Source: Mobula hypostoma (lineage: Eukaryota). Taken from it: 64,000 nt of DNA. The translations under genes and the position numbers were made by a program. The notes beneath the pieces are model-generated. The model made no database searches. It was given only the letters and a program-made list of their open reading frames with translations, and was not told the origin of the DNA. Of this stretch, positions 1 to 64,000 are shown piece by piece (the first letter of the stretch is position 1; each line of letters begins with the position of its first letter). The stretch is taken from assembly GCF_963921235.1 (NCBI RefSeq), contig NC_086109.1, forward strand, positions 5,270,001 through 5,334,000, read 5' to 3'.

Positions 1-2612
1 CATCAAGAACACAAGTTGTAGAGTCCTTATAGGTTATGGAATCAGTTCAGTATTTGGGTGAGTGAAGTTATCCCCTTTAGTTCAAGAGCCTGATGACTGT
101 AGGATAACAACTGTTCCTGAACTTTGTCATATGGGACTTGTGGCTCCTGTACCTCCTTCCTGATGGCTGCAGTGAGAAGAGAACATGGCCTGGATGGAGG
201 GGGTCCTTAATAATGGATGCTGCTTTCCTGTGCCAGTGGACGTGTAAATATGCTCAACGGTGGGGAGGGCCTGTATTATCTGTTACATTTTGTTAGGTTT
301 CTCTGTTCAAGAGCATTGTTATTCCCATACCAGGCCATGTTGAAGCCAATCAGTCTACTCTCCACCACACATCTGTAGAAGTACGTCAAAGTTTTAGATG
401 GCATGCTGAATCTTCACCAATTTCTAAGAAAGTAGAGGCACAACGAAGTGTACAATCTGAATGCAAGCGGCATTGCAAGTCATTATTAAACTTGAATCCC
501 AGGAAACTGTGTTGCAACATTCCTACTGCCTGTGCTGTAGAGTCACTACTAATGAGCAATGGGGAGAAAGCCCGCCAGCCCTCACCGAGAGGTCATCAGT
601 AGAAAGGATGAACAACTTCCTGGATCCTATACGTTGATGCATTCACAAAGAAGTCATACAGCTGCTCTGCATCCTGATGATTACAGGGAGATTTGGTATG
701 TCACCAAAGATCCTAGAATTCTGCTGTGCATGATCCCAAGCCCGGCTGTGAAAGGGCAAGGGTTGGAACATTGGCTAAAGAAATGATAACTAAAGCTCCA
801 AAGGTCTCATTGTTGGAGGAAGAAAGATCTTCAGAGATCCTGGGGACAACTTGATAGACTGGTCCAGGACAGAGGACTCTGGCGAGCTGATGTCGGCGGC
901 CTATGCCCCAGTAAAGTGGTGGGCTTACAATAAAAGACTCTAGCATAATCTGTACATGTACAGATTATAGAGAGCATTCTGGTTGGGTGCATCACAGCCT
1001 GATCTAGAGGCTGCAATGCACAGGAGGACAAGAGGCCACAGATGCTTGTAGATTCAGCCAGTTCCATCATGACTGCAACCCTCCCCACCATTGAAGACAT
1101 CTTCAAGGGGCAGTACAGCAAGAAGGTGGCATCCATCATTAAGGAGGTACATGAGCCTGAAGACCCACACTCAATTCCAGAACAGCTTCTTCCCCTCTGC
1201 TGCCAGATTTCTGAATGGCCCATGAACCAACAGGTTACACATGTGCAGAGTGAGAATGACAACAGAGTAGTATGATTAAACATTTTTTCTGAGTCATGTT
1301 AGTAGCATTACACGCTGGGCAATTAACACTGCATGAGCTGTGCTCCCATCCTGCCTGCCATGAACACTTAAAAGCCTGCATCCAAAAGTGAGTACCTTCT
1401 GCACGTAGAAGGACCAACCGTTGCAGCACCACAGTCTTGCAATCGATCTCATATGGTACACCATGAACACTGCCTTACTATTCCTTTTTAAATTTATTTA
1501 TGGATAATTAATTAATTTTGTAACTTGTAGCAAATTTGTGTCTTTGTACTGCTTCTACAAAACAGAAAATTTCATGGCATACAAGACTGATTATGAACAG
1601 AATAAATGAACGAATTTGCTTTAACGTAGTAAGTCATCGCCTCGCTACCAAAACCTGCAGTCCATAAATTGTCGCACATCAGAGCAAACAAGGATGGAAA
1701 TTTCAAACTGGAGACATGGCTGAACTGAAGTGGTGAAGTCAGTGTACATGAGCTTGCAGGTTTAGTGATTGAGAATTAGTCACAGGTTCAGAAAGGTGGA
1801 CACATTCAGCTCAATATATCCCTGCAAGCCACTCAGAAACTACCTGTACTCATCCCACTCAGCCATGATATTGGAGCGGAATAGGCCATTCAGCCCATTG
1901 GGTCTAGTGCCCAACTTAATCATGCCTGATATTTTGTTTGATATGCCATTCTCTCACTTACTCTCCATAGACCTTGACCCCCCCCCAAACAATCAAGAAG
2001 CTATCAATCTCTGCCTTAAATACACCCAACGACTTGGCCTCTTCAGCAATCTGGCAACAAATTCCAAAGATTCTCCCTACTCTGGCTGAAGAAATTCCTC
2101 CTCATCTCAGTTCTAAAGAGGCATCTCTTTATTCATGTGCTTGGATCCTACATGCTCCTACTAATGGAAACATCCTCTCCATGTCAACTTAATCCAGACC
2201 TTTCAGCTTCAATGAGATTGCCCCCTCATTCTTCTGACATCTGTTGAGTACAAGTGAGAGCCATCAAATGTCACTGATATGTAAAATCTTTCATTCCCAG
2301 ATTCATTCTTCTGAACCTCCTCCAGGGCCATCCCGTGTTTCCTTAGATATGGGGCCCGAACTTCCTCACATTTCACAAAGACCTGGCAATTCAGGTTCTC
2401 ATCCAGATAATTCTTGGATGTTCTGAGTCCCTGCATCTTCCACCCCATTATTCACAGCAATTCAAATTGTAACGCCTCTCTCCTTAGATGGACTTAACAT
2501 TCAGAGAATAGGAAGGAGGAAGCAAAGTGGTAGAATGTCCCCAAAGACTTCAATGAAGTTTAACATGTCAGGTGATCAGCAGTAGTTGGCAGTTCAGACA
2601 TGACCAGCCCCT

Positions 2613-3868
2613 TGTAATGTGAAGGGGTTAGTTTACTTGTGACTCAGAAGCTGCTTCTGTCATGCTGGTCGTCAATTGACCCATTCGAAGGATGCAGCAG
2701 CTCTTTCCCATTGGTTGCCTTGTGTGGCATGACACCAATGTCCAGTTCCAGGCACCTCAGTCTTATAAGAATAACACATGCTAGAGACTGGCTGTCTTTC
2801 CTTCGTCTCCAGGGGCTCACCTTCACACTGAGGTCGTGACCATTGCTCAAGAACCATTGGGAAAGCATGCTACGGATACAGGAGGGCCCACACGCACACT
2901 TAGCTAATTTAACTTGGGGAGAATTAATGAAGTACTGATTGAGTTTTTAGTGTTATGGAATGGTTAGTGTCATACTTTATGTAACTTACGGTGGCTTAGA
3001 TGTCTGGTTGAATGATTGTCTGTCCTGATGGAGGGTCTCGGTTTGAAACATTAACTGTTTACTCATTTCCGTAGATGCTGCCTGGCCTGCTGAGTTCCTC
3101 CAGCATTTTGTGTGTGTTGGTTGAATGTTTTACTGTTTGTAAATAAGTGGTTAACCTGCTTACTCATGCTGCGCAGGTTAACTCTGTAGTTAAGAAGGCA
3201 TACAGTGCATTGGCCTTCATCAGTCGTGGGATTGAGTTTAGGGGCCGAGAGGTAATGTTGCAGCTATATAGGACCCTGGTCAGACCCCATTTGGAGTACT
3301 GTGCTCAGTTCTGGTCGCCTCACTACAGGAAGGATGTGGAAGCCATAGAAAGGGTGCACAGGGGATTTACAAGGATGTTGCCTGAATTAGGGAGCATGCC
3401 TTATGAGAATAGGTTGAGTGAACTTGGCCTTTTCTCCTTGGAGTGACGGAGGATGAGAGATGACCTAATAGAGGTATATAAGATGATGAGAGGCATTGAT
3501 CATGTGGATAGTCAGAGGCTTTTTCCCAGGGCTGAAATGGCTAGCACAAGAGGGCACAGTTTTAAGGTGCTTGGAAGTAGGTACAGAGGAGATGTCAGGG
3601 GTAAGCTTTTATGCAGAGAGTGGAGAGTGCGTGGAATGGGCTGCCGGCGATAGTGGTGAAGTTGGATATGATAGGGTTTTTTAAGAGACTCTTGGATAGG
3701 TACGTGGAGCTTAGAAAAATAGAGGGCTATGGGTAACCCTAGGTAATTTCCAAGGTAAGGACATGTTCAGCTCTGCTTTGTGGGCCAAAGGGCCTGTGCT
3801 ATAGATTTTCTATGTTTCTATTAACGTCTTCTGTCTCACTTATCAAACCCGTGAACCTGCTTTACCGT
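2613..3868 (+). mobile_element. Solo LTR interrupted by SINE-like and CR1 inserts
   Basis: Begins TGTAATGTGAAGG; both ends match the reverse complement of 40584-41111. Confidence 0.65.
3147..3820 (+). mobile_element. CR1 3' fragment nested in an LTR
   Basis: [17 protein letters not shown]; (tttctatg) tail. Confidence 0.85.
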
Positions 3869-4457
3869 AATAAGCTTCTTATTCTTTTTATTCTTCTTTC
3901 ACTTCTCTTCTAAGATTTGTATATCTGTGTGTTTGTAATGCTACTATGACACTGTAATTTCAATTGGGATCAATAAAGTATCTATCGACCTATCGATCTA
4001 TCTATCTATCTCTCACTCATTCTTCCTTTCCAAATCCCTGCTCCCCCATCTCTGATGTTTACACAATTTAGTTCCTTTGGCTGTTAACAAAGGGACCCTG
4101 TGCCAAGAACTTATGAGTTTAACCCCATTGATGCCATCTCTGATCCAAGACCCTACTAAACAGCAAGCAGTACCAGAGTAGAGTCATTGCATTTCACAGC
4201 AGAGATACAGGCCCTTTGGCCCAACTCTGCCATGCTAACCACAGTGCCCATTGTTTGCCCCATAAACTTCTAAAACATTCCTGTCCATCTACCTGTCCAA
4301 CTATCTTCTAAACATACAGTAAACCCATGCAAGACAGGGTGTTTGAGCCCCCATGTTACTCTCAGATACCATAACCCATCATAGGTCTGATCAAGGTACT
4401 ACTGCTTCCTAATGCCTGCAGTCAGAATTCAACGTTTGAGAATGAAAGTTCTCTTAC

Positions 4458-4571
4458 CTGTTTCACAGAAGGTTCCATTGAATCCTCTGAGACATTTACA
4501 TTGTGGTCCTATGGTGGTGTTCCAACAGGTCCCATTATTTTGACAGATCATTGAATTACACCTCAGCTTGG
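4458..4571 (-). CDS. Copy A exon 4, EGF-like domain 1
   Basis: 114 nt, phase 1-1, six Cys with EGF spacing, ttccag|...|gtaaga. Confidence 0.92.
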
Positions 4572-7500
4572 CTGGAAATTGGAAATTAAATTAAGGGGTT
4601 TTATTTCTGCTTGGCAGCAAGGGGAGCAAATTATGCCCAGTATCGCAGGAATCTAATTAAAGGTCCATTACTTTAATATACAATCTATACAAGTCCATCA
4701 AAACAACACAGAAAATACATGTAAATATACGTTCTGAATAAAGTTGGTCCTGGATTCTTTAGCCAGAGGGCGGAGAGTCTGTGGAGTTCATTGCCACAGA
4801 CAGCTGTGGTGGCCAAGTCATTTGATTATATTTAAAGTAGAGATTACTGGGTTCTTGATTAGTCAGGATATCAAAGTTTTCAGGGAGAAGGCAGGTGAAT
4901 GTGGTTGAGAGGGATAGTAAATCAGCCATGAGCAGACTCAGTAGACCGAATGGCCTAATTCTGCTCTTATGTTTTATAGTTTTATACCATAATCTTTATC
5001 TACACATTCTATTTTGAATCTTGTTTGTTAAGATGATTAAAATGCATGCCATTGTAGGTGTTAGACCACAGATCATGGAAGAACAGAACACAGGAACCAG
5101 ATCTACTACAGCTCGGGGCGGCAGAGTTCAAAGTTCAATTCTGATGCTCGCTGTAAGAAGATTGTATGTCCTTCCCATGAGTGCATGGGTTTCCACTGGC
5201 CTCTCCATTTCCCTCCCACAGGACAATTTAGTAGATGAGCAGGTTCATTGTAAATTATCCTGGGATTAGGCCTGGGTTAAATCTGGAACGTCCTGTTTGG
5301 TGCTATATTCCTTGGAATGTAGGAGAATGAGGGAGGTTTGATAGAAGTATATAAAATTAAAAGGAGTATAGATAGGGTAAATGCAAGCAGGCTATTTCCA
5401 CTGAGGTTGTGTGGAACTACAACCAGAGGTCATGGGTTGAAAGGTGAAAATTTTAAGGGGAACATGAAGGGAAACTTCTCCACTCAGAGGTTTGTGAGAG
5501 TGTGGAATGAACTGCCAGCTGAAGTGGTGCGTGCGAGCTTGACTTCAATCCTTAAGAGAAGTTTGGATAGCTACAAGGATGGCAGGGTTATGGATGGCTA
5601 CGGTCCCGGTACAGGTCAATGGGAGTAGGCAGCTTAAATAGTTTAGCACAGAATAGATAAGCCAAAGAGCCTGTTTCTCTGCTGTACTTTTCTATTACTT
5701 GATAAATAAATAAATAGTGGTAACTTTCCACTTCCCTTTCCGTCCCGATGCAGGGTCTCGATCCAGAATATCGACTCACACCTTCTGCCAACACAGATAC
5801 TGCTTGACCCACTGAGTCTTCCCAGCGTTCTGTACAACATGATGTTTATTTCCCTTGACCACCTCTAATCCTTCTTTCCATTAAAATCAATGCATGAAGG
5901 GAAAGTTGTCTCATTGGTGGCTAGAACTTGCGTCCTTTAAAGTGAAAGTCCCAGCAGCTTTGTGAGAATGATAAAATGGAGAACCACATACCTGCGTAGA
6001 GTTGCCAGAAGGATTCCTTAAAGAGTGAAAAGAGAAATACATTATTAACAATTGGCTTAGTACAATATCTGGTGAGGACATTATTGGTGGCTTGGTCTCA
6101 GACATCAGTGAATGGGAACAGAAGCAGACGGTGCTGGAAATGCTTAGCAGGATCTTTGGAAGAAGGAGCTAGGCCAACATTATACTCTGATCACCAGACC
6201 AGCTTCACAAGACAAATGTAACCCCCTCACCGTAGCTCAGCGGTGAGAAGGCTACCTTTCCTAAACTGTATTGTATGTATAGGGCTGGTAGGATTTGGCG
6301 TTCAACCAAACAGGAATGTTGGGAATTACCATTAAAGAAACCTTGATTTGAGTGAATGCTGTGTAATTACTGACCACGCACAATTATTGGTCACCAAGGA
6401 ATAACAGATTGTACACCAGCATAAAATTATAAAGAAAGAATATTTACCAATTTCAGCTTTATCAACAATTAATGGGAAAAAGAAAAGGAAGAACAAGAGC
6501 CATTACAATTAAACCAGTATAAATGTGCACATAGACGATGGAGTTTGTTTCTGTAGTGGTTAGGTATACCGCTTTACTCATGGTGCAGAATTCTCATCAC
6601 CATTCACAGGTAGAACTTCCCCTCTTGAACTTCTTCACCTCATGAAGCACTCCTTGCATTAGGGTTTTCCCTTCAGATACAAAGCACCAGGTTTCTTCCT
6701 TGATCCTCTCCCCTCCGCATCTCCCACTTAAAGACCATGAACCCGACCACTGTCTGTCAGATGTCTCTATCCTTCCAGCTCTCTCTAGAACCTTCTCCCC
6801 ACACCACCATCCTGATTGGCTGACACAATGTTCCTAAATTGAACAACATGGCTTCTTATCTTCAGCCAAAACTAAAACACTCTCACCAAAGACACACACT
6901 CCTTTTACAGAAAACTGCTAAAATCAAATCCCTCACAGCGTGGCAGTAGAAATCCTAACCAGGGCATTACAGGTGCTTTGCACTGTGTGTGATTGGTAGT
7001 ACAGTGTTTTACATCTTGGCCCTGGAGTAACACTGTCTCATTTGGCTGTATTCATGGGTATTCTTGTGTGGTTGAATTGAATTGAAATTGAATTCAGTTG
7101 AAGACATAGGAACAGAATTAGGCCATTTGGCCCAAGCCGCCTTTCAGCTTTTACAGCTCCAGGGAAAAGAACCAAATGTGTCCAACCTCTCCTTATTGCA
7201 CTTGCCCTCTAATCCAAGCTGCATCCTGGTGAATCTCTTCTCTAAAGGCTTATCACCCTCCCTGTAATGAGGGGCTCAGAGATGAACAGAAAAGCCAGAT
7301 GTGGCCTCACTACTGTTGTATAAAGCTGCAACATTACATTCTGACTCTTCAACTGAGTGACTTGACCAATAAAGGCAAGCACACCATATGTCTTCTTAAC
7401 CTCCATATCAACCCGTGCAGTCACTTTTGGGGACCCCACAATCCACCGCATCTCACCTGGCATTTCCTGTTTTTATCTCAGATTTTATCAGATTGCCATT

Positions 7501-10435
7501 TCTATGTTTATAAGACCTGAAGACAAAGGAGCCAAGTTAGGCCATTTGGCCCATTGAGTCTGCTTCATCATAACGTCATGGCTGATTTATTATGCCTCTC
7601 AGTTCCATTCCCCTGCATTCTCCCTGTGACCTTTTATGCCCTGACAAATCAGGAACCTATAAATCTCCACTTGGAATATATTTAATGACTGGGCTTCCAC
7701 AGCTGTCTGTGGCAATGAATTCCAGAGATTCACCACCCTCTGCGTAAAGAAATTCCTCCTCACCTCTTCTTTATAGGAATGTCCTTGTACTCTGATGCTG
7801 TGCTGTTTGGTCCTAATGATGGGGCTGCAACATGGAGGTGGTTTATGTTGTCCACTGGAAGACCTGACTGATATTGGTCAGCCTGGTGAGGTCACTGAAG
7901 TCCTGATGGGTAGTGGTAGACATGGTAATGATGTTCCTTAGTCTTGGTTTCAGTTAACTTTCTTCTCTTGAGTCCCCTTAGTCTTGTGTCCACCCATCAA
8001 AGTGACGGATCCTCCCACCAGTAGGACAAGATGGAGTTTATGAGATGAGATGAACTGTGTCATTCTCCAGTAGTGGACAGACTGAAAATATGCTGCATGG
8101 GTTGCCTCATGGTCATGGGTATGGTAACATCAAAGGATACGGGAAGAAGGCAGGAGAATTGGGTTGAGAGGGATAATAAATTAGCCATGATTCATGGAAC
8201 AGACTTGATGGGCCAAATGGCCTAATTCTGCCCCTCTGTCTTATGGTCTTATTATCCTGACCCTTTGAATTCCTTGAGCGGACAATGAATGAGACAACAG
8301 TCTGGAGGGTGGAAAACATCACCATCATCATTATCGTTATGTGCTGTGTTGTATGTGGGCAATCATGGTCTATCCATGACCATGACTGTTCTAGGCAAAT
8401 TTTTCTACAGAAGAGGATTTCCATTGCCTTCTTCTGGGCAGTGTCTTTACAAGATAGGTGACCCCAGCCACTATTGATACTCTTGTCTGTCTGGCGTCAG
8501 TGGTCGCATAACCAGGACTGTGATGTGCACCAGCTGCTCATACGACCATCCACTACCTACTCCCATGGCTTCATATGTCCCTGATCAGGGGGCTAAGCGG
8601 ATGCCACACTTTGCCCAAGGGGGACCTGCAGGTTAGCGGAAGAAAGGAGAACCTTACACTTCCTTTGGTAGAGATGTATCACCACCTCACCATCCAAGGG
8701 GTGAAGAAAACAAGGGGTAAATTGGAATTGGACCTAGAAAATTTGTCCTTACCGTTTTGGAATCATCTTCAAAAACCTCTCGGGCTTCTTCCTTTGAGCA
8801 TGTTTCTTCCACACACTCTCGCTCCAGATTCCCTTGTCTAACCTCTTCTACAAGGTTGTTTGCTCTGCGGATTCGAGACAGGAGCTGCAGAGCGGAAGGT
8901 TTCTGTAGGAAGACTCAATAACACATCCACAGTATTAAACATCTGGTGCCTGTCTGCTGACAGAACTGTGTCATGACGTAAGACTATTACCTCTGAAATG
9001 CTTTAGTGTGTACTTGCACTAAGATTGGAATTGTATAAAAGCTGAAATTTTCTTCTCATTAACTTTAAAAGCTTACACCACGTCCCCACCATCCGAGGTG
9101 GAGATGACTAAGGCCATTCAACAGGGCTCAGGTGAAGCTGTATAGATCAAACCCTGTTCAGCTGATATAATTGATTACAGAAACATTGATAAACTCCAAC
9201 CATACCATCGACTTTGGATGATGGAGACAGGAGGTCATCAATGGCCTTTATCCCACTGGGAGCTAAGGGCCCAAGAAGAAGAAGATGTTAAAAGCCGACA
9301 CTGTCGTTGTCTGTGATGAGACTACACTGTTGAAAGTCACACAACATTCAGGCTGGTCTCTCCAGATATGAAGAGATGAACTGAAGTAACCAAAACTTTA
9401 AATATTATTCTGACAACAGCCTTGACAGGATAAGCAAATAAGATGATGAAACAAATTGCTAGTTACTTATTCACCTTTGCTTCATAAAATGAAAAACAAT
9501 CTCAGTAACCACATCCTCACTAGGATCGCAAGCTTATTCTACTCAGTAAAAAGCAACAGAGATTTCTCATGTTAGCTTTTATAATACATTGTACGGGGAA
9601 ACAACTTCCAGTTATACAGGATCCCTTATAATCAGAAATTAAACAGTCTTTCCACATTTGCCTGGAGTCCACTAGCTGGGAACAAAATCACTGGGAATTC
9701 CTACACAAAATCTGTTTTCTCAATTCCTTGCTTAGCTTAATACAACTAATTTCAAAGTCTACTTGTATTAATCTGTTCATCTTAAGGGATACATTGGTTG
9801 TTGTTTCTCAGTCTCACCCTGGCAGTGGGAGATGGTGAAAGGAAAAGACACAGTGTCTAACAGTGCAGCAAGCTGAATCACCTGCACTGTTCCCTCTAAG
9901 CTGCACAGTAACTGAAATGCTCCCATGCACATAGCCTATGTTAACAAGCAGCAGGAATGAAAACTGATGAGAAAAAGTTACAAAACATAAAAGATTTTCT
10001 TTGACGTACTGTATTTCATTATACCCTCTGATTAATAAATGAAATCAGAAGTGTGTGATTTTTCAATGTTCATTCTAAATATTCATAGTGTGCATGTTAC
10101 AAATAAAAACATTTAAAATGCCATGTAGTTTTCAGGCCGTGTAAAAATTTCCTGCTCAGAACAATGGTTGGTCCGTGCAGCTTTAAAGGAAATTAGAGGA
10201 AACTTTGATCACCTGCCAGGGATGAAGAGAGTGCAGAAGTCTCAAGTTATGATCTGACAATTCCTATCAACAACCTTCACCCAAAGTCACCGCCGTGGGA
10301 GGGACACCGTCAGCTGGGGGAGATGTACGGATGGGAGGAACGGGTTGCACTGAGAGTTCGTTGATACTTACCATCATTTGTGTGACAGCCAGTGAGAAAC
10401 AACAAGATGATCCCATAACTTAGGGCGAGCGTCAT
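4458..10435 (-). CDS. Copy A: Gla-EGF gene exons 1-4 (10435-10372, 8913-8753, 6016-5992, 4571-4458); 3' exon(s) probably off-window
   Basis: [121 protein letters not shown]. Canonical RIRR/AN furin site. No exon-5 homolog seen in 1-4457. Confidence 0.88.
5992..6016 (-). CDS. Copy A exon 3, aromatic stack (ESFWQLYA)
   Basis: 25-nt exon, ctctttaag|...|gtatgt, FWxxY motif. Confidence 0.9.
8753..8913 (-). CDS. Copy A exon 2, propeptide + Gla domain
   Basis: 161 nt; propeptide F-16/A-10/L-6 and RIRR; Glu at positions 6,7,14,16,19,20,25,26,29,32; C17-C22; donor ACG|gtaagg. Confidence 0.95.
9885..10207. mobile_element. hAT-type MITE in intron 1 of copy A
   Basis: TIRs CACTGTTCCCTCTAA / TTAGAGGAAACTTTG (12/15 match); 8-bp TSD ATCACCTG at 9877-9884 and 10208-10215. 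Confidence 0.85.
10372..10435 (-). CDS. Copy A exon 1, signal peptide
   Basis: ATG in context gcaagATG, hydrophobic core GIILLFL, phase-1 donor G|gtaagt; 64 nt. Confidence 0.88.
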
Positions 10436-10527
10436 CTTGCTTTGTCACCGTCCGATCCGATGTATTGGAGAGACACGATGAGAGATTTTGAAAATGGATC
10501 TACCTCACTCAAATCACAGTTACACTC

Positions 10528-10582
10528 TTTATATAATCAGTATTTTTTCTTTGTTTTGCAAATATTTCTGTTAATAAATAAC
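10528..10582 (-). promoter_or_regulatory. Copy A promoter: TATA box and HNF1-like site
   Basis: TATATAAA (minus strand) at 10528-10535, about 95 nt upstream of ATG; GTTAATAAATAAC at 10570-10582. Confidence 0.6.
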
Positions 10583-11249
10583 CAACGATTTTGAAAGACT
10601 TTCACAGGAGTACACAGAGCATGGATTTTTGGAAATAAATTCTGGTAATGTTGACAGCAGAAAAGGGGAGCACCTTTCTTCTCAGTCTGTTCATGCATTG
10701 GAACAGAGAGAATTTCTGGTTGTAAAAGTGCATTAGTTATGCTAAGTCATACAAATATCTTGATTAATGTGTGAAAGCTGTTCAAATCCTCCCAATGTTT
10801 ATCCAAGCGTAAAAGTTACGCTGACTGTGAAACTCCCAACTGCTCGAGTGTTCTGATGTTTGAAATGAATTAGTGTTCTAAGCAATCTCAATGTACCTTC
10901 CCCAAGATCAGAACAATTACAGTTCATTTCCATCAAACATTCGGTTGTTGAACCAACTGGCAAACCCCTGGTCACTACAGTTTGGTAACACAATGACCTC
11001 TGATCATTTTGCACTATAATGGACATTTTCTGGTCAAATTCTTCTGTCTTGAAAAACTTTTGTGTTATTTAAAGGTTCAGAGATTAGTTTTATTTGTCAC
11101 ATGTATGTCGAAATATTGAAGCATACAGTGAAAAGCATCGTTTGCGTCAACGTCCAACACAGTCCAAGGATGTGCTCGTGGGCAGCCCGCAAGTGTCACC
11201 AAGCTTATGATGCTAACATAGCTTGACCACAACTCACCAATCCTAAACC

Positions 11250-12790
11250 GTGCGTCAGGGAGAGGGTCGGGTGGCGTGTGGCACAGGGAGAGGGTCAGAG
11301 TTCATGTGGCACGGGGAGAGGGTCAGGCGGCGAGTGGCACAGGAAGAGGGTCAGGTGTCGCGTGGCACGGAGAGGGACAGGTGTCGTGTGGCACAGGGAG
11401 AGGATCAGGTGGTGTGTGGCACAGGGAGAGGGTCAGAGTTCATGTGGCATGGGGAGAGGGTCAGGGTTCATGTGGCACAGGCAGAGGGTCAGGCGGCGAG
11501 TGGCACAGGAAGAGGGTCAGGTGTCGTGTGGCACGGAGAGGGACAGGTGTCGTGTGGCACAGGGAGAGGATCAGGTGGTGTGTGGCACAGGGAGAGGGTC
11601 AGGTGTGTGGCACGGAGACAGTCAGGTGCCGTGTGGCACGGAGAGGGTCAGGTGTCATGTGGCACGGAGAGGGTCAGGTGTCTTGCGGCACAGGGAGAGG
11701 GTCAGGCAGCGAGTAGCACAGGGAGAGGGTCGGGGTTCATGTGGCACGGGGAGAGGGTCGGGGTTCATGTGGCACAGGCAGAGGGTCAGGCGGCGAGTGG
11801 CACAGGAAGAGGGTCAGGTGTCATGTGGCATGGAGAGGGACAGGTGTCATGTGGCACAGGGAGAGGGTCAGGTGGTGTGTGGCACAGGGAGAGGGTCAGG
11901 TGTCGTGTGGCACAGGGAGAGGGTCAGGTGGTGTGTGGCACAGGGAGAGGGTCAGGTGTGTGGCACGGAGAGAGTCAGGTGTCGTGTGGCACGGAGAGGG
12001 TCAGGTGTCATGTGGCACAGAGAGGGTCAGGTGTCTTGCGGCACAGGGAGAGGGTCGGGGTTCATGTGGCACGGGGAGAGGGTCAGGGTTCATGTGACAC
12101 AGGCAGAGGGTCAGGCCGCGAGTGGCACAGGAAGAGGGTCAAGTTTCATGTGGCACGGAGAGGGACAGGTGTCGTGTGGCACAGGGAGAGGATCAGGTGG
12201 TGTGTGGCACAGGGAGAGGGTCAGGTGGTGAGTGGCACAGGAAGAGGGTCAGGTAGTGAATAATCAAGATATTTGTATTATTTAGCATGACTAATGCACT
12301 TTTACAACCAGAAATTCTCTCTGTTCCAATGCAGTCAGGTGTCGAGTGGCACAGGGAGCGGGTCATGTCATGAGTGACACAGGCAGAGGGTCAGGTGTCG
12401 TGTGACACAGGGAGAGGGTCAGGTCGTGAGTGGCACAGATGTCATGTGGCAGAGGGAGAGGGTCAGGTAGCGAGTGGCACAGGGAGAGTGTCTGGTGGTG
12501 AGTGGCACAGGGAGAGGGTCAGGTAGCGAATAATCAAGATATTTGTATTATTTAGCATGACTAATGCACTTTTACAACTAGAAATTCTCTCTGTTCCAAT
12601 GTGGTCAGGTGGCATGTGGCTTAGGGAGAGGGTCAGGTCGCGAGTGGCACAGGTGGTGAGTGGCACAGGGAGAGGGTCAGGTCGCGAGTGGCACAGGGAG
12701 AGGGTCAGGTGTCGTGTGGCACAGGGAGCGGGTCTGATTATGAGCGCTGCACAATGGGGGTCAGGTGCTGAGTGCAGGGAAGGGGTCGAG
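11250..12790. repeat. G-rich minisatellite (~25-28 bp unit GTGGCACAGGGAGAGGGTCAGGTGTCGT)
   Basis: Dozens of variant units; explains the overlapping repetitive ORFs. Confidence 0.95.
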
Positions 12791-13959
12791 TGGCTTAGGA
12801 AAAGTGGCGAATGTTGAGGATCGAAATTCGAGCAGCAAGCAGCGGGGGTCAGGGAGTGGGGCAAGCGTGATACCAGCACCTGCTGCAAAACCGTGTGTGG
12901 GTTTGGCTTGTTTGTCGGCTGAAAGCTGCTTCCGCCATGACAGTTTTTGATCGGCCCATTTGAAATCTGCTGCAGCTCTTTCCCATTGGATGCCTTGTGT
13001 GTCACAGCTCTGGTGTTCAGTTTTAAACACCCCGGGTGTAAAGAATAGCATGTGCTGGAGGCTTAATCTCTTTCCATTCTCCCCAGGGCACGCCGCACGG
13101 ATCCAGTGGGAAGGGTTGCTTCGTGCGCACTTTTAGCTCTGTCTGTTTGTGGAATATTTAGTTTTGTAGTTTGTGGAACTTGGAGGAAGGTGGGAAAAGG
13201 AGGCCATTAACAGGGAAGGGGCATTCTTCAAGCCCTCTTCTGATAAGGGTTCCTTTTATCTTCTGCTGGATTCTTTGCATTCCATTCAGGATTCTCTATA
13301 TCCCGCACTAGAGGCACTACAGAAGGCTATGGCTGACCTCCGGTGGCAGTGGGTCTCAGGGTGGTTAGTGCCTTCATGCCTCATTCCTGTAAGGAGTGGG
13401 GAGGCGGGGGGCAGAGTCATTCAGCCTCCATTCCTATTCCCTGTAAGTAGAGTGTGAATGGTTTGAGTGCGGGAGAAATGTTGCTCTAGCGTGTGTATAT
13501 GTGTGAGGTTTTTGCCTTTAAGAGACTGTATGATTATGTCAGGCCCCACCGGGTTACTTTGTTCTTTTCTTTCGTTCTTTGGTAAGTGTGTATTTCCCCC
13601 AAGTGAAAATTAGCTGTTTGTATTTAAATTTTGCAGTTGCATGCGATGTTTCTTAAGGAAGAGAAGTACAAACAAGCCTGGATTTTTCTTTGTTTGTTTT
13701 GTCTGCATTTTCAGTCTGTCATTTATTTGCCTCCTTTGTTTTTTAGTCTGTTACTCAATTGTTTCCCATTCAATTGGTTTTAGGGATAAACCCACATTTC
13801 ACTCTGACCATGTGAAATTTGAGTTAACGTGGTAGAAATCTGGGCATCTTTATTTCAGATATGAAATGCCCACATTTCAGAGGGTCAGAGCATTTGGGGA
13901 GCAATTCCAGAAGTTGTTGTTTTTGGGTGTTTTTTGTGACTGAATACCCAGTGACTAAC

Positions 13960-14725
13960 TAGGAATGAGTGAGTTTGTATCTCCCTGCATTATCAAGTGG
14001 CAAAGTGGTCAATGCTGACTTGTGCTGGGATATCCTACAATACATTCCCAATGTTAGCATTAGAATTTGCACGTTGGACCAATGCGTCACATTGCTGGAT
14101 TTGTACTCCAGTGCCAAAGAGAGGCCACTAATTTCAATCCATTTTGATGACAAGGAAAATGACTGTTGGGGGAAATGATCTAGCCTGTCAGGTTTTAGCA
14201 TTCTGTGTTGGGGGGAGCCGGAAGGGAGTAGTCTATTGCAGCCAACTTAGACCCATTGTTTTGTAACAGGCTTGACTGTTAATAGCCCCTGGTGGAGTAT
14301 GTGGTTTAAGGGCTGGTATTTCCCGACATACCATTTGTTTAACTGAAAGGTCCTGACTCTGAAAGTGATTTCCCCACCTGACAGGGAACGTTGGTGTAGG
14401 TGATATGATAACCACAGGTACAAGTCAGTGGATAGGGTGAGTGTGAGCAGGAACAATATCCTGGGACGGCTGTGTCTATGCCAAATGGTGCTGTGAAGGT
14501 GGACACTCATTGGACACTGAATGGCACTTACTGGCTATGCAGCTCCTAGGCCTACCCTTGGCTTCCCACAAAGTGGTGCAGCCTCTGCTGACGGGGATAC
14601 GTGGTTCCATACGCATACCACCCCAGTGCCCCGGATGAGCACTTTACCCATGCTGGTTGGCATAGTAAGAGGGTTATTACAAAAGAAGGAAGGTTATGGA
14701 TGACAGCTTTCCCAGCTTGATGTGG
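13960..14725 (+). pseudogene. Duplicate of ERV env SU remnant (TM and LTR deleted)
   Basis: Near-identical to 27570-28335, then jumps to the sequence at 29101. Confidence 0.75.
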
Positions 14726-14820
14726 CCCGAGAATGGCGTTGAAATGGATGTTAAGTTAGCCATGATAGAATGGGGTGGCAGACTCAATGGGCCAATTTTG
14801 CTTCTATATCATATTTTCTT

Positions 14821-15120
14821 GGCGCGTGGCCAAGTGGTTAAGGCATTCGTCTAGTCATCTGAAGGTCGCTAGTTCGAGCCTTGGCTGAGGCAGCGTGTGT
14901 GTCCTTGAGCAAGGCACTTAACCGCACATTGCTCTGCGATGACACTGGTGCCAAGCTGTATGGGTCCTAATGCCCTTCTCTTGGACAACATCGGTGGCGT
15001 GGAGAGGGGAGACTTGCAGCATGGGCAACTGCCAATCTTCCATACAACCTTGCCCAGGCCTACATCCTTGAAACCTTCCAAGGTGCAAATCCATGGTCTC
15101 ACGAGATTAACGGATGCCTT
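14821..15120 (+). mobile_element. tRNA-derived SINE
   Basis: Box A tggccaagtgg, box B gttcgagcc; paralog at 29190-29470, related tail at ~42145-42310. Confidence 0.7.
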
Positions 15121-15641
15121 ATTTCTGCAGTTGCTTTTATAGAAGGTCCTGATTCTCGTTATTTGCGAAAACTTCAGTGTGTGGCTTAAAGAACAATTTA
15201 TAAAAGTCATTACATAGGTATTAATTTGTGTACCGAACGACAACTGATCACTGGGATTTGTAGAATCCAGACTTTAATGGCAGAAGTTGAAGAGGTTGGT
15301 GGACATTGACAATGATTTTGGAGACACAAGAGACAGGTGCTGGAATCTGGAGCAGCAAGAAAATGCTTGTTTGTAGTCAGTGTTTTTGTCTTATTTACTA
15401 AACCTGGGAACCTGCTTCTGTTTGGCACTGCAAGCAGTGTTTGCTGATTGAGCCAGAAAATGCTTATTTAAGAGAGAGGACCCCCCCCCCCCAACCCCCT
15501 GTATGAATCTGAAGCAACAACGAAATGCTGAGGAAACTCAGTAGGTTAGATAGCATCTGTGGAAGACAGAAGGATGGTCATCATTTTTGGCTGAAATCCT
15601 GCATCTGAGTTTGATTCTTCCGATTCAAGCTCAGCTCCATA

Positions 15642-15647
15642 TTTAAT
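15642..15647 (-). terminator. Poly(A) signal ATTAAA, copy B
   Basis: 55 nt after the stop codon; conserved in copy C. Confidence 0.55.
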
Positions 15648-15701
15648 TGTAAATATTGATTCTGATTTAAGATCCATAACAAGTCCTTCACGACTGCCTG
15701 T

Positions 15702-15820
15702 TTATGATTCAGAATTTGCATAGCATCCTTCAGCTGGGCAAATGCAGGTGAACTTGTTGATTCCGTCTATACAAATCGTTCTTGATGGGCATGCGGGCGT
15801 TAAGTCACACTCATTGATAT
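15702..15820 (-). CDS. Copy B terminal exon 5, calcium-binding EGF then stop
   Basis: gctgttccag|AT ATC AAT GAG TGT gives DINEC...[12 protein letters not shown]...C then TAA; ATTAAA at 15642-15647. Confidence 0.88.
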
Positions 15821-18800
15821 CTGGAACAGCAATAAAGTGAATTTATTATCAAAGTACATATATGTCATGATACAGCTGCCCTGAGCTTCATTTTCCTGTG
15901 GGCATTCACAGAGAATACAAAGAAACACAATAGAATCAATGAAAAACTGCCCTCGACAAAGACGGGCAACCAAACAATGTGCAAAAGACAACAAACTGTA
16001 CTAGTAGATAAAAAGGAAACAACAATAATAAAAATAAACAAGCAATAAACATCCATAAACCTGAGTTGTAGAGTCTTTAAAAGTGAGTCCACAGGTCAGT
16101 GTTGGAGTGCGTGATGAACCCTTTTGGTTCAAGAGTCTGATGGTTGAGTGGTAATAATCGTTCCTGAACTTTGTGACGTGGGACTTGAGGCTCCCGTACC
16201 TCCTTCCTGATAACAGCAGTGAGGAGAGAACAAGGACTGGATGGTGGAGGCCCTTGATGATGATGACAGCGTTCTGTGTACACGTGCTCAATGGTGGGGA
16301 GGGCTTTACCTACGATAGACTGGGCTGTATCCTCTACCTGTTGTTGGTTTCTCCATTCAAGACACATCGAACCTTTGCAAGCTTCTAAGAAAGGAGAGGC
16401 ACAGGGAAGTTCACAATCTGAATGCATTTGGTCGATTGGCGCATTCGAAGGATGCAGCGGCTCATTCCCATTGGTTGCCTTGTGTGCCACAGCACCACAG
16501 TCCATGTTCGGCCGCCTCAGGAGTATAAGATGAGCAAGTGTGAGAGACTGGCTGTCTCCCCTTTGTCTCCAGGGACTCATGTACATATTTGTCTGGTGGT
16601 GTATCGACTACTATTCTCTCTGTGACTGTATAGCTGAGGACTGGGTCTTTAAGTCACAGTGTCACCTAGCAGGCGTCTGGGATCATGGTGGGTCATCGAA
16701 CAATCTCAGTGGGCTGGGGGTTCTGGACTATATACATACATATTCTGTGTCGTATTTTTTTACTGATATTCTAGATGGGTTTGTATGTGTGAGGATTGGG
16801 GATCAAGCCGGGCAGGGTGGGGGGGGGGGTGTGGGGATGTTGGGACTCTGTTATTCCGTGAATGTGATCTTGTGTGTGACAGTTGGTACTGTGTTTTGCA
16901 CCTTGGCCCCGGAGTAACACTGTCTCGTTTGACTGTATTCATGAGTATTCATGTATGGTTAAATGGCAATTAAACTTGAATTAGTTTGAAAACGCAAACA
17001 CGAGGAATTCTGCAGATGCTGGAAATTCAAGCTGCCTGTGGCCATCAAACTTTACAACTCCTCCCTTGGAGGGTCAGACACCCTGAGCCAATAGGCTGGT
17101 CCTGGACTTATTTCCTGGCATAATTTATTTATTACTATTTAATTATTTATGTTTTTATTACTATTTAATTATTTATGGTGCAACTGTAACAAAAACCAAT
17201 TTCCCTCGGGATCAATAAAATATGACTATGATTATGACTATGACTAACACACATCAAAGTTGCTGGTGAACGCAGCAGGCCAGGCGGCATCTCTAGGAAG
17301 AGGTACAGTCGACGTTTCAGGCCGAGACCCTTCGTCGGGACTAACTGAAAGAAGAGATAGTAAGAGATTTGAAAGTGGGAGAGGGAGGGGGAGATCCAAA
17401 ATGATAGGAGAAGACTGGAGGGGGAGGGATGGAGCCAAGAGCTGGACAGTTGATTGGCAAAAGGAATATGAGAGGATCATGGGACAGGAGGCCCGGGGAG
17501 AAGGAAAAGGGGGAGGGGGGAGGAAAAACCCAGAGGATGGGCAAGGTGTATAGTCAGAGGGACAGAGGGAGAAAAAGGAGAGTGAGAGAAAAAATGTGTG
17601 TATATAAATAAATAATGGATGGGGTACGAGGGGGAGGTGGGGCATTAACGGAAGTTAGAGAAGTCAATGTTCATGCCATCAGGTTGGAGGCTACCCAGAC
17701 GGAATATAAGGTGTTGTTCCTCCAACCTGAGTGTAGCTTCATCTTTACAGTAGAGGAGGCCGTGGATAGACTTATCAGAATGGGAATGGGATGTGGAACT
17801 GGTGCCAAAACCTTACACAGTAGACCCTCAGAAGTTCCACTCCAGTGTGTCCAAGAAACTACTGGGCAGCAAGCAGTACCAGAGTAGAGTGATTGCATTT
17901 CACAGCAGAGATACAGGCTCTTTGGCCCAACTCTGCCATGCTAACCATGGTGCCCATTGTTTGCCCCATAAACTTCTAAAACATTCCTGTCCAACTGTCT
18001 TCTAAACGTATGGTAAACCCATGCAAGACAGGGTGTTTGAGCCCCCATGTTACTCTCAGATACCATAACCCATCATAGTTCTGATCAAGATATTACTGCT
18101 TCCTAATGTCTACAGTCAGAATTCAACGCTTGAGAATGAAAGTTCTCTTGCCTGTTTCACAGAAGGTTCCATTATATCCTCCGAGACATTTACATTGTAC
18201 TCCCGTGAAGGTATTCTGACAGGTCCCATTATTTTGGCAGGTAGTTGAAATACACATCAGCCTGGCTGGAAATTGGAAGTGAAATTAAGGGGTTTTATTT
18301 CTGCATGACAGCAAGGGGAGCAAATTACATTGAGTATCATAGGAATTCGAGTGGATTGAAATCTTTATCCTGGTGTTTGCAATTCTAATTAAAAATCCAT
18401 TACTGCAGTATACAATCTTCACAAGTCCATCAAAACAACAAAGAAAATACATGTAAATAAATGTTCTGAATGAAATAGGTCCCTGATTCTTTAGCCAGAG
18501 GGTGGAGAGTCTGTGGAGTTCATTGCCACAGACAGCTGTGGTGGCCAAGTCATTTGATTGTATTTAAAGTGGAGGTTACCGGGTTCTTGATCAGTCAGGG
18601 CATCAAAGTTTGCAAGGAGAAGGCAGGTGAATGTGGTTGAGAGGGATAGTAAATCAGCCATGGCTAGATTGGCATAATTCTGCTCCTATGCCTTATGGTT
18701 TTATACCTTAATATTCATCCACACATTCCATTTTGAATCTTATTAGTTAAGAGGATTAAAACACATGCCATCGTCAACTGTAGGACCATAGATCAGTGAA

Positions 18801-21800
18801 GAACAGAGCACAGGAACCAACCCTATTACAGCTCGGAGCAACAGAGTTCAGAGTTCAATTCTAACGCTCGCTGTAAGCAGATTGTATGTCATTCCCATGA
18901 GTGTATGGATTTCCACCGGGCTCTCCAGTTTCCTCCCACAGGAGAATTTAGTAGATTAGCAGGTTCATTGTAAATTGACCTGGGATTAGGCCTGGGTTAA
19001 ATCGGAGCATTGCTGGGCAGTGCAGCTTGTGGAACACGAAAGGGCTGGTGTGCACTGTATTTCTTGGAACGCAGAAGATTGGGTTGGTCTACAACTAGAG
19101 GTCATGGGTTAAGGGTGAAAGGTGAAAAGTTGAAGAGGAGCATGAGGGGAAACTTTTTCACTCAGAGGGTTAATGAGAGTGTGGAATGAACAGCCAAAGT
19201 GGTGCATGCAAGCTCTATTTCAATGTTGAAGAGAAGTTTGGATGATAGGGACATGGAGGGCTATAGTCCCAGTACAGGTCAATGGGACTAGGAGCTTTAA
19301 TGGTTCAGCATAGACTAGATGAGCTTTCTGTGCTGTTATTTTCTATGACTCATAAATAAATAAATAAACAAACAGTGGTAACTTTCCACTTCCCTTTTGG
19401 TCCCAATGCGGGGTGTCGATCCAGAATATCGACTCACACCTTCTGCCAACACAGATACTGCTCGGCCCACTGAATCTTCCCAGCGTTCTGTACAACATGA
19501 TGTTTATTTCCCTTGACCATCTTTAATCCTTTTTTCCATTAAAATCAGTACATGAAGGGAAAGTTGTCTCATTGGTGGCTACAACTTGCATTCCTTAATG
19601 TGAAAATCCCAGCGGCTTTGTGAGAATGATAAAATGGAGAACCACATACCTATGTAGAGTTTCCAGAAGAATTCCTTAAAGAGTGAAAAGAGAAATACAT
19701 TAATAACAGTTGGCCTCAGTTCAATATCTGGTGAGGACATTATTGGTGGCTTAGTCTCAGATGTTAGTGAATGGGAACAGAAGCAGACGGTGCTAGAAAT
19801 GCTCAGCCAAATCTTTGGAAGAAGGAAAATGGTCACCATTACTCTGTGGTCACCAGACCAGCTTCATAAGACAAATGTAACCCCCTCACCTTAGCTAAGC
19901 AGTGAGAAGGTCACCTTTTATAAACAATATATGTATAGTGCCGGTATGATTTGGGGTTCAACCAAACAGGAATGTTGGGAATTACCATTAAAGAAACCTC
20001 GATTTGAGCGAATGCTGTGTAATTACTGACCACGTTCAATTATTGGTCACCAAGGAATAACAGATCATACACCATCATAAAATTATAATGAAAGAATATT
20101 TACCAATTTCAGCTTTATTAACAGTTAATAAAAAAAAGAAAAGGAAAAACAAGAGCCAATTACAGTTCAACCAGTCTAAGAGTGCACATAAACGATTGAG
20201 CTCGTTTCTGTAGTGATTGGGTATACCGCTTTATTCACAGTGCAGAATTCTCATCACCAATCACAGGTAGAACTTCCCTTCTTGAACTTCTTGGCCGCAT
20301 GAAGCACTCCTTGCATTAGGATTTTCCCTTCAGGTACAAAGCACCAGGTGTCTTCCTTGATCCTCTCCCCTCCGCATCTCCCACTTAAAGACCATGAACC
20401 CAACCACTGTCTGTCAGAAGCCTCTATCCTTCCAGATCTCTCTAGAACTTTCTCTCCATACCACCATCTTGATTGGCTGACACAACATTGCTAAGTTGAA
20501 CAACATGGCTTCTTATCTTCAGCCAAAACTAAAACTCTCTCACCAAAGACACACACTGCTTTTACAGAAAACTGCTAAAATCAAATCCCTCACAGTGTGG
20601 CAGTAGAAATCCTAACCAGGGCATTACAGGTGCTTTGCACTGTGTGTGATTGGCAGTACAGTGTTTTACACCTTGGCCCTGGAGTAACACTGTCTCATTT
20701 GGCTGTATTCATAGGTGTTCTTTTTATGGTTGAATTGAATTCAATTGAAGACATAGGAACAGAATTAGGCCATTTAGCCCAAGCCTCCTTTCAGCCTTTA
20801 CAGCTCCAGGGAAAACAACCAAATGTGTCCAACCTCTCCTTATTACACTTGCCCTCTAATCTAAGCTGCATCCTGGTGAACATCTGTTGTGCCCCCTCTA
20901 AACCTTTAACATTCTTCGTGTTCTGGGAAGGAGCACCTTACACCTCCTTTGGTAGAGTTATGTCACCAGCTTACTACCCAAGGAGGGAGGAAAACAAGGG
21001 CTAAATTGGAATTGGACCTGGAAAATTTGTCCTTACCGTTTTGGAGTCATCTTCCAAGACCTCTTGGATTTCTTCCTTTGAGCATGTTTCTTCCACGCAC
21101 TCTCGCTCCAGAGATTCTCTTTGGACTTGAGACAGGAGCTGCAGAGCTGAAGGTTTCTGTAAAAAGACTCAATAACACATCCACAGTATTAAACATCCGG
21201 GTGCTGATGGAACTGTGTCATGACATCAGACTATTACCTCTGAAATGCTTTAGTGTGTAGTTGCACTGAGATTGGAATTATATAAAAGCTGAAATTTTCT
21301 TCTCATTAACTTTAAAAGCCTACACCACGTCCCCACCATCCGAGGTGGAGATGGCTAAGGCCATTCAACAGGGCTGTGGTGAAGCTGTATAGATCAAACC
21401 CTGTTCAGCTGATACAATCGAATAGAGAAACATTGATAAACCCCAACCGTACCATCAACTTTGGACGATAGAGACAGGAGCTCATCAACCCCCCTTTGTC
21501 CCACTGGGAGCTAAGAGCTCAAGAAGAAGAAGACGTTAAAAGCCGACACTGTCGTTGCCTGTGATGAAACTATGCTGCCGAAAGTCACACAACATTCAGG
21601 GTGGTCTCTCCAGATATGAAAAGATGCAAAATATAATCCTCACTAGTATCCCAGGCTTCATGTACTCAGCTAAAAAGCAGCAAAAATTTCTCATGATAAC
21701 TTTTATGATGCATTATATGGGAAAACAATCTTCCAGTTATACAAGATCCTTCATAATGAGAAACTAAACAGTTTTTCCACATCTCCCTGGAATCCACTAG

Positions 21801-24742
21801 CTGGGAACAAAATCACTGAGTATCCCTACACAAAATCTGTTTTCTCAATTCCTTGCTTATCTTTATACAACTAATTTCAAAGTCTACTTGTATTAATCTG
21901 TTCATCTTAAGGGATACGTTGGTTGTTGTGTTTCTCAGTCTCACCCTGGCATTGGGAGATGGTGAAAGGAAAAGACACAGTGTCTAACAGTGCAGCAAGC
22001 TGAATCACCTGCACTGTTCCCTCTAAGCTGCGCAGATGCGCAGTTGTACAGTAACTGAAATGCGACCGTGCACATAGCCTACGTTAACAAGCAGCAGGAA
22101 TGAAGACTGATGAGAAAAAGTTTACAAAACATAAAAGATTTTCTTTGATGTACTTAATTTCATTATACCCTCTGATTAATAAATCAAATCAAAAGTATGT
22201 GATGTTTCAATTTTCATTCAGAATCAGAATCAGGTTTATTATCATTGGCATGTGACATGAAATTTCTTAACTTAGCAGCAGCAGTTCAATGCACAACAGA
22301 ATCTAGCAAAGAGAAAAAAATAATAATAAATAAAGTTTAAAATAATTATAATGATATATAAGTAAATCAATTACGGTATACATTTATTGAATAGATTTTT
22401 TAAAATGTGCAAAAACAGAAATACTGTATATTAAAAAAAAGTGAGGTAGTGTCCAAAGATTCATTGTCTTTTAGGAATCAGATGGCAGAGGGGAAAAAGC
22501 TGTTCCTGAATCGTTGACTGTGTGCCTTCCAGCATCTGTACCTTCCACATAATGGTAACAGTGAGAAAAGGGAATGCACTAGGTGCTGGAGATCCTTGAT
22601 AATGGACGCTGCCTTTCTGAGGCACCGCTCCCTAAAGGAGTCCTGGGTACTTTGTAGAATAGTACCTAAGATGGAGCTGACTAGATTTACAAACTTCTGC
22701 AACTTCTTTCAGTCCTGTGCAGTAGCCCCTCCATACCAGACAGTGATGCAGCCTGTCAGAATGCTGTCTACTCTACAAATATAGAAGTTTTTGAGTGTAT
22801 TTGTTGACATGCCAAATTTGTTCAAGCTCCTAATGAAGTATAGCCGCTGTCTTGCCTTCTTTATAACTACATCGATATGTTGGGACCAGGTTAGATCCTC
22901 AGAGATCTTGACACCCAGGAACTTGAAACTGCTCACTCTGTCCACTTCTGATTCCTCTATGAGGATTGGTACGTGTTCCTTCATCTTACCCTTCCTGAAG
23001 TCCACAATCAGTTCTTTCGTCTTACTGACGTTGAGTGAAAGGTTGATGCTGTGGCACCACTCCACTAGTTGGAGTATCTCTCTCCTGTACGCCCTTTCAT
23101 CACCATCTGAGATTCTACCAACAATGGTTGTATCATCAGCAAATTTATAGATGGTATTTGAGCTATGTCTAGCCACACAGTCATGTGTATATAGAGAGTA
23201 GAGCAGTGGGCTAAGCACACACCACTGAAGTACACCTGTGTTGATCGTCAGTGAGGAGGATGTGTTATCACCAATCTGTACAGATTGTGGTCTTCCGGTT
23301 AGAAAGTCGAGGATCCAATTGCAGAGGGAGGTACAGAGGCCCAGGTTCTGCATCTTCTCAATCAGCGTTGTGGGAAGGATGGTATTAAATGCTGAGCTAT
23401 AGTCGATGAACAGCATCCTGAGGTAGTTGTTTGTGTTGTCCATCTGGTCTAAAGCCATGTGGAGAGCCGTTGAGATTGCATCTGCCATTGACCTAATGTG
23501 GCGATAGTCAAATTGCAATGGGTCCAGGTCCTTGCTAAGGTAGGAGTTCAGTCTAGTCATGACCAACCTCTCAAAGCATTTCATCACTGTCAATGTGAGT
23601 GCTACCAGGAGTTAGTCATTAAGGCAGCTCACATTATTATTCTTAGGCACTGGTATAATTGTTTTGCCTTTTGGAAGCAAGTGGGAACTTCCAACCGTAG
23701 CAGTGAGAGGTTGAGAATATCCTTGAATGCCCCGGCTAGTTGGTTCACACAGGTTTTCAGAGCCTTACCAGGTACTCCATCGGGACCTTCCACCGTGTGG
23801 GGGTTCACTCTCTTTAAAGACAGTCTCACATTGGCCTCTGAGACAGAGATCACAGGGTCATCAGGTGCAGCAGGGATCTTCACAACTGTAGTTGTATTTT
23901 TCAAAGCGTGCATAGAAGGTGTTGAGTTCATCTGGTAGTGAAGCATCGCTGCCATTCATACTATTGGGTTTCGCTTAGTAGGAAGTAATGTCTTGCAGAC
24001 CCAGCCAGAGTTGCCATGCATCCAATGTTGCTTTCAACCTCGTTTGAAATTGTCTCTTCGCCCTTGAAATAGCCTCCACAAATCATACCTGGTTTTCTGG
24101 TGCAAGCCTGGGTTACCAGACTTGAATGCCACAGATCTAGCCTTCAGCGGACGACATACCTCCTGGTTCATCCACTGCTTTTCTTTTGGGAATGTACAGT
24201 AAGTCTTTGTAGGCACACAGTCATCCACGCAGGTTTTAATGAAGTCGATAACAACTGCAGCATACTCATCCAGGTTCAAAGATGAATCCCTGAATACAGT
24301 CCAGTCCACCAATTCAAAGCAGTCCTGTAGGCGCTCCTGTGCTTCCCTTGTCCATACCTTCTTGATCCTCACTACTGCTGGTCTAAATACTCATAGAATG
24401 CATATTACAAATAAAAACATTTAAAGTGCTGTGTAGTTTTCAGGCCACATAAAAATTTTCTGCCCAGAGCAATGGTTGGTCCGTGCAGCTTTAAAAAAAT
24501 TAGAGGAAACTTTGATCACCTGCCAGGGATGAAGAGAGTGCAGAAATCTCAAGCTATGGTCTGACAATTCCTGTCAACAACCTTCACCCAAAGTCACCGC
24601 TGTGGGAGGAACACCGTCAGCTGGGGGAGATGTACAGACGGGAGGAACAGGTTGCACTGAGAGTTCGTTGATACTTACCATCATTTGTGTGACAGCCAGT
24701 GAGAAACAACAAGATGATCCCGTAACTTAGGGTGAGCTTCAT
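15702..24742 (-). CDS. Copy B: 5-exon Gla-EGF-cbEGF paralog (150 aa) with in-frame omega-loop deletion. Exons 24742-24679, 21167-21037, 19674-19650, 18265-18152, 15820-15702
   Basis: [150 protein letters not shown]. Frame is open throughout, but the intron 4 donor is GC (AG|gcaaga). May be a nascent pseudogene. Confidence 0.78.
18152..18265 (-). CDS. Copy B exon 4, EGF1 (GC donor)
   Basis: 114 nt, paralogous to 4458-4571; donor AG|gcaaga. Confidence 0.85.
19650..19674 (-). CDS. Copy B exon 3 (EFFWKLYI)
   Basis: 25 nt, splice sites intact. Confidence 0.88.
21037..21167 (-). CDS. Copy B exon 2, propeptide + truncated Gla
   Basis: 131 nt (net -30, in frame); QVQR replaces RxRR; about residues 1-10 of Gla missing. 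Confidence 0.88.
22012..24514. mobile_element. Same hAT MITE in copy B intron 1, interrupted by a Rex-Babar LINE
   Basis: Same TIRs and ATCACCTG TSD on both sides. Confidence 0.85.
22230..24380 (-). mobile_element. Rex1/Babar-clade LINE, 5'-truncated and degenerate RT
   Basis: ORF 22709..23593 has MKCFERLV...LDPLQF...DYSSAFNTI...KFADD; (tgattc)n tail. Confidence 0.85.
24679..24742 (-). CDS. Copy B exon 1, signal peptide
   Basis: 64 nt, [22 protein letters not shown]|gtaagt. Confidence 0.88.
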
Positions 24743-24877
24743 CTTGCTTTGTCACCGTCCGATCCGATGTATTGGAGAGACACAATGAGAGATTTTGAAA
24801 ATGGATCTACCTCACTCAAATCACAATTACACTCTTTCCATAGTCAGTATTTTTTTCTTTGTTTTCCAAGTATTTCT

Positions 24878-24890
24878 GTTAATAATTAAC
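24878..24890. promoter_or_regulatory. HNF1 consensus palindrome, copy B
   Basis: GTTAATAATTAAC is a perfect match to GTTAATNATTAAC. Confidence 0.6.
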
Positions 24891-24985
24891 GAACGATTTT
24901 GAAAGACTTTCACAGGAGTACATTGATTTTTGGAAATAAATTCTGGTAATGTTGACAGCAGAAAAGTGGAGCACCTTTCTTCTCA

Positions 24986-26402
24986 ACACACACAAAAGAT
25001 GCTGGTGAATGCTGCAGGCCGGGCAGCATCTATAGGAAGAGGTACAGTCGACGTTTCAGCTGGGACCCTTCGTCAGGACTAACTGAAAGAAGAGATATTA
25101 AGAGATTTGAAAGTGGGAGGGGGAGGAGGAGATCTGAAATGATAGGAGAAGACAGGAGGGGGAGGGATGGAGCTAAGAGCTGGGAGGTTGAGGACGAGGG
25201 GAACCCTATTCCTAGTGGGGTGGCGGGAGGATGGGGTGAGAGCAGAAGTGCATGAAATAGGAGAAATGCGTTTGAGAGCAGAGTTGATGGTGAAGGAAGG
25301 GTAGCCTCTTTCTTTAAAAAAGGAAGACATCTCCTTCGTCCTGGATTGAAAAGCCTCATCCTGAGAGCAGATGTGGCGGAGACAGAGGAATTGCGAGAAG
25401 GGGCTGACATTTTTGCAAGAGACAGGGTGGGAAGAGGAATAGTCCAGGTAGCTGTGAGAGTCCGTAGGCTTATGGTAGACATCAGTAGATAAGCTGTCTC
25501 CAGAGATAGAGACAGAAAGATCAAGAAAGGGGAGGGAATACCAGCCTCTGGGTCCAACATATGATTTGTCCTAACCTACCACCCCACCAGCCTCCCGGTC
25601 CAACATATAATTCTCCGTAACTTCCGCCACCTCAAATGGGATCCCACCACCAAGCACAACTTTCCCTCCCCACCTCTTACTGCTTTCTGCAGGGATCGTT
25701 CCCTAAGCAACTGCCTTGTCCATTCGTCCCCCCATCCCTTCCCACCGATCTCCCTCCTGCCATTTATCCTTGTAAGCAGAACAAGGGCTACACATGCCCT
25801 TACACTTCCTCCCTCACCACCATTTAGGGCCCCAGACAGTCCTTCCAGGTGAGGCGACACTTCACCTGTGTGTCAGCTGGGGTGATATACTGCGTCCGGT
25901 GCTCCTGATGCGGCCTTCTATATATTGGCGAGACCCGACGCAGGCTGGGAGACCGTTTCGCTAAACACCTATGCTTTGTCTGCCAGAGAAAGCAAGATCT
26001 CCCAGTGGCCACACATTTTAATTCCACATCCCATTCCCATTCTGATGTGTCTATCCACAGCCTCCTCTACTGTAAAGATGAAGCCACACTCAGGTTGGAG
26101 GAACAACACCTTCTATTCCGTCTGGGTAGCCTCCAACCTGATGGCATGAATATTGACTTGTCTAACTTCCATTAATGCCCCTCCTCCCCTTCACACCCCT
26201 TCCTTTATTTATTTATTTAATATGTTTCTTATATATTTTATTTTCCCCCCTTTTTTTCTCTCTTTTTTCTCCCTCTGTCCCTCTCACTATAACTCCTTGC
26301 CTGCTCTCCACCCTCCGGGCTCCCCCCACCTTCTCTTTCTCCCCAGACTTCTCATCCCATGATCCTCTCCCATTTCCAGCATCTGCAGATTTCCTCGTGT
26401 CT
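24986..26402. mobile_element. Penelope-like element with internal inversion upstream of copy B
   Basis: GIY-YIG-like VIYCVRC..CGLLYIGET; 15-bp TSD GCACCTTTCTTCTCA at 24971-24985 and 26403-26417. Confidence 0.8.
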
Positions 26403-27559
26403 GCACCTTTCTTCTCAGTCTGTTCATGCATTGGAACAGAGAGAATTCCTGGTTGTAATAGTTCATTTGTAATGCTAAATCATACAAATATCTTGATTAA
26501 TGTGTGAAAGCTGTTCAAATCCTCTCAATGTTTATCCAGATGTAAAAGTTATGCTGACTGTGAAACTCCCAACTGCTCGAGTGTTCTGATCTTTGAAATG
26601 AATTCAAAGATTCAAAGGTACAATTTAATGTCAGAGCAGTGTATACAATATGGAATGCTTTTTCTTCACAATCATCCACAGAAACAGGATTGCTCCAAAG
26701 AATGAACAACAGTTAAATGTTAGAACCCCAAAGTCCCCCCCCCGCCAGCTCCCTTCCCTCCCACGCGTAAGCGGCAGCAAGCAATAATCCCTCTTCCCCA
26801 CCCCAGCAAAAAAAAGCATCGGCACCCACCACCGAGCACTCAAGCATGAGCAAAGCAACAGCAAAGTCACAGACTTGGAGATACCCGAAAACATGCGTTT
26901 CACCCGGTATTCGACATACCGCAGGTTCTCTCTTTCCCTAATAAGGCAGAAAGAGGTGTCTCCGTTTTCCCCAGTGAAAGGGGAGACATAACAAACAACT
27001 CACTGGTTTACGATGTTGAAAGTCTGCCACATTGCTTTTTCGAGCTCTGTGCCCAAAAAACTGGGCACACATCCGCAGATATTCCAACACCCCGATGACA
27101 CACGGATCTTCTGTCGTGACACTGACCCTCGATTTGCCCGTCTCCAGAGCCCCGAGACCCTAGGGTTCCAAATCCGAGCTGGACTCTTAGGCTGAGCCCT
27201 TGGTGTTGGTGTTCTAAACAATCTCAACATACCTTCCCCAAGATCAGAACAATTACAGCTAATTTCCATCAAACATTCAGTTCTTGCAACTGCAACTGCA
27301 GAATTCCTCGTGTTTGTATTTTTAATCTGTTATTTGTTTGTCTCCTTTGTTTTTTAATCTGTAACTCAATTGTTTCCCATTCAATTGGGTTTAGGGATAA
27401 ACCCACATTTCACTCTGACCATGTGAAATTTGGGTTAACATGGTAGAAATCTGGGCATCTTTATTTCAGATATGAGATGCCCGCATTTCAGAGGGACATA
27501 GCATTTGGGAAGCAATTCCAGAAGTTGTTGTTTTTGGGGTTTTTTTGTGACTGAATACC

Positions 27560-28620
27560 CAGTGACTAACTAGGAATGAGTGTGTTTGTATCTCCCTGCA
27601 TTACCAAGTGGCAAAGTGGTCAATGCTGACTTGTGCTGGGATATCCTACAATACATTCCCTATGTTAGCGTTAGAATTTGCACGTTGGACCAATGCGTCA
27701 CATTGCTGGATTCGTACTCCAGTGCTAAATGGAGGCCACTAATTTCAATCCATTTTGATGCCAGGGAAAATGGCCGTTGGGGGAAATGATCCAGCCTGTC
27801 AGGTTTTAGCACTCTATATTGGGGGGAGCCAGAAGGGAGTAGTCTATTGCAGCCAACTTCGACCCATTGTTTTGTAACAGGCTTGACTGTTAATAGCCCC
27901 TGGTGGAGTATATGGTTTAAGAGCTGGTATTTCCCCACGTACCGTTCATTTAACTGAAAGGTCCTGACTCTGAAAGTGATTTCCCCACCTGACAGGGAAC
28001 GTTGGTGTCAGTGGTATGATAACCACAGGTACAAGTCAGTGGATAGGGTGAGTGTGAGCAGGAACAATATCCTGGGACGGCTGTGTCTATACCAAATGGT
28101 GCTGTGAAGGTGGACACTCATTGGACACTGTATGGCACTTACTGGCTATGCAGCTCCTAGGCCTACCCTTGGCTTCCCACAATGTGGTGCAGCCTCTGCT
28201 GACTGGGATACCTGGTGCTATACGCATACCACCCCAGTGCTCTGGATGAGCACTTTACCCATGCTGGTTGGGTAAAGAGGGTTATTACAAAGGAAGGAAG
28301 GTTATGGATGATAGCCTTTCCCAGCTTGATGTGGCCAGGCTGTCCTGGGATATCATGGCCTTAGATTACCTGCTCACTAAGGAAGATGGCACTTGTACCC
28401 TTATTGGCTGAGAATGCTGCACCTATATTCCTGACGGGTCAGGGAACATCATTCACCTGACTGTTCACATCTGAGAGTTGGTGTATAGGATTAGGTGGAG
28501 CACTAGCTCCTTGGCTCTAACACTGCGGAGAAGACTGGTGGCCTACGCACGGGGTGGGTTGACTATTGGTTTTTCAGTACTGGGTATTGTGCCTTTATGT
28601 TTCATTTGTAGCTTAGTAGA
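27560..28620 (+). pseudogene. Endogenous retrovirus env remnant (gamma-type TM)
   Basis: GTYWLC..AYPWLP; VKR/VITKEGRLWMIAFP; ISD + CX6CC as MALDYLLTKEDGTCTLIG*ECCTYIPD from 28355; hydrophobic anchor LTIGFSVLGIVPLCFICSL. Confidence 0.8.
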
Positions 28621-28664
28621 GAGCTCACAAGGAACATATCAGTTTAAGGGTCAAATTGGCGCAG

Positions 28665-29090
28665 TGTCACGACTTTGGTGAGGTGAAATGCCATGCGGGG
28701 GTTTGGCTTATTTGGCAGTCAAATGCAGCCTCAACCATGTCAAATGTTGATGGGCCCATTTGAGACCTGTAGCAGCTTTTCCCATTGATTGCCTTGTGTG
28801 TCACAGCTCTGGTACCCAGTTTCAAACACCCCGGTGTAAAGAATAGCACGTGCTGGAGGCTTACTCTCTTTCCTTTGATCCCAGGGCACGCCTCACAGAA
28901 CCATTGGGAAGGGTTGCTCCGCGCGCACTTGTAGCGAAGTATCTGTTTGATGAATGTTTAGTTTTGCAGATTGTATCACTTGGGGGATCTTAAATGTTTG
29001 TTCTAATTTTTAACTGTTCGTAAATAAATGCTATTTGTCGTGTCTGTTTTCTGTCTCAAGCACCCAACCTGGAAATCTGCTTCCACATTA
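28665..29090 (+). mobile_element. ERV LTR downstream of env
   Basis: Starts TGTCACGA; cccattgattgccttgtgtg core shared with other LTR-like copies; AATAAA at ~29023. Confidence 0.6.
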
Positions 29091-29994
29091 CTGAAGGCAC
29101 GAAAATGGCGTTGAAATGGATGATATGTTAGCCATGATAGAATGGTGTGGCAGACTCTATGGGCCAATCTTGATCCTATATTATGTGTTCTTGGCATTTG
29201 TCTAGTGATCTGAAGGACGCTAGTTCGAGCCTTGGCTAAGGCAGCGTGTTGTGTCCTTGAGCAAGGCACTTAACCATACAGTGCTCTGCGACGACACCGG
29301 TGCCAAGCTGTATGGGTCCTAATGCCCTTCCCTTGGACAACATCGGTGGCGTGGAGAGGGGAGACTTGCAGCATGGGCAGCTGCTGGTCTTCCATACAAC
29401 CTTGCCTAGGCCTGCGCCCTGGAAACCTTCCAAGGCGCAAATCCATGGTCTCACGAGGCTGACGGATGCCTATTTCTGCAGTAGTTTGCTTTTATAGAAG
29501 GTCTTGATACTCGTTATTTGCAAAAACTTCAGTGTGTTGCTTAAAGAACAATTTATAAAAGTCATTACATAGGTATTAATTTGTGTACCGAATGACAACT
29601 GATCACTGGGATTTGTAGAATCCAGACTTTAATGGCAGAAGTTGAAGAGGTTGGTGGACATTGACAATGATTTTGGAGACACAAGAGACAGGTGCTGGAA
29701 TCTGGAGCAGCAAGAAAATGCTTGTTTGTAGTCAATATTTTTGTCTTATTCACCAAACCTGGGAACCTGCTTCTGTTTGGCACTGCAAGCAGTGTTTGCT
29801 GATTGAGCCAGAAAATGCTTATTTAAGAGAGAGGACCCCCCTCCCCAACCCCTTTATGAATCTGAAGCAACAACGAAATGCTGAGCAAACTCAGTAGGTT
29901 AGATAGCATCTGTGGAAGACAGAAGGATGGTCATCATTTTTGGCTGAAATCCTGCATCTGAGTTTGATTCTTCCGATTCAAGCTCAGCTCCATA

Positions 29995-30000
29995 TTTAAT
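29995..30000 (-). terminator. Poly(A) signal ATTAAA, copy C
   Basis: Same position relative to the stop as in copy B. Confidence 0.55.
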
Positions 30001-30054
30001 TGTAAATATTGATTCTGATTTAAGATCCATAACAAGTCCTTCACGACTGCCTGT

Positions 30055-30173
30055 TTATGATTCAGAATTTGCATAGCATCCTTCAGCTGGGCAAATGCAG
30101 GTGAAATTGTTGATTCCGTCTACACAAGTCGTTCCTGGTGGGCATGCGGGCGTTAAGTCACACTCATTGATAT
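30055..30173 (-). CDS. Copy C terminal exon 5, cbEGF then stop
   Basis: [39 protein letters not shown]; matches C-x-D-x4-F-x-C-x-C hydroxylation pattern. Confidence 0.9.
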
Positions 30174-33100
30174 CTGGAACAGCAACAAAGTAAATTTATT
30201 ATCAAAGTACATATATGTCATGATACAGCTGCCCTGAGCTTCATTTTCCTGTGGGCATTCACAGAGAATACAAAGAAACACAATAGAATCAATGAAAAAC
30301 TGCCCTCGACAAAGACGGGCAACCAAACAATGTGCAAAAGACAACAAACTGTACTAATAGATAAAAAAGAAACAACAATAATAAAAATAAACAAGCAATA
30401 AACATCCATAAACCTGAGTTGTAGAGTCTTTAAAAGTGAGTCCACAGGTCAGTGTTGGAGTGCGTGATGAACCCTTTTGGTTCAAGAGTCTGATGGTTGA
30501 GTGGTAATAATCGTTCCTGAACTTTGTGACGTGGGACTTGAGGCTCCCGTACCTTATAACACCCTTTCTTTTCCAGATCCCTGCTCCCCTGTCTTTGACG
30601 ATCGCTCGATCCTGTTCCATCAGCTGTTGACAAAGGGCACTGGTGCCAAAACCTTACACAGTAGACCCTCAGGAGTTCCACTCCATTGTCGCCAACTCTG
30701 ATCCAAGAAACTACTGGGCAGCAAGCAGTCCCAGAGTAGAGTCATTGCATTTCACAGCAGAGATACAGGCTCTTTGGCCCAACTCTGCCATGCTAACCAT
30801 GGTGCCCATTGTTTGCTCCATAAACTTCTAAAACATTGCTGTCCATCTACCTGTCCAACCGTCTTCTAAACATACGGTAAACCCATGCAAGACAGGGTGT
30901 TTGAGCCCCAATGCTACTCTCAGATACCATAACCCATCATAGTTCTGATCAAGATATTACTGCTTCCTAATGTCTACAGTCAGGATTCATCGCTTGAGAA
31001 TGAAAATTCTCCTACCTGTTTCACAGAAGGTTCCATTAAATCCTCCGAGACATTTACATTGTACTCCCGTGGCGGTGTTCTGACAGGTCCCATTATTTTG
31101 GCAGGTAGTTGAATTACACTTCTGCCTGGCTGGAAATTGGAAGTGAAATTGAGGAGTTTTATTTCTGCATGACAGAAAGGGGAGCAAAAGACGTCCAGTA
31201 TCGCAGGAATCCGAGTGGATTGAAATCTTTATCCTGGTCTTTGTAATTCTAATTAAAAATCCATTACTGCAGTATACAATCTACACAAGTCCATCAAAAA
31301 AACACAGAAAATACATGTAAATAAATGTTCTGAATGAAATAGGTCCCTGATTCTTTAGCCAGAGGGTGGAGAGTCTGTGGAGTTCATTGCCACAGACAGC
31401 TGTGGTGGCCAAGTCATTTGGTTATATTTAAAGTGGAGGTTACTGGGTTCTTGATCAGTCAGGGCATCAAAGTTTGCAAGGAGAAGGCAGGTAAATGTGG
31501 TTGAGAGGGATAGTAAATCAGCCATGGCTAGATTGGCATAATTCTGCTCCTATGCCTTATGGTTTTATACCTTAATATTCATCCACACATTCCATTTTGA
31601 ATCTTGTTAGTTAAGAAGATTAAAACACATGCCATTGTCAACTGTAGGACTATAGATCAGTGAGGAACAGAGCACAGGAACCAGCCCTATTACAGCTCGG
31701 AGCAACAGAGTTCAGAGTTCACTTCTGACGCTCACTGTAAGAAGATTGTACGTCATTCCCATGAGTGCATGGATTTCCACCGGGCTCTCCAGTTTCCTCC
31801 CACAGGACAATTTAGTAGATTAGCAGGTTCGTTGTAAATTGACCTGGGATTAGGCCTGGGTTAAATCGGAGCATTGCTGGGCAGTGCAGCTTGTGGAACA
31901 CGAAAGGGCTGGTGTGCACTGTATTTCTTGGAATGCAGAAGATTGGGTTGGTCTACTGCTAGAGATCATGGGTTAAGGGTGAAAGGTGAAAAGTTGAAGG
32001 GGAACATGAGGGGAAACTTTTTCACTCAGAGGATCATGAGAGTGTGGAATGAGCAGCCAAAGCAAGTGGTGCATGCGAGCTCAATTTCAATGTTTAAGAG
32101 AAGTTTGTATGGTAGGGACATGGAGGGCTATAGTCCCAGTGTAGGTCAATGAGACTAGGCAGTTTAAATGGTTCAGCATAGACTAGATGAGCTTTCTGTG
32201 CTGTTATTTTCTATGACTCATAAATAAATAAATAAACAAACAAACAGTGGCAACTTTCCACTTCCCTTTTGTCCCGATGCGGGGTCTTGATCCAGAATAT
32301 CGACTCACACCTTCTGCCAACACAGATACTGCTTGGCCCACTGAGTCTTCCCAGCGTTCTGTACAACATGATGTTTATTTTCCTTGACAACCTTTAATCT
32401 TTCTTTCCATTAAAATCAGCGCATGAAGGGAAAGTTGTCTCATTGGTGGCTAGAACTTGCATTCCTTAAAGTGAAAGTCCCGGCTTTGTGAGAATGGTAA
32501 AATGGAGAACCACATACCTATGTAGAGTTTCCAGAAGGATTCCTTAAAGAGTAAAAAGAGAAATACATTAATAACAATTGGCCTTAGTTCAATATCTGGT
32601 GAGGACATTATTGGTGGCTTTGTCTCAGACGACAGTGAATGGGAACAGAAGCAGACACTGCTGGCAATGCTGAGCAGGATCTTTGGAAGAAGGAAAGTGG
32701 TCACCATCACACTTTGATCACCGGACCAGCTTCATAAGACCACAAGATATAGGAACAGAATTAGACCATTCGTCCCAACGAGTTTGCTCATGTCTGATTT
32801 ATTATCCCTCTCAACTTCATTCTCCTACCTTCTTCCCGGAAGATGAATATTCATGTGAATACTTTAATACATCAACTGGTTTCATGCATTATTAGATTAA
32901 TGAATACATAGAATGGGCGAGACTGTCCCTGGAGAAAAAAGTTCAGTTTTGGTCACCCTACTATAGGAAAATTGTCATTAAGTTGAAAAAAGTGCAAAAA
33001 TTGATTTATTTCGTTACTGAGATACATCGCAGAATCGGCCCTTCTGGCCCATTGAGCCACACTGGCCAGCAAACCCCCGCTTTAATCTAAGCCTGATCAT

Positions 33101-36100
33101 CAGACAATTTACAATGACCAAATGACCCAACTACTGGTGGGTCTTTGGACTCTGGGAGGAAACCAGAGCACCTGGAGGAAAGCCGTATGGTCATGGGGAG
33201 AATGTACAAACTCCTTACAGGCAGAGGTGGGAATTGAACCCTGGCCTCCTGTACTGTACAGCATTGTGCTAACCACTACACTACTGTCCCCAAGACTTTT
33301 ACACAGTACTGTACTGTATGTTCATTTTTTTGTTAATGTTAACTTACATTTGACCACTCCACCTTGAATCTATGCCCACTACTTCTTGATTCCCTAACTT
33401 GTAGATGTAATAAGCCATTGACTGAGTTACAGAGAGAGGTTGAACGGAGTACATGATCATAAAACATAAAAGAAGATTTAGGCCATTCAGCCTATAGTCT
33501 CCACCATTCCATCATGGCTGAATTACTATCCCTCTCAACATCATTCTCCTGCCTTCTCCCTATAATCTTTGAGGCCCTTATTAACCAAGAACCTATCAAC
33601 CTCCACTTTAAATATACGCAATGACTTGGCCTCCACAGCCGTCTGTGGCATTGAATTCCACAGATTGTCTGGTTAAAGAAATTACGGCTCATCTTTGTTC
33701 TAAAAAGATTTTGAAGTTGTCCTGGACTCCCCCACTATAGGAAGACATCAGATACAGAAATTCAGAGAATAAAGCTCAGGTACAATCCCAGTGGCTCACG
33801 ATGCTGAGCCAAGGTAGGTTATTTGGTAACTAAGTGCTTAACTAAACCAGTCCATGCTCCCTTGACATTGTCATATTCTTACATTCTCTGCATACTTATG
33901 TGGCTATCTAAGAGTCTGTTAAGTCTCTTTAACATATCTACCTCCACTACCACTCCTGGCAGCAGAGGAAACACAACCACCACGCTTTGTTTTATAGAAA
34001 CCTGATTCACAACATCCCCTTTGAACATTCCCCTTCTTGACCCCCTCGTATTAGATGTTTTGTACTCAGGGTCAAAGATACAGGATCTCTACACTGTCTG
34101 TGCCTCTTGTAATTGTTTAAAATTCTATCAAGTCTCCCTCCAGCCTCCGCCGCTTCAGACAAAACAGTCCAAGTTTGTCCAAGCTCTCCTTACAGCACCT
34201 GCTCTCTAATCCAGGCTGCATCTGGTGAACCTCTTCTGCACACTGTCCAAATCTTTCCTATAAATGGGTTGGCTAGAAAAGAATGCAATATGCCAGATGT
34301 GGCCTCAGCAGAGCTTTATAAAGCCGCAACATTACATTCTGACTCTCGAACTGAATGCCTTGACCAATAAAGACAAGCATGCAAAATGTCTTCTTAACCT
34401 CCCTATCAACCCGTGCAGTCACTTTGAGAGCTATGAACTTGGACCCCACAATCCACCTGGCATTTCCCATTTTTATTTCAGATTTCTGACACCTTCAGCT
34501 TTTATTAGATTGCCATTTATGTGCCCATAAGACCAGAAGACAAAGGAGCCAAGTTAGGCCATTCAGCCCATCGAGTCTCCTCCAACATTCCATTATGACT
34601 GATTTATTATCCCTCTCAACCCCATTCTCCTGCCTTCTCCTGTAACCTTTGATGCCTTGACAAATCGAGAACCTATCAATCTCCACTTGGAATATATCCG
34701 AAGACTGGGCCTCCACAGCTGTCTGTGGTGATGAATTCCGGAGATTCACCACCCTCTGGATAAGGAAGTTCCTCCTCACCTCTGTTTTGTAGGAATGTCC
34801 TCATATTCTGAGGCTGTGCTCTTTGGTCCTAGATTCTCCCCACTGTAGGAACCCTGTCCACTGTACCTAGGCACTTCAATATTCAATATGTTAATGAAGG
34901 GGCTGCCACATGGAGGTGAACTATATTGTCCTTTGTAAGACCTGACTGACATTGGTCAGCCTGGTGAGGTCATTGAAGACTCTATGGGTAGTGGTAGACA
35001 TGATAATGATGTTCCTCGGTCTTGGTTTTAGTTAGCTTTCTTCTCTCGAGTCTCCTTCCTCTTGTGTCCACCCATCAAAGTGATGGATCCTCCCACCAGT
35101 AGGACAAGGTGGAGTTTATGAGGTGAGATGAACTGTGTCATCCTCCAGTAGTGGACAGACTGAAAATACACTGCATGGGTTGCCTCATGGTCTTGGGTAT
35201 GTAACATCAAAGGATACGGGAAGAAGGGAGGAGAACGAGGTTGAGAGGGTTAAGAAATTAGCCATGATTCATGGAACAGACTTGATGGGCCAAATGGCCT
35301 AATTCTGCTCCTCTGTCTTATCGTCTTATTATCCTGACCCTTTGAACTACTTGAGCAGACAATGAATGAGACAACAGGCTGGAACGTGCAAATCATCATC
35401 ATCATCATCATCATGAGCCATGCCGTACTGTATGATGTTGGCGATCATGGGCTTTCCATGACCATGATTGTTCTTGGCTAATTTTTCCACAGGCGTTGCT
35501 TTCATTGCTTTCTTCTGGGCAGTGTCTTTAAAGGATGCGTGACCCCAGCCATTATCAATACGCTTCAGAGACAGTCAGTGGTCACATAACCAGAATTTGT
35601 GATATGCACCAGCTGCTCATACAACCATCCACCACCTGCTTCCAGGACTTCACATGACTCTGATCGGGGGACTAAGCAGGTGCTATACCTTGCCCAAGGG
35701 TGACCTGCAGGCTAGCAGAGGGAAGAAGCGCTTTACACCTCTTTCGGTAGAGACATATCTCAACACTGCCACCCAAGGAGGGGGAGAAAAAGCAAGGACT
35801 AAATTGGACCTAGAAATTTCATCCTTACCACTTTGAAATCATCTTCAAAAATCTCTTGGACTTCTTCCTTTGAGCATGTTTCTTCCACGCACTCTCGCTC
35901 CAGGTTCCCTTCTCTAAGCTCTTCTGCAAACTGGTTTGTTCTGGGGACTCGAGACAGGAGCTGCAGAGCCGAAGGTTTCTGTAGAAAGACTCAATAACAC
36001 ATCCACAGTATTAAACATCTGGCGCCTGTATGCTGACGGAATTGTGTCATGATGTCAGACCACTGCCTCCAAAATGGTGGGTACCCACACTGAGATTGGA

Positions 36101-39100
36101 ACTGTATAAAGGCTGATAGTTTCTTCATGAGAGGTGAAAATGGGTAAGGCCAGCCAACAGGAGGTCATCATGGCCTATGCTCCATAGAACATAGCAGAGA
36201 AATAGGCCTATAACATTGTGCCAAAGCACCATCCCAGACATCCACCACTCCCTCACATCCCCTTTCAACCTATCTGCTCTCACCTTCAATGTTTGCCCTT
36301 TGGTACTTGATATTTCAGCCTCTGTCTATGCGTCTCACAATCTTGTAGTCCTCTATCAGATCTCCCTTCAGCCTCCGCCGCCCCAGGAAATACAACCCAC
36401 ATTTGTCCAGTCTTTCATGATAGCACATGCCCTCTAAACCAGGCAGAATCCAGGTAAACCTCTTCTGCACCCTCTCCAAAGCCTCAACATCCTATAGTGG
36501 GGCGACCAGAACCGTACACAATACTCCAGATGTCGCCGACTCAATGTTTTATAAAGTTGCAACATAACCTCTTGAATTTTGAACTCAGTGCCTGGACTAC
36601 TAAAAGCAAGCATTCCCTAAACCTTCTTAACCATCCTATCAACCTGCGTAGCCACTTTCAAGGAGCTATGATCTTGGATCCCAAGATCTCTCTGCTCAGT
36701 AAGACTGTTAAGGATTTTGCCCTTAACAGTGTACTGTCTCCATAAGACCATAAGACCATAAGACAGAAGTCGGCCATTCAGCCCATCAAGTCTGCTCCGC
36801 CATTTTATCATGAGCTGATCCATTCTCCCATTTAGTCCCACTCCCCCACCTTCTCACCATAACCTTTGATGCCCTGGCTACTCAGATACCTATCAATCTC
36901 TGCCTTAAATACACCCAATGATTTGGCCTCCACTGCTGCCCGTGGCAACAAATTTCATAGATTCACTACCCTCTGACTCAAAAGTTTCTTTGCATTTCTG
37001 TTCTGAATGGGCGCCCTTCAATCCTTAAGTCATGCCCTCTCGTACAAGACTCCCCCATCATGGGAAACAACTTTGCCACATCCACTCTGTCCATGCCTAT
37101 CAACATTCGAAATGTTTTTATGAGGTCTCCCCTCGTTCTTCTAAACTCCAAGGAATACAGTCCAAGAGCGGACAAACGTTCCTCATATGTTAACCCTCTC
37201 ATTCCCGGAATCATTCTAGTGAATCTTCTCTGTACCCTCTCCAACATCAGCACATCCTTTCTTAAGTAAGGAGACCAAAACTGCCCACAGTACTCCAAGT
37301 GAGGTCTCACCAGCACCTTATAGAGCCTCAACATCACATCCCTGCTCCTATACTCTGTTCCTCCAGAAATGAATGCCAACATTGCATTCGCCTTCTTCAC
37401 TACTGACTCAACCTGGAGGTTAACCTTAAGGGTATCCTGTACAAGGACTCCCAAGTCCCGTTGCATCTCTGAACTTTGAATTCTTTCCTCATTTAAATAA
37501 TAGTCTGCCCGTTTATTTTTTCTGCCAAAGTGCATAACCATACACTTTCCAACATTGTACTTCATTTGCCACTTCTCTGCCCATTCTTCCAATCTATCCA
37601 AGTCTCTCTACAGTCTCTCCATTTCCTCAGCACTACTGGCCTCTCCACCTATCTTCGTATCGTCAGCAAACTTAGCCACAAAACCATCTATTCCATAATC
37701 CAAATCGTTGATGTACAATGTAAAAAGAAGCGGCCCCAACACGGATCCCTGTGGATACCACTGGTAACCGGCAGTCAACCAGAATAGGATCCCTTTATTC
37801 CCGCTCTCTGTTTCCTGCCAATCAGCCAACACTCTATCCACGTATGTAACTTTTCCATAATTCCATGGGCTCTTATCTTGTTAAGTAGCCTTGTGTGTGG
37901 CACCTTGTCAAAGGTGTATTTGCATTTGCGCTACTGAGATGCAACACATAAGAACATAAAAAATGGGAGCAGGAGTCGGCCACCTGGCCGGTCAAGCCTG
38001 CTCCACCATTCAATAAGATCGTGGCTGATCTGGCCATGGACTCATCTCCATCTACCTCCCTTTTCCCCTTAACCCTTGTGCAAAAATCCATCTAACCTTA
38101 TCTTAAATATATTTACTGATGTAGCCTCCACTGCTTCATTGTGCAGAGAATCCCACAGATTCACCACTCCCTGGGAAAAGCAGTTCCTCCTCATCTCCGT
38201 CCTAAATCTACTCCCCCGCATCTTGAGGCTGTGTCCCTTAGTTCTAGTCTCACCTACCAGTGGAAACAACTTTCCTGCTTCTATCTTATTTATCCCTTTC
38301 ATAATTTTATACGTTTCTATAAGATCTCCTCTCATTCTTCTGAATTCCAGCAAGAATAGCCCCAAGAACTCAATCTCTCCTCAGTCTAACCCCCCCCCCC
38401 TCATCTCTGGAATCAAGCCGGTGAACCTCCTCTGTACTGCCTTCAAAGCCAGTATATCCTTCTTCAAGTAAGGAAACCAGAACTGCACGCAGTACTCCAG
38501 GTGTGGTCTCATCAGTACCCTGTACAGTTGCAGAATAACCTCTCTGTTCTTAAATTCAATCCCTCTAACAATGAAGGCCAACATTCCATTTGCCTTCTTG
38601 ACAGCCTGCTGCACCTGCAAACCCACCGTTTGTGATTCATGCACAAGCACTGCCAAGTCCCTCTGCACAGCAGCATGCTGTAATTTTTTTACCATTTAAT
38701 TAATAATCTGATCTTTAATTTTCCTTCCAAAGTGGATGACTTCGCATTTACCAGATGTGCTTCATCTGCCCGACCCTTGCCCATTCACTTAATCTACCTA
38801 CATCTCTCTGCAGACTGTCTGTATCTTCTGCACAATTTGCTTTTCCACTGAATTTAGTATCATCAGCAAACTGAGATACACTACACTCGGTCCCCTCTTC
38901 TAGATTGTTAATGTACGAGGTCCAGCACCAACCCCTGTGGCACACCGCTCTCACTGATTGCCAACCAGAGTAACACCCATGTATCCAAACTCTCTGCTTT
39001 CTAATCATATATCCATGCTAATACATCACCCCCAACTCTATGCATCCCTATCTTATGGATAAGTCTTTCATGGGGCACCTTATCGAACACCTTCTGGAAA

Positions 39101-39805
39101 TCCAAGTAAATAACATCCATCTGTTCCCCTCTATCCGCTGCACTTAATCCAGGTTAACACCTCACAATTATCTAAGGTAGGCACATGGATCTTAGAAAAA
39201 TGGAGAGCCTTATGGGGTTTGTTGATCTTGGAGTTTGTTAAAAGGTCTGCACACATTGCGGGCCAAAAAGCCTGTATTGTGTTGTAATGTTCTATGTCCT
39301 ATGATCTAGACTTCTAGTTCGCAGACAGAGAAATTGGTGGTGATATAAACAATGAACTCAATATTTTCTTTGATATATGGTATTCCATTATACCTTCAAT
39401 TAATAAAAAAAATCAGAAGTATGTGATGTTTCAATTTTCATTCTAAATATTCATTGTATGCATATTACAAATAAAAAAACATTTAAAGTGCTGTGTAGTT
39501 TTCAGGCCATGTAAAAATGTCCTGCCCAGAGCAATGGTTGGTCCGTGTAGCTTTAAAGAAAAATAGGGGAAACTTTGATCACCTGCCAGGGATGAAGAGA
39601 ATGCAGAAATCTCAAGCTATGATCTGACAATTCCTGTCAACAACCTTCACCCAAAGTCACCGCCGTGGGAGGAACACCGTCAGCTGGGGGAGATGTACAG
39701 ACGGGAGGAACAGGTTGCACTGAGAGTTCGTTGATACTTACCATCATTTGTGTGACAGCCAGTGAGAAACAACAAGATGATCCCGTAACTTAGGGTGAGC
39801 TTCAT
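30055..39805 (-). CDS. Copy C: complete 5-exon secreted Gla-EGF-cbEGF protein (160 aa), no protease domain. Exons 39805-39742, 35989-35829, 32542-32518, 31129-31016, 30173-30055
   Basis: Spliced translation [160 protein letters not shown]. All introns GT-AG, phases 1/0/1/1 are compatible, total 483 nt, ATTAAA at 29995-30000. Confidence 0.9.
31016..31129 (-). CDS. Copy C exon 4, EGF1
   Basis: 114 nt inside ORF 30987..31187; donor |gtagga. Confidence 0.92.
32518..32542 (-). CDS. Copy C exon 3 (ESFWKLYI)
   Basis: 25 nt, splice sites intact. Confidence 0.9.
35829..35989 (-). CDS. Copy C exon 2, propeptide + Gla
   Basis: 161 nt; [30 protein letters not shown]. Confidence 0.93.
36742..39140 (-). 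mobile_element. Two tandem truncated CR1 LINEs in copy C intron 1
   Basis: ORFs 36978..37601 and 38381..38695 contain RPHLEYC.QFW.P; KFADDTK / QFADDTK motifs in adjacent ORFs. Confidence 0.85.
39742..39805 (-). CDS. Copy C exon 1, signal peptide
   Basis: 64 nt, identical to copy B exon 1. Confidence 0.88.
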
Positions 39806-39940
39806 CTTGCTTTGTCACCGTCCGATCCGATGTATTGGAGAGACACAATGAGAGATTTTGAAAATGGATCTACCTCACTCAAATCACAATTACACTCTTT
39901 CCATAGTCAGTATTTTTTTCTTTGTTTTCCAAGTATTTCT

Positions 39941-39953
39941 GTTAATAATTAAC
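39941..39953. promoter_or_regulatory. HNF1 consensus palindrome, copy C
   Basis: GTTAATAATTAAC. Confidence 0.6.
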
Positions 39954-40583
39954 GAACGATTTTGAAAGACTTTCACAGGAGTACATTGATTTTTGGAAAT
40001 AAATTCTGGTAATGTTGACAGCAGAAAAGTGGAGCACCTGTCTTCTCAGTCTGTTCATGCATTGAAACCGCATTGGAACCGAGAGAATTCCTGGTTGTAG
40101 TAGTGCATTAGTTGTGCTAAATCATACAAATATCTTGATTAATATGTGAAAGCTGTTCAAATCCTCTCAATGTTTATCTGTGTAGAAGTTATGCTGACTG
40201 TGAAACTCCCAACTGCTTGAGTGTATTGATCTTTGAAATGAATTGGTGTTCTAAGCAATCTCAATGTACCTTCCCCAAGATCAGAACAATTACAGTTAAT
40301 TTCCATCAAACATTAGGTTCTTGAATCAGCTGGCAAACCCCTGGTCACTACAGTGTTGCCATGCTTCCGGCGCTAACAGAGCATGGACACAACTCACTAA
40401 TCCCAAATAGCACGTCTTTGGAATGTGGGAGGAAACCAGAGCACCCAGAGGAGACACATGCGGTCACAGGAGAATATACAAACTCCTTACAGACAGGGCA
40501 GCAATTGAACCCCGATCATGATTGCGCTCAATGGCTCAGTAAAGCATTACATAATGTTCTATGCTACTGTGCAGCCCTTTTGT

Positions 40584-41111
40584 TGTGAGGAAGCAGGGTC
40601 ACGGGTTTGGTGAGTGAGACAGAAGACACTGATTATGAATAAGCACATTAACCGTTTATTTACAAAGAGTAAAACATCTAACATGTCAATCAAACATCCA
40701 AGCCATCCCAAGTTACAAAAACTACAACACTGAACAATCAGTAACACTTCAAACTCAACAGGTACTTCATTTAGTCTTTCCAAATTACACAACTACAAAA
40801 CTAAACATTTAACAGATACTTAGCTATGTGTGCGTGTGGGCCCTCCTGTATCTGTAGCATACTTTCCCAGTGGTTCTTCAGCTCTAGTCACGATTTCAGT
40901 GTGAAGTGAGCCCCTGGAGACAAGGACAGACAGCCAGTCTCTAGCACGTGCTATTCTTATACCCCTGAGGCACTCAGAACCAGACACCGGCGCCGTGGCA
41001 CACAAGGCAACTAGTGGGAAGGGGCTGCCGCACCCCACAAACAGGTCAATTGCCAACCAGCAAGGCGTAAGTGACTGTGGACTGAAAAGTGAACTAAGCC
41101 TTCACATTACA
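40584..41111 (-). mobile_element. Solo LTR (TG...CA) of the same family
   Basis: Minus strand reads TGTAATGTGAAGG...CCTCACA with tataagaatagcacgtgc and AATAAA; related pieces at 12890-13150 and 16400-16590. Confidence 0.65.
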
Positions 41112-44100
41112 CATTTCTATTTGATGACTAATTCATAATTATGTTTAATTTTGTTTTTTCCTGTGAACGCAGCAGAAGGAATTTCTTTAGGTAGAGGGTG
41201 GTGGTGACTCTGTGGAATTCATTGCCACAGGCAGCTGTGGAGGTCAAGTCACTGGCTGTATTTAAGGCAGAGGTTGACAGTCAGGGCATGAAGGGATACA
41301 GGGAGAAGGCAGGAGATTGTGGCTGGAAGGGAAAATGGATCAGTCATGATGAAATAGTGGAGCAGACTCAATGGGCCAAATGGCCTAATTCTGCTCCTAT
41401 ATCTTATGGTGTTATATGATGCTAATGCAGATAAATTTTCATTGCACATGGACTTGTGCAGACGACAATAAACTTGGCTTTGACTTTGTCTTTCCCCCTG
41501 CACCGGCTGACAAAGATGGCTCACCGCCACCTCAAACTCAGTTGATGGATAATCAACTTTGGCCTTGCTAACATTACCCACAATCCACATATAGGTAAAT
41601 AAACAGTAATTATGGCATGGGATTAGGCTGTCTGAATTAGGCTGCCTGACGCCAGCCCCCTAGGCCTGAGTCAACGTAGTGGTAGTATTAGGCTGTCTCA
41701 ATTTTCTGTTGCAGTATCAGCAGAGAGTTAGTGTAAACTGAACAGGATTAGATAGTTTCGCCACTGCTAATAGTTCCTGATGACCTAGGAGGAGGATATT
41801 TGGCCCAACAAGTTGATACCAGCTAACAGACCAATCCGACCAACCACATTCTTCCATTTATATCCCATCAATCAATGCTTTTTCACATGCTCCTTAGCGC
41901 CCCCTAGGTCCTCCTACCACCAGCTGCATTGGGAACAATCTGAACTGCTCAGGAACAGGGAGGCACAAGGGCGTAGTGGTTAGCACAACTCTTTACAGTA
42001 CCAGTGACCTGGGGTCTGTGAGGAGTTTGTACGTTCTCCCCGTGACCATGTGGGTTTTCACTGGGTGCTCCGCTCTCCTCCCACAGTCCAAAGATGTTAC
42101 CGGTTGGTAGGTTAATTGGTCATTGTAAATTGATCAGTGATTGAAGGCCTCTGCAGGGCAGGGCCAACCATGGATGTTGCATCCTGGCTGTCTAGATATG
42201 CAAGCCAGGGTAGTACAATATGGAGAGCAAGCTGTTGCCAATGCAGCAAGCTCCCCCTCTCCACACAACTGATGAATCCAAAGGAATGGCAGAGACCGAT
42301 ACAGTTTGGCACCAGCAGCATCGCGAGAGTTACCAGTTCAGCATTGAACTCAAGTACGACTGCCTTAGAGACTCCAGCTCCAGGGTTTACTCCCAAAGCC
42401 TTCCCCATGAATGGGTATAGCTGCCAGGCAGCAGAGATTTGAGATCTTAGATCAGTTGCCAGGGACGGCTGACGAGCCTCATCTGTCCAGTGACTGGGCT
42501 AGGGTTACATCAGGGGGTTACTGGGCGGCTCAACTTCTGTGAGAGAGAGGAAGGGGGAGAGAGATAAATAAACACTTCAGCACTGTGCCCTGGTCAGATA
42601 TGTGCCATTCTGATGTGTTCCCAATCAGAACAATACTTAATTCACATCGTGAGCTTACTTAGGCCCTGCTTCTAACTGGAAAGCTCCCACAGAAAGGACT
42701 TGATACGGATCAAAGACTCATCCAGACAAATTCACCACAGAGACACAAGATTCTGCCGATGGTGGAATGTGAATCAACACACAAAGTGACATTTTGGGCT
42801 GACACCCTTCTATAATGCTGCACCATGGATCCAAGCGCAGGATCACACTGAGACCTGGAAGGGTTAAACAAAACTAGGAACTTTATTAACAAAGGAGACA
42901 AAACAAAACAGTACAACTTACAAGGTCTTGGATAACTTGGAGTAACTCGGTCAGAACTTCACTAGGCAAGGTGTAGGACGACTGAGAAATGAGGGGTTAG
43001 CACTGCCTCTTTAAATACACTCTATGGCATGTAAGAATTTAATTGGATACCAGCAAAGTCTCGGAGAATTAATTGGAGGTAATCAAGTGAATGGCAACTT
43101 AAATGTAAACTAGAAAAGGCCCAACAATAACTTTTAAAAAATGAAGCTCAACAATATGGATATTTATATTTAATACAAACACAGAACACAAAAACAAAAC
43201 AACAGCAAGAACTTCGAGCCCACAGAAAACTCTACTAATGACCTGAGGTTGTGACATCTGATGTGGACTAAGGTATGGAAGGGGGGATAGCCAGTGAGGG
43301 GAAGGGGTGGAGCCAGAACTGGTAGTTGCTTGGCGGGTGTGATTAAAGGCAGATGATGATGAAGTCTGTTGGGAGACAAAGATCTTCACCTGAAGTGTCT
43401 CTTCAAAGGACACTGTAGAGATTCTCTTCAACATTGGCATCTGCTCTGTACACTTGATACCAGACGGAAAGGCAGCATGGGATATCAGGAGAAATCTTAA
43501 AGCATAGAATACAACAACACAGTACAAGCCCTTCACCCTATGATGTTGTACTGACCCTATAGCCATCCATCATCAGGGATCCCCACCCAGGTCATGCTCT
43601 CTTCTCACTGCTGCCATCAGGAAAAAGATACAGGAGCCTCAGGACTCACACCACCAGGTTCAGGAACAGATATCACCCCTCAACATCAGGCTCTTGAACC
43701 AGAGAGTTGAACTTCATTCAACTTCACTTGTCCCATCACTGAACTGCTCCCACAACCTATGGACTCACTTTCAAGGACTCTTCACCTCATGTTCTTCATA
43801 TTTACTGCTTATATATTTATTATTATTATCTCTTTCTTTTTGTTCTTTCACAGTTTGTTGTCTTCTGCATTCTGGTTGAACACCCAAGTTGGGCTGTCTT
43901 CCACTGATTCTGTTATGGTTATTATTCTATGGATTTATTGAGTATGCCCACCAGAAGTGAATCTTAGGGTTGTATATAATGAAATATATGTTCGTTGATA
44001 AAAATTTTACTTTGAATTTTTGAACTTTGAACCTATTTTAAGATCACTTTAACCTTTCCCTCTTATATAAGCCTCCATTTTTTTTCTAGCTGAGAGTTTC

Positions 44101-44609
44101 CTAAATGCCCCTAATGTACCTGCCTCTACCACCATCCCTGCAGTGTATTCCTTACACCAACCAGCCACTCTGAGTAAACACCTCCAACATTGCCTCTATA
44201 CAGTACTTTCCTCCAATCATCTTAACATTAACCCTTGTATTAACCATTTCTGTGATGGGAAAGTGTCTATGATCTATGCTCTTATCTTCTTGTAAAATTC
44301 TATCGGGTCATTTCCAATCCTCCTTTGCTCCAAAGGGAAAAGCCCTAGATAGCTCAGCCTCTCCTCTAATCCAGCCAGCATTCTGGTAAATCTCCTCTGA
44401 ACCCTCTCTAAAGCTTCCACATGTTTCCTGTAATGAGGCAACCTGCATTACAAGTGTGGTCTAACCAGGGTTTTATAGAGCTGCAACATTACCTGGTGGT
44501 CCCTGATCTGAGTTCCCGGATTAATGAAGGCCAACACACCATACACTTTCTTCACAACCTTTATCAGTTTGCTGGAGCAGAAAGCTTAATTGTTTTTCAG
44601 ATTTCTGTA

Positions 44610-46010
44610 CAAGTTTGCAGGGTCTGACTTCCCTCTGGAAGCTCAGACCACAGTCCAGCGTTGAAGGGGCTGTCACCGTGGTGTGGCATAATGCCCGGAC
44701 CTCCGGGAGTGTACATTCTACCGTCAAAGCTCCCAGCCCAGACACTCCACCTCCTGCTCCCAATGTGCCGCCATCCTCCGTGGCAGGAAGTGGAGGCACC
44801 TCCTGGTCTGTGTTTCCAGCAGCACGGGGCGCGGTTACCTGACCTGTCTATTACAGACACGTCCACCCGCATCACCAGCCGGCTTTAAACCCTTGGGAAG
44901 GCTCTGTAACACGTCCGGGAAAGGCCAGTTGCTTTCAGCCGTAGGTTCTTTGGACTTATTGCCAGAGGAGATGAGACCGTTGCATGGAGCACCACGCTTC
45001 TCCAATACATGGGAGTCTACCGCGGGGTGGCTAGCGAACTCGCAGGACCTGGAGACTACAATCGCGACCCGAAGGGGTGGCTGGTTCGGCTTCCTTTCCC
45101 ACCGAAGCTGGGTGGTGCTCATGAACCAACTGCTGGTCTTCATCTCGCGCTACCGGATGGACACCATGGTGATATCTGCAGCGATCTTGAGTCTCACATT
45201 TGGTCAGGGCAGACAGTCGCTCGTGTGTGTCCGTACACGGTCGGCGCTTCTCCCCCTCTTGACCCTGAAGAGATTCGTGTACGTCGAGCGCCCTCCTGAA
45301 CAGTTTTAGGGGCCGCTGTCTTCGCGAAGAGACGCGGCTACCTCCGACGCTCGTCAGCCGCGCTGCTCGGCGGAGGCTGCCTGGCTTCCATCAGGACCTA
45401 CTTAAGAGTCCGGAACAAAGCTTCCTTCGGCTGGTTCCACCTCCGCTGGTGGAGGGCGGTGTCCCGGCTCAAGTCTATTGGGTACCGGAGCGAGTCTGGC
45501 TGGGCGCACCTCCGCTCAGCTGGAACAGCTCATCGCACTCAGGCCCCAGAATCTTCAGCGGTCTGTCATCGACATCCACAGTCCCATTCAGAGATGTAGG
45601 TAGGAGGTACCTGTATGGACTGCTAAGCCACACCATCCATTTCCTAGCCATGGCAGTCCAATTTGCAACTGAAAGTCCCTTTATGAAGCGTCCCCCACTT
45701 GCACGTTAGGGTCCCGGGATGGAGGCTGCTGGAGAGAGTTGTACCCTAGAATAAATTTCATTCGCTTCTACGCGGATCTCCCAGTTGCCTGTCGCTTCTG
45801 TGGGCTGGGAGAGACCGTGTACCACATGTGCACGGGTGCGCGAGGCTGCGGCCCCCGTTCGCATAACCGCGGAGACCGCTCCTCGCCTGCCGGCTATATT
45901 TCAGCTTCGCTCTGTTTATTTGCGGTCATGGGGGGGGGGCGGGAGGGGGGTGGTCAAAGAAGAATGAGGATGGTTTAGTAAACATGCTCCTGGAACAGGC
46001 AAAGATAGTT
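44610..46010. mobile_element. GC-rich Tx1/L1-like LINE remnant
   Basis: ACRFCGLGETVYH CCHC-knuckle-like motif on (+) at ~45787-45825; CpG-rich and degenerate. Confidence 0.5.
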
Positions 46011-46289
46011 TAAAGTGGAGTAGCAGAGCTCCTCCCACCGCCCCCCCTCCACCCCCGCCGATTTGCCTGGATATTTTCCAAGGTCCTGGCCGCTGTCATA
46101 CGGATGGAGGTACATAGGATTTAGGTTCCCACATCACTAGGTCCAGGAAAAGTTATTACCCTTCAACTATCAGGCTCCCGAATCAGCGTGGATAACTTCA
46201 CTCTCCTCAACTCTGAACTGATTCCACAACCCACGGACTCACTTTCAAGGACTGGACAACTCCTACTCAGTTTGTTTATTTGCCTCTAA

Positions 46290-48630
46290 CTCTGGAGACG
46301 TTTTTTATAAACCTACTGGTTGCCATAATTATCTGGACTATAACTCTTCCCACTCAATCTCCTGTAAAAATGCAGTTCCCTTTTTGTCCGTTTCTTCGCC
46401 TCCGCCACATCTGATCCCGGGACACGGCCTTCTGTTCCAAGACATCAGAGATGTCATTCTTCTTTAAAGAACGGTGTTTCCCACTGATGCTACCCTCGCC
46501 CGCATCTCCTCCATTTCTTGAACATCCATGCTCACCCCATCTTCCCGCTGCCTTAACAGTGATAAGAGTTTAAAAACGCAAACACGAGGAAATCTGCAGA
46601 TGCTGGAAATTCAAGCAACACACACAAAAAATGCTGGTGAACGCAGCAGGCCAGGGAGCATCTCTAGGAAGAGGTACAGTCGACGTTTCAGGCCGAGACC
46701 CTTCGTCAGGACTAACTGAAAGAAGAGCTAGTAAGAGATTTGAAAGTGGGAGGGGGAGAGGGAGATCCAAAATGATAGGAGAAGACAGGAGGGGGAGGGA
46801 TGGAGCCAAGAGCTGGACAGGTGATTGGCAAAAGGGATATGAGGCTAGAGAAGGGAGTGGATCATGGGATGGGAGGCCTAGGGAGAAAGAAAGGAGGGGG
46901 GGAGCCCAGAGGATGGGCAAGGAGTTATAGTGAGAGGGACAGAGGGAGGAAAAAAAAAGAGAAAAAAAGGGAAAAGAAAAATAATAAATACACAAATAAA
47001 TAAATAAATAAATAAATAAATAAGGGATGGGTTACGAAGGGGAGCTGGGGCATTAACGGAAGTTAGAGAAGTCAATGTTCATGCCATGAGGTTGGAGGCT
47101 ACCCAGATGGAATATAAGGTGTTGTTCATCCAACCTGAGTGTGGCTTCATCTTTACAGTAGGGGAGGCCGTGGATAGACATATCAGAATGGGAATGGGAT
47201 GTGGAATTAAAATATGTGGCCATTGGGAGATCCTGATTTCTCTGGCGAACAGAGCCTAGGTGTTCAGCGAAATGGTCTCCCAGCCTGCGTTGGGTCTTGC
47301 CAATATATAGAAGGCCGCTTCGGGAGCACCAGACGCAGTATATCACCCCAGCCGACTCACAGGTGAAGTGTCGCCTCACCTGAAGGGACTGTCTGGGGCC
47401 CGAATGGTGGTGAGGGAGGAAGTGTCAGGACATGTGTAGCACTTGTTCCGCTTACAATGATAAGTGCCAGGAGGGAGATCGGTGGGGAGGGATGGGGGGG
47501 ATGAATGGACAAGGGAGTCGCGTAGGGAGCGATCCCTGCGGAAAGCAGAGGGGGGGAGGGAAAGATATGCTTAGTGGTGGGATCCTGTTGGAGGTGGCGG
47601 AAGTTACGGGGAATAATATGTTGGACCCGGAGGCTGGTGAGGTGGTAGGTGAGGACCAGGGGAACCCTATTCCTGTGGGATGGCGGGAGGATGGGGTGAG
47701 AGCAGATGTGCATGAAATGGGAGAGATGCATTTGAGGGCAGAGTTGATGGTGAAGGAAGGGAAGCCCCTTTCTTTAAAAAAGGAAGACATCTCCTTCATC
47801 CTGGAATGAAAAGCCTCATCTTGAGAGCAGATGTGGCAGAGGTGGAGGAATTGCGAGAAGGGGATGGCATTTTTGCAAGAGATGGTGGGAAGAGGAATAG
47901 TCCAGGTAGCTGTGAGCGTCTGTAGGCTTATAGTAGACATCAGCAGATAAGCTGTCTCCAGAGATGCTGAAGAAGTAGGCTCAAAGATGGAGCCAGCAGA
48001 AGAAGAGTTCAGCATCATGGCAAACGCAGAGCTCGCTGAGGTGTGGGCGAAGGAGGACAAAGGTAAGGCCCTTACTGAGGACAGAACACTCTGCCTCACC
48101 TACCATCTGCCTCCACATTCAACACATCATCCTCCGCAACTTCTGCCATCTCCAAAGGGATCCTACCACTAAACGTATCTTTACCTCCCTCACCCTCTGC
48201 TTTCCAAAGGGATCACTCCCTCAGTGATTACCTTGTCCATTTGTCCCTCCCCACCGATCTCCCTCCCAGCAGCAAGCGACCAAAGTGCCTCACCTTCCCA
48301 TACACCACCTCCTTCACCCCAAACAGTCCTGCTAGGTTAGGCAACACCACCTGAGAATCTGGTGGGATCATCTATTGTGCCCCATGGTCCCAATGTGGCC
48401 TCTTCTACATTGGAGAGACACATCATAAATTAGGGGACTGCTTCATCAAGCACCTCCTCTCCATCTTTTTATTCTGGCTTTTCCCCCTTCCTTTCCAATC
48501 ATGAAGAAGGAGCTTGGCCCATAACATCAACTGTTTATTCCTTTCCATGGGTGCTGCCTGACCTGTTGAGTTCCTCCAGTATTTTGTGTGTGTTGCTTGG
48601 CATTTCCAACATCTGCAGACTTCCTAGTGC
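46290..48630. mobile_element. Nested Penelope-like elements
   Basis: ORF 47053..47379 contains GVIYCVWCSRSGLLYIGKTQRRLGDHFAEHL; same terminal repeat as 17245-17795. Confidence 0.75.
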
Positions 48631-49621
48631 TTGTTAGTTTACTTATCTACCTATATTTTTGTGTTTGCATAATTTGTCTTTTGCACATACTGGTTGTTTA
48701 TCAGTCTTTGTGTGTAGTTTTTCATTGATTCTATTGTATTTCTTTGAATTACTGTGAAGGCTTCAAGAAAAATGAAGCTCAAGGTAAGATATGGTGGTAT
48801 ATACATACTTTGATACAACGTTCTCTCTAATTGTTATTTACAGCTGAGTGGACCAACTATTGCTCTGAGCAGGTAATTTTTACATGGCCTGAAAACTGAG
48901 CGGCTCTTTAATAAAACAGTAGGTAAAACAAAATTCCAGCTGCATGGCAACGAAGGCTAGTGCCTGGGAGCATTTCTGTTACTGTGCGGCCGCACACCAG
49001 CGCTGCTCAGAGAGAACATTGCTTTGATAATAAATTAACCTTAATTTGAATTTGATTAGCTGTAGTTACTTTCTCTGGCAGCTCATTCCACAAACACACC
49101 ATCCTCTGCATGAAGTACCTGCCCCTCAGGTACTTTGCCCCGCAGCTCAGCAAACCCCGATGTAACCCTAGCTTTATCACGGGATAATTTGCAATGACCA
49201 ATTAACCTACCAACCGGTACTGTCTTTGAACTGTGGGAGGAAACCGGAGCGCGTGCAGGAAACCCGTGCGGTCACGGGGAGAAGGTACAAACTCCTTACA
49301 GGTGGGAATTGAACCCGGTCTGCTGGTACTGTAAAGCATTGTGCTAACCACTAAGCTGCCATGCTGCCCCACCTTGAATCTGTGTCCACTACTTTTTGAT
49401 TCCCCAATAAGCCATCAATTTCCATTCAATTTCTGTGACGCTGTCTAGCAAGTATGGCAAGTATTTTATTCCAGTGCGACAGGTAACCAATATTTTACAT
49501 AGCATTGAAATTTTATCACATAGGCAAAATGTTGATGTTTTACTGTATATTATTCTGCTTACTCAAAACTGAAATTAACATGCTGAGTTTGTAGTCAAAT
49601 TACACATTTAAATCTTGACGT

Positions 49622-49797
49622 TCATTTACAGGGGTCTTCGTTCTGCATGAAGATGAGGGAGTTGAATGCCACACTAATGAATTCCTGTGCAAGTTGAATC
49701 AGATTCTGGCGACTCTTGATAATTTCCTTCTGCTTTTCAATGATTCTCCTTTGGAAGGTGAGGATGGAAGGGAGGTCACACTTGTTCCAGGATATTG
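49622..49797 (-). CDS. Candidate terminal exon, helical/coiled-coil-like peptide
   Basis: Strong acceptor tcttttcttccccacgctcag|, phase 1; ISWNKCDLPSILTFQRRIIEKQKEIIKSRQNLIQLAQEFISVAFNSLIFMQNEDPCK*; AATAAA at 49465-49470. Confidence 0.4.
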
Positions 49798-50682
49798 CTG
49801 AGCGTGGGGAAGAAAAGATTGAACAGTAAAATCTCTTAAAGAGCAATGGTTAAAGCTCAAGTTCAAAGTAAACATTGTTATCAGAATACATAAATGTCAC
49901 CATATACCCCCCTGAGATTCATTTTCCTGCGGGCATACTCAGCAAATCTGTACAACAGTAACTGTAAACAGGATCAATGAAAGAGCAAGTAGAACACAGA
50001 AAACAACAAACTGTGCAAATGAAAATATAAATAAATAGCAATAAATAACTAGAGCATGAAATAACAAGATAAGGAGTCCTTAGAGTGGGAACATCTCAAT
50101 GGATGACTGTAGTTATCCTCTTTTGTTCAAGATCCTAATGGTTAAGGGATAGTAACTGTTCTTGAACTTGGTGGTGCAAGTCCTGAGGCTCTTGTACTTT
50201 CTACCTGATGGTTACAGCATTAAACCAAGATGAGAACATAGGAGGTTACAGTACAGTACAGACCCTTCAGCTCACGATATAGTGCTGACCTCTTAATCTA
50301 CTCTAAGATCAGTTTAACCCAGACATTCCCAATCTGGGGTCCATGGACCCCTTTCTTAATGGTAATGGTTCATGGCATAAAAAAGATTGAGGACTCCTAG
50401 TCTAGCACTTCCCTCCTGCATATTCCTCCATTTCTTTATCATACATGTATCTGTCTAAGAGTTTCTTAAATGTGCCTAATGTATCTGTCCTTACACCCAC
50501 CACTGTCTGTGTAAAGAACTTTCCTCTGACATATCCACTATACTTTCCTCTAATCACTGTAAAATTATGCACCCTCATATTAGCCGTTCCCACCCTCATA
50601 AAAAGTCTTTGGCTGTCCACTTGATCTCTGCCTATCATCATCTTGTATATCTCTATCAAATCACCTCTCATCCTCTTGCTCC

Positions 50683-52870
50683 ATGGACAAGGATAGATCT
50701 GGTCCTAGGGTTGAGGTTATGAACTGGAAGAAGGCCAAATTTGAAGAAATGAGAAAGGATCTAAAAAGCATGGATTGGGACAGGTTGTTCTCTGGCAAAG
50801 ATGTGATTGATAGGTGGGAAGTCTTCAAAGGGGAAATTTTGAGAGTTCAGAGTTTGTATGTTCCTGTCAGGATTAAAGGCAAATTGAATAGGAATAAGGA
50901 ACCTTGGTTCTCAAGGGATATTGCAACTCTGATAAAGAAGAAGAGGGAGTTGTATGAAATGTATAGGAAACAGGGGGTAAATCAGGTGCTTGAGGAGTAT
51001 AAGATGTGCAAGAAAATACTTAAGAAAGAAATCAAGAGGGCAAAAAGAAGACATGAGGTTGCCTTGGCAGTCAAAGTGAAGGATAATCCAAAGAGCTTTT
51101 ACAAGTATATTAAGAGCAAAAGGATTGTAAGGGATAAAATTGGTCCTCTTGAAGATCAGAGTGGTCGGCTTCGTGCGGAACCAAAGGAAATGGGGGCGAT
51201 CTTAAATAGGTTTTTTGCGTCTAAGGAAGCTGGCATGAAATCTATGGAATTGAGGGAATCAAGTAGTGAGACCATGGAAACTGTACAGATTGAAAAGGAG
51301 GAGGTGCTTGCTGTCTTGAGGAAAATTAAAGTGGATAAATCCCTGGGACCTGACAGAGTGTTCCCTTGAACCTTGAAGGAGACTAGTGTTGAAATTGCGG
51401 GGGCCCTGGCAGAAATATTTAAAATGTCACTGTCTACAGGTGAAGTGCCGGAGGACTGGAGAGTGGTTCATGTTGTTCCGTTGTTTAAAAAAGGATCGAA
51501 AAGTAATCCGGGAAATTATAGGTCGGTGAGTTTAACGTCAGTAGTAGGTAAGTTATTGGAGGGAGTACTAAGAGACAGAATCCACAAGCATTTGGATAGA
51601 CAGGGGCTTATTAGGGAGAGTCAACATGGCTTTGTGCGTGGTAGGTCATGTTTGACCAATCTGTTGGAGTTTTTCAAGGAGGTTACCAGGAAAGTGGATG
51701 AAGGGAAGGCAGTGGATATTGTCTACATGGACTTCAGTAAGGCCTTTGACAAGGTCCCGCATGGGAGGTTAGTTAAGAAAATTCAGTCGCTAGGTATACA
51801 TGGAGAGGTGGTAAATTGGATTAGACATTGGCTTGATGGAAGAAGCCAGAAAGTGGTGGTAGAGAATTGCTTCTCTGAGTGGAGGCCTGTGACTAGTGGT
51901 GTGCCACAGGGATCAGTGCTGGGTCCATTGTTATTTGTCATTTATATCAATGATCTGGATGATAATGTGGTAAATTGGATCAGCAAGTTTGCTGATGATA
52001 CAAAGATTGGAGGTGTAGTAGACAGTGAGGAAGGTTTTCAGAGCCTGCAGAGGGACTTGGACCAGCTGGAAAAATGGGCTGAAAAATGGCAGATGGAGTT
52101 TAATAGTGACAAGTGTGAGGTATTGCACGTTGGAAGGACAAACCAACGTAGAACATACAGGGTTAATGGTAAGGCACTGAGGAGTGCAGTGGAACAGAGG
52201 GATCTGGGCATACAGATACAAAATTCCCTAAAAGTGTCGTCACAGGTAGATAGGGTCGTAAAGAGAGCTTTTGGTACATTGGCCTTTATTAATCAAAGTA
52301 TTGAGTATAAGAGCTGGAATGTTATGATGAGGTTGTATGAGGCATTGGTGAGGCCGAATCTGGAGTATTGTGTTCAGTTTTGGTCACCAAATTACAGGAA
52401 GGATATAAATAAGGTTGAAAGAGTGCAGAGAAGGTTTACAAGGATGTTGCCGGGACTTGAGAAACTCAGTTACAGAGAAAGGTTGAATAGGTTAGGACTT
52501 TATTCCCCGGAGCATAGAAGAATGAGGGGAGATTTGATAGAGGTATATAAAATTATGATGGGTATAGATAGAGTGAATGCAAGCAGGCTTTTTCCACTGA
52601 GGCAAGGGGAGAAAAAAACCAGAGGACATGGGTTAAGGGTGAGGTGGGAAAAGTTTAAAGGGAACATTAGGGGGGGGCTTCTTCACACAGAGAGTGGTGG
52701 GAGTATGGAATGAGCTGCCAGACGAGGTGGTAAATGCGGGTTCTTCTTTAACACTAAAGAATAAATTGGACAGATACATGGATGGGAGGTGCATGGAGGG
52801 ATATGGTCCGTGTGCAGGTCAGTGGGGCTAGGCAGAAAATGGTTCGGCACAGCAAAGAAGGGCCAAAGGA
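50683..52870 (+). mobile_element. CR1 LINE ORF2 (RT), 5'-truncated, stop at 51367
   Basis: QHGF...DFSKAFDKVPH...[13 protein letters not shown]...KFADDTK...[13 protein letters not shown]. Confidence 0.92.
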
Positions 52871-53179
52871 ACTGAGTAACACCATAAGTAGCCTTTACAG
52901 GGTGTCTTTTATGGAAATGTTCCTGCAATCATGATGGTTTCATGGCTTCATTAGACAGTACAGTATTACAAATGAGACACATGGGCCATCACTGATCTGA
53001 CGAGAACTGTGCTGCAGTTTCTATGGTTTCTATGATTTCCAAAGAGAAAAGCTCTAGCTTGCTCAACCTTTCCTGATAAGACATGCCGTCTAATCCAGGC
53101 AGCATGTTGGCAAATTTCCTCTGTAAAGCTTCTATACCCTTTCTATAATGAGCAGCTGGAGTGCTTGCTGCATTTTACT

Positions 53180-54165
53180 CATAGTCATACTTTATTGATC
53201 CGGGGGGAAATTGGTTTTCATTACAGTTGCACCATAAATAATTAAATAGTAATAAAACCATAAATAATTAAATGGTAATATGTAAATTATGCCAGGAAAT
53301 AAGTCCAGGACCAGCCTATTGGCTCAGGGTGTCTGACCCTCCAAGGGAGGAGTTGTAAAGTTTGATGGCCACAGGCAGGAATGACTTCCTATGATGCTCT
53401 GTGTTGCATCTCGGTGGAATGAGTCTCTGGCTGAATGTACTCCTGTGCCCAACCAGTACATTATGTAGTGGATGGGAGACATTGTCCAAGATGGCATGCA
53501 ACTTAGACAGCATCCTTTTTTCAGACACCACCGTCAGAGAATCCAGTTCCATCCCCACAACATCACTGGCCTTACCAATGAGTTTGTTGATTCTGTTGGT
53601 GTCTGCTACCCTCAGCCTGCTGCTCCAGCACACAACAGCAAACATGATCGCACTGGCCACTACAGACTCGTAGAACATCCTCAGCATCGTCCGGCAGATG
53701 TTAAAAGACCTCAGCCTCCTCAGGAAATAGAGACGGCTCTGACCCTTCTTGTAGACAGCCTCAGTGTTCTTTGACCAGTCCAGTTTATTGTCAATTTGTA
53801 TCCCCAGGTATTTGTACTCCTCCACCATGTCCACACTGACCCCCTGGATGGAAACAGGGGTCACTTGTGCCTTAGCTCTCCTCAGGTCTACCACCAGCTC
53901 CTTAGTCTTTTTCACATTAAGCTGCAGATAATTCTGCTCACACCATGTGACAAAGTTTCCTACCGTAGCCCTGTACTCAGCCTCATCTCCCTTGCTGATG
54001 CATCCAACTATGGCAGAGTCATCAGAAATCTTCTGAAGATGACAAGACTCTGTGCAGTAGTTGAAGTCTGAGGTGTAAATGGTGAAGAGAAAGGGAGACA
54101 AGACAGTCCCCTGTGGAGCCCCAGTGCTGCTGATCACTCTGTCGGACACACAGTGTTGCAAGCAC
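53180..54165 (-). mobile_element. Rex1/Babar-clade LINE 3' part
   Basis: GAPQGTVLSPFLF...LNVKKTKELVVD...YKKGQSRLYFLRRLRSF; a 3' fragment of the same family lies at 17030-17245 (+). Confidence 0.85.
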
Positions 54166-56069
54166 ATGTACTAAACAAAGAAATAACTTTCTCTGCAGGT
54201 GAACAGAGGATTCCTCAAAGGGAAGAATGGTCTCATCCAAAAACATCAACTGTTTCTTCATTTCCATAGATACTGCCCTGACTTGCAGAGTTCCTCCAGC
54301 ATTTTGTGTGCGTTTCTCTAGATTCCTAGCATTTGCAGATTTTCTTGTGTAAAAGATGATCCTTGTTGTTTTCAGTCATGAAAGGAGGAGCAAGTTAAGC
54401 TTGGAAAAAGTTTATATGAAGGCCATTTCTGTCCTCCAAGCTCTCAAATGAACCTCTTGACCATGGCTGCATGTTTTTATCCACTGAGCTGCTGCCACAT
54501 GATTCAGTGATTAGATATTTGCATTAACGAGCAGGTGAGCAGGTGTTCCAATAAAGTTTCCACTCAGTGTGTGTTGTGAAAATCCCAGGAGATCAGCAGA
54601 TTCTGAGATGTTCAAAACACCCCATCGAGCACCAAAGATCATCCCACCATCAAAGTCACTGAGGTCACATTTCAATCCCATTCTGATGTTTGGGCTGAAC
54701 TACTGAACTACTTCTTTTCTAGTTACATTTAATGGCGGTAGGCAGACCACCGTAAGGTGTATTACGGCCATCTGCTGATCATCTAGGTGGTGGGGTGGAG
54801 ATACATCTCTACTAAAGGAGGTGTAAGGTGCTCCTTCCTCTGTTAGCCTGCAGGCCACCCTTGGGCAAGGTGTAGCACCTGCTTAGCCCCCCCGATCAGG
54901 GTCATGTGAAGTCATGGGAGCAGGTGGTGGATGGTCGTGGGAGCAGGTGGTGGATGGTCGTATGAGCAGCTGGTGCAGATCACAAGTCCTGGTTATGTGA
55001 CCGCTGACACCAGGCAGACAATCTCTGAAGAGTATTGTTAATGGTTGGAGTCACCCATCTTGTACAGACACTGCCCAGAAGAAAGCAAAGGCAAACCACT
55101 TCTGTAGAAAAATTTGCCAAGAACAATCATGGTCATGGAAAGACCATTATTGCCATGACATACGACACAGCACATAATGAACGAATGAACAGAGCATCAT
55201 TCAAGCGCACCAAATACTTCTCTTCCAGGAAGTCTCCTTCCAGCACCCCTTTCACATCTGTGTCACTACAACCTCACACAGTACTATGAACATTAAATTC
55301 CCCTGACCATTATCTCACCTTACATTCCATTGTAGGACTTTTAAAAAAAGGAAAAAAAGAGGGGAAAAAAAAGAAAAGAAAAATATTAACAGTCCTTCTC
55401 CGACCATTAGCTAGCAAACATTTAGCATTCCATTGTGAAAAAAGGGAAAAAAAAAGAGAATTTCTGAAAATTATACCAAAACAATAAGTACTAAGTTTCC
55501 AACACCAGTGTAGACTTGTTTTCTACACTCCAGCTTGCTGTCTCATTCTGTGCTCTGAGGATTCAAAGGGTTAGGATAGTCAGACCAGAAGACACAGGAG
55601 CAGAGTTAGACCATTCAGCCCTTTGCCACCATCCTATCACTGCTGATTTATTATCTCTCGCAACACCATTCTACTGCCTTCTCCCGCTGACACCCTGACT
55701 AATCAAGAAACTATCAACTTCCACTTTCAATATACCCAATGACTTGGCCTACATGGCAGTCTGTGTCAACGGCTTCCACAGACTTACCATCTGGCTAAAG
55801 AAATTCCGGTTCATCTCTGTTCTAAAGGGAAGCCTTTGTATCCTTTGCATTCTTTCCCACTGTCCAATGTGTCAACTTATAATGTTCCACCAATGTCCAG
55901 GTTAGAACACTCTCAGCCTGACATCTCTGTACACTTCACTCCTTGGCTGCCTTGTCCACAAAGGTGTACCACTCAGTTTAGTTGACAGAGTGAGTGAGAG
56001 GATTTATGGCTGAAAGGAACTGATCAGAGCAGGCACCATCTGAGAAAGAGCAAGCTGAAGATTGTTGGT

Positions 56070-57370
56070 CCCATTCCTCATGTTATTGTGAGGCCTCACT
56101 TGGAGTGTTGTCAGCAGTTTTGGGCCTCTTATTGAAGAAATATCCTGCTGACATTGGAGAGGGTCCAGAGGAAGTTCACGAGAATGACCCTGGAAATGAA
56201 AGAGTTAATGTATGAGGACTATTTGATGACTGTGGGCCTGTAGGTGCCGGAGTTTAGAAGAATGATGGGCAATCTCAGAAATTATATGGTGAAAGGTAGA
56301 GCACTGAGGAGTGTGGTAGAACAAAGGGGTCTGAAAATACAGGTCCATAGTTCATTGAATGAGGCAGCTCAGGTAGATAGGATCATAAGAAAATCTTCTG
56401 GCATGCTGGCCTTCATAAATCAAAGTACTGAGTACAGGAGGTTGGATGTTATGTTGAAGTTGTATCAGACATTGGTGAGGCCTAATTTGGAGTATTGTGT
56501 CCAGTTTTGATCACCTACCTGCAGGAAAGATATAAATAAAGTTGAAAAAGTACAGAGAAAATTTACAAAGATGTTGCCGGGACTGGATAACCTGAGTTAT
56601 AAGGAAATATTGAATAGGTTAGGACTTAATTCCTTAGAAAGCAGAAGATTGAGGGAGATTTGATAGAGGTATACAAAATTAGATAGAGTAAATGCAAACA
56701 GGCTTTTTCCACTGAGGCTGGGTGGGACTATAACTAGAGGTCATGGGTTAAGGGTGAAAGCTGAAATGTTTAAGAGGACATTGAGAGGGAAACTTCGTCA
56801 CTTAGAGGGTCGTGAGGGTGTGGAACAAGTTCCCAGTGCATGTGGTGCATACAATCTTGATTTCAATGTTTAAGAGAAGTTTGGATGGGTGCATGGGGCA
56901 CTATGGTCCTAGTGCAGGTGGATGGGAGTAGGCAGTTTAAATAGTTCTGCATGGACTAGATGGGCCAAAGGGCCTGTTTCTGTGCTGTATTTTTCTATGA
57001 TTCTATTACTCTCTCTCATTGAAACTTAAAATATTGGAAGGCCTAGTCAGAGTGAACGTGGAGAGGCTACTTCCTATAGTGGGGGAGTCTAGGACCAAAA
57101 GGCACAGCCTTAGAATACAAAGATGTCCCTTTTAGAACAGTGGTGAAGAGCAATATCTTTAGCCAGAGGGTGGTATATCTGTGGGATTCATTGCCACAGA
57201 CAGCTGTGGAGGCCAAGTCATTGGGTATATTTAAAGCAGAAGTTGATAGGTTCTAGATTAGTGAGAGCATCAATGGTTACACAGAGATGGCAGGGGAATT
57301 GGTTTTGGAGGCCATGTTAGAATGGTGGAATATATTCAATGGGCTGAATGGCCTAATTCTCTTCCTATAT
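56070..57370 (+). mobile_element. Nested CR1 3' fragments
   Basis: LVRPNLEYCVQF motif and CR1 3' UTRs. Confidence 0.75.
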
Positions 57371-58094
57371 GGACTCAATTTTGCTTCGCCATTCGGTGGC
57401 TGATCTGATTTTGGGGTCAGTTCCACTTTGCTCATCACTATCAGGTGGCGATCTTCACCCCTAAGGTAGTTAATGACTCCAGCAAAGGGTAATCTTCTGA
57501 AAAGATAGAGCGCGAGGCAAAGATACAAGTCAGCATTTTGGGTTGTAGCTCCATATCAGGAGTATGGGGGCAGACGAGAAAGGATAGACTATAAGATAAG
57601 ATTAGCTTTATTTGTCACATGTCCATTGAAACATACAGTGAAATACTCCATTTGTGCCAACGACTAACACAGTCTGAGGATGTGCCAGGGGCAGCCCACA
57701 AGTGTTACCATACTGGAAGAAAATAAATCTCAAGGTCATATGCGGTGACTTAGGCATACTTTGACAATACATTTACTTGACTTTGACTGTCTGTGCCAAC
57801 ATAGTATGCCAACCCTAACCCATATTCTTTGGAATGTTGGAGGAAATTGGAGCACCTGGAAGAAACCCACACAGTCACAGGGAGAACATACAAATCAATT
57901 ACAGATAGCAGTGGAGTTTGAACCCGGGTCGCTGGCGTTGTATTAGTGTTGCGCTAACCACTACGCTACTGTGCCGCCATATTCTAAATGTAAACAATAA
58001 TTTAGAAATTACTCGCATGTGCTTCTGAGTATGTTAATCACTCAGTCCACAATCCAAAGGTCAATGTGTGACCTCATTGACCTTTAGAATTTCA

Positions 58095-58270
58095 TCTGTA
58101 CCTCTGATCGACCTTTGCCCTTTGATCCAGGCCTCTGATCAACCTTTGGCCTTTGATCAGGACCTCTGATCAACCTTTGGGCTTCTGACCAGCCCTTGGT
58201 TTCGATCCAGACCTCCAACGAGCTTCGGGCTTTGATCCAGTCATCTGATCGACCTTTGTCATTTGATTCA
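58095..58270. repeat. Short degenerate tandem repeat (~29-30 bp, cctctgatcaacctttggcctttgatcagga)
   Basis: About 5 imperfect units visible. Confidence 0.7.
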
Positions 58271-58368
58271 GACTGTAGTGGACAAAAGTCTTGGTGCATG
58301 TGAGGAAGGAACTGAAACCCTCCTGCCTGTACCACTCCCCATCTACACGCACGGGCGAGGAGACTCAC

Positions 58369-58494
58369 CCAGGCTGGACCAGTTGAACTCAGCTGGATAC
58401 ACTGGCTGTCTGTCGGCCGCTGTGGAGCTATTTGCTTCTATCGTGGTAGTTGGCTTCAGCTTCCCAGGAGCAGCGTGCTCCCCCCTTTCATTGA
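58369..58494 (-). CDS. Candidate internal exon (126 nt, phase 1-1), Ser/Thr-rich
   Basis: ttcttttcacatgaag|TC...CTG G|gtgagt; reads VNERGEHAAPGKLKPTTTIEANSSTAADRQPVYPAEFNWSSL; the only open frame is the one matching copy D exon 1. Confidence 0.4.
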
Positions 58495-58884
58495 CTTCAT
58501 GTGAAAAGAAGATAAGAACATTAGAGGCGTTCAGACAGGCAGATAAACAGACCAGGAACAGAGGGATATGGATCATGTACAGGTGGATGAGCAGTTTAAA
58601 TTGACACCGGGTTCAGTACAGACATGGTAGACCAAAGGGCCTGTTCCTGTTCTATATTCTATAACGTGAAAAACTGAAGTGGGAGGAGGACATTCAGCCC
58701 TTTGTCTCACAATGAAACGGAAGCTGACTATTTGATCTTAGTGACACCTTCCTGCTCTATCAACAGGCAGAACTAGTGAGAGAATTAGGGGGTTCTGAAT
58801 GAAGGTCAGTACTATCACGCATCACTTAAAGATAAGGTTCTTTATTCATCGGAATTCTAAAACCAGAGGGATGTGGGTGATGGG

Positions 58885-59482
58885 CGTGGTTCCTTCTAAG
58901 GATGTGTGGGTGCATGGCTGCACAATAACTGCAATGCTCATACGCACATAGCCTTTGTTGCCATGCAGTTAATATAATTTAGAAAGTGTGCTAGTATAAT
59001 TTTGAAATCTGTGTTAATATAATTGTGAAATACCCTGGAATTAATTTTGTGTTAATGAATACAATCCACAAATTTTCTAAATAATACAAATTTTACTTTG
59101 AAACATTTTAGCACTTCAAAATATTTACATTATCAGTGTTTCAAGTTACAACACTGTTACAAATTGTAACATTAAGTACAGAATAGAAGTCAGACTGGGT
59201 CATTGTTAATAACCACCAGCCTGTCAAATACCAATACCATCTAAGTTTAAAAGTTTATGAAACATGAAAGATTTTCTTTGTTGTATTGTATTTCATTATA
59301 CCCTTCAATTGATAAATAACATCAAAAGTATGTGATTTTTCAATTTTCATTCTAAATATTCATAGTGTGCATGTTACAATAAAATAATATTTAAAGTGCT
59401 GTGTATTTTTTAGGCTGTGTAAAAATGTCCTGCTCAGAGCAATGGTTGGTCCACACAGCTTTTAAAAAAAGAGGAAACTTTG
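58885..59482. mobile_element. Hybrid hAT MITE beside copy D exon 1
   Basis: Right end followed by ATCACCTG as in copies A-C; left end cgtggttccttctaag has a different flank (gtgatggg); longer internal sequence. Confidence 0.65.
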
Positions 59483-59646
59483 ATCACCTGCCAGGGATGA
59501 AGAGAGTGCAGAAATCTCAAGCTATGATCTAACAATTCCTGTCAACAACCTTCACCCAAAGTCACCGCCGTGGGAGGAACACCGTCAGCTGGGGGAGATG
59601 TACAGACGGGAGGAACGGGTTGCACTGAGAGTTCGTTGATACTTAC

Positions 59647-59710
59647 CATCATTTGTGTGACAGCCAGTGAGAAACAACAAGATGATCCCGTAACTTGGGG
59701 CGAGCGTCAT
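59647..59710 (-). CDS. Copy D: signal-peptide exon paralog with no linked Gla exon
   Basis: [22 protein letters not shown]|gtaagt intact; no Gla or EGF exon found by eye in 40000-59600. Confidence 0.65.
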
Positions 59711-59844
59711 CTTGCTTTGTCACCGTCCGATCCGATGTATTGGAGAGACACGATAGGGGATTTTGCAAATGGATCTACCTCATTCAGATCACAGTTACAC
59801 TCTTTACATAGTCAGTATTTTGTCTTTGTTTTGGAAATATTTAT

Positions 59845-59857
59845 GTTAATAAGTAAC
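59845..59857. promoter_or_regulatory. HNF1-like site, copy D
   Basis: GTTAATAAGTAAC, one mismatch. Confidence 0.45.
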
Positions 59858-59922
59858 CAACGATTTTGAAAAACTTTCACAAGAGTACAGAGAGGATGAA
59901 TTTTTGGAAGTCAGTTCTGGTA

Positions 59923-62900
59923 CTGAATAAACTCTTCTCGCACTTCCAGCCAGGTACAGGTATTGATTATAACCGACTCCGCCATCTCAATCAGGGATGA
60001 TGCCGGTCTCGACAGGTGATATTTATGTCTCCCCCACCCCACCCCTCCGGAGCCCGTCCTTCCTGATTGGTTAGTCCTTATCCAATCAGGTTTCCGCTCT
60101 CCCACCTCGTTTACAGTCGAGTTCCAGTTTTAACTAAGGACTACTTAGGCGTTGTTAAAATTCTTTTCCTCTTGTTTTATTTCAATGGCTTCTTTTACCA
60201 GGCGGTCCCAAAAGCCGTTAGCGCGGCACAATAGTTGTATGCCGTCAAAGTCAATCTTATGGCCATTTGCGAATGCAGTGTTCCGCTACGGCCGATTTCT
60301 CCAGGTAACCCAAACGGATACACCTCCTGTGTTCCTTGATACGCGTTTCCACCGTGCATCCCGCCTGGCCGATGTACGCTGCTCCGCATTCACAGGCGAT
60401 CCTGTAAACGCCGGCCGACCCGAGTCCCAGATCTTCTTTGACCCACATAAACTGTGATTTGCGTTTCGTTGCGGGTTTGTGGATGGTATAGAAACATAGA
60501 AACATAGAAAATAGGTGCAGGAGTAGGCCATTCGGCCCTTCGAGCCTGCACCGCCATTTATTATGATCATGGCTGATCATCCAACTCAGAACCCAGCCTT
60601 CCCTCCATACCCCGTGACCCCTGTAGCCACAAGGGCCATATCTAACTTCCTTTTAAACATAGCTAATGAACTGGCCTCAACAGTTTGCTGTGGCAGAGAA
60701 TTCCACAGATTCACCACTCTCTGTGTGAAGAAGTTTTTCCTAACCTCGGTCCTAAAAGGCTTCCCCTCTATCCTCAAACTGTGACCCCTCGTTCTAGACC
60801 TCCCCAACATCGGGAACAATCTTCCCGCATCTAGCCTGTCCAATCCCTTTAGGATCTTATACGTTTCAATCAGATCCCCCCTCAATCTTCTAAATTCCAA
60901 CGAGTACAAGCCCAGTTCATCCAGTCTTTCTTCATATGAAAGACCTGCCATCCCAGGAATCAATCTGGTGAACCTTCTTTGTACTCCCTCTATGGCAAGG
61001 ATGTCTTTCCTCAGATTAGGGGACCAAAACTGCACACAATACTCCAGGTGTGGTCTCACCAAGGCCTTGTACAACTGCAGTAGTACCTCCCTGCTCCTGT
61101 ACTCGAATCCTCTCGCTATAAATGCCAGCATACCGTTCGCCTTTTTCACCGCCTGCTGTACCTGCATGCCCACTTTCAATGACTGGTGTATAATGACACC
61201 CAGGTCTCGTTGCACCTCCCCTTTTCCTAATCGGCCACCATTCAGATAATAATCTGTTTTCCTATTTTTGCCACCAAAGTGGATAACTTCACATTTATCC
61301 ACATTAAATTGCATCTGCCATGAGTTTGCCCACTCACCCAACCTATCCAAGTCACCCTGCATCCTCTTAGCATCCTCCTCACTGCTAACACTGCCACCCA
61401 GCTTCGTGTCATCCGCAAACTTGGAGATGCTGCATTTAATTCCCTCATCCAAGTCATTAATATATATTGTAAACAACTGGGGTCCCAGCACTGAGCCTTG
61501 CGGTACCCCACTAGTCACCGCCTGCCATTCTGAAAAGGTCCCGTTTATTCCCACTCTTTGCTTCCTGTCTGCTAACCAATTCTCCACCCACACCAATACC
61601 TTACCCCCAATACCGTGTGCTTTAAGTTTGCACACTAATCTCCTGTGTGGGACCTTGTCAAAAGCCTTTTGAAAATTAAATTGGTAATTTCTCAGGATCT
61701 TGGCGATCCTTCCAGAAACCATGGAAATATAGGGAAGACAGGCGGTAGTGGCGGGTTCCTCTTCCTAGAGATGCTGCCTGGCCTGCTGCGTTCACCAGCA
61801 ACTTTGATGTGTGTTGCTTGAATTTCCAGCATCTGCAGAATACCTGTTGTTTCCTCCTCGTTATTCGGTTTCCTGGGTTTTCCTTCGGACCTCTTGAGAG
61901 CCCGATTGATTTCCTTCACCTTGTAGCCATTCTGTAGGAACGTCGTGCATAATCGTCTTAATTCATCTGGGAGACTCTCTGGGTCCAAAATAGTTTTCGC
62001 ATGGTTAATTAAAGTAGAAAGAACCGCTCTATGTTGAGAGGCGTGATGGTAGCCGTTATTGTTGAGGTACAAGTCCGTGTGAGTGGGTTTCCGATAGACG
62101 CCATGTTCATTGTTCGCAGTAGTTCCCCTAACAGAGGAAGTCCGTCGATCTAAGTGTGTGTTCCAAAAGGTCAGTGGTGTCCTTATCAAACCTTGGTCCT
62201 TAATGGGAACTCTCGTGAACAGGGACACCACGTCCAAACTGTCCGTTATGTCCTCCGGGTTCAGTTGGTTGTTGGTTATCGTTTGATGAAGTCGATGGAA
62301 TTCATGATGTGGTTCTCACAGCCCCCAACAAAGGGAGAGAGCATGATGGTTAAATGACCCATAGTGCCTGGAGGGCCAGTCGTTCTTTAAAAGGGGAACA
62401 ACTTTGAAAGAAGGGACGGAGTGGCCATATGTCGGGATTGTCCTTGTCACTGGCTGTTGCTAATTTCTACATGGAACCCTTTGAGGAGAGAGCTCTGAGT
62501 CATCTCCCTTAAGCCCCAAGTGCTTCTTCAGATACGTCAATGTCACCTTCAGAGTGTGGCCTCGTGGACTCCGGCACTGCAACAGTTCCACGACCAGCTG
62601 ATCAGTATACATCCAAACATTCAATTTACAATGGAGATGGAGGAGAATGGTTGCTGACCGTTCCTGGACATTCTCATACAATGGAAACCGGACGGTAGCC
62701 TCGGACATGGCGTCTGTTGGAAACGCACACACACATGGACGTATACTTCGGCAATAACAGCCACCATCATGCCTCCCAGAATGGAGCGGTTCTTTCTACT
62801 TTGATTAACCGTGTGAAAACTATTTCGGACCCGGAGAGTTTCCCAGAGGAAATAAGATGATTATGCACAACGTTCCTACAGAATGGCTACGAGGCGAAGG

Positions 62901-63621
62901 AAATCAGTCAGGCCCTTAACGGGCCGAAGGAAAAACCAGGAAACCAAACAACGAGGAGGAACCCGTCACTACCGCCTGTCTTCCCTGTAATTCCACGGTT
63001 TCTGGAAGGATCGTTAGGATCCTGAGGAAATACCAGATTAATACCATCCACAAAGCCGTAAGGAAGCTCAAATCACAGTTTACGCGGGTCAAAGATGACC
63101 TGGGACTCGGATCGGCTGGCGTTTACAGGATCCCCTGTGAATGCGGAGTAGTGAGTATCGGCCGGACGGTGCAAACCCGCACCAGGGAGCACAGGAAGGT
63201 ATCCGTTTGGGTCACCAGGAGAAATCGGCCGCAGGAGAACACTGCGTTCGATAATGGCCACAGGATTGGCTTTGACGGCACGGAATTACCGTGTCGCGTC
63301 GATGGCTGTTGGGTCCGCCTGTAAAGGAAGCCGCTGAAATAAAACTAGAGGAAACGAATTTTAACAAAGACGGAGGTGTCGCTCTTAGTAAGAATCGGAA
63401 TTAAATTGTAAGCAAGGCGGGAGAGCATAAACCTCCAGGGGCGGGGGAATGAGGGAAAATAAATACCACCAGACTAGACACTCACAGGCATCATCCCTGA
63501 TGAAGATGGCAGAGTTTGTCATCGAAACGTCGGTTATAATCAATACCCGTACCCGGCTGGAAACCCGAGAAGAGGTTATTCGTCATATACGCCGGGAAAG
63601 CACTAAATCCTTTTTTCAGAG
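59923..63621. mobile_element. Penelope-like element with two inverted partial copies, inserted in copy D promoter
   Basis: GIY-YIG motif GVYRIACECGAAYIGQ on (-) at ~60330-60420, mirrored on (+) at ~63115-63165; RT fragments DVVSLFTRVP and YRKPTHTD; CTGGTA flanks both ends. Confidence 0.8.
60487..61675 (-). mobile_element. Young CR1 LINE 3' part nested in a Penelope-like element
   Basis: Intact RT C-half in ORF 60586..61722; (tatgtttc)n tail. Confidence 0.9.
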
Positions 63622-64000
63622 CTGGTAATGTTGACAGCAGAAAAGACGATCATCCAAAAAAGTTAAAGGGAACGTTAATGATAGGATTTCCTGTACCACC
63701 CAAGACCCAGGTTGTGTGATCTAGGACAGATCCCACTGCTGAGGTAAAAAAAAATAATAATACAGTCTCCGTATCTAACCAGAGTGGTAGATTCACTGCT
63801 GACTTCTGCCATCTCTACTCAGTACCGGGGCTATTGTGTGCGGACTCCAATCCAACCAGCTACCTGCAGGGTATGTTAGGATTAGTTCACCAACTGTGTC
63901 ATTTCCCCAATAAATTCTCAGTGGTCTGAGCTCTGCTGGAGATGCACTGTTCCTTTCCAGGGCCTACTTGTCTTCAGCCACTTTCAGGAAATTTTGCTCG

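Follow-up and report, generated by a model that had tools for sequence, protein, structure and literature searches.

Three tandem genes of the ray Mobula hypostoma probably encode short secreted Gla-EGF proteins of an old chordate family

In the genes of the vitamin-K-dependent clotting proteases the front half is composed of a pro-Gla exon of ~161 nt, a 25-nt stack exon and a 114-nt EGF1 exon, with phases 1/0/1/1. Protein Z is a non-catalytic vitamin-K-dependent plasma protein which works as a membrane-bound partner and keeps a full, inactive protease domain binding its serpin. Protein S and Gas6 (~670 residues) carry four EGFs followed by two C-terminal LamG (SHBG-like) domains, while the short PRRG1-4 proteins, dominated by one clotting-type Gla domain, span the membrane with a single helix, carry a proline-rich cytoplasmic tail and lack EGFs. 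MFG-E8 and EDIL3 are small secreted proteins which combine EGF domains with a phosphatidylserine-binding module; they bind lipid via discoidin C domains and carry an integrin-binding RGD within an EGF. In the clotting proteases the consensus for Ca binding and Asp hydroxylation resides in EGF1, and EGF2 is of the C1r type with neither (PMC9669250, Tables 2-3).

The window, i.e. the whole 64-kb stretch of Mobula hypostoma DNA that was analysed and which contains zero N, harbours three tandem Gla-EGF genes on its minus strand, transcribed leftwards in the order C, B, A. Three minus-strand paralogues had been predicted here from the sequence, and their positions were confirmed: the limits of the gene set, 4458 and 39805, agree base-exactly with the 3' end of exon 4 in gene A and with the start codon of gene C. 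The spliced models are 100% identical to RefSeq models, which are themselves predictions, namely P0153 for C (160 aa), P0155 for B (150 aa) and P0151 for A (170 aa, compared over the 121 residues within the window), and the CDS spans and gaps of the RefSeq assembly reproduce the distances in the window exactly (9751, 5313 and 5267 nt). Exons of 64, 161, 25, 114 and 119 nt are joined at intron phases 1/0/1/1. All introns of A, B and C are bounded by AG/GT, the exon-4 donor of B, which is GC, being the sole exception. The fifth exon of A lies outside the window, ~230-400 nt past base 1, and A 14-232 is homologous to B 16064-16278. The individual features are:

39805-30055, minus strand: CDS of gene C, span 9751 nt
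39742..39805, minus strand: C exon 1, ATG and 21-aa signal peptide, phase-1 donor; 100% identical to P0153
35829..35989, minus strand: C exon 2, propeptide (F-16, A-10, L-6), site R-V-P-R, and Gla domain; Pfam Gla E=1.8e-13
32518..32542, minus strand: C exon 3, 25-nt aromatic-stack exon
31016..31129, minus strand: C exon 4, EGF1; Pfam EGF E=1e-5
30055..30173, minus strand: C exon 5 (terminal), signature Ca-binding EGF, 6 residues and TAA
29995..30000, minus strand: C ATTAAA, candidate poly(A) signal, 55 nt past the stop
24742-15702, minus strand: CDS of gene B
24679..24742, minus strand: B exon 1, signal peptide; identical to C exon 1
21037..21167, minus strand: B exon 2, propeptide and Gla domain with 30-nt in-frame deletion; Pfam Gla E=3.9e-11
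19650..19674, minus strand: B exon 3, aromatic-stack exon
18152..18265, minus strand: B exon 4, EGF1; GC donor in place of GT
15702..15820, minus strand: B exon 5 (terminal), signature EGF with 4 derived replacements at family-conserved positions, then TAA
15642..15647, minus strand: B ATTAAA, 55 nt past the stop
10435 to ~400 nt to the left of window base 1, minus strand: CDS of gene A, span 10,834 nt
10372..10435, minus strand: A exon 1, signal peptide; 100% identical to P0151
8753..8913, minus strand: A exon 2, propeptide (R-I-R-R) and the most canonical Gla domain of the three; Pfam Gla E=1.4e-16
5992..6016, minus strand: A exon 3, aromatic-stack exon
4458..4571, minus strand: A exon 4, EGF1
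10436..10647, minus strand: promoter-proximal block of A, conserved across four units
24743-24948, minus strand: promoter block of B, equivalent to that of A
39806-40011, minus strand: promoter block of C, equivalent to that of A
59711-59922, minus strand: promoter block of D, equivalent to that of A
59647..59710, minus strand: orphan fourth exon 1, "D", with its own promoter block
49622..49797, minus strand: hypothetical, unannotated terminal exon, like the helical tail of neighbouring "type-2" Gla genes (E=0.002)

In all three products a 21-aa signal peptide precedes a propeptide with the carboxylase-recognition residues F-16, A-10 and L-6, a Gla domain, the stack and an EGF, just as the original prediction had described. 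With Pfam Gla (PF00594, threshold 27 bits) exon 2 alone reaches 60.8 bits in A, 43.4 bits in B and 50.8 bits in C, and the whole proteins reach 54-74 bits (E=1e-14 to 1e-20), matches far stronger than chance would produce. The internal C-x4-C disulfide of the Gla domain and the aromatic-stack exon are present in every copy. The mature chains contain 11 Glu in A and 12 in C, as predicted for these two, and 10 in B. A basic cleavage site in front of a complete Gla N-terminus is found in A (R-I-R-R) and C (R-V-P-R) and is missing in B; the mature chain of C begins with Thr, the usual residue being Ala. The best solved-structure match of A exon 2 is the propeptide plus Gla domain of human factor X (E=1.2e-16), and propeptide and Gla domain align over their full length with the stretch of factor X in the gamma-carboxylase-related entry PDB 9bvl, the propeptide of A residue for residue. 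Factor X is also the best PDB match of the whole protein (E=3e-25). The AlphaFold model, with a mean pLDDT of 54, is unusable.

Exon 4 of each gene is recognised by Pfam EGF (E=4.5e-6 to 2.7e-4); EGF1 of C, which bears three N-glycosylation sequons, is devoid of the Ca/hydroxylation consensus, and a pattern scan of A, B and C for EGF_CA and Asx hydroxylation was positive for the terminal EGF only, EGF1 being negative. The second EGF, encoded by exon 5 and of the D-I-N-E-C type, scores as hEGF, and the EGF pair best resembles Notch EGFs among solved structures. An EGF2 of the PF14670 (C1r-like clotting) type was not found by Pfam in any of the products. The label "light-chain-only" given to these genes in the original prediction is misleading, as their second EGF, Notch-like and with the consensus for Ca binding and hydroxylation, is not the C1r-type EGF2 of clotting proteases (PMC9669250). 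The last Cys of the terminal EGF is followed by a polar tail of only 6-16 residues, and neither a LamG domain nor a transmembrane segment is detected in the products by Pfam and sequence scan. In B and C the TAA follows directly on the D-I-N-E-C EGF, and the conserved ATTAAA that had been noted in both genes is indeed present; that of C sits within sequence homologous to the ancestral coding tail, and its role in polyadenylation is that of a candidate.

Compared to the described systems, the three genes share with F10, F7, F9 and PROC the exon sizes (161/25/114 nt) and phases, the propeptide residues and the clotting-type Gla domain, but unlike these they contain no activation peptide and no protease. 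Moreover, their EGF arrangement is the reverse of that in clotting proteases, the consensus being located in EGF2 instead of EGF1 (PMC9669250). Propeptide, Gla domain and EGF1 are factor-X-like; truncated copies of factor X were nevertheless rejected, the last EGF being a Ca-binding, Notch-like module. Protein Z provides the nearest functional analogy, yet where PROZ retains its protease domain, A, B and C stop right after the second EGF. With protein S and Gas6 they have in common that the Gla domain leads into an array of EGFs, Ca-binding ones of the D-x-N-E-C type among them, but they contain no thrombin-sensitive/loop region, no LamG (SHBG-like) domains and no TAM-receptor-binding part, and their family measures 150-276 aa. 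PRRG2 is among the solved-structure matches, and PRRG1-4 are likewise short with a dominant clotting-type Gla domain; in contrast to these, A, B and C possess two EGFs and a short polar tail after the stack, and no hydrophobic stretch. MFG-E8 and EDIL3 are analogous in function only. The EGF region of EDIL3 is a weak solved-structure match, but the lipid-binding module of A, B and C would be Gla and not discoidin C, and RGD occurs in none of them.

Judging from sequence, A, B and C belong to an old, unnamed chordate Gla-EGF family whose members comprise shark and ray proteins of 134-172 aa, a coelacanth protein, a Ciona savignyi protein and plankton transcripts. The short Gla-EGF-EGF architecture recurs in ten other species. 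The hallmark of the family is a near-invariant terminal EGF with the signature C-P-x-G-x-x-C-V-D-G-I-N-x-F-x-C-x-C-P-x-x-G-C, matched as a regular expression by 20 of 21 members including A, B and C, with the stop at most ~45 residues further on. An alignment of 16 sequences contains 23 invariant columns, 12 of them in this terminal EGF, and in a blast search with EGF2 family members rank first. The coelacanth member (M3XKV6, P0161; 276 aa, four EGFs) is automatically named "protein S"; that of Ciona savignyi (H2YJC2, 246 aa) combines the family front with the terminal signature EGF. Relatives from the Tara Oceans metatranscriptome measure 169-290 aa and have basic terminal tails; among them the isoform P0134 (169 aa; source listed as "merc") contains exactly two EGFs, longer isoforms also being present. 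As these are metatranscriptome proteins, mRNAs of such an architecture exist. The coelacanth, Ciona and plankton members resemble A, B and C in the propeptide-Gla-stack front, in the terminal signature EGF (62-70% identity to that of sharks) and in the stop soon thereafter, whereas they differ in their tails and in having 2-3 additional Ca-binding EGFs that separate EGF1 from the terminal one. No teleost or tetrapod member is found among the matches of the family search. We found this family described nowhere in the literature, although its tunicate members may be named in Kulman et al. 2006. That study reportedly deals with Gla proteins of Ciona. Gene A and other species encode, in the same exon as the terminal EGF, a short C-terminal tail (10 aa in A) which is absent in B and C; by this comparison the tailless state that the TAA creates in these two genes is derived.

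Synteny with F7, F10 and PROZ, which had been proposed as a check, points elsewhere: the locus is not a clotting cluster but is flanked by an IRF-family gene upstream of the cluster and a DUF4504 gene 4.1 kb downstream of the A stop. Among the elasmobranch members examined, adjacency to DUF4504 is also seen in Mobula birostris and in the basking shark, Cetorhinus maximus. Rays have at least three copies, and in the basking shark one is seen, beside the DUF4504 gene. The copy numbers thus bear out a tandem expansion in stingray-type rays (three copies or more), and to this extent the predicted lineage expansion stands; the family as such, however, is no novelty of rays or chondrichthyans, since relatives exist in coelacanth, Ciona and plankton. 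The cluster members exhibit signs of gene conversion. Downstream of the orphan exon D no Gla or EGF exon was detected in the window by homology or by the control HMM described below; the candidate exon at 49622..49797 is in frame with D exon 1, with which it would encode 79 aa.

Whether all three copies work is a question on which the substitution patterns bear. Among these within-window paralogues dN/dS amounts to 0.74-1.17, and the exons are about as similar to one another as the introns are, a picture which, taken alone, looks neutral. It would be expected if only A, which occupies the ancestral position as judged by DUF4504, were functional, with B and maybe C as young or decaying duplicates kept intact-looking by gene conversion and slow elasmobranch mutation. 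The single basking shark copy next to the DUF4504 gene and the loss of the C-terminal tail by TAA in B and C agree with this. So does the state of B: its 30-nt deletion takes away the basic cleavage site together with ten residues at the start of the Gla domain, i.e. the membrane-insertion end, its exon-4 donor is GC, in M. hypostoma it deviates from the other members at five conserved columns, and its differences are not depleted at conserved columns (p=0.11 and 0.61). Gene C, however, is unchanged relative to A at all 50 family-conserved columns in spite of 28 replacements at the 108 variable ones (p=8.4e-6), and its ortholog in M. birostris is near-identical. On this pattern A and C look functional, with fast-changing surfaces. 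Furthermore, splice sites, Cys residues and the EGF signature are intact in all copies (with the GC donor in B), and Hypanus P0156 carries the deletion of B too, with an open frame, as does Hemitrygon P0001 in its middle unit. From its presence in Mobula, Hypanus and Hemitrygon, which implies that the B lineage has long been intact, the deletion is taken to be old and common to stingrays. The five departures at conserved positions, on the other hand, imply that constraint on B is relaxed or shifted, and the gene has probably changed in function or is decaying. We regard a sole function of A as unlikely, albeit deserving serious consideration.

A quite improbable alternative is that the products are read-through chimeras of adjacent units, with multiple Gla and EGF domains, instead of separate proteins of 150-170 aa. 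The end of exon 4 and the start of exon 2 are both in phase 1, so that skipping of exon 5 and of the next exon 1 preserves the frame; the RefSeq model Hemitrygon P0001 (288 aa) joins exons of three units, and Heptranchias P0212 and P0335 fuse a type-2 gene with a Gla-EGF-EGF gene. Fused models in tandem arrays are, however, a frequent prediction artefact, and single-unit models exist in M. hypostoma, M. birostris, Hypanus and Cetorhinus. A second propeptide in mid-chain would be unusual, and every unit has its own start codon, signal peptide and conserved promoter block. Each of these blocks contains a 14-nt AT-rich palindrome-like element 134-147 nt 5' of the ATG, which has four matches in the window compared to 0.01 expected by chance.

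Hydroxyapatite is, like membranes, a ligand of Gla residues. As with MGP or Gla-rich protein, the target might be calcium mineral (tessellated cartilage, dentine or otoconia) rather than phosphatidylserine-containing membranes, and the family is indeed kept in cartilaginous fishes and not seen among the teleost and tetrapod matches. Yet the Gla domain is of the clotting type, with membrane-insertion residues, internal disulfide and stack, and not of the MGP/BGP/UCMA type, and relatives exist in tunicates, which have no calcium-phosphate skeleton. We consider a mineral target very doubtful.

Protease exons were searched for throughout the window. A tblastn search with 324 proteins, ~100 of them full-length F7, F7i, F9, F10 and PROZ, yielded zero matches beyond the known exons; a profile HMM of activation peptide plus protease, built from 99 such proteins, hit no ORF of the window at E<1, while a light-chain control HMM recovered all eight Gla/EGF exons from the same window; and Pfam trypsin has no match in the A, B and C products. 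The core of the original prediction, a tandem family of secreted, protease-less Gla-EGF-cbEGF genes outside all named vitamin-K-dependent classes, is supported by the analysis. That the exons are the front halves of factor X/VII/protein Z-type genes with overlooked protease exons would suit the NCBI names ("coagulation factor X-like", "protein Z-like" for copy B, "venom prothrombin activator ... catalytic subunit-like") and a front half closest to factor X, but is scarcely credible given the in-frame TAA in exon 5 of B and C with no usable donor ahead of it, the want of any protease-like ORF across the 64 kb, the start of the next unit's exon 1 5.3 kb beyond the preceding stop (C to B, B to A), the DUF4504 gene 4.1 kb after A, and the short architecture shared by ten other species.

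The best explanation, to which we assign a probability of roughly 60%, is that A, B and C are three tandem paralogues of an ancient chordate family of small secreted vitamin-K-dependent proteins without an enzymatic or receptor-binding end domain. The roles named in the original prediction, such as decoy, opsonin or mineral regulator, are candidates. The function would be that of a Ca-dependent phospholipid-binding adaptor or decoy, and the steps envisaged draw on established knowledge of Gla and cbEGF modules. The propeptide would dock to gamma-carboxylase in the ER, whereupon the 10-12 Glu are predicted to become Gla, and a furin-type enzyme would cleave after R-I-R-R in A and R-V-P-R in C. 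Ca2+ would then fold the Gla domain such that the hydrophobic residues 4, 5 and 8 may enter phosphatidylserine-exposing membranes. For the terminal EGF, Asp beta-hydroxylation and binding of Ca2+ at the EGF1-EGF2 junction are predicted, and its conserved face may bind a putative partner. Membrane binding together with such a partner face would make the proteins non-catalytic adaptors or competitors on anionic membranes. As membrane-bound partners or competitors devoid of enzymatic activity they would be similar to protein Z or to a clotting-factor light chain on its own, the module that binds the partner being a different one. Production in the liver as a plasma protein is suggested by the AT-rich element 5' of the genes and by a front half like that of factor X.

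A more far-reaching reading, which we put forward tentatively, is that these genes descend from a Gla-EGF gene of early chordates that predates coagulation, that this gene was the source of the clotting light chains, and that its direct descendants form a separate signalling or clearance system which expanded in rays. If this is true, the gene was kept in tunicates, which to our knowledge have no clotting cascade, in coelacanth and in elasmobranchs, and teleosts and tetrapods apparently lost it. Exon shuffling would have built the light chains of the clotting proteases out of its front half, and its invariant terminal EGF would recognise a putative, conserved receptor or partner on cells that expose phosphatidylserine. 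There would then be a separate vitamin-K-dependent signalling or clearance system, tandemly expanded and diversified in stingray-type rays, where positive selection may have acted on the surfaces of the EGFs.

Motif scans in six frames, an alignment of the window with itself and a check of the splice sites reveal three tandem units on the minus strand, designated A, B and C, which are 12-15 kb long each and share 85-94% identity at the DNA level. This bears out the original prediction of three paralogous minus-strand genes. Each unit follows the same five-exon plan with exon sizes of 64, 161, 25, 114 and 119 nt and intron phases 1/0/1/1. Sizes and phases of this kind characterise the front half of the genes for factors VII, IX and X and for protein C.

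Exons of the three genes (minus strand, start to end of each exon)
Gene C, exons 1 to 5: 39805-39742, 35989-35829, 32542-32518, 31129-31016, 30173-30055
Gene B, exons 1 to 5: 24742-24679, 21167-21037, 19674-19650, 18265-18152, 15820-15702
Gene A, exons 1 to 4: 10435-10372, 8913-8753, 6016-5992, 4571-4458

Splice sites are canonical throughout the three genes with the exception of a GC donor following exon 4 of B, and the window is free of any N. Exon 5 of A lies off the left edge of the window. Since positions 14-232 of A match positions 16064-16278 of B and since the public assembly gives the CDS of A a span of 10,834 nt, the stop codon of A is expected about 400 nt past base 1.

Modules encoded by the five exons
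Exon 1: signal peptide of 21 aa (A, B and C)
Exon 2: propeptide with F-16, A-10 and L-6, and Gla domain; basic cleavage site R-I-R-R in A and R-V-P-R in C
Exon 3: aromatic stack (A, B and C)
Exon 4: ordinary EGF (EGF1), E=4.5e-6 to 2.7e-4
Exon 5: D-I-N-E-C EGF fitting the patterns for calcium binding and Asp hydroxylation (pattern scan)

The Pfam Gla profile matches exon 2 with E=1.4e-16 in A, 1.8e-13 in C and 3.9e-11 in B. The mature proteins contain 11 (A), 12 (C) and 10 (B) Glu residues, the first two counts being those predicted. In exon 2 of B a 30-nt in-frame deletion is present, the cleavage site being gone together with the Gla domain's first ten residues. In B and C a TAA codon follows six residues past the last cysteine of the terminal EGF, and downstream of it ATTAAA occurs at 15642-15647 in B and at 29995-30000 in C. 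Signal peptide, propeptide, aromatic stack, EGF and a D-I-N-E-C-type EGF running into TAA in B and C had all been claimed beforehand, and this anatomical description proved right in every detail checked. An AlphaFold2 model of P0151, the public counterpart of A, computed from a 16-sequence family alignment, is of low quality (mean pLDDT 54, pTM 0.27).

Within EGF1, coded by 4458-4571 in A, 18152-18265 in B and 31016-31129 in C, three N-glycosylation sequons are found in both A and C, and two of these (N-G-T in the second loop and before the last cysteine) recur in most ray and shark members. A pattern scan finds the C-x-S-x-P-C motif in EGF1 of two shark members, those of Cetorhinus and Heterodontus; EGF1 of rays has lost it.

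The same architecture, in proteins of 134-172 aa, is encountered in Mobula birostris, Hemitrygon akajei, Hypanus sabinus and Pristis pectinata as well as in Cetorhinus maximus, Mustelus asterias, Scyliorhinus canicula, Heterodontus francisci and Heptranchias perlo. Relatives that agree in front and terminal EGF, but have two or three additional calcium-binding EGFs inserted between them, occur in coelacanth (M3XKV6, 276 aa), in Ciona savignyi (H2YJC2, 246 aa) and among Tara Oceans metatranscriptome proteins. The latter exist as isoforms in which the number of EGFs varies from two to five; one isoform (P0134, 169 aa) corresponds exactly to Gla-EGF-terminal EGF. Twelve of the 23 invariant columns in the 16-sequence alignment fall into the terminal EGF, whose signature separates the family from all other EGF proteins fetched. 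A, B and C hence belong to an old chordate family and did not arise as recent truncations of factor X. No teleost, tetrapod, skate or chimaera member was among the matches listed from these word-seeded searches. Our search of the literature brought up no account of a Gla-EGF-EGF family without protease in fishes; a 2006 paper on Ciona Gla proteins by Kulman and co-workers may already name the tunicate member.

Among proteins of solved structure, factor X is the nearest match of the propeptide-Gla-EGF1 part (exon 2, E=1.2e-16; whole protein, E=3e-25), and the EGF pair aligns best with Notch EGFs. A PF14670-type EGF2 is not matched in the products by Pfam. According to Tables 2-3 of PMC9669250, clotting proteases from every vertebrate class possess an EGF1 with calcium-binding and hydroxylation consensus and a C1r-type EGF2 with neither. 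Compared with these entries, the order is reversed in the present proteins, in which the patterns are found only in the second EGF. Sirtilins (PMC6850207) are full proteases and form a class distinct from the Gla-EGF-EGF genes. The prediction that the products match none of the named vitamin K-dependent classes stands. Their architecture is genuine and conserved and has gone unrecognised until now among vitamin K-dependent proteins, and we regard the statements on anatomy and family, taken together, as very probably correct.

A second, uncharacterised type of gene is present in the same cluster of rays and sharks, represented by the public predicted proteins P0163, P0003, P0152, P0164, P0165, P0017 and the N-terminal half of P0212. 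Signal peptide, propeptide, Gla domain and stack are as in A, B and C, after which comes a helical tail of 50-100 aa between two cysteines; these type-2 proteins comprise 135-181 aa and are devoid of EGFs. The type-2 gene of M. hypostoma is located outside the window, past its right edge and just downstream of an IRF-family gene.

Taken alone, dN/dS values of 0.74-1.17 among A, B and C and an exon identity no higher than that of introns look neutral. At the protein level, if other species alone are used to define conservation, none of 50 conserved columns and 28 of 108 variable ones differ between A and C (p=8.4e-6), so that their cores are kept and their surfaces evolve fast. B shows five departures at family-conserved columns, and its differences are not depleted there; constraint on this copy is relaxed or redirected. 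A B-type deletion with open frame exists in Hypanus and Hemitrygon, too, and its being common to these genera and Mobula points to an old B lineage. It is in view of these data that one may ask whether A is the only functional copy. The neutral-looking rates and the departures of B are to be weighed here with the preserved core of C and the open frame of B-type copies in other genera, and we deem this alternative rather unlikely.

Around exon 5, a stretch of about 670 nt is near-identical in B and C, 549 flanking bases showing 4 differences. By comparison, a 33-nt segment of the terminal EGF (15753-15785 in B, 30106-30138 in C) contains five replacements and no silent change (p=0.011), four of the five being derived in B and affecting family-conserved positions. 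This cluster could be due to positive selection, to decay or to micro-conversion from an unseen copy. Exon 2 of A (8753-8913) and that of the type-2 gene are a single residue apart within M. hypostoma and 4-5 residues apart between the two Mobula species (P0163, P0002 and P0003 compared); this closer similarity within the species indicates probable gene conversion across the cluster. At the position where B and C have TAA, A and other species have another 3-45 residues coded by the same exon, and past the TAA the frame still resembles the tail of the Heptranchias protein; the TAA of B and C is derived. A different reading, by which this TAA lies two codons before a mutated donor (A-C-A-G/G-C) once leading to protease exons, was rejected because the frame past the TAA retains its likeness to a tail which Heptranchias codes in the same exon, because the tail of A is contiguous with EGF2, its CDS span fitting a single terminal exon, and because the window contains no protease exons.

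Further elements of the array
59249-59925: fourth promoter block and signal-peptide exon, D; exon 1 at 59710-59647, minus strand
49797-49622, minus strand: candidate terminal exon ten kb beyond D; it has a stop and its acceptor is good, AATAAA following after about 150 nt
10569-10582, 24877-24890, 39940-39953 and 59844-59857, minus strand: 14-nt AT-rich palindrome-like element
11256-12734: G-rich minisatellite between the 3' end of B and the promoter of A, made of about 36 copies of a 28-nt unit, with periods of 270-325 nt at a higher order
22709-23593, minus strand: reverse-transcriptase ORF in intron 1 of B (Pfam RVT_1, E=3.8e-26)
36.9-38.7 kb: retrotransposon insertion in intron 1 of C, ORF pieces without Pfam match

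Searches of 40.4-59.6 kb with tblastn (word size 2), blastn (word size 9) and a profile HMM yielded no Gla or EGF exons for D. The ORF at 49797-49622 weakly resembles the type-2 helical tail (E=0.002); hypothetically, its in-frame junction with exon 1 of D would give a secreted, Gla-less peptide of 79 aa. In the public assembly no gene is called within 10 kb upstream of C, a range which just reaches this ORF. The 14-nt element, which is reminiscent of a hepatocyte nuclear factor 1 (HNF1) site, precedes all four start codons by 134-147 nt. It has four matches in the window, with 0.01 expected by chance, all of them inside the duplicated block. The minisatellite gives rise to long spurious plus-strand ORFs without Pfam match; among this repeat and several transposon-like ORFs, Pfam matched nothing except the one reverse-transcriptase ORF. 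Retrotransposon insertions explain the differences in intron 1 size between the copies. Rfam detected no RNA family in the window.

A cluster-representative search (1.8 billion, queried with exon 2 of A) and cluster look-ups led to short predicted proteins of rays and sharks, and our spliced models are 100% identical to RefSeq proteins of Mobula hypostoma.

Public counterparts of the three genes
C: P0153 with 160 aa, annotated as 'venom prothrombin activator oscutarin-C catalytic subunit-like'
B: P0155 with 150 aa, annotated as 'vitamin K-dependent protein Z-like'
A: P0151 (XP_062921247.1) with 170 aa, of which the 121 residues inside the window are identical

CDS spans and spacings in GCA_963921235.1 (9751, 5313 and 5267 nt) agree to the nucleotide with the distances measured in the window. 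A, B and C are therefore already predicted publicly, but under names taken from the nearest full-length matches. Automatically assigned labels of this sort ('factor X-like', 'protein Z-like', 'venom prothrombin activator catalytic subunit-like', 'protein S') hide the family and are misleading. Some public models join neighbouring genes: P0001 of Hemitrygon akajei (288 aa) combines exons of three Gla-EGF units, and P0212/P0335 of Heptranchias perlo (356/359 aa) combine a type-2 gene with a Gla-EGF-EGF gene. These fusions are either read-through transcripts or prediction artefacts of tandem arrays. That the products of A, B and C are themselves read-through chimeras of this kind, as such models might invite one to think, is very improbable, the public models of the three genes being separate proteins of 150-170 aa.

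On the evidence of its modules, the product is predicted to be a secreted protein made up of a propeptide of the carboxylase type, a Gla domain of the clotting type, a plain EGF and a calcium-binding EGF, and of nothing else. By analogy with known modules, it would first undergo gamma-carboxylation in the ER, followed by removal of the propeptide in A and C. Calcium-dependent folding would then allow the hydrophobic residues 4, 5 and 8 to enter membranes exposing phosphatidylserine, EGF1 and EGF2 would form a calcium-stiffened rod, and the invariant terminal EGF is a candidate site for a partner. Hence a non-catalytic adaptor or competitor on anionic membranes may be envisaged, protein Z or an isolated factor light chain being, in principle, the nearest analogues. 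We put this mechanistic reading at about even odds. A role in binding mineral instead of membranes, for the same Gla-bearing product, strikes us as very improbable. Overall, the combination of anatomy, family and membrane-directed mechanism is the best explanation, with a probability of roughly 0.6.

The predicted protease-less architecture was confirmed by tblastn with 324 proteins (about 100 of them full-length F7, F7i, F9, F10 and PROZ) and by a motif scan, neither of which detected anything protease-like in the window. A profile HMM for activation peptide and protease, built from 99 proteins and run at maximum sensitivity, had no match at E<1 among the complete set of 2,794 stop-to-stop ORFs of at least 15 aa, and a control light-chain HMM recovered all eight Gla and EGF exons. 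Exon 1 of the next unit begins 5.3 kb past each stop (C to B and B to A). That protease exons were missed is hardly conceivable.

Synteny with F7/F10/PROZ, which it had been proposed to check, is not what the neighbourhood displays: a type-2 Gla gene and, before that, an IRF-family gene lie upstream of the cluster, and a gene encoding a 270-aa DUF4504 (PF14953) protein is located 4.1 kb past A, as it is in M. birostris and basking shark. PF14953 is presumably the family of human C1orf74, a neighbour of IRF6. If so, the cluster sits in the C1orf74-IRF6 interval and not in the F7-F10-PROZ region.

The list of vitamin K-dependent protein families is short and seldom grows. It would be extended by a new architecture if a soluble Gla-EGF-cbEGF family has been kept in tunicates, sharks and coelacanth alike. 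The family bears on how the Gla-EGF front end of clotting proteases arose before any clotting cascade, and provides a concrete gene which can be traced by synteny (the interval from the IRF-family gene to the DUF4504 gene) and by exon structure. The ray array represents a compact case of diversification, with gene conversion, clustered replacements in the binding EGF and an old Gla-truncated paralogue, and the automatic names are no evidence for proteases or venom-like activators in rays. In elasmobranchs, the family is a candidate for regulating, without enzymatic activity, haemostasis or the removal of cells that expose phosphatidylserine.
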